DNA of 53,860 nt from the NCBI GenBank assembly GCA_964469875.1, contig CAYYAA010000001.1, positions 1-53,860 of the forward strand, written 5' to 3'. The position numbers were made by a program, and so were the translations under genes. A model generated the notes under the pieces. That model searched no databases. It worked only from the letters and a program-made list of their open reading frames with translations, and had not been told where the DNA came from. Each line of letters begins with the position of its first letter. Position 1 is the first letter of the stretch. This DNA is from an uncultured Bacteroides sp. (GTDB lineage Bacteria; Bacteroidota; Bacteroidia; Bacteroidales; Muribaculaceae). This document shows, piece by piece, positions 1-53,860 of the stretch.

Positions 1-1
1 C

Positions 2-283
2 ATCGAAATCCCTTATATTCCCACACTAAGCGAAGGCAACACTGTAAATGAGACAGTAAATGAGACAGTAAATGAGACAGTAAATGAGACAGTAAATGAG
101 ACAGTAAAATCAGTACTGATACATATCAAAGAAAATCCCCAAATAACGCAACGCGAACTTTGCAATGTTCTTGGAAAATCAAGAGCCACTATAACTCGAG
201 CTCTCAGACAGTTACAAAAGAAAGGTTTATTAGTTCGTGTTGGTCCGGATAAAGGAGGTCATTGGGAGGTGACTGAATCATGA
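2..283 (+). CDS. 3' end (partial) of a protein with a C-terminal winged-HTH domain (Fic or ATP-binding/RecG-C-like type) and a (VNET)n linker
   Basis: Not in the ORF track. My frame-2 translation: IEIPYIPTLSEGNTVNETVNETVNETVNETVNETVKSVLIHIKENPQITQRELCNVLGKSRATITRALRQLQKKGLLVRVGPDKGGHWEVTES*, stop TGA 281-283. The NPxIT..EL...R.GPDKGGHWEV tail is typical of these wHTH domains. Confidence 0.8.
   Translation: MEIPYIPTLSEGNTVNETVNETVNETVNETVNETVKSVLIHIKENPQITQRELCNVLGKSRATITRALRQLQKKGLLVRVGPDKGGHWEVTES
44..108 (+). repeat. In-frame 12-bp tandem repeat (GTAAATGAGACA)x5 plus partial GTAAA
   Basis: Perfect copies at 44-55, 56-67, 68-79, 80-91, 92-103. Confidence 0.97.
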
Positions 284-396
284 TTATACGTATAGTACTG
301 GGGGGCATAGTTTTTGAGTTGATAAATGTAACATCGGTTATGCCATAATTCTATTATTTTTGCTTAAATTTGCGGCATAATCATCTGAAACAAAAA

Positions 397-2139
397 ATGC
401 GAACTTACTTTTTCACTCTCTTAATAGCTTTGTGTTGCTTGGCTGCTGTTGCTGTTGAGCCTTCGGGTTCATTACCGATTATGTATATCAATACCGCAAA
501 CTCGGCAAGCATCACAAGTAGAGACTCTTATGTAGATGCAACATATTATCTTGACCCCAAAGGACACGATGACATCGAGGCCATCGGCTCTAAAGATAAC
601 CAGTTGGCAATGCAGATACGCGGTCGCGGCAACTACACATGGACGAGCTTTGACAAGAAACCTTACCGCATCAAATTAGACAAGAAGGCGGCACTGCTCG
701 GCATGACAAAAAGCAAGCACTTCGCACTCCTCGCCCATGCAGATGACAACCGCGGTTTTATGCGCAATGCCGTAGGTTTGGAACTAAGTCGTCTTATCGG
801 CATGAATTGGACTCCGGATGATAAGCCCGTTGAGGTGGTTCTTAACGGCAAATACATTGGCTTATATTTCTTGACTGAGACTATCCGCGTTGACAAAGAC
901 CGCGTGAACATAGTCGAACAAGCCGACAACACGACTAACGCTGACTCTATCAGCGGCGGCTGGCTTGTCGAAATTGACAATTATGATTCTGACCCTCATG
1001 TTTCAGTCTATGAAAGTGACAATTCGCATTACAAAATCAACTTCACATATAAGACTCCCGAAGTGCTGTCTGACAAGCAGTCAAGCTATCTTAAGGAGCA
1101 AATGACAAAGCTAAACTCACTCATTTATGCGTCAGACAAGAGCAATTGCAAGTGGGCTGCCATGGTTGACCTTGACGATTTGGCTAAGTATTACATTGTG
1201 CAAGAGTTAGTCGATGATTATGAATCATTCCACGGCAGTTGCTTCCTTTATAAGGACTTAGGCTCAGATGAGAAATGGCATTTCGGACCGGTCTGGGACT
1301 TTGGCAGCGCATTTAACTATGACAAGAGCCAATATATCTATCAAGGACGCGAACATCATCAAGTGTGGATTGGCGAGATGTGCAAGTTCTCTGAGTTCTC
1401 AAACCGCGTTAAGGAGATTTGGTGTGACTTTGTATCAGAACATTACGGCGACATTTTGACCTACATGAATGACTATCGCGACGAAATCTCTGCAGCAGCT
1501 ACAAGCGACGCCAAACGATGGCCTCAATACGGCAATTCAGACCTCAAAAGCCGTGTTAACAAGTCAAAGAACCGTCTTAAAGGCGCATTTGAATGGCTTT
1601 GCAAGCAATGGGGCGGAAACATTCCTGACTTTGAGGATGAAGACCAGTCGGTGACAGTCTACTTTGTTGACAACGGCACAACGCCGTGGGATAACGTCCA
1701 CGCTTACGCTTGGGATAACCAAGGTGAGTTGCTGAAGAGCTGGCCCGGAACATCAATGACCTCGACCACTCTCAGCGGCAAGACAGCATGGCAAATCAAG
1801 TTCACTCCGTCACGCGACTTGTCAAGCAATACAGGGCTGATTTTTAACAATTCACACTCCGGCAACGGCAATCAGACTGCCGACTTGCTGTTGGTTAATG
1901 GTGGCATATATAATCGCAACGGCCTTGTCTCAGGTGTCACCATGGTTCAACCTGACGATGTGACTATCAATATATCAAGTCAATCAGGCTCGCTGACAAT
2001 CACCTGCAGCCGAGACAGCAACATCACAGTCACACGCATAGACGGCACTCACTTCACCATTCACGCTACCGCAGGAACGAGCACTTACGCCCTACCTCAC
2101 GGATTTTATATCGTTAATGGCAAGAAATTTGCGCTGTAA
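397..2139 (+). CDS. CotH kinase family protein with a CBM26-like starch-binding module and a probable T9SS-type C-terminal domain
   Basis: CotH motifs RGRGN, KKPYRIKL, YIGLYFLTE, GPVWDF. Signal peptide from ATG 397 (the track's TTG at 370 overlaps a promoter-like TAAATTTG). VYF..W..VHAYAW...WPG..M...LIFNN..QT matches CBM26-like modules. Ends LPHGFYIVNGKKFAL. Confidence 0.85.
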   Translation: MRTYFFTLLIALCCLAAVAVEPSGSLPIMYINTANSASITSRDSYVDATYYLDPKGHDDIEAIGSKDNQLAMQIRGRGNYTWTSFDKKPYRIKLDKKAALLGMTKSKHFALLAHADDNRGFMRNAVGLELSRLIGMNWTPDDKPVEVVLNGKYIGLYFLTETIRVDKDRVNIVEQADNTTNADSISGGWLVEIDNYDSDPHVSVYESDNSHYKINFTYKTPEVLSDKQSSYLKEQMTKLNSLIYASDKSNCKWAAMVDLDDLAKYYIVQELVDDYESFHGSCFLYKDLGSDEKWHFGPVWDFGSAFNYDKSQYIYQGREHHQVWIGEMCKFSEFSNRVKEIWCDFVSEHYGDILTYMNDYRDEISAAATSDAKRWPQYGNSDLKSRVNKSKNRLKGAFEWLCKQWGGNIPDFEDEDQSVTVYFVDNGTTPWDNVHAYAWDNQGELLKSWPGTSMTSTTLSGKTAWQIKFTPSRDLSSNTGLIFNNSHSGNGNQTADLLLVNGGIYNRNGLVSGVTMVQPDDVTINISSQSGSLTITCSRDSNITVTRIDGTHFTIHATAGTSTYALPHGFYIVNGKKFAL

Positions 2140-2155
2140 TATCACCATTTTATTG

Positions 2156-2163
2156 TAACTTTG
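2156..2163 (+). promoter_or_regulatory. Bacteroidetes primary-sigma -7 element for ychF
   Basis: TAACTTTG (TAnnTTTG consensus) about 30 nt upstream of ATG 2192. Confidence 0.6.
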
Positions 2164-2191
2164 CAGACGAATTTAAAACGAACTAAAGAAT

Positions 2192-3295
2192 ATGGCATTA
2201 CAATGCGGCATAGTCGGACTGCCAAACGTAGGCAAATCGACACTTTTCAACTGTCTGTCTAACGCTAAAGCGCAGTCAGCAAACTTCCCTTTTTGCACAA
2301 TCGAGCCTAACGTAGGCGTTATAACCGTTCCCGATGACCGATTGACACGTCTTGTCGAGATGTGCCAACCTCGCTCTGTCGTACCTGCTACGGTTGAAAT
2401 CGTTGACATCGCAGGCTTGGTTAAAGGCGCATCTAAGGGCGAAGGTCTCGGCAACAAATTCCTCGCTAACATCCGCGAGACTGATGCTATCCTCCACGTG
2501 CTCCGTTGCTTTGACGATGACAACATCACTCACGTTGACGGCTCGGTTAACCCTGTCCGTGACAAAGAGATTATTGACTATGAGCTTCAACTCAAAGACC
2601 TCGAAACAGTTGATGCGCGTATCGCTAAGACTCAAAAGGCAGCACAAACAGGCGGTGACAAACTCGCCAAAATGCAATATGAAGTTTTAAGACAAATCAA
2701 GGAGGCTCTCGACAAAGGTCTTCCCGCTCGCTCTGTGAAGTTTGAAACTCCCGACGAGCAGAAATTCTATCGCGAATTATTCTTGCTAACCTCTAAGCCC
2801 GTGCTTTACGTCTGCAACGTAGACGATGCATCGGCAGCTACCGGCAACAAATATGTTGAGCAAGTGCGCGAGGCTATAAAGGGCGAAGATGCTTCACTCC
2901 TTATCGTTGCAGCTCAGACCGAAAGCGAAATTGCCGAGCTTGACACTTATGAGGAACGTCAAGAGTTCCTCGCTGAGATTGGGCTACAAGAATCAGGCGT
3001 CGCTCGTCTTATCCGCGCAGCTTATGCCCTACTCGACCTTCAGACTTACTTCACAGCAGGGCCTGACGAGGTTAGAGCATGGACATTCATCCGCGGTTCA
3101 AAAGCTCCGAAGTGCGCAGGTATCATCCACACCGACTTTGAGAAAGGCTTTATCCGTGCCGAGGTTATCAAATATGATGACTACGTGTCTCTCGGTGGTG
3201 AAAATGCTGTCCGCGAAGCCGGAAAGCTCTCTGTCGAAGGCAAGGAGTATGTCGTTCAAGACGGTGACATCATGCACTTCAGATTTAACGTATAA
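2192..3295 (+). CDS. ychF: Redox-regulated ATPase YchF
   Basis: [29 protein letters not shown]-terminal TGS domain ending FRFNV. Confidence 0.98.
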
Positions 3296-3308
3296 TCAGA
3301 CTCATAGC

Positions 3309-3368
3309 TCAGATAACAATAAAAAGGCTCGCCTCAGTAACGTGGCGAGCCTTTTTATTATTATCTGA
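3309..3368. terminator. Bidirectional intrinsic terminator between convergent ychF and galE
   Basis: 25-bp inverted repeat with 1 mismatch: TCAGATAACAATAAAAAGGCTCGCC / GGCGAGCCTTTTTATTATTATCTGA, A/T tracts on both sides. Confidence 0.88.
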
Positions 3369-3376
3369 CGTGGCTA

Positions 3377-4414
3377 TTACATGATGCCTTTTTCGCGGAG
3401 GTGGAGTTGCCACTTCCAAGCTGAAGCCATAGTGTCAGCCAACGGAGTCTTTGCTGTCCAACCTAATACGGTATTTGCGCGTGTCGGGTCAGCCCAAACC
3501 TTCTCAATATCGCCTTCGCGACGTGCTGTAATCTTATGAGGAACTTTCACACCGGTTGCGCTTTCAAACGCATTGATAAGTTCGAGAACTGAGACACCGC
3601 GACCTGTGCCAAGGTTAAAGATTTCAACAGGCTCTGCTGTCTTATCTTCAACGAGACGCTCAACGGCAGTAACATGAGCTTTTGCGAGGTCAACAACGTC
3701 GATAAAGTCACGGATGCAAGTGCCGTCAGGAGTGTTATAGTCGTCACCAAACACGCTGAGCTCTTTGCGGATGCCCATAGCTGTTTGGGTTAAATAAGGC
3801 ACAAGGTTTTGAGGAACACCGTTGGGAAGTTCGCCGATGAGAGCTGTCGGGTGAGCACCTACGGGGTTGAAGTAGCGCAAAATGATGCTGCGGTATGGCG
3901 CACCTGAAGCTACAGCGTCAGTGATGATTTCCTCGCTGATTTGTTTGGTGTTGCCATAAGGAGATGTAGCCTTCTTGATAGGTGTGTTCTCGGTCACAGG
4001 ATTAACATCGGGCTCACCATAGACGGTGCATGATGAAGAGAAGACAATGCCCTTAACGCCGTTTTCACCCATAAGGTCAAGGAGATTAAGCAAAGTCACG
4101 AGGTTGTTGCGATAATAGAGCAACGGCTTTTGGACAGATTCGCCGACAGCCTTGCTTGCCGCAAAGTTGATGATACCCTTAATGTCGGGATATTTAGCGA
4201 ATAGGTCACGGAGTGTTTTGATGCAGGTGCAGTCACCCTCAATGAAGTCGGGTCGAACACCGGTAATGGCTTCGATACCATCGAGTGAATCAGCAGTACT
4301 ATTGCTCAAATTGTCAATGATGACTACTTGGTAGCCGGCATTGATAAGTTCAACGCAGGTGTGTGAACCGATATAGCCGGTGCCACCTGTTACTAAGATA
4401 CGTTGTTTTTTCAT
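3377..4414 (-). CDS. galE: UDP-glucose 4-epimerase
   Basis: GGTGYIGSH, KAVGES, YGNTK (YxxxK), LRYFNP, DGTCIRDFI. Confidence 0.97.
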   Translation of the reverse strand: MKKQRILVTGGTGYIGSHTCVELINAGYQVVIIDNLSNSTADSLDGIEAITGVRPDFIEGDCTCIKTLRDLFAKYPDIKGIINFAASKAVGESVQKPLLYYRNNLVTLLNLLDLMGENGVKGIVFSSSCTVYGEPDVNPVTENTPIKKATSPYGNTKQISEEIITDAVASGAPYRSIILRYFNPVGAHPTALIGELPNGVPQNLVPYLTQTAMGIRKELSVFGDDYNTPDGTCIRDFIDVVDLAKAHVTAVERLVEDKTAEPVEIFNLGTGRGVSVLELINAFESATGVKVPHKITARREGDIEKVWADPTRANTVLGWTAKTPLADTMASAWKWQLHLREKGIM

Positions 4415-4444
4415 GTCTTTTGTTGTGGGTTTTGTATATTGATT

Positions 4445-6301
4445 TTATTTATTTTGTTTTTCTCCTTGTCTAATGACGTGCATTTCGCAATTGCGGCAGT
4501 CAAATTCGAGACGGAATATTCCTGCTGGCGCACGCAGTTGCAGGTCACTCGGCAGTTTTGACGCTTGGGACGTTTTGAGACAAGCGTCAAGCTCTCGTCT
4601 AAGACAATAGCGCGTTGTCATAACCACCACGTCTTTTTGTCGCGAAGGCGCATCGACTTCAATAGCTTTCTCCTTGATTTTTGCGCCATGCGATTTATAG
4701 AAGTCAAAGGCAGCGCGATTGCTAACATTGTCGTGATAAGTCAGCGTCAAACCGTCAAACGCATCGTCAGCGAGTTGTGACGGTCGGCGACGGTCATATT
4801 TATATGTGGCACGTTGGGCCGAATCGAGCAAGTCAGTAGCGCGTCGGCGCAGCTCGGTGATAGTCGAAGCGGCGATGAAGCGATTGCCTGCCAAGTCTGT
4901 CAAGCTGTTAAGACGGTAAACTGTTGCGCCAAGTTTTGCGAGAATTCGTTGACGGTTGGCTTCTTGCGGAGTATTCGCCTCAGCGAAGTCAGAATCTATT
5001 GTGGCGGTGACTCTATTACCTCGCTCGTCATCTGCATCAAGAGCAATGCGATGATTGTCAATGTTGCGAAGTGTAAAGTTCACGGCTATTGTGCGCGTTG
5101 CGGTCTTGCCCTGCATCATATCATCCCACAGCTTGTCGCTATTGCGATACAGCGTAGCGCCCGGCTCAATGTCAACGGCTGACGCAGGGAAAAGTTTGCG
5201 ACCGTCAACACGGTTGAGACGGAAGCCGGTGAACTGTCCTTGCTTATCAAAGTAGCCGAGACCGTCACCGTTGGCGAGCGTTGCGGTGAGCTTTGCTGTT
5301 ATGACTTGTGACGATGCGTTGATGACAGTGCCGACCTCTGCGCCGACCCATTTCGGCGTGGCATGGTTGCCCATAGTGACACCGGGAGCAGGTCTGCCGT
5401 TGAGGAAGTAATCAGTGAAGCCGCGGTTAAAGGATTTCTCCGGCGATGGAGTGAATGTGAACTCTGACTTGCCAAAGGATGCGCGGCAATAGCGACCGTC
5501 TGATTGGTCAATCACACCGTCAAGTGATTTGCGATATGCAGCGACGATATTCTTGACGTAATTGACATCCTTGAGACGACCTTCGATTTTGAAAGACCTT
5601 ATTCCGGCATCTGCCAAGTCAGCAAGACGGTCAATGCGGTTCATGTCGCGCAAAGATAGCAAGTGCTGACCTTGTTTGATGACCTTACCGTTCTTGTCTG
5701 TGAGGTCATAAGCCAAGCGGCACATCTGAGCACATTCGCCACGGTTGGCACTGCGACCTGTCGCGAGTTGGCTCGCTTGACAGTTGCCGCTATAGCTGAC
5801 ACATAGTGCGCCATGGACAAAGCCTTCAAGTGGCACTGTCGTGACTTCTTTGATTTGACGTATCTCATTGAGGCTCAACTCGCGAGCGAGAACGATTTGT
5901 GAGAATCCCGACTGCTCGAGACGCTGTGCCTTGTCAGGTGTGCGCGTATCGCATTGTGTGCTTGAATGTAAGGCTATCGGCGGCAGATTGAGTTTGAGAT
6001 ATGCCATATCTTGAACAATCAGACCGTCAACTCCGATGCGATAAAGCTCATCAACAATTGCCTGAACCTCTGACAATTCATCGTCATATAATATTGTGTT
6101 TAGCGTGACATAGATTTTCACTCCGAATGGATGAGCAAAATCTACGGCACGTTTTATATCATCAATCGAGTTTGTAGCGGCAGCACGCGCGCCAAAAGCC
6201 GGAGCGCCGATGTAAATTGCATCAGCACCGTGCTTGATAGCTTCGATGGCAATGTCGGCGTTGCGAGCCGGAGCAAGTAATTCGAGTGGTGTAGAGCTCA
6301 T
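4445..6301 (-). CDS. U32 family protein with C-terminal extension (RlhA-like RNA hydroxylation protein)
   Basis: ELLAPA, HGALCVSYSGNC, NRGECAQMCR, KIEGR; 618 aa long form. Confidence 0.88.
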   Translation of the reverse strand: MSSTPLELLAPARNADIAIEAIKHGADAIYIGAPAFGARAAATNSIDDIKRAVDFAHPFGVKIYVTLNTILYDDELSEVQAIVDELYRIGVDGLIVQDMAYLKLNLPPIALHSSTQCDTRTPDKAQRLEQSGFSQIVLARELSLNEIRQIKEVTTVPLEGFVHGALCVSYSGNCQASQLATGRSANRGECAQMCRLAYDLTDKNGKVIKQGQHLLSLRDMNRIDRLADLADAGIRSFKIEGRLKDVNYVKNIVAAYRKSLDGVIDQSDGRYCRASFGKSEFTFTPSPEKSFNRGFTDYFLNGRPAPGVTMGNHATPKWVGAEVGTVINASSQVITAKLTATLANGDGLGYFDKQGQFTGFRLNRVDGRKLFPASAVDIEPGATLYRNSDKLWDDMMQGKTATRTIAVNFTLRNIDNHRIALDADDERGNRVTATIDSDFAEANTPQEANRQRILAKLGATVYRLNSLTDLAGNRFIAASTITELRRRATDLLDSAQRATYKYDRRRPSQLADDAFDGLTLTYHDNVSNRAAFDFYKSHGAKIKEKAIEVDAPSRQKDVVVMTTRYCLRRELDACLKTSQASKLPSDLQLRAPAGIFRLEFDCRNCEMHVIRQGEKQNK

Positions 6302-6304
6302 GTG

Positions 6305-7141
6305 TTATCTGAGTGAATTTAGGCTGTCAATAAGTTGGAATGCATAGTCACGTGAAGCGTCAATCAACTCGGTGTAGTGAGCATCGCTGTTGACGATAAT
6401 CTTGACACCGGCTTTCAGCAAACGCGGCAAGTAACATTCAGCAGGGAATATGCGACGATGTTCGCGGCGCGCCTTGGTGTTGATTTCTACCGTCAACTGA
6501 TTTTCGATAATTAGGTCGATAAGAGTGTTCACTCGCTTTTTAAACCACGGCTCATCCTCGATGGCTTGCTTGAAGCAGGTGGCATTCTGCGAGATTTTAT
6601 CAAAGTGACCCATCACCTCAAATCCTCCGGCTTTAATCATCGCTTCCGAGCGGTCAAAGAATGTATTGACAACATACTCAATGTCGTTGTCAAACTCCTC
6701 CTCCATCTTTGTTTTGAAGTGCTCAAATCGACCGTCAATGTCTATCATCTTGCCCTCTCGGTTGGGAATAAAGTGAACCGAACCGATTATATAATCGAGC
6801 GGCAATTGCTTGAAGAACTCATGAGACGGACCCCAAAAGTCTCCGAGATAGTCAACTTCCATGCCAAGAAAGAAGCGACAATCCTTGCCGTATGTGCAGC
6901 AAATGCGATTATATTCGTCAATGTAATCGTCAACTGATTCAGCCGACATATTGCAAGAAGACTCGATTGGAATTGGACTGTGCGGAGTGAAACCATAGTA
7001 CCTAAAGCCGGCAGCTATGGCTGCTTTGGCGAAAGCATCCATAGTTGCACGACCGTCACAGAACTGAGTGTGACTGTGGAAATTGTATTTACGTTCATCG
7101 CCGATAATGTCGGCGGGGTTTATGCGCTTATGCGCGTTCAT
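6305..7141 (-). CDS. PHP-domain histidinol-phosphatase (HisJ/HisK family)
   Basis: HSHT..CDG, GMEVDY, IGSVH, GHFD, EINT, NSDAH metal-binding motifs. Confidence 0.88.
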   Translation of the reverse strand: MNAHKRINPADIIGDERKYNFHSHTQFCDGRATMDAFAKAAIAAGFRYYGFTPHSPIPIESSCNMSAESVDDYIDEYNRICCTYGKDCRFFLGMEVDYLGDFWGPSHEFFKQLPLDYIIGSVHFIPNREGKMIDIDGRFEHFKTKMEEEFDNDIEYVVNTFFDRSEAMIKAGGFEVMGHFDKISQNATCFKQAIEDEPWFKKRVNTLIDLIIENQLTVEINTKARREHRRIFPAECYLPRLLKAGVKIIVNSDAHYTELIDASRDYAFQLIDSLNSLR

Positions 7142-7156
7142 ATATTATCTATTTAG

Positions 7157-8608
7157 TTAATAATCTATTTCTTTCATGACCTTACCTGCGCGCAACAGTT
7201 TGAGGTATCTGAAGAACAGCGCAAGGAAAATCACAGCTACCACCACCGCAGCGCTCAGAGCCACATTAATGCCGAGGCCAAAGCCTTCAGGTGTCGGCGC
7301 AAACAAGACGTAGGTCACGCACACCAAAGTCATAAACACGGCAGGGATAAGCGTGATGATATATGCTTTATGCTTGCGCGCGAGGTAGACGGTGCAAGCC
7401 CAGAGTGTCACCATTGCCATTGTCTGATTGCACCATGCGAAGTAACGCCACAGCGTGTTGAAGTTTATCATCATGATGATAAATGTAACGGCAAAGAGCG
7501 GCAACGCAATTATCAGTCTCTTGACAATTGTCTTTTGACTGAAGTGCATAAAGTCGGCAGCGATAAGACGAGCCGAGCGCAATGCCGTATCGCCTGATGT
7601 GATAGGCGCAGCCACTACACCAAGTATAGCCAAAATGCCACCGGCAACGCCAAGCCATGTGATAGACACATCATGCACGAGCGCTCCGGCATCATGACCG
7701 CTTGCCATATATTCTTTAAGACCGTCATAGCCACCGGTGAAAGTCACAGCGGCAGCAGCCCAAATCAAAGCAACTATGCCCTCGACAACCATTGCGCCAT
7801 AAAAGACGGGACGCGCCAACTTCTCATTCTTCAGACAACGAGCCATCATCGGCGATTGTGTAGCGTGGAAGCCTGAAATAGCGCCGCAAGCAATGCTGAC
7901 AAACATCATCGGGAACACAGGGTGGCTGTCATTGCCATAGTGACTTGTGAATGTATCGTTGAATGTCACCGGGATTGTGACATCGCCAAAGAGCATCACA
8001 CCAAGCAAACCTGCCGCCATAAACAGCAACGCTACACCAAAGATTGGATAGATATTGCCGATAATCTTATCTATGGGCAACAAAGTGGCAAGAATGTAAT
8101 ATGCAAATATAATGAACACCCAGAATGTGCTGTCAAGCGACTCAGGTGTCATTGAGGCTATAAGTCCGGCAGGTGTGATAACGAACACAGCGGCAACAAG
8201 CAAGAGCAGCACGATAGAGAACGCGCGCATTACCTGCTTGACTGTTATGCCAAGCTCGTGACCGATAATTTCAGGTAGCGAATAGCCGCCGCTTCTCACA
8301 GAAATCATTGCTGATATAAAGTCATGGACAGCACCACCGAAGATAGTTCCGGCAACAATCCAGACGAAAGCCGCAGGGCCATACATGATGCCCATGATAG
8401 CGCCGAAAATCGGGCCAAGGCCTGCGATGTTAAGAAATTGGATGAGGAAGACCTTCCACGTTGGCAGTGGCACATAGTCAACACCATCTTGTTTGGAATA
8501 GGCAGGCATCAGACGTTTGGGGTCGATGCCAAAGACACGTTCTACCAACAAACCATAGAATATGTATCCTATGATTAATGCTGATAATGAAAGCAGGAAA
8601 GCAGTCAT
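7157..8608 (-). CDS. cstA: Carbon starvation protein A family transporter
   Basis: DGVDYVP, IAGLGPIFG, GAVHD, IACGAISGFHATQS; multiple TM helices. Confidence 0.9.
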   Translation of the reverse strand: MTAFLLSLSALIIGYIFYGLLVERVFGIDPKRLMPAYSKQDGVDYVPLPTWKVFLIQFLNIAGLGPIFGAIMGIMYGPAAFVWIVAGTIFGGAVHDFISAMISVRSGGYSLPEIIGHELGITVKQVMRAFSIVLLLLVAAVFVITPAGLIASMTPESLDSTFWVFIIFAYYILATLLPIDKIIGNIYPIFGVALLFMAAGLLGVMLFGDVTIPVTFNDTFTSHYGNDSHPVFPMMFVSIACGAISGFHATQSPMMARCLKNEKLARPVFYGAMVVEGIVALIWAAAAVTFTGGYDGLKEYMASGHDAGALVHDVSITWLGVAGGILAILGVVAAPITSGDTALRSARLIAADFMHFSQKTIVKRLIIALPLFAVTFIIMMINFNTLWRYFAWCNQTMAMVTLWACTVYLARKHKAYIITLIPAVFMTLVCVTYVLFAPTPEGFGLGINVALSAAVVVAVIFLALFFRYLKLLRAGKVMKEIDY

Positions 8609-8655
8609 GGTTGTTTAGTAAGTTTAAGTACAGTGTATTATGAAATATGATTGGT

Positions 8656-10062
8656 TTAATATCGTTCTAATCTGATAATAGCATTAGATAGTTGCGCTTC
8701 CGAGAGTTGTTGCGCTTCAAGTTGGTCTTCGAGAGTATGTATTTCGTCAGTCACCGAGTGGTCACCGGTGGCGTAGGCTTTGCGCAAGGTGGCGAGACGC
8801 GATTCAGTCTCGTCAAGCTCATCCCACAGATTGAGCAATTCCTCCATCTGTTCACGCGCTTGGTCATTGTGGAAGTCGCTGAGTTTATGATATACGGTGT
8901 GGCCGTCGCCCATAGACAAGCGGAAAGTCACGCTGTCATAGCTTGAACCATCTTCGCCCACTTGGTCTAAGGCTGTGCGGGAGAGAGCCAAGAGCTCCGA
9001 ATAGTCTTTCTCACTGTCTTGCGTAGCTGCGATTGAGCTTATGCGAGCACGAGCAATGAGAGCATCTTCATCGTCAGTATCGCAGTTGGTGCGCTTATCC
9101 GGTTGCTCAAAGACATAGATTGTGACCTTTCCGGGGATGTGATTACGATCTGTAGCCCACCAGCCGATGCCGTGTGTCTCATCAATGGCGAGCATATAGT
9201 CATCAGCAGGCGAGTTAAAAGGCATACCGACATTCTGCGCTTGCAAGAAACCGTTATCGCTGCGGCGTGACATGAAGATATCATAACCGCCGATAGAGCC
9301 TTCGCCATCAGATGCAAAATACAGAGTCATACCGTCAGCCAACATAAAGGGGTAATTGGCATTTCCGCCATTGCCAAAGTCGGCATTAAGTTCTGTTTGG
9401 TGGTCTAACGAGCCATTATCGAGGACTCCCGCCTCCATGATTCGAGACTTGCCATTATCACCGGGCTCAGCCCAGATTATCTCCTTGCCACTCGCCGGGG
9501 AGTAGATAATGGTTGCATTCTCAATATCAATCTCATCAGAAGTCGCGATGCGACCGGCATCCTTTGACAAGTTATAATGTTTGAAGAAATCAGCAGCGTT
9601 GACAGTCATAGAGTCAATCACAGCAATATTCTCGACACGCTCAAGCATATTTGACATTGCCGTAATTTGTTCATCAAGGCGCGTATATTCCTCAGACTCT
9701 TGGCGTTTAGACTTACGCAACTGAGTAGCCCATTTTTTCATGTGGTTAGACGCATCGTCGAGGCGATATTCATCAACGGCGATTTGTGCCAACAAATGCG
9801 AAGCATCAGCGACACCGGCATTCTCGGCAATTGTCAGCGGAGCTTTAGCTTCAGCAAATTTATAGAGTTCAAAATATGATGCTCCGAGATAGTAGTTGAC
9901 ATTACCATCTTTGGGAGATTTTTGTTTTAGAGTATTAAGTCGCTTAACAGCAGCAGTATAATTGCCGTTATTATATAATTTTTTGGCTTCGTCTAAAGGT
10001 GCGGCAACGATAGAAAGAGTTGCCGTAGCAGCTATAATGTAAGATAAAAATCTGCGGTTCAT
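8656..10062 (-). CDS. Exported TPR + PD40-repeat protein (PorW-like; T9SS link tentative)
   Basis: Signal peptide, N-terminal TPRs, PD40 motifs YFASDG..SIGGYDIFMS and NVGMPFNSPADDY, coiled-coil C-terminus. Confidence 0.65.
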   Translation of the reverse strand: MNRRFLSYIIAATATLSIVAAPLDEAKKLYNNGNYTAAVKRLNTLKQKSPKDGNVNYYLGASYFELYKFAEAKAPLTIAENAGVADASHLLAQIAVDEYRLDDASNHMKKWATQLRKSKRQESEEYTRLDEQITAMSNMLERVENIAVIDSMTVNAADFFKHYNLSKDAGRIATSDEIDIENATIIYSPASGKEIIWAEPGDNGKSRIMEAGVLDNGSLDHQTELNADFGNGGNANYPFMLADGMTLYFASDGEGSIGGYDIFMSRRSDNGFLQAQNVGMPFNSPADDYMLAIDETHGIGWWATDRNHIPGKVTIYVFEQPDKRTNCDTDDEDALIARARISSIAATQDSEKDYSELLALSRTALDQVGEDGSSYDSVTFRLSMGDGHTVYHKLSDFHNDQAREQMEELLNLWDELDETESRLATLRKAYATGDHSVTDEIHTLEDQLEAQQLSEAQLSNAIIRLERY

Positions 10063-10160
10063 TATTTAGTGTCTGTTTAAACATTCAAAATTACAAAAAA
10101 TTCTTATAATAATGAGTGCAAAGCCAAATGTTATAACACAATTTGGCAATTGTAGACACT

Positions 10161-10195
10161 AAAAAACCGAGTTCATCTCAGAGACGGCTCGGTTT
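10161..10195 (-). terminator. Probable intrinsic terminator for the small wHTH gene
   Basis: Minus strand AAACCGAGCC...AACTCGGTTTTTT hairpin followed by a U-tract. Confidence 0.6.
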
Positions 10196-10310
10196 AATTG
10201 TTTCTTACGGCAAAAAAGTGTGCGGTAAGTGATGAGTTCAATAAAAATCTGCTTTACGGATGCAGATTTCTCGCAACTTTCAGTAGGAATACTAAAAGAA
10301 TAGACAATAA

Positions 10311-10520
10311 TCAAATAAGGGTAACGATAAACTCTTTTTCATCCTTAGGATCAGGCTCGATATTCACTTTGCCTTCACGAGCAAGCCAGCCGATAGCTGC
10401 ATACACGTCCTTGTCCTTGAGTTTTGTTTCCTTACGGAGTTGTTTGATAGTGAGACCATTTGTCTCATTGAGAGCAACCCATACAGTTCCGGCGTTTACG
10501 CCGATTACTTCTACATTCAT
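10311..10520 (-). CDS. Small winged-helix protein (DUF2582 type)
   Basis: IGxNAGxVW...L...AIGWLAREGKV signature; TAAATTTG promoter element on the minus strand at 10583-10590. Confidence 0.85.
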   Translation of the reverse strand: MNVEVIGVNAGTVWVALNETNGLTIKQLRKETKLKDKDVYAAIGWLAREGKVNIEPDPKDEKEFIVTLI

Positions 10521-10734
10521 TTTACCTTAAATTTAGTTGTTTTGTAAAACAGTTAATAAATAGTCATAAATCAAATTCGCGGCAAATTTAATAAAAAAAT
10601 CAAACATGCGCCAAATTTTAGCTAATTTAATTTAATTTGTAACTAAATTGTGACTATTATTTGAACTAATGACTAACATTTAAGCTAATTATTCTAATTA
10701 TTTAGTTTATTATTGCCAACTCAAAAAAAAATGC

Positions 10735-10742
10735 TAACTTTG
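10735..10742 (+). promoter_or_regulatory. Primary-sigma -7 element for the btu leader
   Basis: TAACTTTG immediately 5' of the riboswitch. Confidence 0.7.
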
Positions 10743-10744
10743 CG

Positions 10745-10957
10745 GCAGGTTTTGTTCCGGCTGTCATCAGCATAAAGTTGCGTTGGCATCGGATGAAAAG
10801 GGAATCAGGTGAAAAACCTGAACAGACCACGCTGCTGTAAGCTCCATATTATTGCGTTGACTCATAAAAGCCACTGCCATTTTTTTAGCATCTGAATGTC
10901 ACATTTTCGGGTGGGAAGGCGAGTCAATAGCGGAGTAAGTCAGAAGACCTGCAAAAC
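10745..10957 (+). promoter_or_regulatory. Cobalamin (B12) riboswitch
   Basis: AAAAGGGAATCAGGTGAAAAACCTGA, GCTGCTGTAA, GCCACTG, GGGAAGG and B12-box AAGTCAGAAGACCTGC, directly upstream of a TonB receptor and ABC transporter. Confidence 0.95.
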
Positions 10958-11040
10958 TGAAGACATAGCTCTGAGACTTCGAGGCAATTAGCGAAGAGTT
11001 TATGCATTTATTGATAACATAACCGTACATTACGAAAGCA

Positions 11041-13050
11041 ATGGAGAATTTCATCCTGTCTCAAGGACAGAGATTAGGCTTGCTTTGTGTAGTATTATTG
11101 CCGTTTGCTCCCGCATGGTCACAACAGACCGGCGAGACGCCGCTTGAGCGCACTCATACGCTTGACACCGTGACGGTAACCACACAACAGCGCCCCAACA
11201 AAGTGACATCAACGACGCCCCTGCAACGAATGGCTAAAGCCGACATCGAGCGCATGGGTGCGCTTGAGGTGTCTGATGCTGTCAAGCACTTCTCCGGCGT
11301 TAGCGTAAAAGATTATGGCGGCATTGGTGGCCTAAAGACTATCTCTGTGCGCAGTCTTGGCGCACAACACACGGCGGTCAGCTATGACGGCGTGGCTGTC
11401 GGTGATTGTCAGTCGGGACAAGTCGATATTTCACGCTTCTCTCTTGATAACATTTCGGAGTTGACAATGAGCATTGGTCAGAATGATAACATCTATCAGA
11501 CTGCCAAGATGTTTGCTTCAGCAGGTGCGCTCAGCATTGAGACAGACCGTCCAAAATTTGGTGATGACAATTTCATGATGACCGCAAAGCTGAAAGCCGG
11601 CTCTTATGGCATGGTCAATCCATCGCTGATGTTGGCGCAGCGCCTGTCAAACAGCGTTAGCCTGTCAGCATACGGCGATTTCCTGCGTGCTGACGGCAAC
11701 TACCGTTTCAAGATGAAAAACGGCAACAAGCTCATTGACGAGAAGCGCAACAACAGCGACATCGAGTCTTATCGCGCCGAAGTCAATTTGTTTGCTGCTA
11801 TCTCTAAGAAGCAAGATTTAAAAGTTAAGGCTTATCTCTATGACTCAGAGCGCGGGTTGCCGGGCAGTGTCGTTTATGATAACCCCTACTCTGCCGAGCG
11901 TCTTTATGACCGCAACTATTTCGGTCAAGTCAAATATGAGAATCGTTTTTCGCAAAAGTGGAAGCTCATGGCGAGCGGCAAATTCAATTATAGTTGGAAT
12001 CGCGACTATGACCGTCAATCGTCAGGCGTTACCGACTACCGTTATCGCCAACGCGAGACCTATTTGTCGGCAACATTGTGGACACAACCGGTTAAGGGTT
12101 TGAGTTTCTCCTTGGCAAATGACTTTGCTTATAACGACTTGTCAACAACGCTGCCCGAATGTCAATATCCCGAGCGCTTCACATTGTTGACCGTCATTGC
12201 TTCACACTATGAGAATAGCCATATCTCGGCAACAGCTTCATTGCTCAACACCTTCATCTCGGAGAACGTCGAAGTCGGCACAGCGGCGGCAGACCGCAAA
12301 CGCTTATCGCCATCGGTCAGCTTGTCATGGAAGCCCCTTGACGACCGCAGTTGGCGTGTGCGCATTTCTTATCAAGACATTTTCAGAACACCGACTTTTA
12401 ACGACTTATATTATCTGCTTATCGGCAACAGCAAATTGCGCCCCGAGAAGACCAAGCAGGTCAACTTAGGCACAACGTGGAGCGCAAGTCTATCGTCATT
12501 GGTCGATTATATCAGCCTTTCAGTTGACGGTTACTATGGCAGTGTCCGCGACAAAATCCTCGCCATCCCGACGATGTTTGTATGGCGCATGTCAAATGCC
12601 GGAAAGGTCGAAACTCTCGGCACTGACGTTAATCTCGCGTCAGAGTTAGCGTTCAACAGCGACTATCGTCTGTTTGTCACCGCGACTTACAACTTTATAC
12701 ACTCCGTGGACATCTCTGACAAGGCGAGCAAAATCTATCGTCACCAGATACCCTACACGCCCAAGCACTCCGGCTCGGCAAGCGTCACGCTGAAAAATCC
12801 GTATGTCGATTTCACATACAACGTGACCTATGCATCCGAGCGCTATCGCATAGCGCAAAATGCGCCTGAAAATCGCATCAAGCCCTACTGCGACCACGGC
12901 ATATCATTGTCACGCAAATTTAAGCTCGGCGAACACTCCCTGCGTGTGCAAGCCGATGCGCTCAATCTCGGTGGCAAAAATTATGAAATCATACGTTTCT
13001 ACCCTATGGCAGGACGCAACTATAAAATCGCATTAACTTATCAATTTTAA
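11041..13050 (+). CDS. btuB: TonB-dependent cobalamin receptor
   Basis: TonB box LDTVTVT, plug KDYGGIGGLKTISVRSLGA, PTFNDLYY, terminal Phe; under the B12 riboswitch. Confidence 0.88.
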   Translation: MENFILSQGQRLGLLCVVLLPFAPAWSQQTGETPLERTHTLDTVTVTTQQRPNKVTSTTPLQRMAKADIERMGALEVSDAVKHFSGVSVKDYGGIGGLKTISVRSLGAQHTAVSYDGVAVGDCQSGQVDISRFSLDNISELTMSIGQNDNIYQTAKMFASAGALSIETDRPKFGDDNFMMTAKLKAGSYGMVNPSLMLAQRLSNSVSLSAYGDFLRADGNYRFKMKNGNKLIDEKRNNSDIESYRAEVNLFAAISKKQDLKVKAYLYDSERGLPGSVVYDNPYSAERLYDRNYFGQVKYENRFSQKWKLMASGKFNYSWNRDYDRQSSGVTDYRYRQRETYLSATLWTQPVKGLSFSLANDFAYNDLSTTLPECQYPERFTLLTVIASHYENSHISATASLLNTFISENVEVGTAAADRKRLSPSVSLSWKPLDDRSWRVRISYQDIFRTPTFNDLYYLLIGNSKLRPEKTKQVNLGTTWSASLSSLVDYISLSVDGYYGSVRDKILAIPTMFVWRMSNAGKVETLGTDVNLASELAFNSDYRLFVTATYNFIHSVDISDKASKIYRHQIPYTPKHSGSASVTLKNPYVDFTYNVTYASERYRIAQNAPENRIKPYCDHGISLSRKFKLGEHSLRVQADALNLGGKNYEIIRFYPMAGRNYKIALTYQF

Positions 13051-13075
13051 TATAACCTTTTAAAAAACAATCCAA

Positions 13076-14173
13076 ATGAACAAATTTTGGTACAAAGCAG
13101 CCGTTTTGGCTATCGTAGCAGGTTCAATGACAGCCTGTGATGACAATGATGATGAATCATATGTAGACGCAACAGTTCCGACCGAAACACTCGGAGCATA
13201 CGTCCTCAACACCGGTAACTGGGGTGGTAACGACGCGTCTATCCAATACATCGACCTCGCAACAGGTACAATCAGCAGCGACCTCTATGCTGCAGCAAAC
13301 GGCGAAGGCCTCGGTGACCTCGGTCAAGACCTCTGCCTCTATGGTAACAAGCTCTATGCAACCGTCAGCGGCTCAGCTAAGTTCGTTGTTATGGACAAGA
13401 ACTGCAAGGTGCTCAAATCTATCGCATTGACCGACGCTTCAGGCGCAGCCGTTAAGCCCCGTTATATGACAGCAGTTGGCGGCTATGTTTACTTCACAAC
13501 TTACGAAGGCTATGTAAACAAACTCGATACTGCAAGCCTCGAAATCGTTGGCAAAGCTGAAGTAGGCAGCTATCCCGAAGGCATCACCAACGCTAACGGC
13601 AAACTCTATGTTAACAACTCAGGTTATGGCAAGGGCAACACCGTTTCTGTCGTTGACATCAAATCTTTCACCAAGACCAAAGATATCGAAATCGTCCTCA
13701 ACCCCTACACTCAATGCAAGACCGGCGATGACGGCTATGTATATGTAGTGTCTAACGGCAACTATGCAGGCAAGCCCTCACTCACAGAAGACCAATACAT
13801 CTATGGCACTCTCCAACGCATCGACCCGACAACTGACACCGTTACCGAGCTCTGCCACGCTTCTTACATCGCTCTTGACAGCAAAAACGCTTATATTCTC
13901 TACTCTGAATATTACTTGCCCGACCTCGCAAGAGCATATAAATATGACTTGTCAACAGGCGCAGAAAGCGACTTGTTTGACCTCTCTACTTTGTCATCAC
14001 CCAACTCTATCGACATCGACCCGGTTAACAACCTTCTCTATGTCACCAACGCTCCTTACGGTTCAAACTCTGACATCATCGTTTACGACACTAATGGCAA
14101 CAAGATTAAATCTTACGAAGCAGGTCACTCAACTTCTAAGATTTTGTTCGTAACTAATGCAGCAACAAAATAA
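13076..14173 (+). CDS. btuG: Surface lipoprotein beta-propeller, BtuG/YncE-like cobalamin-binding protein
   Basis: Lipobox MTAC followed by acidic DDNDD export signal; YVLNTGNWG, N..GLGD, PRY, VGSYPE propeller motifs; position in the btu operon. Confidence 0.75.
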   Translation: MNKFWYKAAVLAIVAGSMTACDDNDDESYVDATVPTETLGAYVLNTGNWGGNDASIQYIDLATGTISSDLYAAANGEGLGDLGQDLCLYGNKLYATVSGSAKFVVMDKNCKVLKSIALTDASGAAVKPRYMTAVGGYVYFTTYEGYVNKLDTASLEIVGKAEVGSYPEGITNANGKLYVNNSGYGKGNTVSVVDIKSFTKTKDIEIVLNPYTQCKTGDDGYVYVVSNGNYAGKPSLTEDQYIYGTLQRIDPTTDTVTELCHASYIALDSKNAYILYSEYYLPDLARAYKYDLSTGAESDLFDLSTLSSPNSIDIDPVNNLLYVTNAPYGSNSDIIVYDTNGNKIKSYEAGHSTSKILFVTNAATK

Positions 14174-14180
14174 TGATTAG

Positions 14181-15311
14181 ATGAAGCGAATAGCTTTAAT
14201 CATAAATTGCATAATAGCAGTCTTGTTATTCTCTGCCTGCGGCGGAGGAAGCAAGACTGCTTCTTTTTCGGAAGGCGCGGACATCTCTTTGCGTTATGCC
14301 GACAATCTCTCGTTGACACAATGTGACGGCTATATCGTTGCCAAATTGCGCAATCCGTGGGACACGACAAAGCTGCTCCACACCTACATCCTCGTGGACA
14401 GAGACGCTGAGTTACCCGCCGAGTTGCCAGATGGCACTGTCGTCAGAACGCCAATCAACAAGGCTGTCATTTATTCATCCGTCCACTGTAGCTTGCTAAA
14501 TAACCTCGGAGCAGTTGACCTTATCGGCGGCGTATGCGACTTGAGCTATATCAAGCTCGATGAGATACAACAGCGCTGCGCCTCAGGCAAGATTGCAGAC
14601 TGCGGCAATGGACAAGCCCCCGACTTCGAGAAATTGATTGACCTCAACCCAGATGCCATTTTGCTCTCTCCGTTTGAGAACAGTGGCGGCTATGGACGTG
14701 TCGAGAAACTCAACATCCCGATAATCGAATGTGCCGACTATATGGAGACATCGCCCCTCGGTCGCGCTGAGTGGATGCGATTCTACGGCCTGTTATTCGG
14801 CGTATCAACACAAGCTGACAGCCTGTTTGCAGAGGTCGAAAGCAACTACAACGCGCTTAAAGCAATGGTCAACAAAAACGCAGCCAAACCGCGCGTAATA
14901 GTTGACCTAAAGAACGGCTCTACATGGTATGTCCCCGGCGGACACAGCACCATGGCAAAGCTCTACAAAGATGCAGGCGCGCAATATGTCTTTGCCAATG
15001 ATGACCACAGCGGCTCACTGCCTTTGGCTTTTGAGACCGTCTATGACCGCGGTCAAGATGCTGACATTTGGCTTATCAAATACAACCAAGCCATAGACAA
15101 GACTTATGAACAATTAGCTCAGGACTATGCGCCTAACAAGAACTTCAAAGCCTATGTCAATCGCCGCATCTATGGTTGCAACACCAACCACATCCAATTT
15201 TATGAAGAGTCACCATTCCACCCCGATTGGTTGCTCAAAGACCTTATCAAAATCTTCCACCCCGAAATGTTGGGAGATTACACTCCTAAATATTACAGCG
15301 AACTTAAATAA
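14181..15311 (+). CDS. btuF: Cobalamin ABC transporter substrate-binding lipoprotein
   Basis: Lipobox FSAC; YMETSPLGRAEW; PDWLLKDLIKIFHP. Confidence 0.85.
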   Translation: MKRIALIINCIIAVLLFSACGGGSKTASFSEGADISLRYADNLSLTQCDGYIVAKLRNPWDTTKLLHTYILVDRDAELPAELPDGTVVRTPINKAVIYSSVHCSLLNNLGAVDLIGGVCDLSYIKLDEIQQRCASGKIADCGNGQAPDFEKLIDLNPDAILLSPFENSGGYGRVEKLNIPIIECADYMETSPLGRAEWMRFYGLLFGVSTQADSLFAEVESNYNALKAMVNKNAAKPRVIVDLKNGSTWYVPGGHSTMAKLYKDAGAQYVFANDDHSGSLPLAFETVYDRGQDADIWLIKYNQAIDKTYEQLAQDYAPNKNFKAYVNRRIYGCNTNHIQFYEESPFHPDWLLKDLIKIFHPEMLGDYTPKYYSELK

Positions 15312-16342
15312 TGAGAAATAAAAGCACTTTTTACGGCATCATGCTAACAGTGGCAATAATCGTGCTTGCCGCCGCCAACCTGCTGTTTGGCTCGGTAAAC
15401 ATCCCCTGCAATGCTGTCATAGACATACTCCTCGGCAATGAAGTCGAGAAAGCGAGTTGGAGCTTTATCGTCTGGGAATCGCGTGTTCCACAGACCATCA
15501 CAGCCCTGTTATGCGGTATGTCCTTAGCTGCATCAGGATTGCTGCTGCAAACGACCTTTAACAACCCGTTGGCAGACCCGTCAATATTGGGCATCAGCTC
15601 AGGTGCGAGTCTCGGCGTGGCGTTGGTAATGCTTGCCGGAGGCGGAACATTGACCGCCGGAGTGCTTACATTCTCAGGTTTCTTGTCAGTGCTCATCGGA
15701 GCATTTGCCGGGGCAATGATAGTCTTGGCTATCATCCTCGCCTTCTCCTCTATCGTTAAACAGCCTATCATGCTGCTCATCATCGGCATCATGGTCGGCT
15801 ATATCACCTCGTCAGCGATATCTCTGCTCAACTTCTTTGCCACAGCCGAGGGCGTACACTCATACATGATATGGGGTCTCGGCAACTTCGGCGGTGTCTC
15901 TTTGGCTCAATTGCCACTATTCTCAACCGTCACTATCGCCGGACTGATTATCACGATATTACTTATCAAACCTCTTAACGCCCTGCTTCTCGGCACACGC
16001 TATGCCGAGAACCTCGGTGTCAACATTCGCCGCACTCGCAATATGCTGCTCATCGCCACAGGCGGACTGACAGCATTGACGACAGCGTTCTGCGGTCCTA
16101 TCTCATTCATCGGACTTGCCGTGCCACACATAGCACGACTATTGCTCGGCACGTCAAACCACAATACGCTGTTGCCGCTCACCCTATTGACCGGCGGCGC
16201 GATTGCCCTACTCTGCAACCTCATCTGCATCCTTCCGGGTGAAGCCGGCATCATTCCGCTTAATGCCGTAACGCCCGTTATCGGTGCTCCTATCATCATA
16301 TATATTATAGTAAACCAACGCAGAATCCAATACTTTAACTAA
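15311..16342 (+). CDS. btuC: Cobalamin ABC transporter permease (FecCD family)
   Basis: NPLADPSILGISSGA, YAENLGV, GPISFIGLAVPH. Confidence 0.88.
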   Translation: MRNKSTFYGIMLTVAIIVLAAANLLFGSVNIPCNAVIDILLGNEVEKASWSFIVWESRVPQTITALLCGMSLAASGLLLQTTFNNPLADPSILGISSGASLGVALVMLAGGGTLTAGVLTFSGFLSVLIGAFAGAMIVLAIILAFSSIVKQPIMLLIIGIMVGYITSSAISLLNFFATAEGVHSYMIWGLGNFGGVSLAQLPLFSTVTIAGLIITILLIKPLNALLLGTRYAENLGVNIRRTRNMLLIATGGLTALTTAFCGPISFIGLAVPHIARLLLGTSNHNTLLPLTLLTGGAIALLCNLICILPGEAGIIPLNAVTPVIGAPIIIYIIVNQRRIQYFN

Positions 16343-17349
16343 TGGAAAAGTCAGCAATCATCACTGCCAAAGGTCTCTGCATTGGCTATCGCTCACATGG
16401 CGAAGAAAAGCACGTGCATGACGGGCTGTCCTTTGAGCTGCTCAGCGGCGAGTTGACAAGCCTAATAGGAGTCAACGGCGCAGGCAAATCGACGCTGCTG
16501 CGCACGCTGTCAGCTTCACAACCGACACTCGGCGGCGAGTTACTCATCAACGGCAAGCCAATACGCCTATACTCAGAGCGCGAGCTGTCACGCACAATAG
16601 GTGTCGTCCTCACCGACAAAACACAAGCCGGAGGACTGACCGTGCGCGAACTTGTTGCTCTTGGTCGCCAACCGCACACCGGATTTTTCGGCCGCCTACA
16701 CAAGCACGACAACGACATCATAGACGAGATGATGACAGCCGTAGGCATTGCCTACAAAGCCAACACTTACATCGCCGAGCTCTCTGACGGCGAACGTCAA
16801 AAAGTCATGATTGCCAAAGCTCTCGTGCAAGAATGTCCGCTTATCATACTCGATGAGCCAACGGCATTCTTAGACGTTGTAAACCGCATTGAGATAATGA
16901 ACCTGCTCCACCAAATTGCTGTCACCCAGCACAAAGCCATACTGCTGTCAACCCACGACATCGAGCAGGCACTCGTGCTGTCAGACCGTCTATGGCTACT
17001 GTCAAAAGAGCACGGGCTGCAACACGGCGTGACCGAGGACATCATACTCTCGCATAAGATGGACAGCATATTCACTCATAAGAATATACGCTTTGACTAT
17101 GACCACGGAGTATATTACCCCGCAGTCAGCGGTACAAAAGAAATAAGCGTAGAGTCCAACGATGAGACGCTACTCCATTGGGCAATAAATGCCTTGAATC
17201 GCAACGGCTATATCTGCTACCCCGGAGCGCAAGGTCGTGATGACATACCGCACTTAACTGTCAGCGCTGCGACACAACTCACGCTAACAAAAGCGGCAAA
17301 CACCACTGAGTACACATCATTTGCCGCCCTACTCTCAAACCTCGACTAA
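16342..17349 (+). CDS. btuD: Cobalamin ABC transporter ATP-binding protein
   Basis: Walker A GVNGAGKST, LSDGERQ, ILDEPT, STHD. Confidence 0.88.
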   Translation: MEKSAIITAKGLCIGYRSHGEEKHVHDGLSFELLSGELTSLIGVNGAGKSTLLRTLSASQPTLGGELLINGKPIRLYSERELSRTIGVVLTDKTQAGGLTVRELVALGRQPHTGFFGRLHKHDNDIIDEMMTAVGIAYKANTYIAELSDGERQKVMIAKALVQECPLIILDEPTAFLDVVNRIEIMNLLHQIAVTQHKAILLSTHDIEQALVLSDRLWLLSKEHGLQHGVTEDIILSHKMDSIFTHKNIRFDYDHGVYYPAVSGTKEISVESNDETLLHWAINALNRNGYICYPGAQGRDDIPHLTVSAATQLTLTKAANTTEYTSFAALLSNLD

Positions 17350-17476
17350 ACACGTCCCAAAATTGTGTGAATTGGAGCGATAATGCTGATTTTTGGCTGA
17401 AAATTGCCGATATATGGAAAAAATTTCGCAACTTTGTAGTCCAAAACAATACATAAAAATCGCGCGATATCAGATT

Positions 17477-18505
17477 ATGAATTTTTCTGCTGATTTAATT
17501 GCATCACACGTAGGCGGTGTCGTCGAAGGTGATGGTACAACTACAGTCAACACATTCTCAAAGATTGAGGAGGCACAACCGGGTGCTATCACATTCTTGG
17601 CGAATCCAAAATATACTCACTTCATCTACACAACAAAGGCTTCTATCGTCTTGGTTAGAAAGGATTTTGTCGCTGAACAACCTATAAGTGCCACCCTCAT
17701 CAGGGTTGAAGACCCCTATCAAACGCTGTCACAACTTTTGACCATCGTGTCAGAAGCGCTCAACACACATCCGACGGGCATTGAGCAACCGTCATTTGTT
17801 AGCCCCGAGGCTACCGTCGGTGACAATTGCTATGTTGGTGCGTTTGCTTATGTTGCCAAAGGTGCAAAGTTAGGTAATAACGTGAAAGTTTATCCGCAAG
17901 CCTACATCGGCGACGGCGTGACTATCGGTGACAACACGATAATCTACTCCGGTGTGAAAATTTACCGCGGCTGCAAAGTCGGTCAGCGTTGCATCTTGCA
18001 CTCAGGCGCTGTTATCGGAGCTGACGGCTTCGGCTTTGCTCCAAAACCTGACGGCAGCTATGACAAGATACCCCAAATCGGCATTGTTGAGATTGCCGAT
18101 GATGTTGAGATTGGAGCAAACACCACGGTAGACCGTGCCACAATGGGTGCGACACGCGTTCAGAAAGGTGTAAAACTTGATAACCTCATCCAAGTAGCGC
18201 ACAATGTCGAAGTCGGCAGTAACACCGTTATCGCTGCACAAGCAGGCATCGCAGGCTCGGCAAAAATCGGTGAGCAATGCATGATAGGTGGTCAAGCAGG
18301 TATTGCCGGTCACATCACTATCGGTGGACGGTCAGGCATCGCCGGTCAGAGCGGCATTGAGCACAGCATTCCGGAAGGTAGTCGCATGATGGGTTCTCCA
18401 GCGATTAAGCTCGGCGACTATGCGCGTCAAACTGTTCACATTAAACGCTTGGCAGACCTCTTTGACCGCGTAAGCAAACTTGAGAAAGAAATAACAAAGA
18501 AATAA
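17477..18505 (+). CDS. lpxD: UDP-3-O-(3-hydroxymyristoyl)glucosamine N-acyltransferase
   Basis: Hexapeptide repeats, GADGFGFAP, KLDNLIQVAHNV; start reassigned to ATG 17477 (MNFSA). Confidence 0.96.
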   Translation: MNFSADLIASHVGGVVEGDGTTTVNTFSKIEEAQPGAITFLANPKYTHFIYTTKASIVLVRKDFVAEQPISATLIRVEDPYQTLSQLLTIVSEALNTHPTGIEQPSFVSPEATVGDNCYVGAFAYVAKGAKLGNNVKVYPQAYIGDGVTIGDNTIIYSGVKIYRGCKVGQRCILHSGAVIGADGFGFAPKPDGSYDKIPQIGIVEIADDVEIGANTTVDRATMGATRVQKGVKLDNLIQVAHNVEVGSNTVIAAQAGIAGSAKIGEQCMIGGQAGIAGHITIGGRSGIAGQSGIEHSIPEGSRMMGSPAIKLGDYARQTVHIKRLADLFDRVSKLEKEITKK

Positions 18506-18525
18506 CAAACATCCATTATATAGCA

Positions 18526-19908
18526 ATGAAGCAACTTACACTTAAAGCGCCTTTCACCCTCGAAGGTAAAGGTTTGCACACCGGCGGACACATCGTAGCA
18601 GAGTTCTGCCCTGCGCCTGATAATCATGGATACAAAATTCAACGCATTGACCTCGAAGGCACTCCGACTATTGATGCCGTTGCAGAGAATGTCGTTGCTA
18701 CAAATCGCGGCACAGTAATCGGTCGCGGTGAAGTTACAGTTAGCACTATCGAACACGCTATGGCAGCGCTCTATGCCCTCGGCATTGACAACTGTCTCAT
18801 CAAACTCAACGGCGCTGAAATGCCCATCCTCGATGGTAGTGCAAAGCCTTTTGTTGAAGCTATCAAAGCTGTCGGCACTGAAGAACAACGCGCCGACAAA
18901 GACTATTATATCGTTAAACACAAAATCGAAGTCGTTGACGAAGCTACAGGCTCTAAGATTTGCATCCTCCCGGATGATACATTCAGCTTAGACGTGAAAG
19001 TGAACTTCGAGTCACCTGTTCTCGCCAACCAATATGCGACACTCGACAATGTAGCAGACTTCGACACCGAGATTGCACCGGCACGCACATTCGTTTTTGT
19101 TCGCGAAATCGAGCAATTGTTGCAAGCCAACCTCATCAAAGGCGGCGATCTCGACAACGCAATCGTCATCTATGACAGTCCTATTTCACAAGAAGGACTT
19201 GACCATATCGCTGACCTAATCGGCATCGAACACCGTCAAGTTAGCGAATATGGCTATATCAACACAACTCCGCTCTTCCATGAGAATGAGCCGGCACGCC
19301 ACAAGGTCATGGACCTCATCGGCGACATCGCTCTTATCGGTCGTCCGCTAAAAGGTCACGTTATCGCAACACGTCCCGGCCACACCATCAACAGCAAGTT
19401 GACCAAAGATATACGCCGCAACATCAAGCACCAAGAAATCCAAGCTCCCGTCTATGATCCCAACGTAGCGCCGCTGATGGACAACAATCGCATCCGCGAA
19501 TTGCTCCCCCACCGCTACCCGTTCTTGCTCATCGACAAAGTGATAGACAAAGGCGACCAATATATCGTAGGCGTTAAGAATGTCACCACCAACGAGCCAT
19601 TCTTCCAAGGTCACTTCCCTCAAGAGCCCGTTATGCCGGGTGTACTCTTGGTTGAAGCAATGGCACAGACAGGCGGCTTGCTCGTGCTCGGCTCTGTAGA
19701 TGAACCGGAACGCTATTCGACTTACTTCATGAAAATTGACAACGTAAAATTCCGTCAAAAAGTCGTTCCCGGCGATACACTTCTCTTCCACGTATCATTT
19801 ATGTCAGAATTGCGTCGCGGCTGCGCTGTCATGAAAGGTCGCGCATTCGTTGGCGAGAAAGTGGTTTGCGAATGTGAATTTATGGCTCAAATTATCAAGA
19901 ATAAATAA
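18526..19908 (+). CDS. lpxC-fabZ: Bifunctional LpxC/FabZ
   Basis: GLHTG, TIEH, ARHKVMDLIGD (LpxC); LLPHRYPFL, GHFP..PVMPGV (FabZ). Confidence 0.97.
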   Translation: MKQLTLKAPFTLEGKGLHTGGHIVAEFCPAPDNHGYKIQRIDLEGTPTIDAVAENVVATNRGTVIGRGEVTVSTIEHAMAALYALGIDNCLIKLNGAEMPILDGSAKPFVEAIKAVGTEEQRADKDYYIVKHKIEVVDEATGSKICILPDDTFSLDVKVNFESPVLANQYATLDNVADFDTEIAPARTFVFVREIEQLLQANLIKGGDLDNAIVIYDSPISQEGLDHIADLIGIEHRQVSEYGYINTTPLFHENEPARHKVMDLIGDIALIGRPLKGHVIATRPGHTINSKLTKDIRRNIKHQEIQAPVYDPNVAPLMDNNRIRELLPHRYPFLLIDKVIDKGDQYIVGVKNVTTNEPFFQGHFPQEPVMPGVLLVEAMAQTGGLLVLGSVDEPERYSTYFMKIDNVKFRQKVVPGDTLLFHVSFMSELRRGCAVMKGRAFVGEKVVCECEFMAQIIKNK

Positions 19909-19921
19909 TTATTTAATTTAG

Positions 19922-20695
19922 ATGAACCAACCATTATCATACATACACCCAGATGCCAAAATCGGCAAGGATGTGGAGATTGGTCCGTTTGTAACGATAC
20001 ACGAAAACGTCGAGATTGGTGACGGCACACGCATCTACAGCAACGTCACAATCTTCCCCGGTGCACGTATCGGTAAGAACTGCACAATCTTCCCCGGTGC
20101 TGTCATCTCGGCGATACCTCAAGACCTGAAATTTGCCGGTGAAGACACCACTGTAATTATCGGAGATAATACAACGCTGCGTGAATGTGTCACCGTACAC
20201 CGCGGCACAGCAGCAAAAGGACGCACCGTCGTAGGCTCAAATTGCCTCATCATGGCATACACTCACATCGCTCACGACTGTATTCTCGGCAACAACATCA
20301 TTATCAGCAATGCCTCACAACTTGCCGGTGAAGTCGAAGTCGATGACTTTGCTATCATTGGCGGCGGCACGCTGATACACCAATTCTGCCGTCTCGGCAA
20401 ACACGTGATGATACAAGGCGGAGCTCTCATCAACAAAGACATTCCGCCCTATGTCAAAGCCGCACGCGAGCCTATCGCCTACACCGGCATCAACTCTGTC
20501 GGTCTACACCGCCGTGGCTTCGCCGATGAGACTATTAATAACATCCAAGAAATTTACCGCTTGCTCTATCTCTCAGATATGAACGTGAGCGATGCGGTAG
20601 CTCGCATTAAGGCCGAGATGCCACAATCAGCAGAGCGTGACGAAGTGCTTAAATTCGTCGAAAGCTCTAAGCGCGGCATCATCAGAGGCCATTAA
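19922..20695 (+). CDS. lpxA: Acyl-ACP-UDP-GlcNAc O-acyltransferase
   Basis: PQDLKF, HIAHDC, HQF, hexapeptide repeats. Confidence 0.97.
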   Translation: MNQPLSYIHPDAKIGKDVEIGPFVTIHENVEIGDGTRIYSNVTIFPGARIGKNCTIFPGAVISAIPQDLKFAGEDTTVIIGDNTTLRECVTVHRGTAAKGRTVVGSNCLIMAYTHIAHDCILGNNIIISNASQLAGEVEVDDFAIIGGGTLIHQFCRLGKHVMIQGGALINKDIPPYVKAAREPIAYTGINSVGLHRRGFADETINNIQEIYRLLYLSDMNVSDAVARIKAEMPQSAERDEVLKFVESSKRGIIRGH

Positions 20696-20706
20696 AAAAA
20701 ATAAAA

Positions 20707-21088
20707 ACAGAACGCCGGTTCGTCGCTCACGTATGAATAGGACGTGAGAGGAAAGTCCGGGCAACAAAGAGCACCATATTTCCTAACGGGAAGCTATCGG
20801 TGACGGTAGAGTAATGTGACAGAAAACGACCGCCGACAGCAATGTCGGTAAGGGTGAAAAGGCGAGGTAAGAGCTCACCGGGCGGAATAGTGATATAACG
20901 CGCCGCACATCTTATGGGTTGCAAGGTCAAGTATACCGGCATTTAAGGGCTGCTCGTCCATTGTCGGGGGGTAGACTGCTAAACTGCGGCGGCAACGTCT
21001 CAGTCAGATAAATGACGAACGGTAAGGCGGAACTCGCTCTTCGGAGCGAAAGCACGCCACCACATAACCCGGCTTATAAGCGTTCTGT
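20707..21088 (+). ncRNA. rnpB: RNase P RNA (type A)
   Basis: GAGGAAAGTCCGGGC, GGGTGAAAAGGCGAGGTAAGAGC, CAGATAAATGA, AACCCGGCTTAT; P1 ends ACAGAACGC / GCGTTCTGT. Confidence 0.97.
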
Positions 21089-21093
21089 GCTAC

Positions 21094-21125
21094 AAACGCC
21101 CTCCACTGCGGAGGGCGTTTATTTT
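21094..21125 (+). terminator. rnpB terminator
   Basis: AAACGCCCTCC-ACTGC-GGAGGGCGTTT followed by ATTTT. Confidence 0.88.
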
Positions 21126-21238
21126 ATATAATGCTTAATTTAAATCCGCCACCGCAGCTTCAACCATCAAATTGCGTGCTAAATTTTGAATTGTGTAAAA
21201 TTTTTATCATATTTGCAGAAACAATTTAACATATTGAT

Positions 21239-22774
21239 ATGGAAGCGTTGAAAAATATGCCGATTGGCGTGCAAGACTTTGAGAAACTGCGTAATGGAAA
21301 TTATCTTTACGTAGATAAAACTGCGTTAATATACCAATTAGTAAGTACTGGAAGTTATTACTTTTTGTCACGTCCGCGCCGTTTTGGTAAAAGTATGCTT
21401 CTGTCAACGCTCCATGCTTATTTTTCAGGTAAGAAAGAGCTCTTTGAAGGTCTCGCAATAGAAAAACTTGAGAAAGATTGGATTAAATATCCGGTGCTTC
21501 ATCTTGACTTGAATTTCGTCAATTCGCTCCAAATAGGCTCCATAAAATCCGTTCTTAACTCTATTTTTCATAATTTCGAAGAACTCTATGGTAAAAGTTC
21601 TGAGGAAGATACTTTGGCGGAACGATTTGCAGGAATTATTCATCGTGCATATAAGAAGACAGGACAGCGTGTAGTTATCCTAATTGATGAATACGATAAA
21701 GTATTGAGTGATCGAGCAAAAATCGCGGATTCTTTTGAAGAACTCAAATCAATACTAAAGCCGATTATTGATGTATTAACAACAATGGAGCAATACATCC
21801 AATTTGCTTTTATTACCGGAGTGACAAAGTTTAGCAAGCAGTTGGTTTTTGAAGATGTTGAGATTCATGATATTTCGCTAGATACTACATATTCTGCAAT
21901 ATGTGGATTTACTGATAATGAAATAACAAGTCTCCTAACAAATATTTACGAAAACTCATCATCAAATAAGTCTATTAATTCTTTTTGCGAAATTATTCAA
22001 CGTTATTACAGCGGATACAATTTCGGCATCAATGCTCTGTCTGTGTATAATCCGTTAGAAATAACCCTTGCTTATCGAAAGCAAGACGTACGATGGTATG
22101 GTGGCGATGTTGTAAATCCATTTCGCGGAAAAGCAATTACAGAAATATATGGTTCACGCATTGATAACCTTGAAAACATTTGGGTGTCATCTGATGTTTT
22201 GAATTGTTCTGGCGATAGAGATACACATATGATGTCGTTGTTCTATAGCTATGGCTATCTGTCAATAAAAGAATATGATGAACACAGACAACAATATCGC
22301 TTATATTTCCCCAACGCTGATATAGAACACTACTTTTTGTTTGAATTATTAGCAAAATACATTCATCAAAACAGAGAGTTTGCGCTATTTGTAAATCTTA
22401 CCGAAGATATAAAATCCGGAAATATCGATGATTATTTTGTGCAGTTGAAAAAGTTGTTTTCATACGCTATTGAAAATCAGCCGGATTCACTTAACTTGCA
22501 ATATGATATTATATATCTTGTCACAAAGCTAATGGGCTTTTATGTCAAGGCGGAATATCATACATCAGAAGGACGCATTGACCTTGTGTTGCAAACCGAT
22601 GCCTACACCTATGTTATGGAGTTTAAACTCGATGGCACTGCCGAGGAAGCTCTTGCGCAAATCAACGACAAAAATTACACATTACCCTTTGCCGTTGGCA
22701 ATCGCAAGCTCGTAAAGATCGGTGTCAACTTCTCATCCAAGACGCGCAATATCGAGCGTTGGATTATAGAGTAA
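21239..22774 (+). CDS. AAA-ATPase-like protein with C-terminal PD-(D/E)XK nuclease domain
   Basis: PIGVQDFE..YVDKT, RPRRFGKS (Walker A), LIDEYDK, C-terminal GRIDL..EFK..ALAQI. Confidence 0.9.
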   Translation: MEALKNMPIGVQDFEKLRNGNYLYVDKTALIYQLVSTGSYYFLSRPRRFGKSMLLSTLHAYFSGKKELFEGLAIEKLEKDWIKYPVLHLDLNFVNSLQIGSIKSVLNSIFHNFEELYGKSSEEDTLAERFAGIIHRAYKKTGQRVVILIDEYDKVLSDRAKIADSFEELKSILKPIIDVLTTMEQYIQFAFITGVTKFSKQLVFEDVEIHDISLDTTYSAICGFTDNEITSLLTNIYENSSSNKSINSFCEIIQRYYSGYNFGINALSVYNPLEITLAYRKQDVRWYGGDVVNPFRGKAITEIYGSRIDNLENIWVSSDVLNCSGDRDTHMMSLFYSYGYLSIKEYDEHRQQYRLYFPNADIEHYFLFELLAKYIHQNREFALFVNLTEDIKSGNIDDYFVQLKKLFSYAIENQPDSLNLQYDIIYLVTKLMGFYVKAEYHTSEGRIDLVLQTDAYTYVMEFKLDGTAEEALAQINDKNYTLPFAVGNRKLVKIGVNFSSKTRNIERWIIE

Positions 22775-22775
22775 C

Positions 22776-23741
22776 TTAGCATGATGCTGATACGAACTTG
22801 CCCGAGCCCGTTATATAGACCGAGGCAACCGAGGCAGGTACCAATACAGTCTCACCTTTTGTAAGATTAACAAATCCGCATGTATCGGAATAAATATTCA
22901 TATTGCCCTCAATGGCTATGACAATGAGGAATGAGTTATTTGTCTGAAGTATCCGCGGACTATTAATGATATTTTTTTTGACATTGAAGTATGGACATTT
23001 GACTATATCAGTTGCTTCACCACTATCGTCCTTAGCCATTGCAATTTTGGCATTCGTAATTGAGTATTTGATAGCATCTCGTGCTTCATCAATATGCAGT
23101 TGACGCGGCTTGCCATGCGCATCGCGACGGTTATAGTCATAGATACGATAAGTAACATCTGAAGTCTGCTGCACCTCAACAATCAAATTTCCGGCACCAA
23201 TGCCATGAACTAATCCTGCCGGTATAAAGAAGGCATCACCTGATTTTGTTGAGTAATGACTGACAACATCGAGTATATGGCCACTCCTTACCAAATCTGA
23301 GAACTCTTCTTTTTTTACCTCTTGCTGAAATCCGGCTATAAGTTCCGCTTTTGGCTCAGCTTCAATAACATACCACATCTCAGTTTTTCCTTTTGAGTTA
23401 TGGCGAATAGCTGCAAGTTCATCATTAGGATGGACTTGTAATGAAAGATTTTGTTTTGCGTCAATAATCTTAACGAGTAGCGGAAATTGGTTGCCATACA
23501 GCTTGTAATTATTTTCGCCGACCAACATACCTTTATACTTGCATATTAAATCAGAGAGTTTACAACCGTTGTCTTTACCTGAGGCAACTACTGATTCATA
23601 TCCTCTCACACCGGATATTTCCCAGCTTTCTCCTATGTTTTTTAAATCTGACTCTATATTTTTTAGCTTGCATATTTTATCACCTCCCCAAAGAACAGAT
23701 TTCAGAATAGGTTTAAATTTATAGATTTCCGGAGTTTCCAT
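22776..23741 (-). CDS. manA: Type I mannose-6-phosphate isomerase
   Basis: WGG, GESWE, FPLLVKIIDA..LSLQVHP, KTEMWY, EVQQTSDVTYRIYD; start reassigned to ATG 23741 (METPEIYKF). Confidence 0.92.
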   Translation of the reverse strand: METPEIYKFKPILKSVLWGGDKICKLKNIESDLKNIGESWEISGVRGYESVVASGKDNGCKLSDLICKYKGMLVGENNYKLYGNQFPLLVKIIDAKQNLSLQVHPNDELAAIRHNSKGKTEMWYVIEAEPKAELIAGFQQEVKKEEFSDLVRSGHILDVVSHYSTKSGDAFFIPAGLVHGIGAGNLIVEVQQTSDVTYRIYDYNRRDAHGKPRQLHIDEARDAIKYSITNAKIAMAKDDSGEATDIVKCPYFNVKKNIINSPRILQTNNSFLIVIAIEGNMNIYSDTCGFVNLTKGETVLVPASVASVYITGSGKFVSASC

Positions 23742-23763
23742 TTCATCAATTTTATTAAAGTAG

Positions 23764-24954
23764 CTATCGTTTTGCAATACGAGTAGTGTAAAAGAGCAAA
23801 TAAACGATTCCGAGCAACATAGTTGCGACAGCACCGTTTTGACTGCCAACGGCATCAGAGGCATAACCCATTGCCAAAGGGAAGATTGTGCCGCCAAACA
23901 GCCCCATAATAAGCAAACCTGACACCTCATTCTTATGTTCGGGCGCGTGGAGTACTGCTTGTGAATAAATAACAGAGAATACGTTTGCATTGCCAAGTCC
24001 AACCAAGGCGATACCGCAATAGAGTCCGGCTTTGCTTTGAACAAATAAGAGTAATATCATTGCTACAACCATTACCAAAATTGAAATAGCAAAAAATATG
24101 CGAGGGCGCATAATGCTCAATAGAAAAGACCCGACAAGACATCCTACAGTTCTGAAGATAAAGTAAACACCGGTAGCGAATGCTGCTTCTGTTAATGAAA
24201 TGCCAAGACGTTCAATAAGAATCTTTGGAGCTATCGTATTTGTTCCGACATCAATGCCAACGTGGCATGCTATACCGAGGAAACAGAATAGGATAAATGG
24301 GCGACTAAGCAATTTCAGGCAGTCAAGAACCGTAGATGCTTTCTCTTGAGGCTCCTCCTCAATCACAGTAGACCAAAGCATGGCGATAGACAGCACACAA
24401 ACAGCAGCATAAATGGGGAACAAGACTTTCCAACCGAAGCCGAATGTGCTTGACGCTGTCACCGCCCCCCATGATGCTATTATTGGTGCTAAGAACGAAG
24501 CTATTGCTTTGACAAATTGACCGAAAGTCAATGTTGATGCCAATTTATCTTCACCTATGAGATTTGTCACCAACGGGTTAAGTGATGTTTGTATCAGTGC
24601 ATTCCCTATACCAAGCAGCGAAAACGCGATGAGCATCACTGCGTAAGAGTTGCCAAATATTGGTATCAGCAACGACACAAGAGTAATTATCAAAGAACAT
24701 AAGACAGTATTTTTACGGCCTATTCTATTCATTAGCAACCCAGTAGGCACAGCAAAAATCAAGAACCAAAAGAACACCAACGATGGCAGGACATTGGCTT
24801 GAGAATCAGTCAATTCAAGGTCTTTTTGCACATAGTTGGATGCCGTGCCGACCAAATCGACAAAGCCCATAACAAAGAAGCAAAGCATCACCGGGATAAG
24901 TCCGACAAGTTCTGAACGTCTACCGACTGACAAATTATTAGTTTTTGATTGCAT
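23764..24954 (-). CDS. MFS sugar transporter (FucP/GluP-like)
   Basis: About 12 TM helices, FFVMGFVD, RIGRKN, QTSLNP; adjacent to PMI. Confidence 0.85.
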   Translation of the reverse strand: MQSKTNNLSVGRRSELVGLIPVMLCFFVMGFVDLVGTASNYVQKDLELTDSQANVLPSLVFFWFLIFAVPTGLLMNRIGRKNTVLCSLIITLVSLLIPIFGNSYAVMLIAFSLLGIGNALIQTSLNPLVTNLIGEDKLASTLTFGQFVKAIASFLAPIIASWGAVTASSTFGFGWKVLFPIYAAVCVLSIAMLWSTVIEEEPQEKASTVLDCLKLLSRPFILFCFLGIACHVGIDVGTNTIAPKILIERLGISLTEAAFATGVYFIFRTVGCLVGSFLLSIMRPRIFFAISILVMVVAMILLLFVQSKAGLYCGIALVGLGNANVFSVIYSQAVLHAPEHKNEVSGLLIMGLFGGTIFPLAMGYASDAVGSQNGAVATMLLGIVYLLFYTTRIAKR

Positions 24955-24976
24955 ATCAGATTATTTTCATTAAGGA

Positions 24977-26215
24977 TTAATTTTTAGCTAACATAGAAGT
25001 CTTTTGCTCCAAGTTTCGCAAACGCGTAAGAGCTTCGATATAATAATAATCGGCATAGACTATCGAATAGTCTATTTCAGAACCTGCGGGATGATTACCA
25101 ACAGAATGAAGCAAAAAAGCATGATTTTTTTCGCCGGACTGATAATCCGCATTACTGAGCGATTTAAGCATTCCCTCTGCTGCCTCAAGATAACGAGCAG
25201 ACTGCTCGCTATTAACATACCGACTTAGCTCTAACAATGCCGAGGCAACCACACAAGCCGCGGATGCGTCCTTTGGCGCATTAGGTATTGTCGGATCGTC
25301 AAAATCCCAATATGGAATCATATCCTTAGGCAATCGTTTTAAATAAACATCAGCTACCTTCTGAGCGAAGTCAAGAAAACGCTGTTCGTGGGTTTCACGA
25401 TAGACCATCGTGAAGCCATAGATAGCCCATGACTGACCACGCGCCCACATCGAATCATCTGAATATCCTTGATGATTGCAACCTTTGACAAACTCACCGG
25501 TCTCTTGATTGTAGATGCCGACATGATAGCATGAATAGTCCGGGCGAAATTGGTTCTGCATCGTCTTATCTGCGTGCGATACCGCGATATTATATAAGTA
25601 AGGATTACTGCCGTTTTTTGCCGCCCAAAAGAGTAGTTCAAGATTCATCATATTATCCATAATTGTATTATGTCCACCAAGCATTTCAACATTTCGTGGC
25701 CATGAACATATCGTACCGACCTTTGCATTGAACAATGTTGCCAACGAGTCAGCCGCGTTAAGAAGCACTTGGCGATACTCACTCTTACCTGTTAGTCTGT
25801 AGGCATTGCCATAGCTACAATTTACAATAAATCCCAAATCATGGTCGTAAACAGGAGCATCAACAATTTTTTTAATAGAACGTGTTGCTGCTTCAGCCTC
25901 TTTTAATATGATTGAGTCTTTAGTATTTTCATAGTCATACCACAGAATGCCGGGCCAAAAGCCTGAGCACCATTCTTCGGCACATATAGGTGTACACTGC
26001 CACTCTGTATAACCATCGCCGATATTGCGAGGCATAACATTATGATTGACCGTATTCCCTACTTTTTTGAGGCCCGCTATCGCCTCATGAAGTTGGTCGT
26101 CACAGTAATCAAGATTGACTTGCAACAAGGAACTCGTTTCCTTAGATGAGGTGCAAGATGCCAAACTTGATAAACATATCAGCGACATTGCTAAAATTTT
26201 GATTTGTTTATTCAT
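24977..26215 (-). CDS. GH88 unsaturated glucuronyl hydrolase (lipoprotein)
   Basis: WCSGFWPG, HDLGF, TIMDNMMNL, WARGQSW, KDASA, YADYYYIEAL; lipobox LASC. Confidence 0.92.
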   Translation of the reverse strand: MNKQIKILAMSLICLSSLASCTSSKETSSLLQVNLDYCDDQLHEAIAGLKKVGNTVNHNVMPRNIGDGYTEWQCTPICAEEWCSGFWPGILWYDYENTKDSIILKEAEAATRSIKKIVDAPVYDHDLGFIVNCSYGNAYRLTGKSEYRQVLLNAADSLATLFNAKVGTICSWPRNVEMLGGHNTIMDNMMNLELLFWAAKNGSNPYLYNIAVSHADKTMQNQFRPDYSCYHVGIYNQETGEFVKGCNHQGYSDDSMWARGQSWAIYGFTMVYRETHEQRFLDFAQKVADVYLKRLPKDMIPYWDFDDPTIPNAPKDASAACVVASALLELSRYVNSEQSARYLEAAEGMLKSLSNADYQSGEKNHAFLLHSVGNHPAGSEIDYSIVYADYYYIEALTRLRNLEQKTSMLAKN

Positions 26216-26274
26216 ATCAAGTGTTTTTATTTTTCAATGGTTTATGGGACTATCATATATCCAGTGATTTGACA

Positions 26275-28215
26275 TCACAATGACTGTCCTTTATACTTAT
26301 TATACTTTTTTGCTTCAGATTTTGATAGTGGCACAAAGCGTATAGCCGCACCACCTGTTGCCTTTAAATCAATTTTCATCGTCTGCTTTGAGTTTACGAC
26401 AAGATAGCGGCAAAGCACCTTGGTGGCTGTATCAACCGAGCTGTCATCAGTATAAATATTTGCTAAGTATATCTTATCGGGATTGAGGAAGTCAAGTTTA
26501 ATATCTTCACTGAAGTCTGAATCGCCTGCCATAGCAGCGACGAACCATGTTTCGCCACTGCGACGTGCCATTGTGATATTTTGTCCGGGATATCCTGACA
26601 AGACTTTGCTGTCATCAAATACAGTTACAAGATTATCAAACCATTCTATCTCAGGCTCACCATTGTATCGCTCAGGCGTGTCATACCAAAATAAGGTTAA
26701 CAACGGAGAATAGTAGACCAACGAAGCCGCCAACTGATGAGCGTGTGTCGTGTGTTTAAGACGTCTATCATAATAGCAGATTGTGTAATCAGCTGCGCCG
26801 TTAATCATTCGGGTGAACGGCAGAGTAACGTTATGTGTTGCGCTTGGCCATTCTTCGTTGCCATGAATACCCTCTTGTGTTAACAAGTTGGGATATGTGC
26901 GAGAGAATCCCGACGGGCGATATTCATCGTGGATATTCATCATTAATCTGTTGTCAGCGGCAAGTCGTACCATGTCGTGAAGCCACGTAGCCCAACGGTG
27001 TGACGCATATTCCACGAAACCGGATTTTACGCCCACTACGCCCCACTGTTTCAACAATGGGAACAGTTCACGTTGTTGCTTCATCAGTGCGTGCTGATTG
27101 ACATATAGCCAAAGCCCGACACCATGTTCGCGACCGTATTTAACAACCTTCTTCATATCCAAACGATCTATTACCTTAGTAGCATCGCCATCATGCGATG
27201 TACACGGTTCATACCATTTCCAATCAAAAAGCATATATTGGATATTGTGTGCGGCGCAGAAGTCGATAGTGCGATATGCGCCATCCATTGTTAATGTGGT
27301 TTCGCGCATAATCTTGCCGGGCTTTATCCATGAAGTGTCTTTAATAGCACACTTCGGATTTAGGTTTTGGATTATGTCGTTATGGTCAAGGAGTTGCCCC
27401 GGGGTCTCGGCGCCCATTATCACCTTCCACGGCGTTGCATAATAAGTGACTATGTCAACCGGGCTATACATCACTGAGGTCAACGTATTTTGACGACAAG
27501 AGTCTGCCACAAACTTAGTCAAGCACCAATCGTCAATATCAGCATCAAGGAGTGCACACCACGTTTTGCCATCAGGATAATCTAAAGTCAGAGCGCGTTC
27601 CACCGGTCTGATTATATCCTTTATTGGTTTATGTTCAAATGGGGCTTGTGCCCATTCCTCAGTCCAAGCCATTACACCATCGGGGAAGCTATATTCCGTG
27701 AGATCAGCTATCACTTTGTGGAATATAGCTGCCGGATGTTCCGGGAAGAAATATCTAAACGCAACGCCTTCATCATAAGCGCGAACCTCCACGTTCATAC
27801 GATAGTCTGAGCCGTCATGCTTTGATAAATATAGAGTTGCGCTGTTATAACAATCTCTAATATTAGAGCGTTCACCATACAGTGGAGTCCACAAGCTATC
27901 AACAGTTTGAAAATAAGCCACTGAATCAACTTCAAAGTTATCCATCCAGCATTTCGGCTGTTGCAATGTGCGCTTGCCGAGAGCCATTTCCCAAGTACGA
28001 TTATCTAAATCAAGTCCCATTTTGGAATTTTTCAGTAGCTCGCGACCCAAAAAGTTAACCGAATATTGTAGATATCCGACAGTATCATCCTTAACATAGT
28101 TGACCGAAATAGAGTGGACATTACCCGGCGAAGTTATATGTAAGTTTCCGTTAGCTTGCGCAACCATAGGCAGGCAGCACGTCAGAAAGAGCGGAAGTGC
28201 GTATCTATTTTGCAT
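26275..28215 (-). CDS. GH97 family glycosidase (atypical catalytic pattern)
   Basis: RAYDEGVAFRY, TPWK, SWIKPGK, IHDEYRPSG..RTYPN, TQEGIHGNE, LPFTR..GAADYT. Confidence 0.88.
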   Translation of the reverse strand: MQNRYALPLFLTCCLPMVAQANGNLHITSPGNVHSISVNYVKDDTVGYLQYSVNFLGRELLKNSKMGLDLDNRTWEMALGKRTLQQPKCWMDNFEVDSVAYFQTVDSLWTPLYGERSNIRDCYNSATLYLSKHDGSDYRMNVEVRAYDEGVAFRYFFPEHPAAIFHKVIADLTEYSFPDGVMAWTEEWAQAPFEHKPIKDIIRPVERALTLDYPDGKTWCALLDADIDDWCLTKFVADSCRQNTLTSVMYSPVDIVTYYATPWKVIMGAETPGQLLDHNDIIQNLNPKCAIKDTSWIKPGKIMRETTLTMDGAYRTIDFCAAHNIQYMLFDWKWYEPCTSHDGDATKVIDRLDMKKVVKYGREHGVGLWLYVNQHALMKQQRELFPLLKQWGVVGVKSGFVEYASHRWATWLHDMVRLAADNRLMMNIHDEYRPSGFSRTYPNLLTQEGIHGNEEWPSATHNVTLPFTRMINGAADYTICYYDRRLKHTTHAHQLAASLVYYSPLLTLFWYDTPERYNGEPEIEWFDNLVTVFDDSKVLSGYPGQNITMARRSGETWFVAAMAGDSDFSEDIKLDFLNPDKIYLANIYTDDSSVDTATKVLCRYLVVNSKQTMKIDLKATGGAAIRFVPLSKSEAKKYNKYKGQSL

Positions 28216-28241
28216 ACTTTATTGATTTTAATGTACTTCAT

Positions 28242-28270
28242 AATACGAACAAACGTGCCTCATTACTCAA
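28242..28270 (-). promoter_or_regulatory. Putative ECF-sigma promoter ahead of GH97-GH88-MFS-PMI
   Basis: Minus strand TTGAGTA-atgaggcacgtttgtt(16 nt)-CGTATT. Confidence 0.7.
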
Positions 28271-28330
28271 TGAGACACGTCAATATTTGTACGATCTATA
28301 TGTTTCAATTATTATGTCATCGCAATTGGC

Positions 28331-29536
28331 TTATTCGTTTTTAACTCTGACATTCAACTCTTGAATGGCTGTTTTATAAGTATCATCGCCATCTGCTTCT
28401 ATTGACAATGTTATGCCAGACCACTGTCGTTTAGGATCCTTACCAAAATAATCATGGTCAAAGCGGAATGAATATTCGCCTATTTGGATAACCGGGCCTG
28501 AAATTACAACGATACGAGGCTTGACCGATGCGTGATTTTTGGATAGCTCAGTATGTTCAGCATTGACAAAAACAGGCTCTAAGGTAAATTCTTGTTGCTC
28601 TAATGATGCATTTAGTTTGATATGCGATTGAGCATTGTATGGTATCAATTCGCCATTTATGCGAGCAGAGACATACTGCATACGCTTGCCACAGCCGGCT
28701 TTGTACCTGGCACGGGTAAGGTTTGCCATTTCACTATCTTGATACCAAAATTGGTCATGTGAGTCGGTACTTTCAAATCCGTCTTCGCTCCAGCGCGAAT
28801 AATATACGCCATCTGTCGGGCGCGGATTTTGTAATGCTTTTTCGATAAACTTGGCAATATAATCTTGTGTTTCCTCTGCCATATCGAAGTGACCACGTTG
28901 AGCATCGCAGAGGAAGGAAATTTTGCTATCAGGGTACATCATGCGAAAGGCTAAAGCGGGGCGCACACGAGCCTCCCACCATTCATATTCACCTTCAATC
29001 ATCAGGCCGGGAATATTGTCTATATTGCGAGTACGTCCCCATTCGATGTTGGCGCGACCATAGCCACAGAGGTTAGTGCGCGGGGCATCGCCATGAAATG
29101 AGATGATGCAGAGTGTTCTGTCGGGATTCCATGCTGCGAAATTCCAAGGGAAAGTTGCTTGCGCAGAATGTCCAAATGGGATAATAGGTACTTTAGCAAT
29201 TTCGGGATGCTCACTGCCGCCTGCAAGTGCTGTCATAATGCTGTCAAAACGTTCTTGGCATCCATCGTTCACGTCCCAATTTTGAGAACCTCGTTGTACA
29301 AAAATCATCGCTACACCGAGGCTGTCCATCTTGTGGCAGAATTTATTACTGCGAAATAGGACTTCCTCAGTCATGTTTTGATGGCAATAAAGTGCTGCTT
29401 TCACTTCTTTACACCCGTGAGGCAACCGTAGGTAAGCACGTTGTCCCTCTTGGCCGTATGTACAATCAAACTTAACTTGCCCTATTGCTGTTAAAACGCA
29501 TACAAATAGAGCTATTGATGCCAGTATATGCTTCAT
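28331..29536 (-). CDS. Exported alpha/beta-hydrolase-like protein, possible carbohydrate esterase
   Basis: Signal peptide; IPFGHSAQA nucleophile-elbow-like motif, then GEYE and RGHF. Confidence 0.55.
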   Translation of the reverse strand: MKHILASIALFVCVLTAIGQVKFDCTYGQEGQRAYLRLPHGCKEVKAALYCHQNMTEEVLFRSNKFCHKMDSLGVAMIFVQRGSQNWDVNDGCQERFDSIMTALAGGSEHPEIAKVPIIPFGHSAQATFPWNFAAWNPDRTLCIISFHGDAPRTNLCGYGRANIEWGRTRNIDNIPGLMIEGEYEWWEARVRPALAFRMMYPDSKISFLCDAQRGHFDMAEETQDYIAKFIEKALQNPRPTDGVYYSRWSEDGFESTDSHDQFWYQDSEMANLTRARYKAGCGKRMQYVSARINGELIPYNAQSHIKLNASLEQQEFTLEPVFVNAEHTELSKNHASVKPRIVVISGPVIQIGEYSFRFDHDYFGKDPKRQWSGITLSIEADGDDTYKTAIQELNVRVKNE

Positions 29537-29584
29537 AATTGAAAATAATTAACGTTATAGCGTGTATTAATTCTATAATTGAAA

Positions 29585-29613
29585 CATACGATTAAGATTG
29601 TAAAAGTACTTAC
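29585..29613 (-). promoter_or_regulatory. Near-consensus ECF-type promoter ahead of the putative esterase
   Basis: Minus strand TAAGTA-16 nt-CGTATG. Confidence 0.45.
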
Positions 29614-29686
29614 TTGCAGTTCTATATATGGTTAAATATTATTAATGTAATACCAATTTGGTTACCATATTGGTGCTATTTTGGAT

Positions 29687-31591
29687 TTATAAATCCGAAG
29701 TGGGGATAGACCAATAGACCACGTAGCGTTCGCGGTGGATGTCGTAGAATGGTTCGACGGTAATACCGTCAGCGGTTTGCCATGTTAGCGGAGCCGTTTG
29801 CTTTAGTTCGGCAACATTTAGTCGGATATCCTTGAGGTGGTCAGGTATGTTATAGTTATATGTATAGTAGTCGTTGTAGAGTTCGGGATTGCTATCCGGT
29901 GCCGGAGACTGCATACCTTCGGTGCCAAGACGGCCGGCAAGAACGATAGGGCCGTAAAGCAAGACAACTTTAGAGCTATCATCGGGAGCTACCTCGCAGC
30001 GTAGAGAGGTGGATAATGTTAGCTCAAGTTTGTCACCGTCGCGCCATTTGCGATTGATCACAAAGTAGCCATTTTCTACCACAGATGACACCTTTTTGCC
30101 ATTTATGGTTAGAACCGGATTCTCTGCCCATTGCGGGCTACGGAGCTTGATAGTGGCGGCAGTTGGCTTGGCAACGTTGACCGACAGAGAGGCATGGTCA
30201 GCATACGGGAAGGTCGTAGATTGTGTGATAGTCAATCCTTTATGTTTCCAATTTAGTTTGGATGCAATAAACAGATTGATATATAGCTCATTATCGCCTT
30301 GGAAGTAGATATTTTCGGCATACTTGGCATGACTCTCAAAGCCACTGCCGACACAACACCAGAATGAATTTTCGGGCGTAGAGTAGACACGATGTGTTCC
30401 TGTTGCCAACGGCAGAAAGTAGCAAACCATGCCTGACCGTGTGTCTTGTTGCCCAAGGATATGGTTATAAGTAGCTGTCTCAATATAGTCGGCAATGTCA
30501 GATGATGGCTCATTGCAAAACAGATGGCGTGCCAATTTCAGCATATTGTACGTGCAGCAAGTCTCACCAGTATATCCACTGATGTGCTTTGAAAATTCTG
30601 AGGGGTTGAAGAAGTGCTCTTTATCACTAAGTTCACCGGTGGGGAATGTGTGATGAGCCATCATCTCATCCCAAAAGAAGCGGCTAAGCTCTCTTGACAG
30701 CTCATCGCCAAGCAACTCATAGCGGCGTATCTCGGCAATGGTTTTCGGGATAAAAGTGTTAGTGTGTTTCTTGCCCATATCGCCGTTATGAGCTTTCAAA
30801 GGGTCAATTACATCATTATGGTAGAAGAACTCTGCCATTTCACGATAATGCTCATTTGCAGTTATGGCATATAGCGAATAGAGCGCATCGTTAATGCCGC
30901 CAAACTCATTGCGAATCATGCGTTGTCGTATGGCATCATCGAGAGGTGATAGTTTTGCGTAAATCCAGTCACCTAACTTTGTTGCGACTTCGAGCGCATC
31001 AGTGTTGTCACAATAAAGATATTGGTCGATAAGTCCGGCAAGGATTTTGTGAATGGTGTACCACGGAGCCCACACCGATTCGCCCCGGATATTGCGATTG
31101 ATAAGTTCCTCGGGGAAAGCACTTACATAGCCATTGCCAAATACATCTTGCGCTTTTTGGAGGCCTGCTACAATAGAATCGCCTTTAATCTTAAAAATAT
31201 CGCTGCCGGTTGAGGCGTACATTAAGGCATAAGCGCTCATCAAGTGACCTGTCGTATGTCCACGCAATTCACAATCAAGCGATTCCCACCCGCCATATTT
31301 TTTGACCGTCATATAGCCACCTTCACGACCGGCAAACACTCCGGCATTAGTGTAAAATGAATGTAGCAAACGATTTATGCAAATATTAACCATCCACACC
31401 GAATCACGTTGCATATTCTCTCTAAACCTACCGGGCAACAGTGTCACATCATTAAGTGGCAAGCATTTAACCCTTGTAGGTTTAACATTCACGACTTTGA
31501 TTTTTTGCTCAAACAGCCCCGGATAAAGCGACTGAGCCGATGCGACACTGCTTATTAGCAATGCCGAAACAAGTAATATGTATTTACACAT
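29687..31591 (-). CDS. GH127/GH146 family beta-L-arabinofuranosidase-like protein
   Basis: YGGWE, LRGHTTGH, WAPWY..HKI, EFGG, HTNT, ETCCTYNMLKL, FWCCVGSG. Confidence 0.88.
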   Translation of the reverse strand: MCKYILLVSALLISSVASAQSLYPGLFEQKIKVVNVKPTRVKCLPLNDVTLLPGRFRENMQRDSVWMVNICINRLLHSFYTNAGVFAGREGGYMTVKKYGGWESLDCELRGHTTGHLMSAYALMYASTGSDIFKIKGDSIVAGLQKAQDVFGNGYVSAFPEELINRNIRGESVWAPWYTIHKILAGLIDQYLYCDNTDALEVATKLGDWIYAKLSPLDDAIRQRMIRNEFGGINDALYSLYAITANEHYREMAEFFYHNDVIDPLKAHNGDMGKKHTNTFIPKTIAEIRRYELLGDELSRELSRFFWDEMMAHHTFPTGELSDKEHFFNPSEFSKHISGYTGETCCTYNMLKLARHLFCNEPSSDIADYIETATYNHILGQQDTRSGMVCYFLPLATGTHRVYSTPENSFWCCVGSGFESHAKYAENIYFQGDNELYINLFIASKLNWKHKGLTITQSTTFPYADHASLSVNVAKPTAATIKLRSPQWAENPVLTINGKKVSSVVENGYFVINRKWRDGDKLELTLSTSLRCEVAPDDSSKVVLLYGPIVLAGRLGTEGMQSPAPDSNPELYNDYYTYNYNIPDHLKDIRLNVAELKQTAPLTWQTADGITVEPFYDIHRERYVVYWSIPTSDL

Positions 31592-33864
31592 TAGAGTATT
31601 CCTTTGAGTGTATAGAGATTATTTGCTTTTGTGAACGATGACTTAACGCCATTAACTTTGACCGAATTAACTGGCCTTTGCAAGTTAATTCCAAAGTGAT
31701 AACGCGGCTGACCGTTCAGTTGCAAGTCAAGCACATCGCCATTAGTCTGTGCTATGAAATTCAACTTTGCCAATGACGAGAACCACACCATGTCAGCGCG
31801 GCGCAACAAACTGCCTGAGCTTACAAAAATGCGTTCTGCTTCATTTGCAGTCTTACCTTCTTGATAAGTCACAGCAAACATATAGGCATCAGTTGCCCAA
31901 CCATCTGCTTCAATCCACGAATTGACGTGCATCAGCCTGCCATCTGCCAACTGATTGATGTATAAATCAGTAACCATTCCGTTCCACTTAATTTGCACAC
32001 CTATCCAATCTTTGCCCTCACGTCGCTCAATTGTTGGCAATGTTTGTTGATTGGGACTATCTTTGAGTATAATCGCATTTACAGCTTTGATGCGGTCAAA
32101 ATTACCGGGAAGGATGAATGAATAGTATTCTTCGGTGTTTTTTAAAGTTTCATCGGGAGCTTCACGCACTTCCCAATACAGCATTTCAGGGTAGTCATGC
32201 ACGTAGTTGCTCGGCGCAAGCATTTCAGGATAAAGCGGCATCACAACCACAGACGAATTTCCTTTTGTCACTTCAAGCGTACCACCTTTTTTGACTGTCT
32301 TGCCTCCGGGATGCCATAGCCATTCAAATTGCCCCGGCTCATGACTCTTTATATCATCAATAATAAATACTACATTATCCATCCATAGGAAGTGGCGGAA
32401 GTTACGCGCAAAGCTGTCGCTCATCGGGCCTGTGCCATCAGCAAGAACATATCGAATATCCGAGCCGTCAAGCAAATAGTGCAACGAGCCTGAGAGCATC
32501 GTGCCATGATATTGCTGATATGTAGATTGACCTTTGCCATTAAATTTAACGACATTATGTGCATCACTTTGGAAGAAATATTTGCGATAATTTTCATTGC
32601 CATACGAGCAGTTGCCCGCATCCTTAATAATGTCTTCCCCATTGTGGAATAAGATGAAAGAGTTAGCATCCGCATGTGAGTGATTCCACGTCATGCCACT
32701 TTTAACAGCCAACATCGTGGCATCCTTCTCCCATGAATTTCGCATCGTTGCCCACCCGAAATCCGGCCAAAGTTTTGATTTAGCAATGTTCGGCACTGAC
32801 GGAGCACTCGTCAAGTCAGGCGTATATAAGAAGCCCATTGGATAATTGCGAGGGAAGCCTTCACGATGCTGATTTGGCTCAACTTGCGTTGCATACCACA
32901 GGGTGGTAGCATCTTTTACGCCCATAGAATAGGCTAAGAACATTGAGCTCTCACCTGTCACGTTCTTATGGCTATCACCGAAATTAATGCTATACAACAT
33001 ACCGGAGCGTGGATATGAAGCATGCGCAAAAAAGTCTGCCAAGAGTTGCATCTGCGGCAAGGCTTCGAGTTTTGCTCCGGGATGAGCGTTGAGCCAGGCT
33101 TGACGCAGTAACAAGGCTTCGGTTATACCAAAACTCGCATAATTAATTGATTCATACATACCTCCGCCGTCGTCAAAAGTCTTTGGTTTGTTTTGGATAA
33201 CATCACCTGCAAAGTCAAACCACTCAGGCAATGCCTCAACAGCCATTTGCGCAGCCTTTTCAGCCTCAGTTATCTCATTGGAAATTGCCATTGCGAGCAA
33301 TCCACCCATTCCGACACATGATGACCACCAATTATGCCCCATTGAGTTCAGGGAGTGAATGCGTGATGGTTCAAGCAACCAGTCACCCAACAACGGCTCG
33401 CCGGCAAGTCGCCACACTCCATTGGCTATGGTCTTGCGGTCTGACACCGACAGCTTGTTGTATATAGCATCAAATGCCACTGCAATTTGGAATGATTTAT
33501 GCGCCATTTGCAACTCACTACGCCATGCCGGTGTGCGTTGCATCATCTCTTTATCTGCCCATGACTCAATCTTGGCTATTTCGAGCAACATACTGCGCAG
33601 CTTTTCAAAATAGCGATTATCGCCGGTCACTTGATATGCAAGTGCCAGATATTCCATGCGCCGATGGTCATTCTTTGCAAGCAATTCTTCGGCTGTTGCT
33701 TTGATGTCATTCCACGCACGAGCTTGCACGGTATCAGTCTTTGTTCTCTCTACAGCGGCATTAACTCGCTCTGTGGTGAACAACAACGACGGATGTTTAA
33801 TCTTTGCTACTGTTGGTAGTGCTATTGCTAATAATGTGATTACACTGAGGATATATCTTGTCAT
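31591..33864 (-). CDS. Heparinase II/III-like polysaccharide lyase
   Basis: HNWW, YES..Y, NFGDS, HSHADANSF, IKDAG..Y, AHN; start reassigned to ATG 33864 (MTRYIL signal peptide, downstream of the promoter motif). Confidence 0.85.
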   Translation of the reverse strand: MTRYILSVITLLAIALPTVAKIKHPSLLFTTERVNAAVERTKTDTVQARAWNDIKATAEELLAKNDHRRMEYLALAYQVTGDNRYFEKLRSMLLEIAKIESWADKEMMQRTPAWRSELQMAHKSFQIAVAFDAIYNKLSVSDRKTIANGVWRLAGEPLLGDWLLEPSRIHSLNSMGHNWWSSCVGMGGLLAMAISNEITEAEKAAQMAVEALPEWFDFAGDVIQNKPKTFDDGGGMYESINYASFGITEALLLRQAWLNAHPGAKLEALPQMQLLADFFAHASYPRSGMLYSINFGDSHKNVTGESSMFLAYSMGVKDATTLWYATQVEPNQHREGFPRNYPMGFLYTPDLTSAPSVPNIAKSKLWPDFGWATMRNSWEKDATMLAVKSGMTWNHSHADANSFILFHNGEDIIKDAGNCSYGNENYRKYFFQSDAHNVVKFNGKGQSTYQQYHGTMLSGSLHYLLDGSDIRYVLADGTGPMSDSFARNFRHFLWMDNVVFIIDDIKSHEPGQFEWLWHPGGKTVKKGGTLEVTKGNSSVVVMPLYPEMLAPSNYVHDYPEMLYWEVREAPDETLKNTEEYYSFILPGNFDRIKAVNAIILKDSPNQQTLPTIERREGKDWIGVQIKWNGMVTDLYINQLADGRLMHVNSWIEADGWATDAYMFAVTYQEGKTANEAERIFVSSGSLLRRADMVWFSSLAKLNFIAQTNGDVLDLQLNGQPRYHFGINLQRPVNSVKVNGVKSSFTKANNLYTLKGIL

Positions 33865-33891
33865 GGTGAGTTTGTTATAGTTATGCATATC

Positions 33892-33920
33892 AATACGAAC
33901 CGATTTGCAAATCTACTCAA
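33892..33920 (-). promoter_or_regulatory. Putative ECF-sigma promoter ahead of the lyase-GH127 operon
   Basis: Minus strand TTGAGTA-gatttgcaaatcggtt(16 nt)-CGTATT; overlaps a TAGATTTG primary-sigma-like element. Confidence 0.7.
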
Positions 33921-33957
33921 TTTATAACAAACATAAAAATACATCGTCATGTTATTA

Positions 33958-33996
33958 AACAAGTACAGAGCTGAATCACTTCAGCCCTGTACTTTG
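33958..33996 (-). terminator. Orphan hairpin/terminator in the divergent intergenic region
   Basis: AAGTACAGAGCTGAA-TCAC-TTCAGCCCTGTACTT; the single mismatch is a G-U pair when read on the minus strand. Confidence 0.55.
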
Positions 33997-34215
33997 TATT
34001 ATTATTTGGAATTTAATATTAAACGGCTTATTAAGAGTAAATTCCATATTAATACCATGTTAATAACCTAAACCCTAAAGAAACAATTCCAATATGAATT
34101 GTCATACCTTTTATCATTAAATACTAACGAGTAGAGAATATTACTCAATCGCAAAGCCATATTTTTTTTGATTGCCTCACTTTTGGCATTACTTACGCTA
34201 AAATTTAAGTACGGA

Positions 34216-34244
34216 TTGAGTAATCAATAACGAGTATCCGTAAT
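34216..34244 (+). promoter_or_regulatory. Putative ECF-sigma promoter ahead of DUF4861
   Basis: TTGAGTA-atcaataacgagtatc(16 nt)-CGTAAT. Confidence 0.7.
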
Positions 34245-34284
34245 ATATTGTTGGACATATTTCTCAATAACGCATTAATATATA

Positions 34285-35445
34285 ATGAGACTCTCAATTA
34301 AAGCAAAATCGGCACAAATAGCTCTCACTTGCTTGACAATTATGACATCAGCTTGTCGTCAACATGAGATTACTGTTTCTATCACTAATCCTTTTGACAA
34401 AGGACGCATCGGCGAAATCATTGAGCTTGATGCCGCTGCCATTGTTAAGCGGTTCAACGCTGATTTTACTATTCATGATAAGAATGACAACGAGATACCA
34501 TATCAACTCACCTACGATGGTTTACTGATATTTCCGGCGACTGTTGATGCCAACGCCACTGCCGAATATCACATTGTCGGAGGCATTCCGACAGCGGTAG
34601 ACACAATTGCAGTTGCAATATACCGTCCTGACTGCCAAGATGACATTGCATGGGAAAACGACAACGGCGGTTATCGCTTATATGGTCCGATATTTCGTGA
34701 AAGCGGAGGGAAGGTCTACGGCTACGATATTTGGACGAAGTCTGTCAACAAACCTATACTCAATCGCCGCTACGACGATGACCACAAACGCGGCATATCA
34801 TATCACATCGACCACGGTGACGGATTTGATGGATACACAGTCGGTCCGACACTCGGTTGCGGTATGAACGCTTTAGTCAACGATAACGGAGAGATCTGTT
34901 ATCCTTGTGCCTACCGTTCATATAAATTTCTCGATAACGGGCCACTACGCACAACGATAAGATTTAGCATTGACACGATTGATGTTAATTCACTGCCGGT
35001 CGTTGAGACTCGCACGGTCACTCTCGATGCCGGGGCATGGCTTAATCGCACCACAACTACATACTCCGGGCTGACCGAAGCAACGCCAATCGTTGCAGGA
35101 GTTGCCATTCACTGCGACAATTCCGAGTACACTTTGAATGACGAGAAACATTATATCAGCTATGCCGACAAGACTGATAACATTACAGCAGGAAACGGCG
35201 AAATTTATATTGGTGTACTCGCCGCCGAAGCTGACAGCTTGGTATCTCGTCAATTTCCGGAGGTTGTGGCTAACGCAATGGGGCAGGCATTACTATTTAA
35301 CACTTATCACCCGACAGACAGCTACACATACTATTGGGGAGCGGCATGGAGCAAAGGCGGAGTTCCCTCACTTGACGATTGGAAAAAAATACTCGACACC
35401 GAAGCTTTCAAACTTAAATCTCCACTCAAAGTCAGTGTCAAATAA
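34285..35445 (+). CDS. DUF4861 family lipoprotein
   Basis: Lipobox TSAC; DDIAWEND...RLYGP, GYDIWTK, SYHIDHG.G.D.Y.VGPTLGCG, YYWGAAWSK. Confidence 0.82.
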   Translation: MRLSIKAKSAQIALTCLTIMTSACRQHEITVSITNPFDKGRIGEIIELDAAAIVKRFNADFTIHDKNDNEIPYQLTYDGLLIFPATVDANATAEYHIVGGIPTAVDTIAVAIYRPDCQDDIAWENDNGGYRLYGPIFRESGGKVYGYDIWTKSVNKPILNRRYDDDHKRGISYHIDHGDGFDGYTVGPTLGCGMNALVNDNGEICYPCAYRSYKFLDNGPLRTTIRFSIDTIDVNSLPVVETRTVTLDAGAWLNRTTTTYSGLTEATPIVAGVAIHCDNSEYTLNDEKHYISYADKTDNITAGNGEIYIGVLAAEADSLVSRQFPEVVANAMGQALLFNTYHPTDSYTYYWGAAWSKGGVPSLDDWKKILDTEAFKLKSPLKVSVK

Positions 35446-35594
35446 TCTTGCAATCAGAATAAAACAAATTACAATAAATCTCCGGCTAAAATTTCAGAAC
35501 GGCGATTTTTATTTTTTTATTGCATTTTTGCAAAATAAATTGTAATTTTGGACTGAAAACTGACAATGCAAAACCGAGTATCACACCATAAATC

Positions 35595-38408
35595 ATGAAT
35601 TTCACGTGCATAACAAGCTATATACGCGCGATTGTCTTACTCATAACTTGTTTCACAATCAGCTATACACCGGCAGCTTACTGCAAAGAGATATATTTTA
35701 AACAGATTGATTTTTCCATTACAAGCACAGAGGATAACGACAATCCTACAATCAACGCCATTTTCAAAGACTCCAAACGCTTTGTATGGATTGGAGGAGA
35801 TAAGAAATTGGTGCGCTATGACGGTATTCATTCTCTCGTAATACCTGTCATTGATGACAACAATGTTGCATTGGAAATAAAAGACATATCTGAATTCAAA
35901 GACAAATGCGTTGTTATCGGTACAAACAAAGGACTATTTTGCTTTCCAAATAAGGATGACAAACCAATACTGCAACAATTATTCACTAAAGAAATTGACG
36001 ATGTAACTACCTTATTAGCTATTGATGATGACCGTATGCTTGTCGGCTCGACTCGCGGCATCAAACTGATAAGTCTATCTAAAATGAATATAACAGACTT
36101 GCCCATAGCCACAAGTCTGCTCGACAACTCCAATCATATCATCGGGATGTCTCGGCTTAACGATATCGTGTACATTCTGACAAAAGGTGGATTATACAGT
36201 CTAAATCTAACACAATTCAAATACACTCGCATACCGAACTACAGTTCTGTAGGCGTTGAACAAACATCACTCGTCGCTACACCACAGAAGCTGTATATAG
36301 GCACGATGGGCAAAGGTATCATACCTTATAACATCAACGCTCAACACACCGAATCGCCTGTGCCTATCTCAGCAACCGTGGTAACATCAATTGTAACCGA
36401 CTCTGACTACAAACACATCTACATCGGCACTGACGGTAGCGGTGTATTCAAAATGAGCATACCCAATGAGAAGTTGCTCACACATTTTCACCACCAAGCG
36501 AACAACTATTACTCGCTACACAACAACCAAGTGCGTTCACTCATGTACGACGATAAAAACTCATTGTGGGTTGGCTACTACCAAAACGGGGTGGACTATA
36601 TGCTCGACAACACCGGTGCATTCTCTGTGTTCAATAATGATAGCTATTTTTCAAGTCGTGGCTTAGCTATCAGAGCCATGACGGCTAAAGGTCCCCAATT
36701 AGCGCTCGGCACTCGCGAAGGTCTGATATATATGGATTTCGATAAACACACCACATCGCGGCTGACAGCTTCAGAACTTCGTTCCGATATGGTGTTGTCA
36801 TTACTCAATACTGACAACAAACTTTTTGTCGGCACTTATGGTGGCGGCTTGTCCGTGGTTTCGCTACAAACAATGACAGCTAAAAAGTTTATTGGGAACG
36901 GCGATGTCACATTCTCAAACGGGCACGTATTCTGTATCACGCAACAATCCGACAATAGTCTATGGATTGGCACAAATACAGGTTTATACCATGTCGTAGA
37001 CAATAAAGTCGTCAACCACTATTTATCAAACAATTCAAAGCTGCCCGAAGGTAATGTATATGCCATATTCTTTGACTCGCAACACAAAGGCTGGATATGC
37101 ACCGAAGCAGGAATATGCATCTATGATCCAACACACAAAGAGCTGCGCACAGATGTATTCCCTAAAGGATTTCCTCACGACAAGCGCATCCACACAGTCT
37201 TTGAAGACAGCAAACACCGTCTATACTTTTTACCGGAAAAAGGCACAGCATTTCGCACGTCTATCGACATGAAAGGGCTGCTGATGCTTAACCCCTCAAA
37301 AGGTCAAGAAATCGAATACAAAGGCATCGTTGAAGACAAGAATGGCGCGATATGGCTCACTACCAATCACGGCATTTTCCGCAGTGACACCAAAGGACAT
37401 TGGCATCACTACGGCTTTGCAGACGGCATACCCTCACAAGTATTCTTGCAATGCCGCCCTCAGATTGACACTGCCGGGAACATCTGGTTTGGCAATTCAG
37501 ACGGTCTCATAAAATGCGACATCTCAAAGGCTGACACTTGCCAATCAAAAGCATACGGAATATATCCGGTAGCAGTAAAAGCTGACGGCGAGAACATTTG
37601 CATTCCTATCATCGACAAACATGACATTAAACTATCAGAACACTATGCCACTATCACCATCGACTTAACCACGTTCAACTACTCGATAGATGATGCTCAC
37701 GATTATGAATATTCGATAGATGATGAGGATTGGGAAACAGTACGCAATGACTTCAGCATCATCCTCAACGACATTGGCGGTGGCACTCACAAGCTCATAA
37801 TCCGTCACAAGGATGATGATAGCAGCGAAGTTATGATTAACATTTCTATGCCGTATTCTTGGATAGGTAAATTAGTTATTATTTTAATCATCTCTCTTAT
37901 AGCAATGGCTGTCTACCTCGTATGGCATTTGCTTTACACTCGTACTCGTGCACGCATCCAACGCGCTGCCGAGGCAAAAGCTGAAGCTGAGCGTGCTGCC
38001 AAAGCTGAAGAGTTAGCATCAAAGAAAAAATATTCAGCTAACCAGCTATCGGAAGAAAAATGCCGTGAGATTGTTGCTAAAATCGAAACGGTAATGACCG
38101 AACAAAAGCCATTCTTAAATCCCGACATGAACATTGGCGACTTGGCAACAATGACCGACGTGTCAAGTCACAAGTTGAGCTATATCTTCAGCCAATACTT
38201 GAATATATCTTTTTATGACTACATCAATCGCTATCGCGTCGATGAATTCAAAGCTGTTGTGAATAAACACGGCATAGACTCGTTCACGCTGTCAGCCCTC
38301 GCCGAGAAAGCCGGTTTCAGCTCTCGTGCAACATTCTTCAGACACTTCAAAGATATCGAAGGTATCACGCCCGGCGAATACATCAAAAAACTTGGCAAGA
38401 AGCACTAA
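35595..38408 (+). CDS. Membrane-spanning sensor-regulator: periplasmic beta-propeller repeats, TM helix, AraC HTH (no histidine kinase or receiver)
   Basis: Repeated D..xxLWIG/T blades, Y_Y_Y-like segment, one TM helix, then KPFLNPD..., FYDYINRYRV, AGFSSRATFFRHFK..GITPGEY; TAATTTTG promoter at 35543-35550. Confidence 0.88.
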   Translation: MNFTCITSYIRAIVLLITCFTISYTPAAYCKEIYFKQIDFSITSTEDNDNPTINAIFKDSKRFVWIGGDKKLVRYDGIHSLVIPVIDDNNVALEIKDISEFKDKCVVIGTNKGLFCFPNKDDKPILQQLFTKEIDDVTTLLAIDDDRMLVGSTRGIKLISLSKMNITDLPIATSLLDNSNHIIGMSRLNDIVYILTKGGLYSLNLTQFKYTRIPNYSSVGVEQTSLVATPQKLYIGTMGKGIIPYNINAQHTESPVPISATVVTSIVTDSDYKHIYIGTDGSGVFKMSIPNEKLLTHFHHQANNYYSLHNNQVRSLMYDDKNSLWVGYYQNGVDYMLDNTGAFSVFNNDSYFSSRGLAIRAMTAKGPQLALGTREGLIYMDFDKHTTSRLTASELRSDMVLSLLNTDNKLFVGTYGGGLSVVSLQTMTAKKFIGNGDVTFSNGHVFCITQQSDNSLWIGTNTGLYHVVDNKVVNHYLSNNSKLPEGNVYAIFFDSQHKGWICTEAGICIYDPTHKELRTDVFPKGFPHDKRIHTVFEDSKHRLYFLPEKGTAFRTSIDMKGLLMLNPSKGQEIEYKGIVEDKNGAIWLTTNHGIFRSDTKGHWHHYGFADGIPSQVFLQCRPQIDTAGNIWFGNSDGLIKCDISKADTCQSKAYGIYPVAVKADGENICIPIIDKHDIKLSEHYATITIDLTTFNYSIDDAHDYEYSIDDEDWETVRNDFSIILNDIGGGTHKLIIRHKDDDSSEVMINISMPYSWIGKLVIILIISLIAMAVYLVWHLLYTRTRARIQRAAEAKAEAERAAKAEELASKKKYSANQLSEEKCREIVAKIETVMTEQKPFLNPDMNIGDLATMTDVSSHKLSYIFSQYLNISFYDYINRYRVDEFKAVVNKHGIDSFTLSALAEKAGFSSRATFFRHFKDIEGITPGEYIKKLGKKH

Positions 38409-38430
38409 CGCTTTTATTGTCAAACCCTTC

Positions 38431-38469
38431 AACGAGTCTTAATTTATGCAATTGAGACTCGTTTTGTTT
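38431..38469 (+). terminator. Hairpin after the regulator gene, overlapping AGTCTCAA-type motifs
   Basis: AACGAGTCTTAATT-TATGC-AATTGAGACTCGTT followed by TTGTTT. Confidence 0.6.
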
Positions 38470-38476
38470 ATTTTGT

Positions 38477-38517
38477 AGTCTCAAAAAATTAAATGCAACA
38501 AGAGTCTCAAAAAAATT
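38477..38517 (+). repeat. Direct repeat AGTCTCAAAAAA x2 (26-bp period), candidate AraC operator
   Basis: Copies start at 38477 and 38503; TAATTTTG promoter element downstream at 38617-38624. Confidence 0.55.
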
Positions 38518-38674
38518 ATATATCTATAAGACAACAAGTTACAAAAAATAACATATCAACAAATTTAAAGAGATATTGTTCGGGTAAAAATCTTTTTTTA
38601 GCAGATATTGGGGTTGTAATTTTGCGATGTTCTAACATCTAAAATCTAATTAACAACCCTAAAACCAAAACGCC

Positions 38675-39175
38675 ATGACTAATGGTAAGCTAATCGAAAA
38701 AATTTATGAACTATACTACGAAAAAATAGTTCGCTACATCTCATTTCGCATCAACGACACCGAAGATGCCTATGATCTCGCTCAAGACGTATTCGTCCGT
38801 ATGCTCGAACATGCTGCTTGCATCTATGAAGAAGCAGCCGAGAGTTTGGTGTTCACCATTGCGCGCAATCTCGTCAACGACTACCTGCGCCGTCACTACT
38901 GCAAACAAGAAATAGATCGCTATCTGATGGACTACATCTCTACATCAGACAACAGCACCGAAAGCAGACTTGATGCTAAAGAGCTTGCCAATTTAGAACA
39001 ACAACGCCTTGCTTTAATGCCACAACAACGTCGCACAATCTATATCATGCGCAGATTCGACGAGAAATCAGCCAAGGAAATTTCTGAAGAACTTAACATT
39101 TCACGCCGCACCGTCGAAAATCACCTTTACATTGGCGTCAATCAAATGCGCGAATACCTCAGAGCCTGCATCTAA
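38675..39175 (+). CDS. ECF RNA polymerase sigma-70 factor
   Basis: DAYDLAQDVFV, FTIARNLVNDYLR (region 2); SAKEISEELNISRRTVENHL (region 4). Confidence 0.93.
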   Translation: MTNGKLIEKIYELYYEKIVRYISFRINDTEDAYDLAQDVFVRMLEHAACIYEEAAESLVFTIARNLVNDYLRRHYCKQEIDRYLMDYISTSDNSTESRLDAKELANLEQQRLALMPQQRRTIYIMRRFDEKSAKEISEELNISRRTVENHLYIGVNQMREYLRACI

Positions 39176-39312
39176 TTATGGTTGCATAATCAAGATTCAA
39201 CAACTAAGGGTTGTGCGAAATTGTAACTCATAACTAACAATTTTGCTCAAATTAGCGATGTTTATTGCACAAATCTCGAAAATAATTTATTTTTACTCAT
39301 CAATTATAAATC

Positions 39313-42300
39313 ATGAACTTATCCTTAAAATTGAAACACGATCTGTTTCCGATTGCCCGGGCTATCATTGTCAGCACGGTAGTCGCCGGAGGTAGCGCAG
39401 TGTACGCTCATGCTAATCCGCCGGCTGTTGCATCTGCGGCAACTCCGGTCAACAGTAAAATTTCCGGTACCATTGTTGATGCTTCCGGTGAGCCTATCAT
39501 CGGAGCAAGCGTTCTTGTCAAAGGCACAAAGCTCGGTGCTACAACAGACATTGACGGAAACTTCACAATCTCGAATGTCAACGGCTCTACGCTGGTTATC
39601 TCATATGTTGGCATGAAAACACAAGAAATCAATATTAGCGGCAAAACGCACATTGATGTCGTAATGCAAGACAATACTGAGATGCTATCAGAAGTTGTGG
39701 TAGTAGGTTACGGTACCCAGAAAAAGGAAACCATGACCGGTGCCGTCACCGCAATCGGAGCCAAGGAACTTGAAGGAAAAGGAACTCTGTCAAGCCCTAT
39801 GCAAGCACTACAAGGTCAAGTACCGGGTGCTATCATCACGCGTTCATCAACAGCGCCTGGTGATGAGTCATGGAGCATGACTTTACGCGGTCAGACCTCC
39901 AAAAACGGAGCGACACCTCTTATTATCATTGATGGTGTTGAATATGAAAGCGTTAATGAACTCCGACTCATAAATCCATCAGATATTGAATCAATCAACT
40001 TTCTTAAGGATGCTGCGGCTTCAATATATGGTTCAAAAGCCGCCGGAGGTGTTGTTCTCGTAACTACAAAGAAAGCAAAAGACGGAACATTTCGTGTAGA
40101 CTATTCAGGCTCAGTTACTGGCAAGTTCAAAGGTATGGTCCAAAAAAAGTTGAGTCTTTCAGAATGGGCAAATTCAACTATTGAAGCACGTACAAATGAT
40201 GGCTATGATGATTCTGATACATGGATTAAGTACGCAAAGTTTGCACTGGCTTATCCTGATCAATACCTCGATTGGAACTATACCGGCAATCCTTTCAATG
40301 CATTTCAAGATACAAATGATATAACATTCTTTGATACAGATTGGGATGACATCCTTTGGGGTGATTCTTACTCTACTCAACATGAATTAGCCATCACCGG
40401 TGGTCGCGAAGGTAACACCATGCGTCTATCTTTAGGATATATGCACGATGACTCTAACTTGAAATGGGGTACTAACTTTAATAATAGGTATAATGTCCGT
40501 CTTACCAACTCTGTAGACTTTACCAAATGGTTCCACCTCGAATCTGTTATCGGCTATAACCGCCAGCACCAAATCGCTCCAACTATGATTTCATCGGCAC
40601 TTAATGCCGCACAACAGCCCGGTTTTCCTTCTTCTACAAAGAATGGTCTACCTTATGGCTGGGGTACTTGGAAAACACCTAACTGGCAATGCGAACTCGG
40701 TGGTGATAACATCTTAAACGTTTCGGCCCTCAACATCAGCGAGAACATGAAATTTGATCTTTATGACACACTCGCTCTCCATGTTGTTGTCGGTTATAAC
40801 ACTTCCGCCGCCAGTCGTGACACAAATCGCAACAATATAACATTCTATAATTACGCAGGCACAGACATTGTTAAGGCTGCATCTGAATCAGCTTCGGATA
40901 GCTATTACGAAAAATCAAATAGCCGTACTGACTTCTATTCATTTCAAGGATATTTGGATTGGAATAGAACATTCAACAAACTTCACAACCTCAAGTTGAT
41001 GGCAGGATGGCAATACAATCTTAAACAATACGATTACGTAAAAACACACGTTACCGAAACTCAAGAATCTCTTGAAGTGATCAATGGATCCGGAACAGTC
41101 ACCTATACTTCAAATGCTTGGGAAGAAGCAATGATGAGCATCTACGGACGTGCCAACTATGACTACAACGGCAAATACTTGGTCGAAGGTCAGTTCCGCC
41201 GAGATGGTTCTTCAAAATTCCGCGGTTCTAACCGCTGGGCTAACTTCGGCGGTATTTCTCTCGGATGGCGAGTGCTCCAAGAAAATTTTGCTGAAAATCT
41301 TCGCAATTGGTGGGATGAATTAAAAATACGTCTCTCTTACGGTACAGTCGGTAATCAAAGTGGTATCGACCGATACTCAGGTACAAACTTATATAATTTG
41401 AAGACCGATGGTGCACTTGTTGGTGATGCTATCCTTTCTTACATCGCAACCAATGGTAAGTTGCCATCATCAGATCGCACTTGGGAGCGCATCAATAACT
41501 ACAATGTCGGTATTGATTTCGGTTTCTTCAAAAATCGCTTGACAGGTACTGTGGAGTTGTTTGAGAAAAAACTTAACAACATGCTTATTGATGTTCAGTA
41601 TGCCGGTACACTTGGCGCTACTGCACCAACAGGCAACTACGGCGAATTTAAATCTTGGGGATACGAAGGTCAACTCAATTGGCACGACCGCATCGGAAAT
41701 GTAAATTACAACATCGGTGGAACATTTACCTTTGCTGATAACAAGTTAATAAACAATGGTACTGAAAATGTCGCTATCAAGAGTGGCGTCCGCAGTGACC
41801 GTGAAGGCTATCCTCTCAATTCTGTATTCGGTTTCTTATATGCCGGTAAGATTCAAGACGATGCTACCCTTCAAGCGTACAAAGACCGCTATGCAGACTC
41901 TTATACCGGAGACGGCACGCTTAGCCTTATACGTAAAGGTGATAATATGTTTAAGGATGTCAATGGTGATGGCAAACTCGATGAGAACGATTTGGTATAT
42001 CTCGGCACTGAAGATCCAAAAATCCAATTCTCATTCAACGCCGGCGTTGAATGGAAAGGCATTGATGTAAGCGTAATATTCCAAGGCGCAGCTAAGCGCA
42101 CAATCTGGCGTCGCGAAACGAGTTCATCGCCCGACCCATGGCGCATTCCGACTTACGCAGCATATCGTCAATCTTCAAACCACTTCCTCGGAAATGTTTG
42201 GAGCGAAGATAATCCCGACGGCTTCTATCCTTCGCTTACTAACCAATCCGGCATTAATAGCTATAACTATCAATGCTCTTCATGGTCAGTACAAGATGGT

Positions 42301-42528
42301 TCATACATCCGTCTTAAGAATCTAACTATTGGTTACACTCTTCCTAAAAATCTCATTGCAAAGACTCATTGCTTGAGTAATGTTCGTGTATCTGTAACAG
42401 CGTCAGACCTCTGGGAATGGTGCAAGACTACTGACGGCTACGACCCCGAAGCAGATGGTGTCGTTTCAGGTACCACTAAATATCCATTCACCCGAAATGT
42501 TACTTTCGGCTTAAATGTTTCGTTCTAA
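39313..42528 (+). CDS. susC: SusC/RagA TonB-dependent transporter (no STN domain)
   Basis: GEPIIGASV, EVVVVGYGTQKK, LKDAAASIYGS.AAGGVVLVTTK, RRDGSSKF, terminal GLNVSF. Confidence 0.96.
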   Translation: MNLSLKLKHDLFPIARAIIVSTVVAGGSAVYAHANPPAVASAATPVNSKISGTIVDASGEPIIGASVLVKGTKLGATTDIDGNFTISNVNGSTLVISYVGMKTQEINISGKTHIDVVMQDNTEMLSEVVVVGYGTQKKETMTGAVTAIGAKELEGKGTLSSPMQALQGQVPGAIITRSSTAPGDESWSMTLRGQTSKNGATPLIIIDGVEYESVNELRLINPSDIESINFLKDAAASIYGSKAAGGVVLVTTKKAKDGTFRVDYSGSVTGKFKGMVQKKLSLSEWANSTIEARTNDGYDDSDTWIKYAKFALAYPDQYLDWNYTGNPFNAFQDTNDITFFDTDWDDILWGDSYSTQHELAITGGREGNTMRLSLGYMHDDSNLKWGTNFNNRYNVRLTNSVDFTKWFHLESVIGYNRQHQIAPTMISSALNAAQQPGFPSSTKNGLPYGWGTWKTPNWQCELGGDNILNVSALNISENMKFDLYDTLALHVVVGYNTSAASRDTNRNNITFYNYAGTDIVKAASESASDSYYEKSNSRTDFYSFQGYLDWNRTFNKLHNLKLMAGWQYNLKQYDYVKTHVTETQESLEVINGSGTVTYTSNAWEEAMMSIYGRANYDYNGKYLVEGQFRRDGSSKFRGSNRWANFGGISLGWRVLQENFAENLRNWWDELKIRLSYGTVGNQSGIDRYSGTNLYNLKTDGALVGDAILSYIATNGKLPSSDRTWERINNYNVGIDFGFFKNRLTGTVELFEKKLNNMLIDVQYAGTLGATAPTGNYGEFKSWGYEGQLNWHDRIGNVNYNIGGTFTFADNKLINNGTENVAIKSGVRSDREGYPLNSVFGFLYAGKIQDDATLQAYKDRYADSYTGDGTLSLIRKGDNMFKDVNGDGKLDENDLVYLGTEDPKIQFSFNAGVEWKGIDVSVIFQGAAKRTIWRRETSSSPDPWRIPTYAAYRQSSNHFLGNVWSEDNPDGFYPSLTNQSGINSYNYQCSSWSVQDGSYIRLKNLTIGYTLPKNLIAKTHCLSNVRVSVTASDLWEWCKTTDGYDPEADGVVSGTTKYPFTRNVTFGLNVSF

Positions 42529-42555
42529 TAATCACGTCTAAATCAGAATTTCGAA

Positions 42556-44256
42556 ATGAATAACATTTTTAAATATATTTCGGTCGCTGCATTGGCTCTC
42601 CTCTCTACAGCTTGTATGGATCTTGATCCTAAGGACCAACTTTCTGATGGAAACCTATGGAACAAAGCTGACGACTTCCAACAGTTCACCAATCAAATGT
42701 ATTCGTGGACTTACCACTTCTCGTCGGTCGTTGCCGATGGAACACACTCAGATCTTCGCTCTGACTTGATTGCCGATAAAGGTAGTCTCAACGAATATGC
42801 TAACGGCACAAATACCGTTCCCGCTTCTGATGGCAACTACACAAGTGGTTACACACATATCCGCAACTGCAACCTATTGCTCGAAAAGGCAGCAGGATAT
42901 GCAGACCAAGAATCAATTACTCAAGCCGTTGGCGAGGCTTACTTCTTCCGCGCATACAGCTACTTCGAAATGCTTCGTCTTTATGGCGATCTTATTATCA
43001 TAACTCGCACGATTGACACGGATAGCGAAGAACTCTATGCAACTCGCAGCAATCGTACAGATGTGATGGATCTCATCATTTCAGATCTCCACAATGCCAT
43101 AGACCATCTCAAGGACTTCAACTCACTCGAAGCCGGTCGCATCTCGCGTGAAGGAGCACTTGCTTATCTCAGTCGTGTCGCTTTATATGAAGGCACTTGG
43201 CAAAAATTCCACAACGACAATACAGCTAAAGCGAATAGCTATCTTGACGAAGCTGCAAAAGCTGCACGCGAAGTTATTGATGGCGGTCAATTCCAATTGT
43301 TCTATAACAGCGTTCTCGGCAATACTTCTCAAAAGTACATGTTTATCCTCGAAGATGTGGCCAAAAGTAATCCGGCCGGTCTTGGCAAGTCTGATAATAA
43401 AGAATACATCTTTGCTCGCCGTTTCAACGACACCGATGCACGACATTCGATGAACCTCACTGTTGGTTGCTTGAATAATGCGCAAATTATCTCACGCAAA
43501 ATGGCGCAAATGTATCTCTGTTCTGATGGCCTTCCAATCGATAAATCATCGAAATTTCAAGGCTATGACAAGATGAATTCCGAATGGCAAAACCGCGATA
43601 ACCGTATGCGATACAGTATGTCTATGCCGGGCGACGAATTCTTTAACGGAACAGCCTCTGCTACAGCTCGTCACAACTGGGATGAAACCGACAAAGGTAC
43701 AGTTCTCACACCGACAACCGGAACTCGCTATTTCGCACAAAAATGGGCTGCCGAACGCGAAGTTGTTTCTCGCTACGAAACTTATGACTTCCCCATCATT
43801 CGTTATGCTGAAGTCTTGCTCAACTATGCTGAAGCAATTTACGAACGTGATGGCAAAATCTCAGATGACGACCTCAACTTGTCGCTCAACCTCACTCGTC
43901 GCCGTGTTAACTCAGAAATGCCGGCTTTGACTAATAATTTCGTTATCTCAAATGGTCTGGATATGCGAGAAGAAATCCGTCGTGAACGAACCGTTGAATT
44001 CTTCAACGAAGGATTCCGCCGCGATGACCTCTGTCGTTGGAAAACCGCTGAAACAGAAATGTCCGGCAACTTCCTCGGCGTAAAATGGACAGGCGAATTT
44101 GTCCTCAAAGGTGGTTCAATGGCTTATGACCTTGATGCTGATGGTTGCATCATCTATGAGGCTAATCGTCAGTTCGCGCAAAAGAACTATCTCTATCCTC
44201 TGCCGTCAGAGCAACTTCAACTCAATCCTAACTTGGAACAAAACCCCGGTTGGTAA
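42556..44256 (+). CDS. susD: SusD/RagB lipoprotein
   Basis: Lipobox STAC, GEAYFFRAY, RYAEVLLNYAEA, ERTVEF..EG.R..DL.RW, NPNLEQNPGW. Confidence 0.96.
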   Translation: MNNIFKYISVAALALLSTACMDLDPKDQLSDGNLWNKADDFQQFTNQMYSWTYHFSSVVADGTHSDLRSDLIADKGSLNEYANGTNTVPASDGNYTSGYTHIRNCNLLLEKAAGYADQESITQAVGEAYFFRAYSYFEMLRLYGDLIIITRTIDTDSEELYATRSNRTDVMDLIISDLHNAIDHLKDFNSLEAGRISREGALAYLSRVALYEGTWQKFHNDNTAKANSYLDEAAKAAREVIDGGQFQLFYNSVLGNTSQKYMFILEDVAKSNPAGLGKSDNKEYIFARRFNDTDARHSMNLTVGCLNNAQIISRKMAQMYLCSDGLPIDKSSKFQGYDKMNSEWQNRDNRMRYSMSMPGDEFFNGTASATARHNWDETDKGTVLTPTTGTRYFAQKWAAEREVVSRYETYDFPIIRYAEVLLNYAEAIYERDGKISDDDLNLSLNLTRRRVNSEMPALTNNFVISNGLDMREEIRRERTVEFFNEGFRRDDLCRWKTAETEMSGNFLGVKWTGEFVLKGGSMAYDLDADGCIIYEANRQFAQKNYLYPLPSEQLQLNPNLEQNPGW

Positions 44257-44276
44257 CGTCTTAATTAGATTAAATT

Positions 44277-45731
44277 ATGAACAAGATATTAAAAGCGAGC
44301 GCACTATGTTTAGGACTATGTGCGGCAAGTGTAGCTATCGTTAGCTGTGACGATGATAAAATCTTCACGACCGACTACACTATGGTCTATCCGATTGATG
44401 ACATTCAATTTATATGCGGTGAAGGCGATGAATATCCAATGCAACCGGGCCAAACATATCAATTACAATGGACCGTTGGCCCTAAAGATATTGATGATGA
44501 AACTATCGTATTTAGCTCATCTGACGAATCTATTGCAACCGTCACCCAATCAGGTCTGATTACAGCTGTTGCCCCCGGCGATGCTCTTATCACAGCCACT
44601 CCACCCATCGGTTTCGGTGCTACAGCTACTTTGCTCGTACACGTTAAAGAGAACATCGTCTTGACGGAACAAATCATTGTTGCGGTTAATGGCGAAGAAG
44701 CAGAAGAATACTTTGAATCTGACCAAGTACAACTCACCGCAACAATTCTCCCTGCTGACCATGATTACAATTACTTGACATGGTCTTCTGCCGATGAATC
44801 TATCGCAATTGTCGATGAAACAGGTCTTGTCACTCTTCTTAAAGAAGGCACAGCGACAATCACCGCCACTGCCAACGATGGCACAAACGTGAAAGGTTCG
44901 TGGTCTACACAAATCCACAAGATGGTCAATGTCGAGAATCTCACAATCTCTCCCCTATCAGACGAAGTTTGCCTCGATCGCGGCTCATTTGCGTTGGATG
45001 TAACATATTCTCCCACCGGCGCTACCGCAGGCACTGTCGTTTGGTCATCATCTGATGAAACTATTGCGACTGTTGAACGCGGCAAAGTCACTCCGAAGGC
45101 ATTTGGCTCTTGCACCATCACAGGTACTGCTCCAAATGGCAAATCTGCATCAGTTCAGGTAACAGTGGCTAACGGATGGCGCATCTGGGATGTTGACAAC
45201 AATTGGGGGCAATTCTTATCCGCAACATCAGGCGCAGGCAATGACAAGAACGGTGCTCGTCCCGGATATTTCCGTATCACCTTCCCTGCCTCAACCGCTA
45301 AATATCGCGCAGACTTCTCTTGGCAAGGCATAAGTGCCAACAATCCGGTCTACATGAACGTGGCTGAATATCCAATTTTAGCTATGCGCATTGACCACCT
45401 CTCAAATCAAGGGGCAAACATTAAAGTAGGCACTCACGGCAATCTCAAACTTGATGCAGTTGACAGTTACTCAGGTGTCAATGTCGGCTCTCCAAACCCG
45501 AAGACAATTGTCCTCGAAGACGGCTCTTATCTTTTCTATTACGATACGCTCGCATCTAAATATCCCGATGGAGCAATTGCATGGCGCGTATTTGGTGTCA
45601 AAGTTGCCGACTGGCTGCAAGATGCCATTGATAAGGATGCCGCATACTATGACATCAAGTGGATTCGTACTTTCAAATCTCTCGCTGAAGCTGAAGCCTT
45701 TGCAAACGACGAAGTCGCTGCCGGCGAATAA
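44277..45731 (+). CDS. Surface glycan-binding lipoprotein: 3 Big_2 Ig-like domains + DUF4979-like domain
   Basis: Lipobox VSC-DDDK; three (W/F)SSxDExIAxV repeats; C-terminal KYRAD..YPILA..LKLD..VAD..Y..KWIRTFKS. Confidence 0.75.
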   Translation: MNKILKASALCLGLCAASVAIVSCDDDKIFTTDYTMVYPIDDIQFICGEGDEYPMQPGQTYQLQWTVGPKDIDDETIVFSSSDESIATVTQSGLITAVAPGDALITATPPIGFGATATLLVHVKENIVLTEQIIVAVNGEEAEEYFESDQVQLTATILPADHDYNYLTWSSADESIAIVDETGLVTLLKEGTATITATANDGTNVKGSWSTQIHKMVNVENLTISPLSDEVCLDRGSFALDVTYSPTGATAGTVVWSSSDETIATVERGKVTPKAFGSCTITGTAPNGKSASVQVTVANGWRIWDVDNNWGQFLSATSGAGNDKNGARPGYFRITFPASTAKYRADFSWQGISANNPVYMNVAEYPILAMRIDHLSNQGANIKVGTHGNLKLDAVDSYSGVNVGSPNPKTIVLEDGSYLFYYDTLASKYPDGAIAWRVFGVKVADWLQDAIDKDAAYYDIKWIRTFKSLAEAEAFANDEVAAGE

Positions 45732-45743
45732 AATCTTATCAAT

Positions 45744-45787
45744 AAGCATCCGGGCTTTAATGCCACGAACAATAAAGCCCGATGCTT
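45744..45787 (+). terminator. Intergenic hairpin (terminator or mRNA-stabilising)
   Basis: AAGCATCCGGGCTTTA / TAAAGCCCGATGCTT with one bulge. Confidence 0.5.
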
Positions 45788-45809
45788 TAACAAACTCAAA
45801 AGAACAACA

Positions 45810-47201
45810 ATGAAAAAAATTAAGATATTAAATCTCGCATTTGCATGCTCAATGACGTTGATGGCTTTCGGAGCTTCCTCTTGCAACGAAATTCCCGATG
45901 AAGCATCTATCGACATCAACGAATGGACATCACAACCCGATACATATATCGCAAAGACTTATACGCTAAGTCACCCTTGTATGCTCCACTCAAAAAGTGA
46001 TATTGATTATGTAAAAGCTCACCTCACACAATCGCCATGGCGGGAAGCATACGCCGAGTTGTGCGCCACAAGCTACGCACAACCGACATATCAAATGCAC
46101 ACTCCAAAAGAATACATCGCACGCCTTGATGCAACAAACTGGGCTGACGGCGGTGGTCGCTGGTCTCAATACGGAGTTGAAGATTGTTGGTATTCAGGTG
46201 TCCAAAACTCATTCCTATGGCTCGCCGCAGATGCTGATGCCGCCTACCAAAATGCTATCCGCTATCAACTTGAAGGCAACACAGCCTGCGCTGAAAAGGC
46301 TCGCGAGATACTTGTTGAATGGGCTAAGGTTAACAAAGGTGTTATTATCGGCAAAAAAAGCACTCTCAACGGCACTGTTATTGACCCTAATGAATACCTC
46401 ATTCTGATTAATATTCACCACGTAGCCAACGCAGCAGAACTTATTCGAGACTACAACAACTTTGGCAATTCTGATGACTTCAAAACCGTATGCTCTTGGC
46501 TAAAAACTTATTGGGGTAGTCTCGCTGAGACTTTACTCGAAAGTCTGCAAGGTGGTCGCCACACATGGATGAACTGGGATCTTGCTGCCATGACCGCCGA
46601 ATTATCTATCGGCACACTTTGCGATGATCAAGATATGATTAACTACGCAATGCGTGAATTTTATGAAGGCGACCATCCCGGCAATCTCGTACTGCTCGGC
46701 GCTCCCTACTTGTATGATGATCCTGACAGCACCGAAAAAATCGCGCAAGGCAACGAATGTGGTCGTGATCAAGGGCACAACACCCTTTGCGCAGCACTAC
46801 TCGGAGCACTCTGTCAAATGGGACTAAATGTCGGAGAAGACCTCTTTGCCGCAAACGACTACCGCGCAGTTGCTATGGCTGAATATGTTGCAAAAATCAA
46901 CGTTTCCAAGAACTTGGACTGCACAACATTCCTCCACACATTGTCATCAATACCATTCACATCTTATACCTACGGCGATGCCGGAACAATGTCACAAATT
47001 TCAATAGATGGTCGTGGTCAGTTCCGCCCATGTTGGGATCTCTGGGTCGGTTACTGCCGCACTCATGGCATCTCTTGTAAGTATGCTTCGGAATTTGCCG
47101 AGCAAAAACGTCCTGACCAAGGTGTCGGCTACTATGGCACCAGCTCAACCGGTTATGACCAAATCGGCTATACCACATTGATGCACTACCGACCCGAATA
47201 A
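45810..47201 (+). CDS. Alginate-lyase-fold (PF05426-like) lipoprotein
   Basis: Lipobox ASSC; HPCMLH, DADAAYQNA, NWDLAAM, ECGRDQGH, EYVAK, DQIGYTTL. Confidence 0.78.
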   Translation: MKKIKILNLAFACSMTLMAFGASSCNEIPDEASIDINEWTSQPDTYIAKTYTLSHPCMLHSKSDIDYVKAHLTQSPWREAYAELCATSYAQPTYQMHTPKEYIARLDATNWADGGGRWSQYGVEDCWYSGVQNSFLWLAADADAAYQNAIRYQLEGNTACAEKAREILVEWAKVNKGVIIGKKSTLNGTVIDPNEYLILINIHHVANAAELIRDYNNFGNSDDFKTVCSWLKTYWGSLAETLLESLQGGRHTWMNWDLAAMTAELSIGTLCDDQDMINYAMREFYEGDHPGNLVLLGAPYLYDDPDSTEKIAQGNECGRDQGHNTLCAALLGALCQMGLNVGEDLFAANDYRAVAMAEYVAKINVSKNLDCTTFLHTLSSIPFTSYTYGDAGTMSQISIDGRGQFRPCWDLWVGYCRTHGISCKYASEFAEQKRPDQGVGYYGTSSTGYDQIGYTTLMHYRPE

Positions 47202-47228
47202 CTACGAGAACTGTTGTTATATTTGATC

Positions 47229-47270
47229 ACGGATGAATGAGTAATTAAGCTCGTTCATCCGTATTTTTAT
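47229..47270 (+). promoter_or_regulatory. Terminator-like hairpin that contains a putative ECF promoter
   Basis: ACGGATGAATGAG / CTCGTTCATCCGT followed by ATTTTT; ATGAGTA (47237-43)-16 nt-CGTATT (47260-65). Confidence 0.68.
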
Positions 47271-47308
47271 GTACTAATCACGAATAAAATCATAAACTGT
47301 AAATAGAA

Positions 47309-48736
47309 ATGAGACGTTTATTAACATCTATCACAACAGCGATGTCAGTCTTTGCATTGGTCTGTGGGCAAACCACGCTAAAAGGCTTACACACATCTGA
47401 AGACATCTCTTATGTAAGACAACAATTAGACACTCAATCCTCGCCGTGGACGGATGCTTTTTCTCGTTTGGAAACAAGCAAATATGCCTCAACAAGCTAC
47501 ACTGCATCGCCGGTTGAATGGCTTGCTCGACTTAACTCTTCGGTATGGGGTGAACTTAACGACCGCTGGACTGCCGCAGGTATTGAAGACCTTTACGTTG
47601 AAGGTATCTGCAACAACTACACATATCTCATGCGAGATGCCGCTGCTGCATACCAATTAGCATTGAGATATGTACTGACAGATGACGAGCAATATGCCGA
47701 TGCCGCCAAAAGCATACTCACTGCATGGACAAATACAAACAAAGGATTGCTTCGCAACTCAGCAGGTGAACTGATTGACCCAAACGAATACCTGATTTTA
47801 ATTCAGGCACATCAACTCGCAGTTGCCGCAGAACTACTTCGCAATAGTGACAATTGGGACACGACTGATGAGTTCGCCTCTGTATGTCAATGGCTGAAAG
47901 ACACATTCTATGTTCCTGCTTCCGACTTTTTGAAGCACCACAATAACACCACCGACCACTATTGGTTGAACTGGGATTTAGCAGCAATGACATCCGTGCT
48001 ATCTGTCGGCATAGTGTGCGACGATGAGACAATGCAGGCAGAAGCTATTGAATACTTCAAACATGGTGACGGTGTTGGGTGCATCACTAATGCAGTGCCT
48101 TATCTCCACGATGACCCATCAGGCACAGGCGAGACACTTGGTCAATGCAACGAATCAGGTCGCGACCAAGGTCACGCTACACTCTGCGCTGCCCTACTCG
48201 GTGCATTCTGTCAAATGGCAAAGGGTGTAGGTGAAGACCTATTCGCATACGATGACTATCGCGCCATAGCTATGGCTGAATATATCGCTAAGTACAACAT
48301 AACCGAAGGCGATGACTTCAAGTATCCTGCCGAAACAATTCCGTTCACGTCTTACACCTATGGCGACCAAGGTCAAATGGACTCACTCTCAGCTGATAGT
48401 CGCGGCACACAACGACCCGGATGGGACATCTGGGTCGGATACTGCAACGCTAACGAGCGCGCCTGCAAATACAGCGATGAAATTGCAGCTCTTGACAGAC
48501 CGGATGCCGGAGGTGGCACTTACGGCTCTAACTCCGGAGGTTTCGACCAACTCGGATTCTCAACTCTTATGTTCTACCGCGCTCCTCTCGGCAGCACAAC
48601 ACTTGTCTCAAACATCTTAAGCCATAACGAAACAGAAGCCGAATACTACACCATCCAAGGCATAAAAGTGAGCAATCCTACTTCCGGTTTATTCATCGTA
48701 AAGAGAGGAAATACTTTTACAAAAGTAATCCTTTAG
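47309..48736 (+). CDS. Alginate-lyase-fold protein, paralogue with a short T9SS-type C-terminal domain
   Basis: Same motifs (DAAAAYQ, IDPNEYLILI, NWDLAAM, ESGRDQGH, DQLGFSTL); tail EYYTIQGIKVSNPTSGLFIVKRGNTFTKVIL. Confidence 0.78.
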   Translation: MRRLLTSITTAMSVFALVCGQTTLKGLHTSEDISYVRQQLDTQSSPWTDAFSRLETSKYASTSYTASPVEWLARLNSSVWGELNDRWTAAGIEDLYVEGICNNYTYLMRDAAAAYQLALRYVLTDDEQYADAAKSILTAWTNTNKGLLRNSAGELIDPNEYLILIQAHQLAVAAELLRNSDNWDTTDEFASVCQWLKDTFYVPASDFLKHHNNTTDHYWLNWDLAAMTSVLSVGIVCDDETMQAEAIEYFKHGDGVGCITNAVPYLHDDPSGTGETLGQCNESGRDQGHATLCAALLGAFCQMAKGVGEDLFAYDDYRAIAMAEYIAKYNITEGDDFKYPAETIPFTSYTYGDQGQMDSLSADSRGTQRPGWDIWVGYCNANERACKYSDEIAALDRPDAGGGTYGSNSGGFDQLGFSTLMFYRAPLGSTTLVSNILSHNETEAEYYTIQGIKVSNPTSGLFIVKRGNTFTKVIL

Positions 48737-48739
48737 CTC

Positions 48740-50167
48740 ATGAACATTAAACGTAACTTATTATTGGCATTAGCTGCAATCTCTATGGTTGCGACTAATG
48801 CCACTGTTATCACCTACCCTGCGCCGACTGAGGTGGAGTTAAACAAATCATTCTCCGTCGAAGTGCGTCAAGGCAATGAATGGTTGCCAGTTGATGTCTA
48901 CAAAGTGAAAGTTGACGAGGTTGTAAACGCTGCACATAAAGTCAGCCACAGCTCTATGGCGTATTTTGACTTTGACGGATCGGTCGATGTTCGCATCATT
49001 TCAAATGCTCGTCATATCGTCTCAGCAAAAGTGCGTCCCCTTTCATTTAACATATCAAATTTTGTCAACGGTGACACCATCACCTTCACTCTCGACAGAC
49101 CTCGCGGCCTCTCTATCGAAATCAATGGCGATATATTTGATAACCTACAATTATTTGCCAACGCCATTGATAGTAACGCACCATCTCCTAAATCAATAAA
49201 AAAGTTGGTCAAGAGTGGCAAATACATCTACTTCGCTCCCGGCTACCATAAACTCAATAAAGACCTCATTGTCAAATCAGGCCAGACTGTCTATGTCGCC
49301 GGTGGCGCTGTGGTTGACGGACATATTTGGGTGGACGGCGCACACGATGTAAATATATCAGGACACGGAATGGTTTACCCTCAGAAAGAGGGTATAAAAA
49401 TAATGCGTAGCCACAACGTCAAAGTCAACGGGCTGTTCACAACACAATGCCCCATTGGCGAATGTGACAGCGTATCCGTAGATAACGTGAAAGTAATGAG
49501 CTGGTATGGTTGGGGCGATGGTTTCAATGTATTTGCAAGCAGTAATGTTCGATTTAACAATGTGTTTGCGAGAACTTCTGATGATTGCACAACAATCTAT
49601 GCCACGCGCTTAGGCTACAACGGCGGAAGCCACGATATTATTATGGAAAATTCCACGCTCTGGGCTGATGTCGCTCACCCCATTTTCATTGGACTGCACA
49701 GCGAGACTGACAGCCTCGAAACCATCGAAAACGCATGGTATCGCAACATTGACATTCTCGATATGAACGAGAAACAAATTGACTATCAAGGTGCATTAGC
49801 TATCGCCTGTGGTGATAATAACACGGTGCGAAACATACACTTCGAGGACATACGCATTGAAGACTTCAGACAAGGCAAACTCTTTGACATCCGCATCTGC
49901 TATAATCAGAAATATTGTACTGCTCCCGGACTCGCCATTGATAATATCTATTTTGATAACATCATTTACAGAGGAAGCCACTCCGAGCCATCACTTATCA
50001 TCGGCTATGACAGCGACCGAACAATCAGCAATATTCACTTCAAAAATTTGATAATAAACGGCGTAAAAATCTCCGATGAGATGCCCGGCAAACCTAAATG
50101 GTATAAGACCGGTGACATGGCTCGAATTTTTATCGGCGAACACACAAAAAATATCACATTCGATTGA
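48740..50167 (+). CDS. GH28-like parallel beta-helix glycosidase
   Basis: Signal peptide; YFAPGYH, VYVAGGA, WGDG, RTSDDC, WADVAHPI. Confidence 0.72.
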   Translation: MNIKRNLLLALAAISMVATNATVITYPAPTEVELNKSFSVEVRQGNEWLPVDVYKVKVDEVVNAAHKVSHSSMAYFDFDGSVDVRIISNARHIVSAKVRPLSFNISNFVNGDTITFTLDRPRGLSIEINGDIFDNLQLFANAIDSNAPSPKSIKKLVKSGKYIYFAPGYHKLNKDLIVKSGQTVYVAGGAVVDGHIWVDGAHDVNISGHGMVYPQKEGIKIMRSHNVKVNGLFTTQCPIGECDSVSVDNVKVMSWYGWGDGFNVFASSNVRFNNVFARTSDDCTTIYATRLGYNGGSHDIIMENSTLWADVAHPIFIGLHSETDSLETIENAWYRNIDILDMNEKQIDYQGALAIACGDNNTVRNIHFEDIRIEDFRQGKLFDIRICYNQKYCTAPGLAIDNIYFDNIIYRGSHSEPSLIIGYDSDRTISNIHFKNLIINGVKISDEMPGKPKWYKTGDMARIFIGEHTKNITFD

Positions 50168-50192
50168 GTATTATCTAAATGTCGTCCGTATT
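50164..50192 (+). promoter_or_regulatory. Putative ECF-sigma promoter ahead of the 495-aa secreted protein
   Basis: TTGAGTA-ttatctaaatgtcgtc(16 nt)-CGTATT; the -35 element overlaps the upstream TGA stop. Confidence 0.7.
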
Positions 50193-50222
50193 AGATAATA
50201 AAAATCCTAAAAATCTCATATA

Positions 50223-51710
50223 ATGAACAAATTATTTACTCTCGCAGCGCTTGCTCTTACAATGACAGCGCAGGTGGCAACAGCCTCCGTTAATTATGGT
50301 TCTGTGTTCCCGGTGGACTTCTCCAACGGTCTGCCGCAAGGTTGGGCTGCAGTTTCTAACAATGCTAATGCTCAAACACAAATCGTTAATGATGGTTTGC
50401 AAATCACTTGCAACCAAACAGCAGCCAAATACCGCACCGACTTAAAATACAACATGTTCGGTGACTACAACGCAAACGAAGACATTTGGATTGACTTCGA
50501 TGCAAGCCAATATAAGGTCTTCGCTATCAAATTCATCGGCGAGCGTCCGACAAGCGGCGTTCTCAAACTATCTAACATCTCTGTCTCAAAATCTTGGATT
50601 AAGAACGCTGACGGTTACTCCCTCTCTGAGAAGGGATATACAGACATTGTAGACTCTGACGGCAACCACACATACTATTGGACCGTTGGTGGTGACAACT
50701 GGACAGGCAACATCTCTATCGACCGCATCGAGGTGGTTATCGCAGATATTACATCTGACTCAGATAAGACTTTCACCGTGTCAAGCATGAATTGGTACAA
50801 GAGTGTTGACGAGCTTGAAGCATCTATGAACCTGCAACAAGAAACCGCTGTTGTCAACACAACGACTAACAAAGGTTATGCCGACCTCACATCTGCATGG
50901 AAAGCCGCTGTCGATGGCGATGTACTTTTGATTAACGAAAACCAAGAAGTTTCTGAACGTCTAAACTCTGAAAACCGCAGCATCACAGTGAAAGGCGCAT
51001 CACAAGACATCACAATCACTCGCAAAGCTCGCAGCAATATGATGTTCCTTTGCAACAGCAAAGACTGCACTATCACACTCGATGGCATCACACTCGATGG
51101 AAATGGCGAAGACACTGACAAAAATTTCATCGAAGCAAGCGCAAACGGTAAAATCGTATTCAATAATGTCACCATTCAGAATGCCAACTCAAGCAACAAC
51201 CTCGGATTGGTTGTCGCTAAAAACAGTGGTAAGATTGCTCTCAACGGTATCAAATTCAGCAACTGCACAACAAACGACAATACTGTTGACGTATTCATCG
51301 GCGCCAACGGTTCTACCCTCGAGGGCAACAACTCAGCAAACATCTCTATCGAAGTTAATGATAACGCTTATGCTATCGAAGTTACAGGCGCTCTCACAAA
51401 CACATCTGCAATTCAGTTAACTCCTTATGGTGCAACATCATTCAACGATGACACTGTGCTTGTAAAAGGCACTACTGACTTATCTAAATTTGCTCTCAAC
51501 GTGACAGCTCAACACCTCGAAGCCGACAACGATAACAACGCATTGGTTGTCAAGAGCGGCAGCACAACAGTTGTCAGCACTATAATTTCAGGCTCAGACA
51601 ATGCCGCTCCGGTTTACTACAACCTTAGCGGTGTCAAAGTTGCAAACCCGACCTCAGGTCTCTATATCGTTCGCCGCGGCTCTAAAGTCAGCAAAGAATT
51701 TATCAAATAA
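50223..51710 (+). CDS. Secreted protein: DUF4979-like domain + beta-helix-like region + T9SS-type C-terminal domain
   Basis: Sec signal peptide; KYRTDL..YKVFAIKF..LKL..YYW..IADI; ITLDGITLDG/FNNVTIQN repeats; tail VYYNLSGVKVANPTSGLYIVRRGSKVSKEFIK. Confidence 0.7.
   Translation: MNKLFTLAALALTMTAQVATASVNYGSVFPVDFSNGLPQGWAAVSNNANAQTQIVNDGLQITCNQTAAKYRTDLKYNMFGDYNANEDIWIDFDASQYKVFAIKFIGERPTSGVLKLSNISVSKSWIKNADGYSLSEKGYTDIVDSDGNHTYYWTVGGDNWTGNISIDRIEVVIADITSDSDKTFTVSSMNWYKSVDELEASMNLQQETAVVNTTTNKGYADLTSAWKAAVDGDVLLINENQEVSERLNSENRSITVKGASQDITITRKARSNMMFLCNSKDCTITLDGITLDGNGEDTDKNFIEASANGKIVFNNVTIQNANSSNNLGLVVAKNSGKIALNGIKFSNCTTNDNTVDVFIGANGSTLEGNNSANISIEVNDNAYAIEVTGALTNTSAIQLTPYGATSFNDDTVLVKGTTDLSKFALNVTAQHLEADNDNNALVVKSGSTTVVSTIISGSDNAAPVYYNLSGVKVANPTSGLYIVRRGSKVSKEFIK
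50295..51233 (+). repeat. Copy 1 of a ~0.93 kb duplicated module (copy 2 at 52932-53860)
   Basis: Colinear at offset 2637; includes an identical 56-bp stretch 50397-50452 = 53034-53089. Confidence 0.93.
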
Positions 51711-51743
51711 AACATTCCCTTAATAGAGTATAGGTCAACATAG

Positions 51744-51783
51744 GCGTTGGTCAACGTTGATAGCGTTTGACCAACGCTATTTT
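51744..51783 (+). terminator. Intrinsic terminator
   Basis: GCGTTGGTCAACG / CGTTTGACCAACGC followed by TATTTT. Confidence 0.75.
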
Positions 51784-51835
51784 AATTTGATAAACATGCT
51801 TTAATCTCATGAAACTATTCAATTCTAATTTAATT

Positions 51836-51997
51836 ATGGAAAAAGGAAACAAAAGAATTGGTGCTACTATGTACACCGCACCTCACATGGAAGCTATCGA
51901 AATCGAAGCCGAAAATACAATCCTTGCATCTGCATCCGTCACTACTGATTCAGACAGTTTGGAAGATGCAACCATGACTTCGTGGGATGATGAGTAA
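51836..51997 (+). CDS. Small acidic peptide with a YxAPxxE motif upstream of the fimbrillin gene
   Basis: MEKGNKRIGATMYTAPHMEAIEIEAENTILASASVTTDSDSLEDATMTSWDDE; alternative start at 51809. Confidence 0.65.
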   Translation: MEKGNKRIGATMYTAPHMEAIEIEAENTILASASVTTDSDSLEDATMTSWDDE

Positions 51998-52091
51998 TAA
52001 CAACCATCCAACCGACGAACAACAAACCACGTATTCACATGATTATCCACGTGTTACACATAGCAGGTAATTTCAAAAAAATCTACATCTC

Positions 52092-53860
52092 ATGAATAAA
52101 ATTATATTATCAGGCACTACAGCAATGGCAATTCTCGCCATGTCTGCTTGCTCAAGTCAAGACTTTGATGACTTGTTGGGCAACAGCGCAGACAAAACGA
52201 CCATTAAAGCCGTAATCTCTGACAGCGACGCATCTCGAACTTATGTAGACGAAAGCGGCAAAATCACTTGGGCTAAAGGTGACAAATTCTATTCTCTATC
52301 AACTGAGTTCGTATATAGAAACGACGAGGCTGACAATGTGGCGACAGCAACATTCACAAGCTCATCGAGCGAAAAAGAGACAGGCACATACGCCGTTTAT
52401 CCATATTTCGATAATAATACCGCGCCCTCGCTGTCAGGCTCTGAACTCACCGTCAATCTCCCCGAATCTTATGAATACACTGTGACAGATAACTCTTTCA
52501 CAGCTAACCTCAACGAGCCGATGCTCGGCACATTCTCAGACAACACTTGCAGCTTCAAGCACCTTGCAGGTGTCCTTCGTCTCCAATTCTCTTATCTCCC
52601 TCAAGGGACAAAGAGTGTGAAGTTTGAAGCTAATGTCCGAATAACCGGTAAATACACAACATCGTTGGACGGAACGCCTGAGTTAAAACAAGATGACCAA
52701 ACCACCGGCAATGCTGTGACAGTAAACCTCAGTACTGCAACAACCGAAGATATTGAAAATGCTCTTATCAATATCCCACTACCGACAGGCTCTTATGCAG
52801 GTTTTACTGTATCTGCTCTCGATACAAGCGACAATGTCCTCTTTGCCATCACTACATCTAAAACTTATACTTTGGCACGCACTAATGTTGCTACATACAA
52901 GATTAAGACCTCAAGCGGCAAAACAGTCACTTATAGCTCGGTGTTCCCTGCCGATTTTTCAAAAGGATTACAGAAAGGTTGGGCTGCAGTTTCTAACAGT
53001 GCTAATGCCCAAGTTCAAACCGTTGATAACGGCTTGCAAATCACTTGCAACCAAACAGCAGCCAAATACCGCACCGACTTAAAATACAATATGTTTGGCG
53101 ACTACAACGCAAACAAAGACATTTGGATTAACTTCGATGCAAGCAAATACAAAGTGTTCGCCATCAAATTTATCGGCGAGCGTCCGACAAGCGGCGTTCT
53201 CAAACTCTCGAACATCTCTGTTGCAGGAACATGGATTAAGAACACTGATGGCTATTCGCTCTCCGAACAAGGCTATACTGACATCGTTGACAATGACGGC
53301 AACCACACCTATTATTGGACAATTGGCGGTGTCAACTGGACAGGCAACATCTCTATCGACCGCATCGAGGTGGTTATTGCCGATATTACCTCTGATAAAG
53401 AGAAGACTTTCACCGTGTCAAGCATAAATTGGTATCAGAGCGAACAAGACCTCAAAAATTCATTAAACCTGCCTGTTGTTAATGAAACAAACGGCAGTCG
53501 TTACACAGACCTCACTACTGCTTGGAAGGACGCTTCTGACGGAGATGTTATCTTAGTTAAGACCAATCAAGAAGTTTCTGAACTACTAAACTCAAGTAGC
53601 CGCAGCATAACAGTGAAAGGTGCTTCAAAGGACATCACTATCACCCGCAAAAGTAGCAGCAATATGCTATTCCTCTGCAATACGAGCGGAAAAGTTATTA
53701 CTCTTGAGGACATAACTATTGACGGCAACAGTGCGGACGCTACAGTTAACTTAACCGAAGCAAGTTCAAGCGGTCAGATTGTTTTCAACAATGTAACGAT
53801 TCAGAACGCTAAATCAAGCGATGCTAAAGGCTTGGTCGTTGCTAAGAGTAGCGGTAAAGT
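52092..53860 (+). CDS. Partial: fimbrillin/type V pilin-like lipoprotein fused to a DUF4979-like + beta-helix module
   Basis: Not in the ORF track (no stop before the window end). Open frame from ATG 52092: MNKIILSGTTAMAILAMSAC-SSQDFDD...ASRT...W.KGD...YAVYPY...PML...FKHLAGVLRL...LPTGSY, then the duplicated module. Confidence 0.82.
   Translation, partial: MNKIILSGTTAMAILAMSACSSQDFDDLLGNSADKTTIKAVISDSDASRTYVDESGKITWAKGDKFYSLSTEFVYRNDEADNVATATFTSSSSEKETGTYAVYPYFDNNTAPSLSGSELTVNLPESYEYTVTDNSFTANLNEPMLGTFSDNTCSFKHLAGVLRLQFSYLPQGTKSVKFEANVRITGKYTTSLDGTPELKQDDQTTGNAVTVNLSTATTEDIENALINIPLPTGSYAGFTVSALDTSDNVLFAITTSKTYTLARTNVATYKIKTSSGKTVTYSSVFPADFSKGLQKGWAAVSNSANAQVQTVDNGLQITCNQTAAKYRTDLKYNMFGDYNANKDIWINFDASKYKVFAIKFIGERPTSGVLKLSNISVAGTWIKNTDGYSLSEQGYTDIVDNDGNHTYYWTIGGVNWTGNISIDRIEVVIADITSDKEKTFTVSSINWYQSEQDLKNSLNLPVVNETNGSRYTDLTTAWKDASDGDVILVKTNQEVSELLNSSSRSITVKGASKDITITRKSSSNMLFLCNTSGKVITLEDITIDGNSADATVNLTEASSSGQIVFNNVTIQNAKSSDAKGLVVAKSSGK
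52932..53860 (+). repeat. Copy 2 of the duplicated module
   Basis: Translates YSSVFPADFSKGL..GWAAVSN..GLQITCNQTAAKYRTDLKYNMFGDYNAN.., matching 50295-51233. Confidence 0.93.

Follow-up and report, generated by a model that had tools for sequence, protein, structure and literature searches.

A PUL-wide bipartite motif as the probable promoter of an ECF sigma factor without an anti-sigma

In the window, a stretch of 53,860 nucleotides from an uncultured Bacteroides sp. (contig CAYYAA010000001.1), a bipartite motif stands before several outlying genes of a PUL (Table 1). The question raised by this locus is which protein reads the motif, and how that protein is itself controlled. An earlier note had taken the motif for the promoter, and its sites for the regulon, of the ECF sigma factor encoded within the locus. 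This assignment, deduced from sequence, withstood every comparative test made and is given a probability of roughly 0.88, since the sites are linked to the clade of this sigma, are absent from eight loci where the sensor has no sigma beside it, have the same bases as the promoters of FecR-coupled relatives with the recognition residues of this sigma, and agree with B. thetaiotaomicron start sites lying 8-9 nt behind such -10 boxes.

Table 1. Features of the locus by position in the window; bit scores, including those of the near-matches, come from a matrix trained without the window.
Feature	Position	Strand	Remarks
Left satellite units: heparinase-like lyase, GH127, 401-aa protein, GH97, GH88, MFS transporter, PMI-like	22776..33888	-	
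ECF-type promoter motif before GH97	28242..28270 (core 28244-28268)	-	23.2 bits
Weak near-match TAAGTA-N16-CGTA before 401-aa gene	29585..29613	-	11.5 bits
ECF-type promoter motif before heparinase II/III-like lyase and GH127	33892..33920 (core 33894-33918)	-	19.3 bits
Near-match, second upstream promoter candidate of heparinase-like lyase/GH127 unit	34120..34148	-	18.8 bits; AGTA at -10
ECF-type promoter motif before DUF4861	34216..34244 (core 34218-34242)	+	18.3 bits
Primary-sigma -7 box (TAATTTTG) before sensor gene	35543..35550	+	consensus PMC7366714
Kinase-less sensor-regulator: Reg_prop propeller, one TM (about aa 752-782), AraC HTH	35595..38408	+	
Distal operator-like boxes, predicted sensor-AraC sites	38431..38510	+	GTCTYA half-sites 38436, 38478, 38504
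Proximal operator-like box, predicted sensor-AraC site	38553..38574	+	ends GAGAT at -47 from -7 box
Primary-sigma -7 box (TAATTTTG) of sigma-susC-susD operon	38617..38624	+	
ECF sigma factor, 166 aa, anti-sigma-less clade related to TIGR02985/ECF240	38675..39175	+	
susC, susD, Ig-like/DUF4979 lipoprotein, lyase 1	39313..47201	+	without motif
ECF-type promoter motif before lyase 2 and GH28-like gene	47237..47265 (core 47239-47263)	+	20.3 bits
Right satellite units: lyase 2, GH28-like, secreted 495-aa protein	47309..51710	+	
ECF-type promoter motif before 495-aa secreted protein	50164..50192 (core 50166-50190)	+	18.8 bits

Distribution of the motif in the window and among relatives

Five exact GAGTA-N16-CGTA cores occur in the window, extended to (T/A)TGAGTA and TYCGTAWT as had been claimed; 100 shuffles of the window gave a mean of 0.30 cores and a maximum of 3, none reaching five. 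Spacers of 14, 15, 17 and 18 nt gave 1, 0, 0 and 0 cores in the window, respectively, and five of the 14 exact cores of the whole assembly (2.29 Mb, 77% complete) lie in it. A distance of 25-45 nt to the start codon had been proposed, which held for four genes (28, 42, 45 and 32 nt from CGTA to ATG). The heparinase-like gene departs from it at its first ATG (5 nt) and agrees at a second, in-frame ATG (29 nt), and the position of the site thus suggests the latter, at 33864, as the start. Both near-matches that had been reported with the same spacing were present, the one at 34120 being strong and the one at 29585 weak; strong sites exist at orthologues of the 401-aa gene. A TAnnTTTG box, the -7 consensus of the primary sigma factor sigma-ABfr (PMC7366714), was absent 3' of all five exact sites. 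Pfam agreed with the gene labels given earlier except for 50223-51710, called DUF4979-like, which had no Pfam match and resembles the DUF4979 part of 44277-45731 weakly (24% over 161 aa, E 5e-4). The operon starting at GH97 likely continues to GH88, MFS and PMI, and the genes from susC through lyase 1 likely form one unit with the sigma gene.

An unseeded gapped-word search was performed on 303 upstream regions from 32 locus pieces of other genomes, the window being excluded. The top word, GAGT-N17-CGTA(T), was found in 14-15 of these regions versus 3 of 1612 controls, and the resulting consensus, its spacer fixed at 16 nt, was TT(G/A)(A/G)GT(A/G)-N16-CGTAT. The -35 box first proposed, (T/A)TGAGTA, holds at the window sites but is too narrow for the relatives, which show TTGAGTR, TTAAGTR and TTAGGTR. 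The matrix built on these other genomes gave 18.3-23.2 bits to the five window sites, and none of the 1375 other upstream regions of the source genome reached 13 bits. Six of the 14 genome-wide matches of at least 15 bits fell inside the PUL (p 2e-9), an enrichment over the genome background that the earlier note had suggested looking for. Strict matches in five named Bacteroides genomes numbered 21, of which 12 were at most 16 kb from a clade sigma (4/4 in B. xylanisolvens). Outside the training set, the window included, 18 upstream sites in 10 loci had a spacer of 16 nt, the other spacers from 13 to 19 nt giving at most one, and 18 of 19 held-out matches lay upstream of co-oriented genes. 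A single spacer, oriented before genes, is in agreement with the bipartite structure and rigid 14-17 nt spacer of ECF promoters (PMC5758882).

The motif was also conserved in related PULs: intergenic sites, in counts that overstate independence because the genomes are related, were found in 24 of 37 sigma-clade loci, before 59 genes that include outlying CAZyme genes and comprise neither sigma nor susC. Five of the 13 loci without an intergenic site carry an intragenic one, and neither kind was found in the stretches examined of G086, G091, G135, G104, L027, L031, L039 and L078 (51 kb for G086, whose sigma is 30% identical). Eight loci with a sensor and no adjacent sigma (144 kb), five of them belonging to a single genome in which a divergent clade sigma is encoded at another place, had no motif site. 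Relatives came from an alignment-based contig scan covering about 7 of 64 parts; single-protein scans of genome and metagenome contigs gave no matches.

A number of candidates were discarded. A strict match on the G086 sigma contig lies inside a gene and was taken as chance, no trans regulon was found in Bacteroides genomes (the three distant strict matches checked were all inside genes), a loose pattern across 61 relatives was too permissive to tell genomes apart, and a GGGTT-N16-CATA look-alike before susC was rejected at -0.7 to -1.9 bits.

The sigma factor and the control of its gene

The protein is an ECF (group 4) sigma factor, with Sigma70_r2 and Sigma70_r4_2 as the only domains over cut-off and TIGR02937 also over cut-off. 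It scored 115.7 bits against TIGR02985, below the curated cut-off of 126.4 (113.7-125.8 for clade members elsewhere), and grouped in a clade of its own in a quick tree (44 rows, SH-aLRT 99), the named records of which are Bacteroidales. It is followed by susC at +1 and susD at +2, directly and without a FecR-like anti-sigma at +1; no FecR was found in the source genome (77% complete) or beside the clade members checked, and two short downstream genes in clade loci turned out to be fimbrillin-like and DUF4959. The earlier view that no motif precedes the sigma gene or susC, and that the sigma may not be autoregulated, holds: the best upstream scores in the window were -0.4 and -0.7, respectively, and none of 31 sigma genes had a score above 8.7.

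Residues N65, D69 and R72 were invariant in 43 of 43 clade members. Among 70 FecR-coupled relatives, R-T-V-E-x-H or -H-Q helices paired with a window-type -35 box in 4/14 versus 1/56 cases, for a helix class that was defined after the data were seen and has 10 of its 14 members under 7 bits; D69 paired with CGT at -10 in 9/16 versus 2/37. Both motif halves match the bases at those relatives that have the same recognition residues as the window sigma. An unseeded Gibbs search on fecR promoters returned T/A-rich base composition only. In B. thetaiotaomicron, nine of the ten distinct start sites shown for anti-sigma genes fall 8-9 nt 3' of an NGT(A/T) box, as read by eye, and several have TAAGTA, TAAGTG, TTAGTA or TAGGGG 16 nt before that box (PMC7366714 supplement). 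Judging from this sister family, transcription more likely starts 8-10 nt after CGTA than at the 5-8 nt first expected. The orthologue in this species is likely BT0138-BT0139, and in the table of start sites from rich medium BT_0139, BT_0132, BT_0145 and BT_0146 are without a primary start; BT0138 is listed among HTCS, without motif or substrate, in PMC3878776.

In one subclade, 9 of 10 members carry the full motif inside the sigma gene. Among 26 conserved positions of high degeneracy, invariant codons are limited to the Val and Arg of the motif, a pattern by which the intragenic motif is kept at synonymous sites.

The sigma, termed an orphan earlier, is not unregulated: its gene lies behind that of a conserved kinase-less sensor-AraC protein and has boxes of its own. 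The sensor (937 aa vs about 1350 for HTCS) has the propeller, membrane span and AraC domain of HTCS but no matches to HisKA, HATPase_c or Response_reg; Y_Y_Y was scored in its orthologues and not in the window copy. TAnnTTTG precedes 28/28 sigma genes, among which GAGAT at -47 was found in 18, GTCT at -64 in 14 and the distal palindrome in 21. The window distal box is a poorer match than those of relatives, and its palindrome (38431-38463) is also terminator-like. The sensor gene precedes sigma nearly always, in the order sensor-sigma-susC. Sensor and sigma are divergent in G091 and G135, and a full HTCS precedes sigma in L041/L104 and the second locus of G103, so the wiring varies.

Alongside these features of the locus (the sites, their rigid spacing and link to the sigma clade, the gene order, the missing FecR and the boxes before the sigma gene), a two-tier relay without anti-sigma is likely, running from the sensor-AraC protein to the sigma-susCD operon and from there to the satellite enzymes. 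A primary-sigma promoter would supply a basal level of the sensor, which would bind an oligosaccharide in the periplasm; the AraC domain of the sensor would then activate the primary-sigma promoter at 38617. Sigma, susC and susD would be made as one unit, and the sigma, having no anti-sigma, would be active once made. It would serve five to seven satellite promoters, with transcripts beginning about 8-10 nt 3' of CGTA, and several of these promoters would be placed where upstream transcripts end. A motif at the sensor gene, or at its neighbour on the 5' side, would add positive feedback; 20 of 33 cassettes have such a site, either directly in front of the sensor or no more than two genes away, and the DUF4861 gene of the window is co-oriented and directly 5' of the sensor gene.

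This upper tier may be built differently. ECF240-like sigmas are normally under FecR control (PMC7826278 supplement), one HTCS acts as a repressor (PMC13292587), and the gene order differs in a few loci, so that the sigma, while still reading the motif, could be checked after translation (by the cytoplasmic part of the sensor, a distant anti-sigma or proteolysis) or the sensor could repress. We consider this improbable: the FecR searches described above were negative, the proximal box holds a fixed, activator-like place 5' of the primary promoter, and sensors without a sigma have the same boxes before susC (third locus of G086, second sensor of G098).

Metatranscriptome contigs from four runs cover parts of the PUL, and show neither starts nor strand. 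Some end at 34273, 34284 and 38642; predicted starts lie shortly before these positions, which are contig ends and not mapped starts.

Other possible readers of the motif

That the motif is instead the DNA site of the sensor AraC domain, with GTA...GTA as an HTCS-like direct repeat of period 20, could be argued from the sensor accompanying the sigma in most loci and from HTCS sites being direct repeats about 21 bp apart (PMC3878776). This is very unlikely, because the eight sensor-only loci have no sites and a different motif travels with the sensor. The halves are also unlike (TTGAGTR, TTCGTAT), only GTA repeating, at 20, and no 21-bp direct repeat 5' of a primary promoter is formed; at 41 of 51 sites the interval from motif to ATG contains no primary-sigma box, and the same hexamer-16 nt-NGTH geometry occurs before fecR genes lacking a sensor.

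Reading by another sigma encoded elsewhere was judged slightly less probable still. Some FecR-coupled sigmas have near-identical promoters, and another sigma could be missing from an assembly that is 77% complete; against this, the R-T-V-E-x-H helix is missing from all six other ECF-size sigmas that were recovered and inspected in the source genome, the motif marks no other promoters of the genome, and one subclade keeps it inside the clade's own sigma gene. Finally, a part in an RNA element (terminator or antiterminator signal) is hardly credible, for although the 47237 motif is nested in a strong intrinsic terminator (47229-47262, z -5.4), the sites at 28244 and 50166 overlap hairpins and the -35 box of the former lies in the loop of a terminator-like palindrome (hairpin z -3.1) that also fits an AraC-type box, the hairpin register differs per site, the halves pair with each other in 4 of 51 sites, no motif position is consistently paired, and the diverging sites 33894 and 34218 have no significant structure and no upstream transcript.

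Related systems and implications for PUL regulation

Sigma-W of B. subtilis regulates its own gene and is paired with an anti-sigma. Among PDB entries, SigW matches the clade profile best, with an N-x-x-x-D-x-x-R stretch common to both. HrpL, Streptomyces sigma-E with CseBC and ECF282, which are ECFs without an anti-sigma and controlled at transcription, depend on a regulator that turns on the sigma gene, the sigma then turning on a dispersed regulon. Promoters of sigma-W (TGAAAC, CGTA; PMC5758882) have the same -10 core CGTA as the motif, the -35 box of which lacks AAC, fitting a different region-4.2 helix. HrpL, sigma-E and ECF282 are named in PMC7826278. The proposed relay resembles theirs, except that its upper tier is a single-chain membrane sensor-AraC protein and its regulon one PUL. 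Like the dCas12f-associated sigma-E (PMC13472631), the window sigma is a Bacteroidetes ECF without FecR near susCD. It differs in the lack of a dCas12f gene and of a C-terminal extension, and in having a fixed DNA promoter motif.

The nearest family by HMM is that of the FecR-coupled PUL sigmas ECF240/TIGR02985 (PMC7826278), listed in the ECF classification without a conserved promoter motif. As in ECF240, the sigma lies beside susC-susD, is not autoregulated and shows the geometry found before fecR genes; unlike ECF240, it has no FecR, forms its own clade and targets outlying enzymes instead of a fecR-susC operon. The sensor shares with HTCS a periplasmic propeller/Y_Y_Y part, a membrane span, an AraC output and boxes 5' of a primary-sigma promoter. 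It differs in lacking kinase and receiver, in boxes that look palindromic rather than 21-bp direct repeats and in likely controlling one operon, the rest being handed to the sigma.

HTCS, SusR-like proteins and ECF/anti-sigma pairs are the classes usually distinguished among PUL regulators, and we did not find a description of sensor-sigma two-step control for such PULs. ECF promoter prediction was called open in a 2013 regulon study (PMC3878776), and a 2020 map gave no motif for any B. thetaiotaomicron ECF (PMC7366714). Somewhat short of an even chance, the locus may represent a third mode of PUL control in Bacteroidales, in which a kinase-less sensor acts on an anti-sigma-less ECF amplifier with positive feedback onto the sensor, an intragenic promoter boosting susC (in one subclade) and a residue-base code readable for the whole ECF240 expansion. 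The relay would join a truncated, HTCS-like sensor with a sigma that has no anti-sigma, a pairing conserved in Bacteroides as well as in Muribaculaceae-like and Prevotella-like genomes. With a precise motif, the regulon can be tested even while the glycan is not known, as sigma expression should switch it on. Motif and sigma together would serve as a compact, orthogonal promoter-sigma pair in the engineering of Bacteroides, and the motif would mark which outlying enzymes belong to this uncharacterised uronic-acid glycan PUL.

Motif sites in the window and in related loci

A pattern scan of the window recovered the five exact GAGTA-N16-CGTA cores described in the earlier note, at the positions and on the strands claimed, as well as both near-matches of identical spacing (29585-29613 and 34120-34148, minus strand). 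Shuffled windows contained on average 0.30 exact cores and never five, and of 14 exact cores in the entire 2.29-Mb assembly (77% complete), five fell within the window. The PUL that contains the genes flanking the cores (see table) also includes GH127, GH88, a GH28-like protein, an MFS transporter and a PMI-like gene.

To assess conservation, gapped 4-mer pairs were counted without a seed in 303 upstream regions taken from genomes other than the window's; removal of two near-duplicates had left 32 of 34 locus pieces. The top-ranked gapped word, GAGT-N17-CGTA(T), was refined into the matrix TT(G/A)(A/G)GT(A/G)-N16-CGTAT; a spacer of 16 was the sole one yielding the motif. On this matrix, 18.3-23.2 bits were reached by the five window sites and by the near-match at 34120. 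Scores of at least 13 bits were found in 24 of the 303 regions from clade loci (those of anti-sigma-less ECF sigmas akin to the window sigma), versus 1/237 beside other ECFs and 0/1375 elsewhere in the window's genome. Among five named Bacteroides genomes, 12 of 21 strict matches were situated no more than 16 kb from a clade sigma. In 63 family genomes lacking a close sigma match, scattered matches numbered 35, about as many as in the reversed control.

Intergenic sites occurred in 24 of 37 loci; most of the 59 genes they precede encode GH97, heparinase-like, GH28-like and other enzymes, and all these counts are inflated by kinship among genomes. None of the 59 genes is a sigma gene or susC, in agreement with the previous failure to see the motif ahead of either, and eight loci had no site of any kind within the locus stretch examined. 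In one orthologous PUL (L014:2541-5787), an alpha-N-acetylglucosaminidase (NAGLU) and an HGSNAT-like gene follow a motif site, a gene content which may hint at amino-sugar-containing substrates.

In one subclade of ten members, made up of Muribaculaceae-labelled records and genomes of the same genus, nine sigma genes also had a full-score motif within their coding sequence, 136-297 nt upstream of the next long ORF start; no such site was present in the sigma gene of the window. Among eight non-duplicate sigma genes (44-82% identity), the Val (GTT) and Arg (CGT) codons of the motif were the sole invariant ones among 26 highly degenerate conserved positions. This intragenic motif is likely an internal promoter for susC.

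Coordinates of motif cores, intragenic motifs and other features
Feature	Coordinates	Strand	Gene or context	Predicted start (near)
Exact core	28244-28268	-	GH97	28236
Exact core	33894-33918	-	Heparinase II/III-like lyase	33886
Exact core	34218-34242	+	DUF4861	34250
Exact core	47239-47263	+	Alginate-lyase-like protein	47271
Exact core	50166-50190	+	Secreted protein without Pfam match	50198
Intragenic motif carriers	L013:5950-5985; L012, L019, L033, L034, L036, L037, L038, L040		Inside sigma gene	
Cobalamin riboswitch	10735-10970	+	5' of operon starting at 11041	
RNase P RNA, class A	20707-21092	+		
62-aa acidic small ORF, then lipoprotein cut by contig end	51809-53858	+	Without motif	

The C-terminal part of the contig-end lipoprotein was 72% identical to the 495-aa secreted protein behind core 50166-50190, which points to a recent duplication.

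The sigma clade and its FecR-coupled relatives

The window sigma is a 166-aa ECF-type protein, nearest to TIGR02985 with a score slightly below the cut-off. This score sets it apart from regular ECF240 members, and so does the lack of a FecR, none having turned up in the genome or in a scan of two short downstream genes. Database proteins matching it at E 1e-30 or better numbered 352; a close copy (43-48% identity) was found in 6 of 60 relatives, every other match being at or below about 32%. The clade is a distinct one and formed 44 of 91 rows of a quick tree (SH-aLRT 99). Most of its loci were ordered sensor, sigma, susC, and the 37 loci included 33 sensor-sigma pairs. In B. congonensis (L109-L114), 120 kb of tandem PULs contain four clade sigmas along with repeated lyase modules, an apparent expansion.

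Upstream of fecR, 70 FecR-coupled relatives displayed the same hexamer-N16-NGTH layout, with bases tracking sigma residues. Helices like that of the window sigma went with the -35 box of the motif (4/14 versus 1/56, in a class defined after inspection), and D69 went with CGT at -10 (9/16 versus 2/37). Among the fecR promoters (L190-L279, L043-L097), for example, Q-type helices had a GG-rich -35, K-Y-H helices had TACCC, and sigmas with K/R at position 69 had GAT at -10; such variation is a possible recognition code for ECF240. A sister subclade with helix T-V-E-C-Q sits after a full HTCS, whose gene is preceded by the GG-rich variant TAAGGG-N16-CGTA (L104:4601 and L041:5120 region). The -10 reading predicted for the window sigma resembles that of sigma-W (PMC5758882).

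Among the first 30 of 45 rows in PMC7366714 there are 10 distinct transcription starts of B. thetaiotaomicron anti-sigma genes, 9 of which lie 8-9 nt behind an NGTH-type -10 box like those of the fecR promoters. Purines occupied +8 in 42 and +10 in 43 of 51 motif sites; the starts in the table were predicted on this basis.

Motif sites were absent at eight loci having the sensor without an adjacent sigma. Conserved and tied to the clade, the motif is very probably the promoter of the window sigma (probability of about 0.88); the promoter and regulon proposed in the earlier note are supported and extended.

Sensor-linked boxes and the proposed relay

In the sensor, encoded 5' of the sigma gene (35595-38408, plus strand), a single membrane span accompanies a propeller and an AraC domain. 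A domain search found neither kinase nor receiver domain, and it is thus not a full HTCS. Its gene is preceded by its own primary-sigma box. Likewise, a primary-sigma -7 box (TAnnTTTG) preceded 28 of 28 sigma genes; relative to this anchor, fixed positions were kept by GTCT (-64), GAGAT (-47) and a palindrome (about -140 to -118), and the same elements recurred 5' of susC where the sensor is without sigma. The signal accompanying the sensor is different from the motif. Two motif sites near sensors of one genome (G083) were accounted for by a divergent clade sigma then found there. A palindrome at 28255-28280 (minus strand), which fits a terminator and the sensor's box alike, has the -35 box of GH97 in its middle, so that dual control is possible. 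Another genome (G086, L151-L155) carries five kinase-less sensor-AraC genes, three of them directly 5' of susC without sigma, suggesting that the sensor also acts alone.

Sites, spacing, gene order, domain content and the existence of two separate motifs are established at the sequence level, and a whole relay running from sensor to sigma-susC-susD to the satellites, the outlying enzyme units of the PUL, is considered likely. By analogy with HTCS sensors (PMC3243724), the sensor would bind an oligosaccharide. It would then activate the primary promoter of sigma-susC-susD, and free sigma would start the satellites, several of them at terminators of upstream units. A site before the sensor, or before one of two co-oriented genes preceding it, was found in 20 of 33 cassettes, and core 34218 is placed likewise in the window; feedback would therefore result. 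HrpL-type and Streptomyces sigma-E-type relays follow a similar working scheme, and the window relay would work like them.

No description of the motif or cassette was found in the literature searched, whose coverage excluded most subscription papers. BT0138, BT0139 and BT0140 are likely orthologues of the cassette in B. thetaiotaomicron: BT0138 (2748 bp) is entered in PMC3878776 as HTCS, with neither motif nor substrate, BT0139 carries the GO term for transcription initiation, and a 51-nt stretch of BT0140, compared by eye, agrees at about 44/51 positions with the region where susC starts in one clade locus (L022). As for the glycan handled by the window's PUL, its lyases and GH88 point to a putative uronic-acid polymer.
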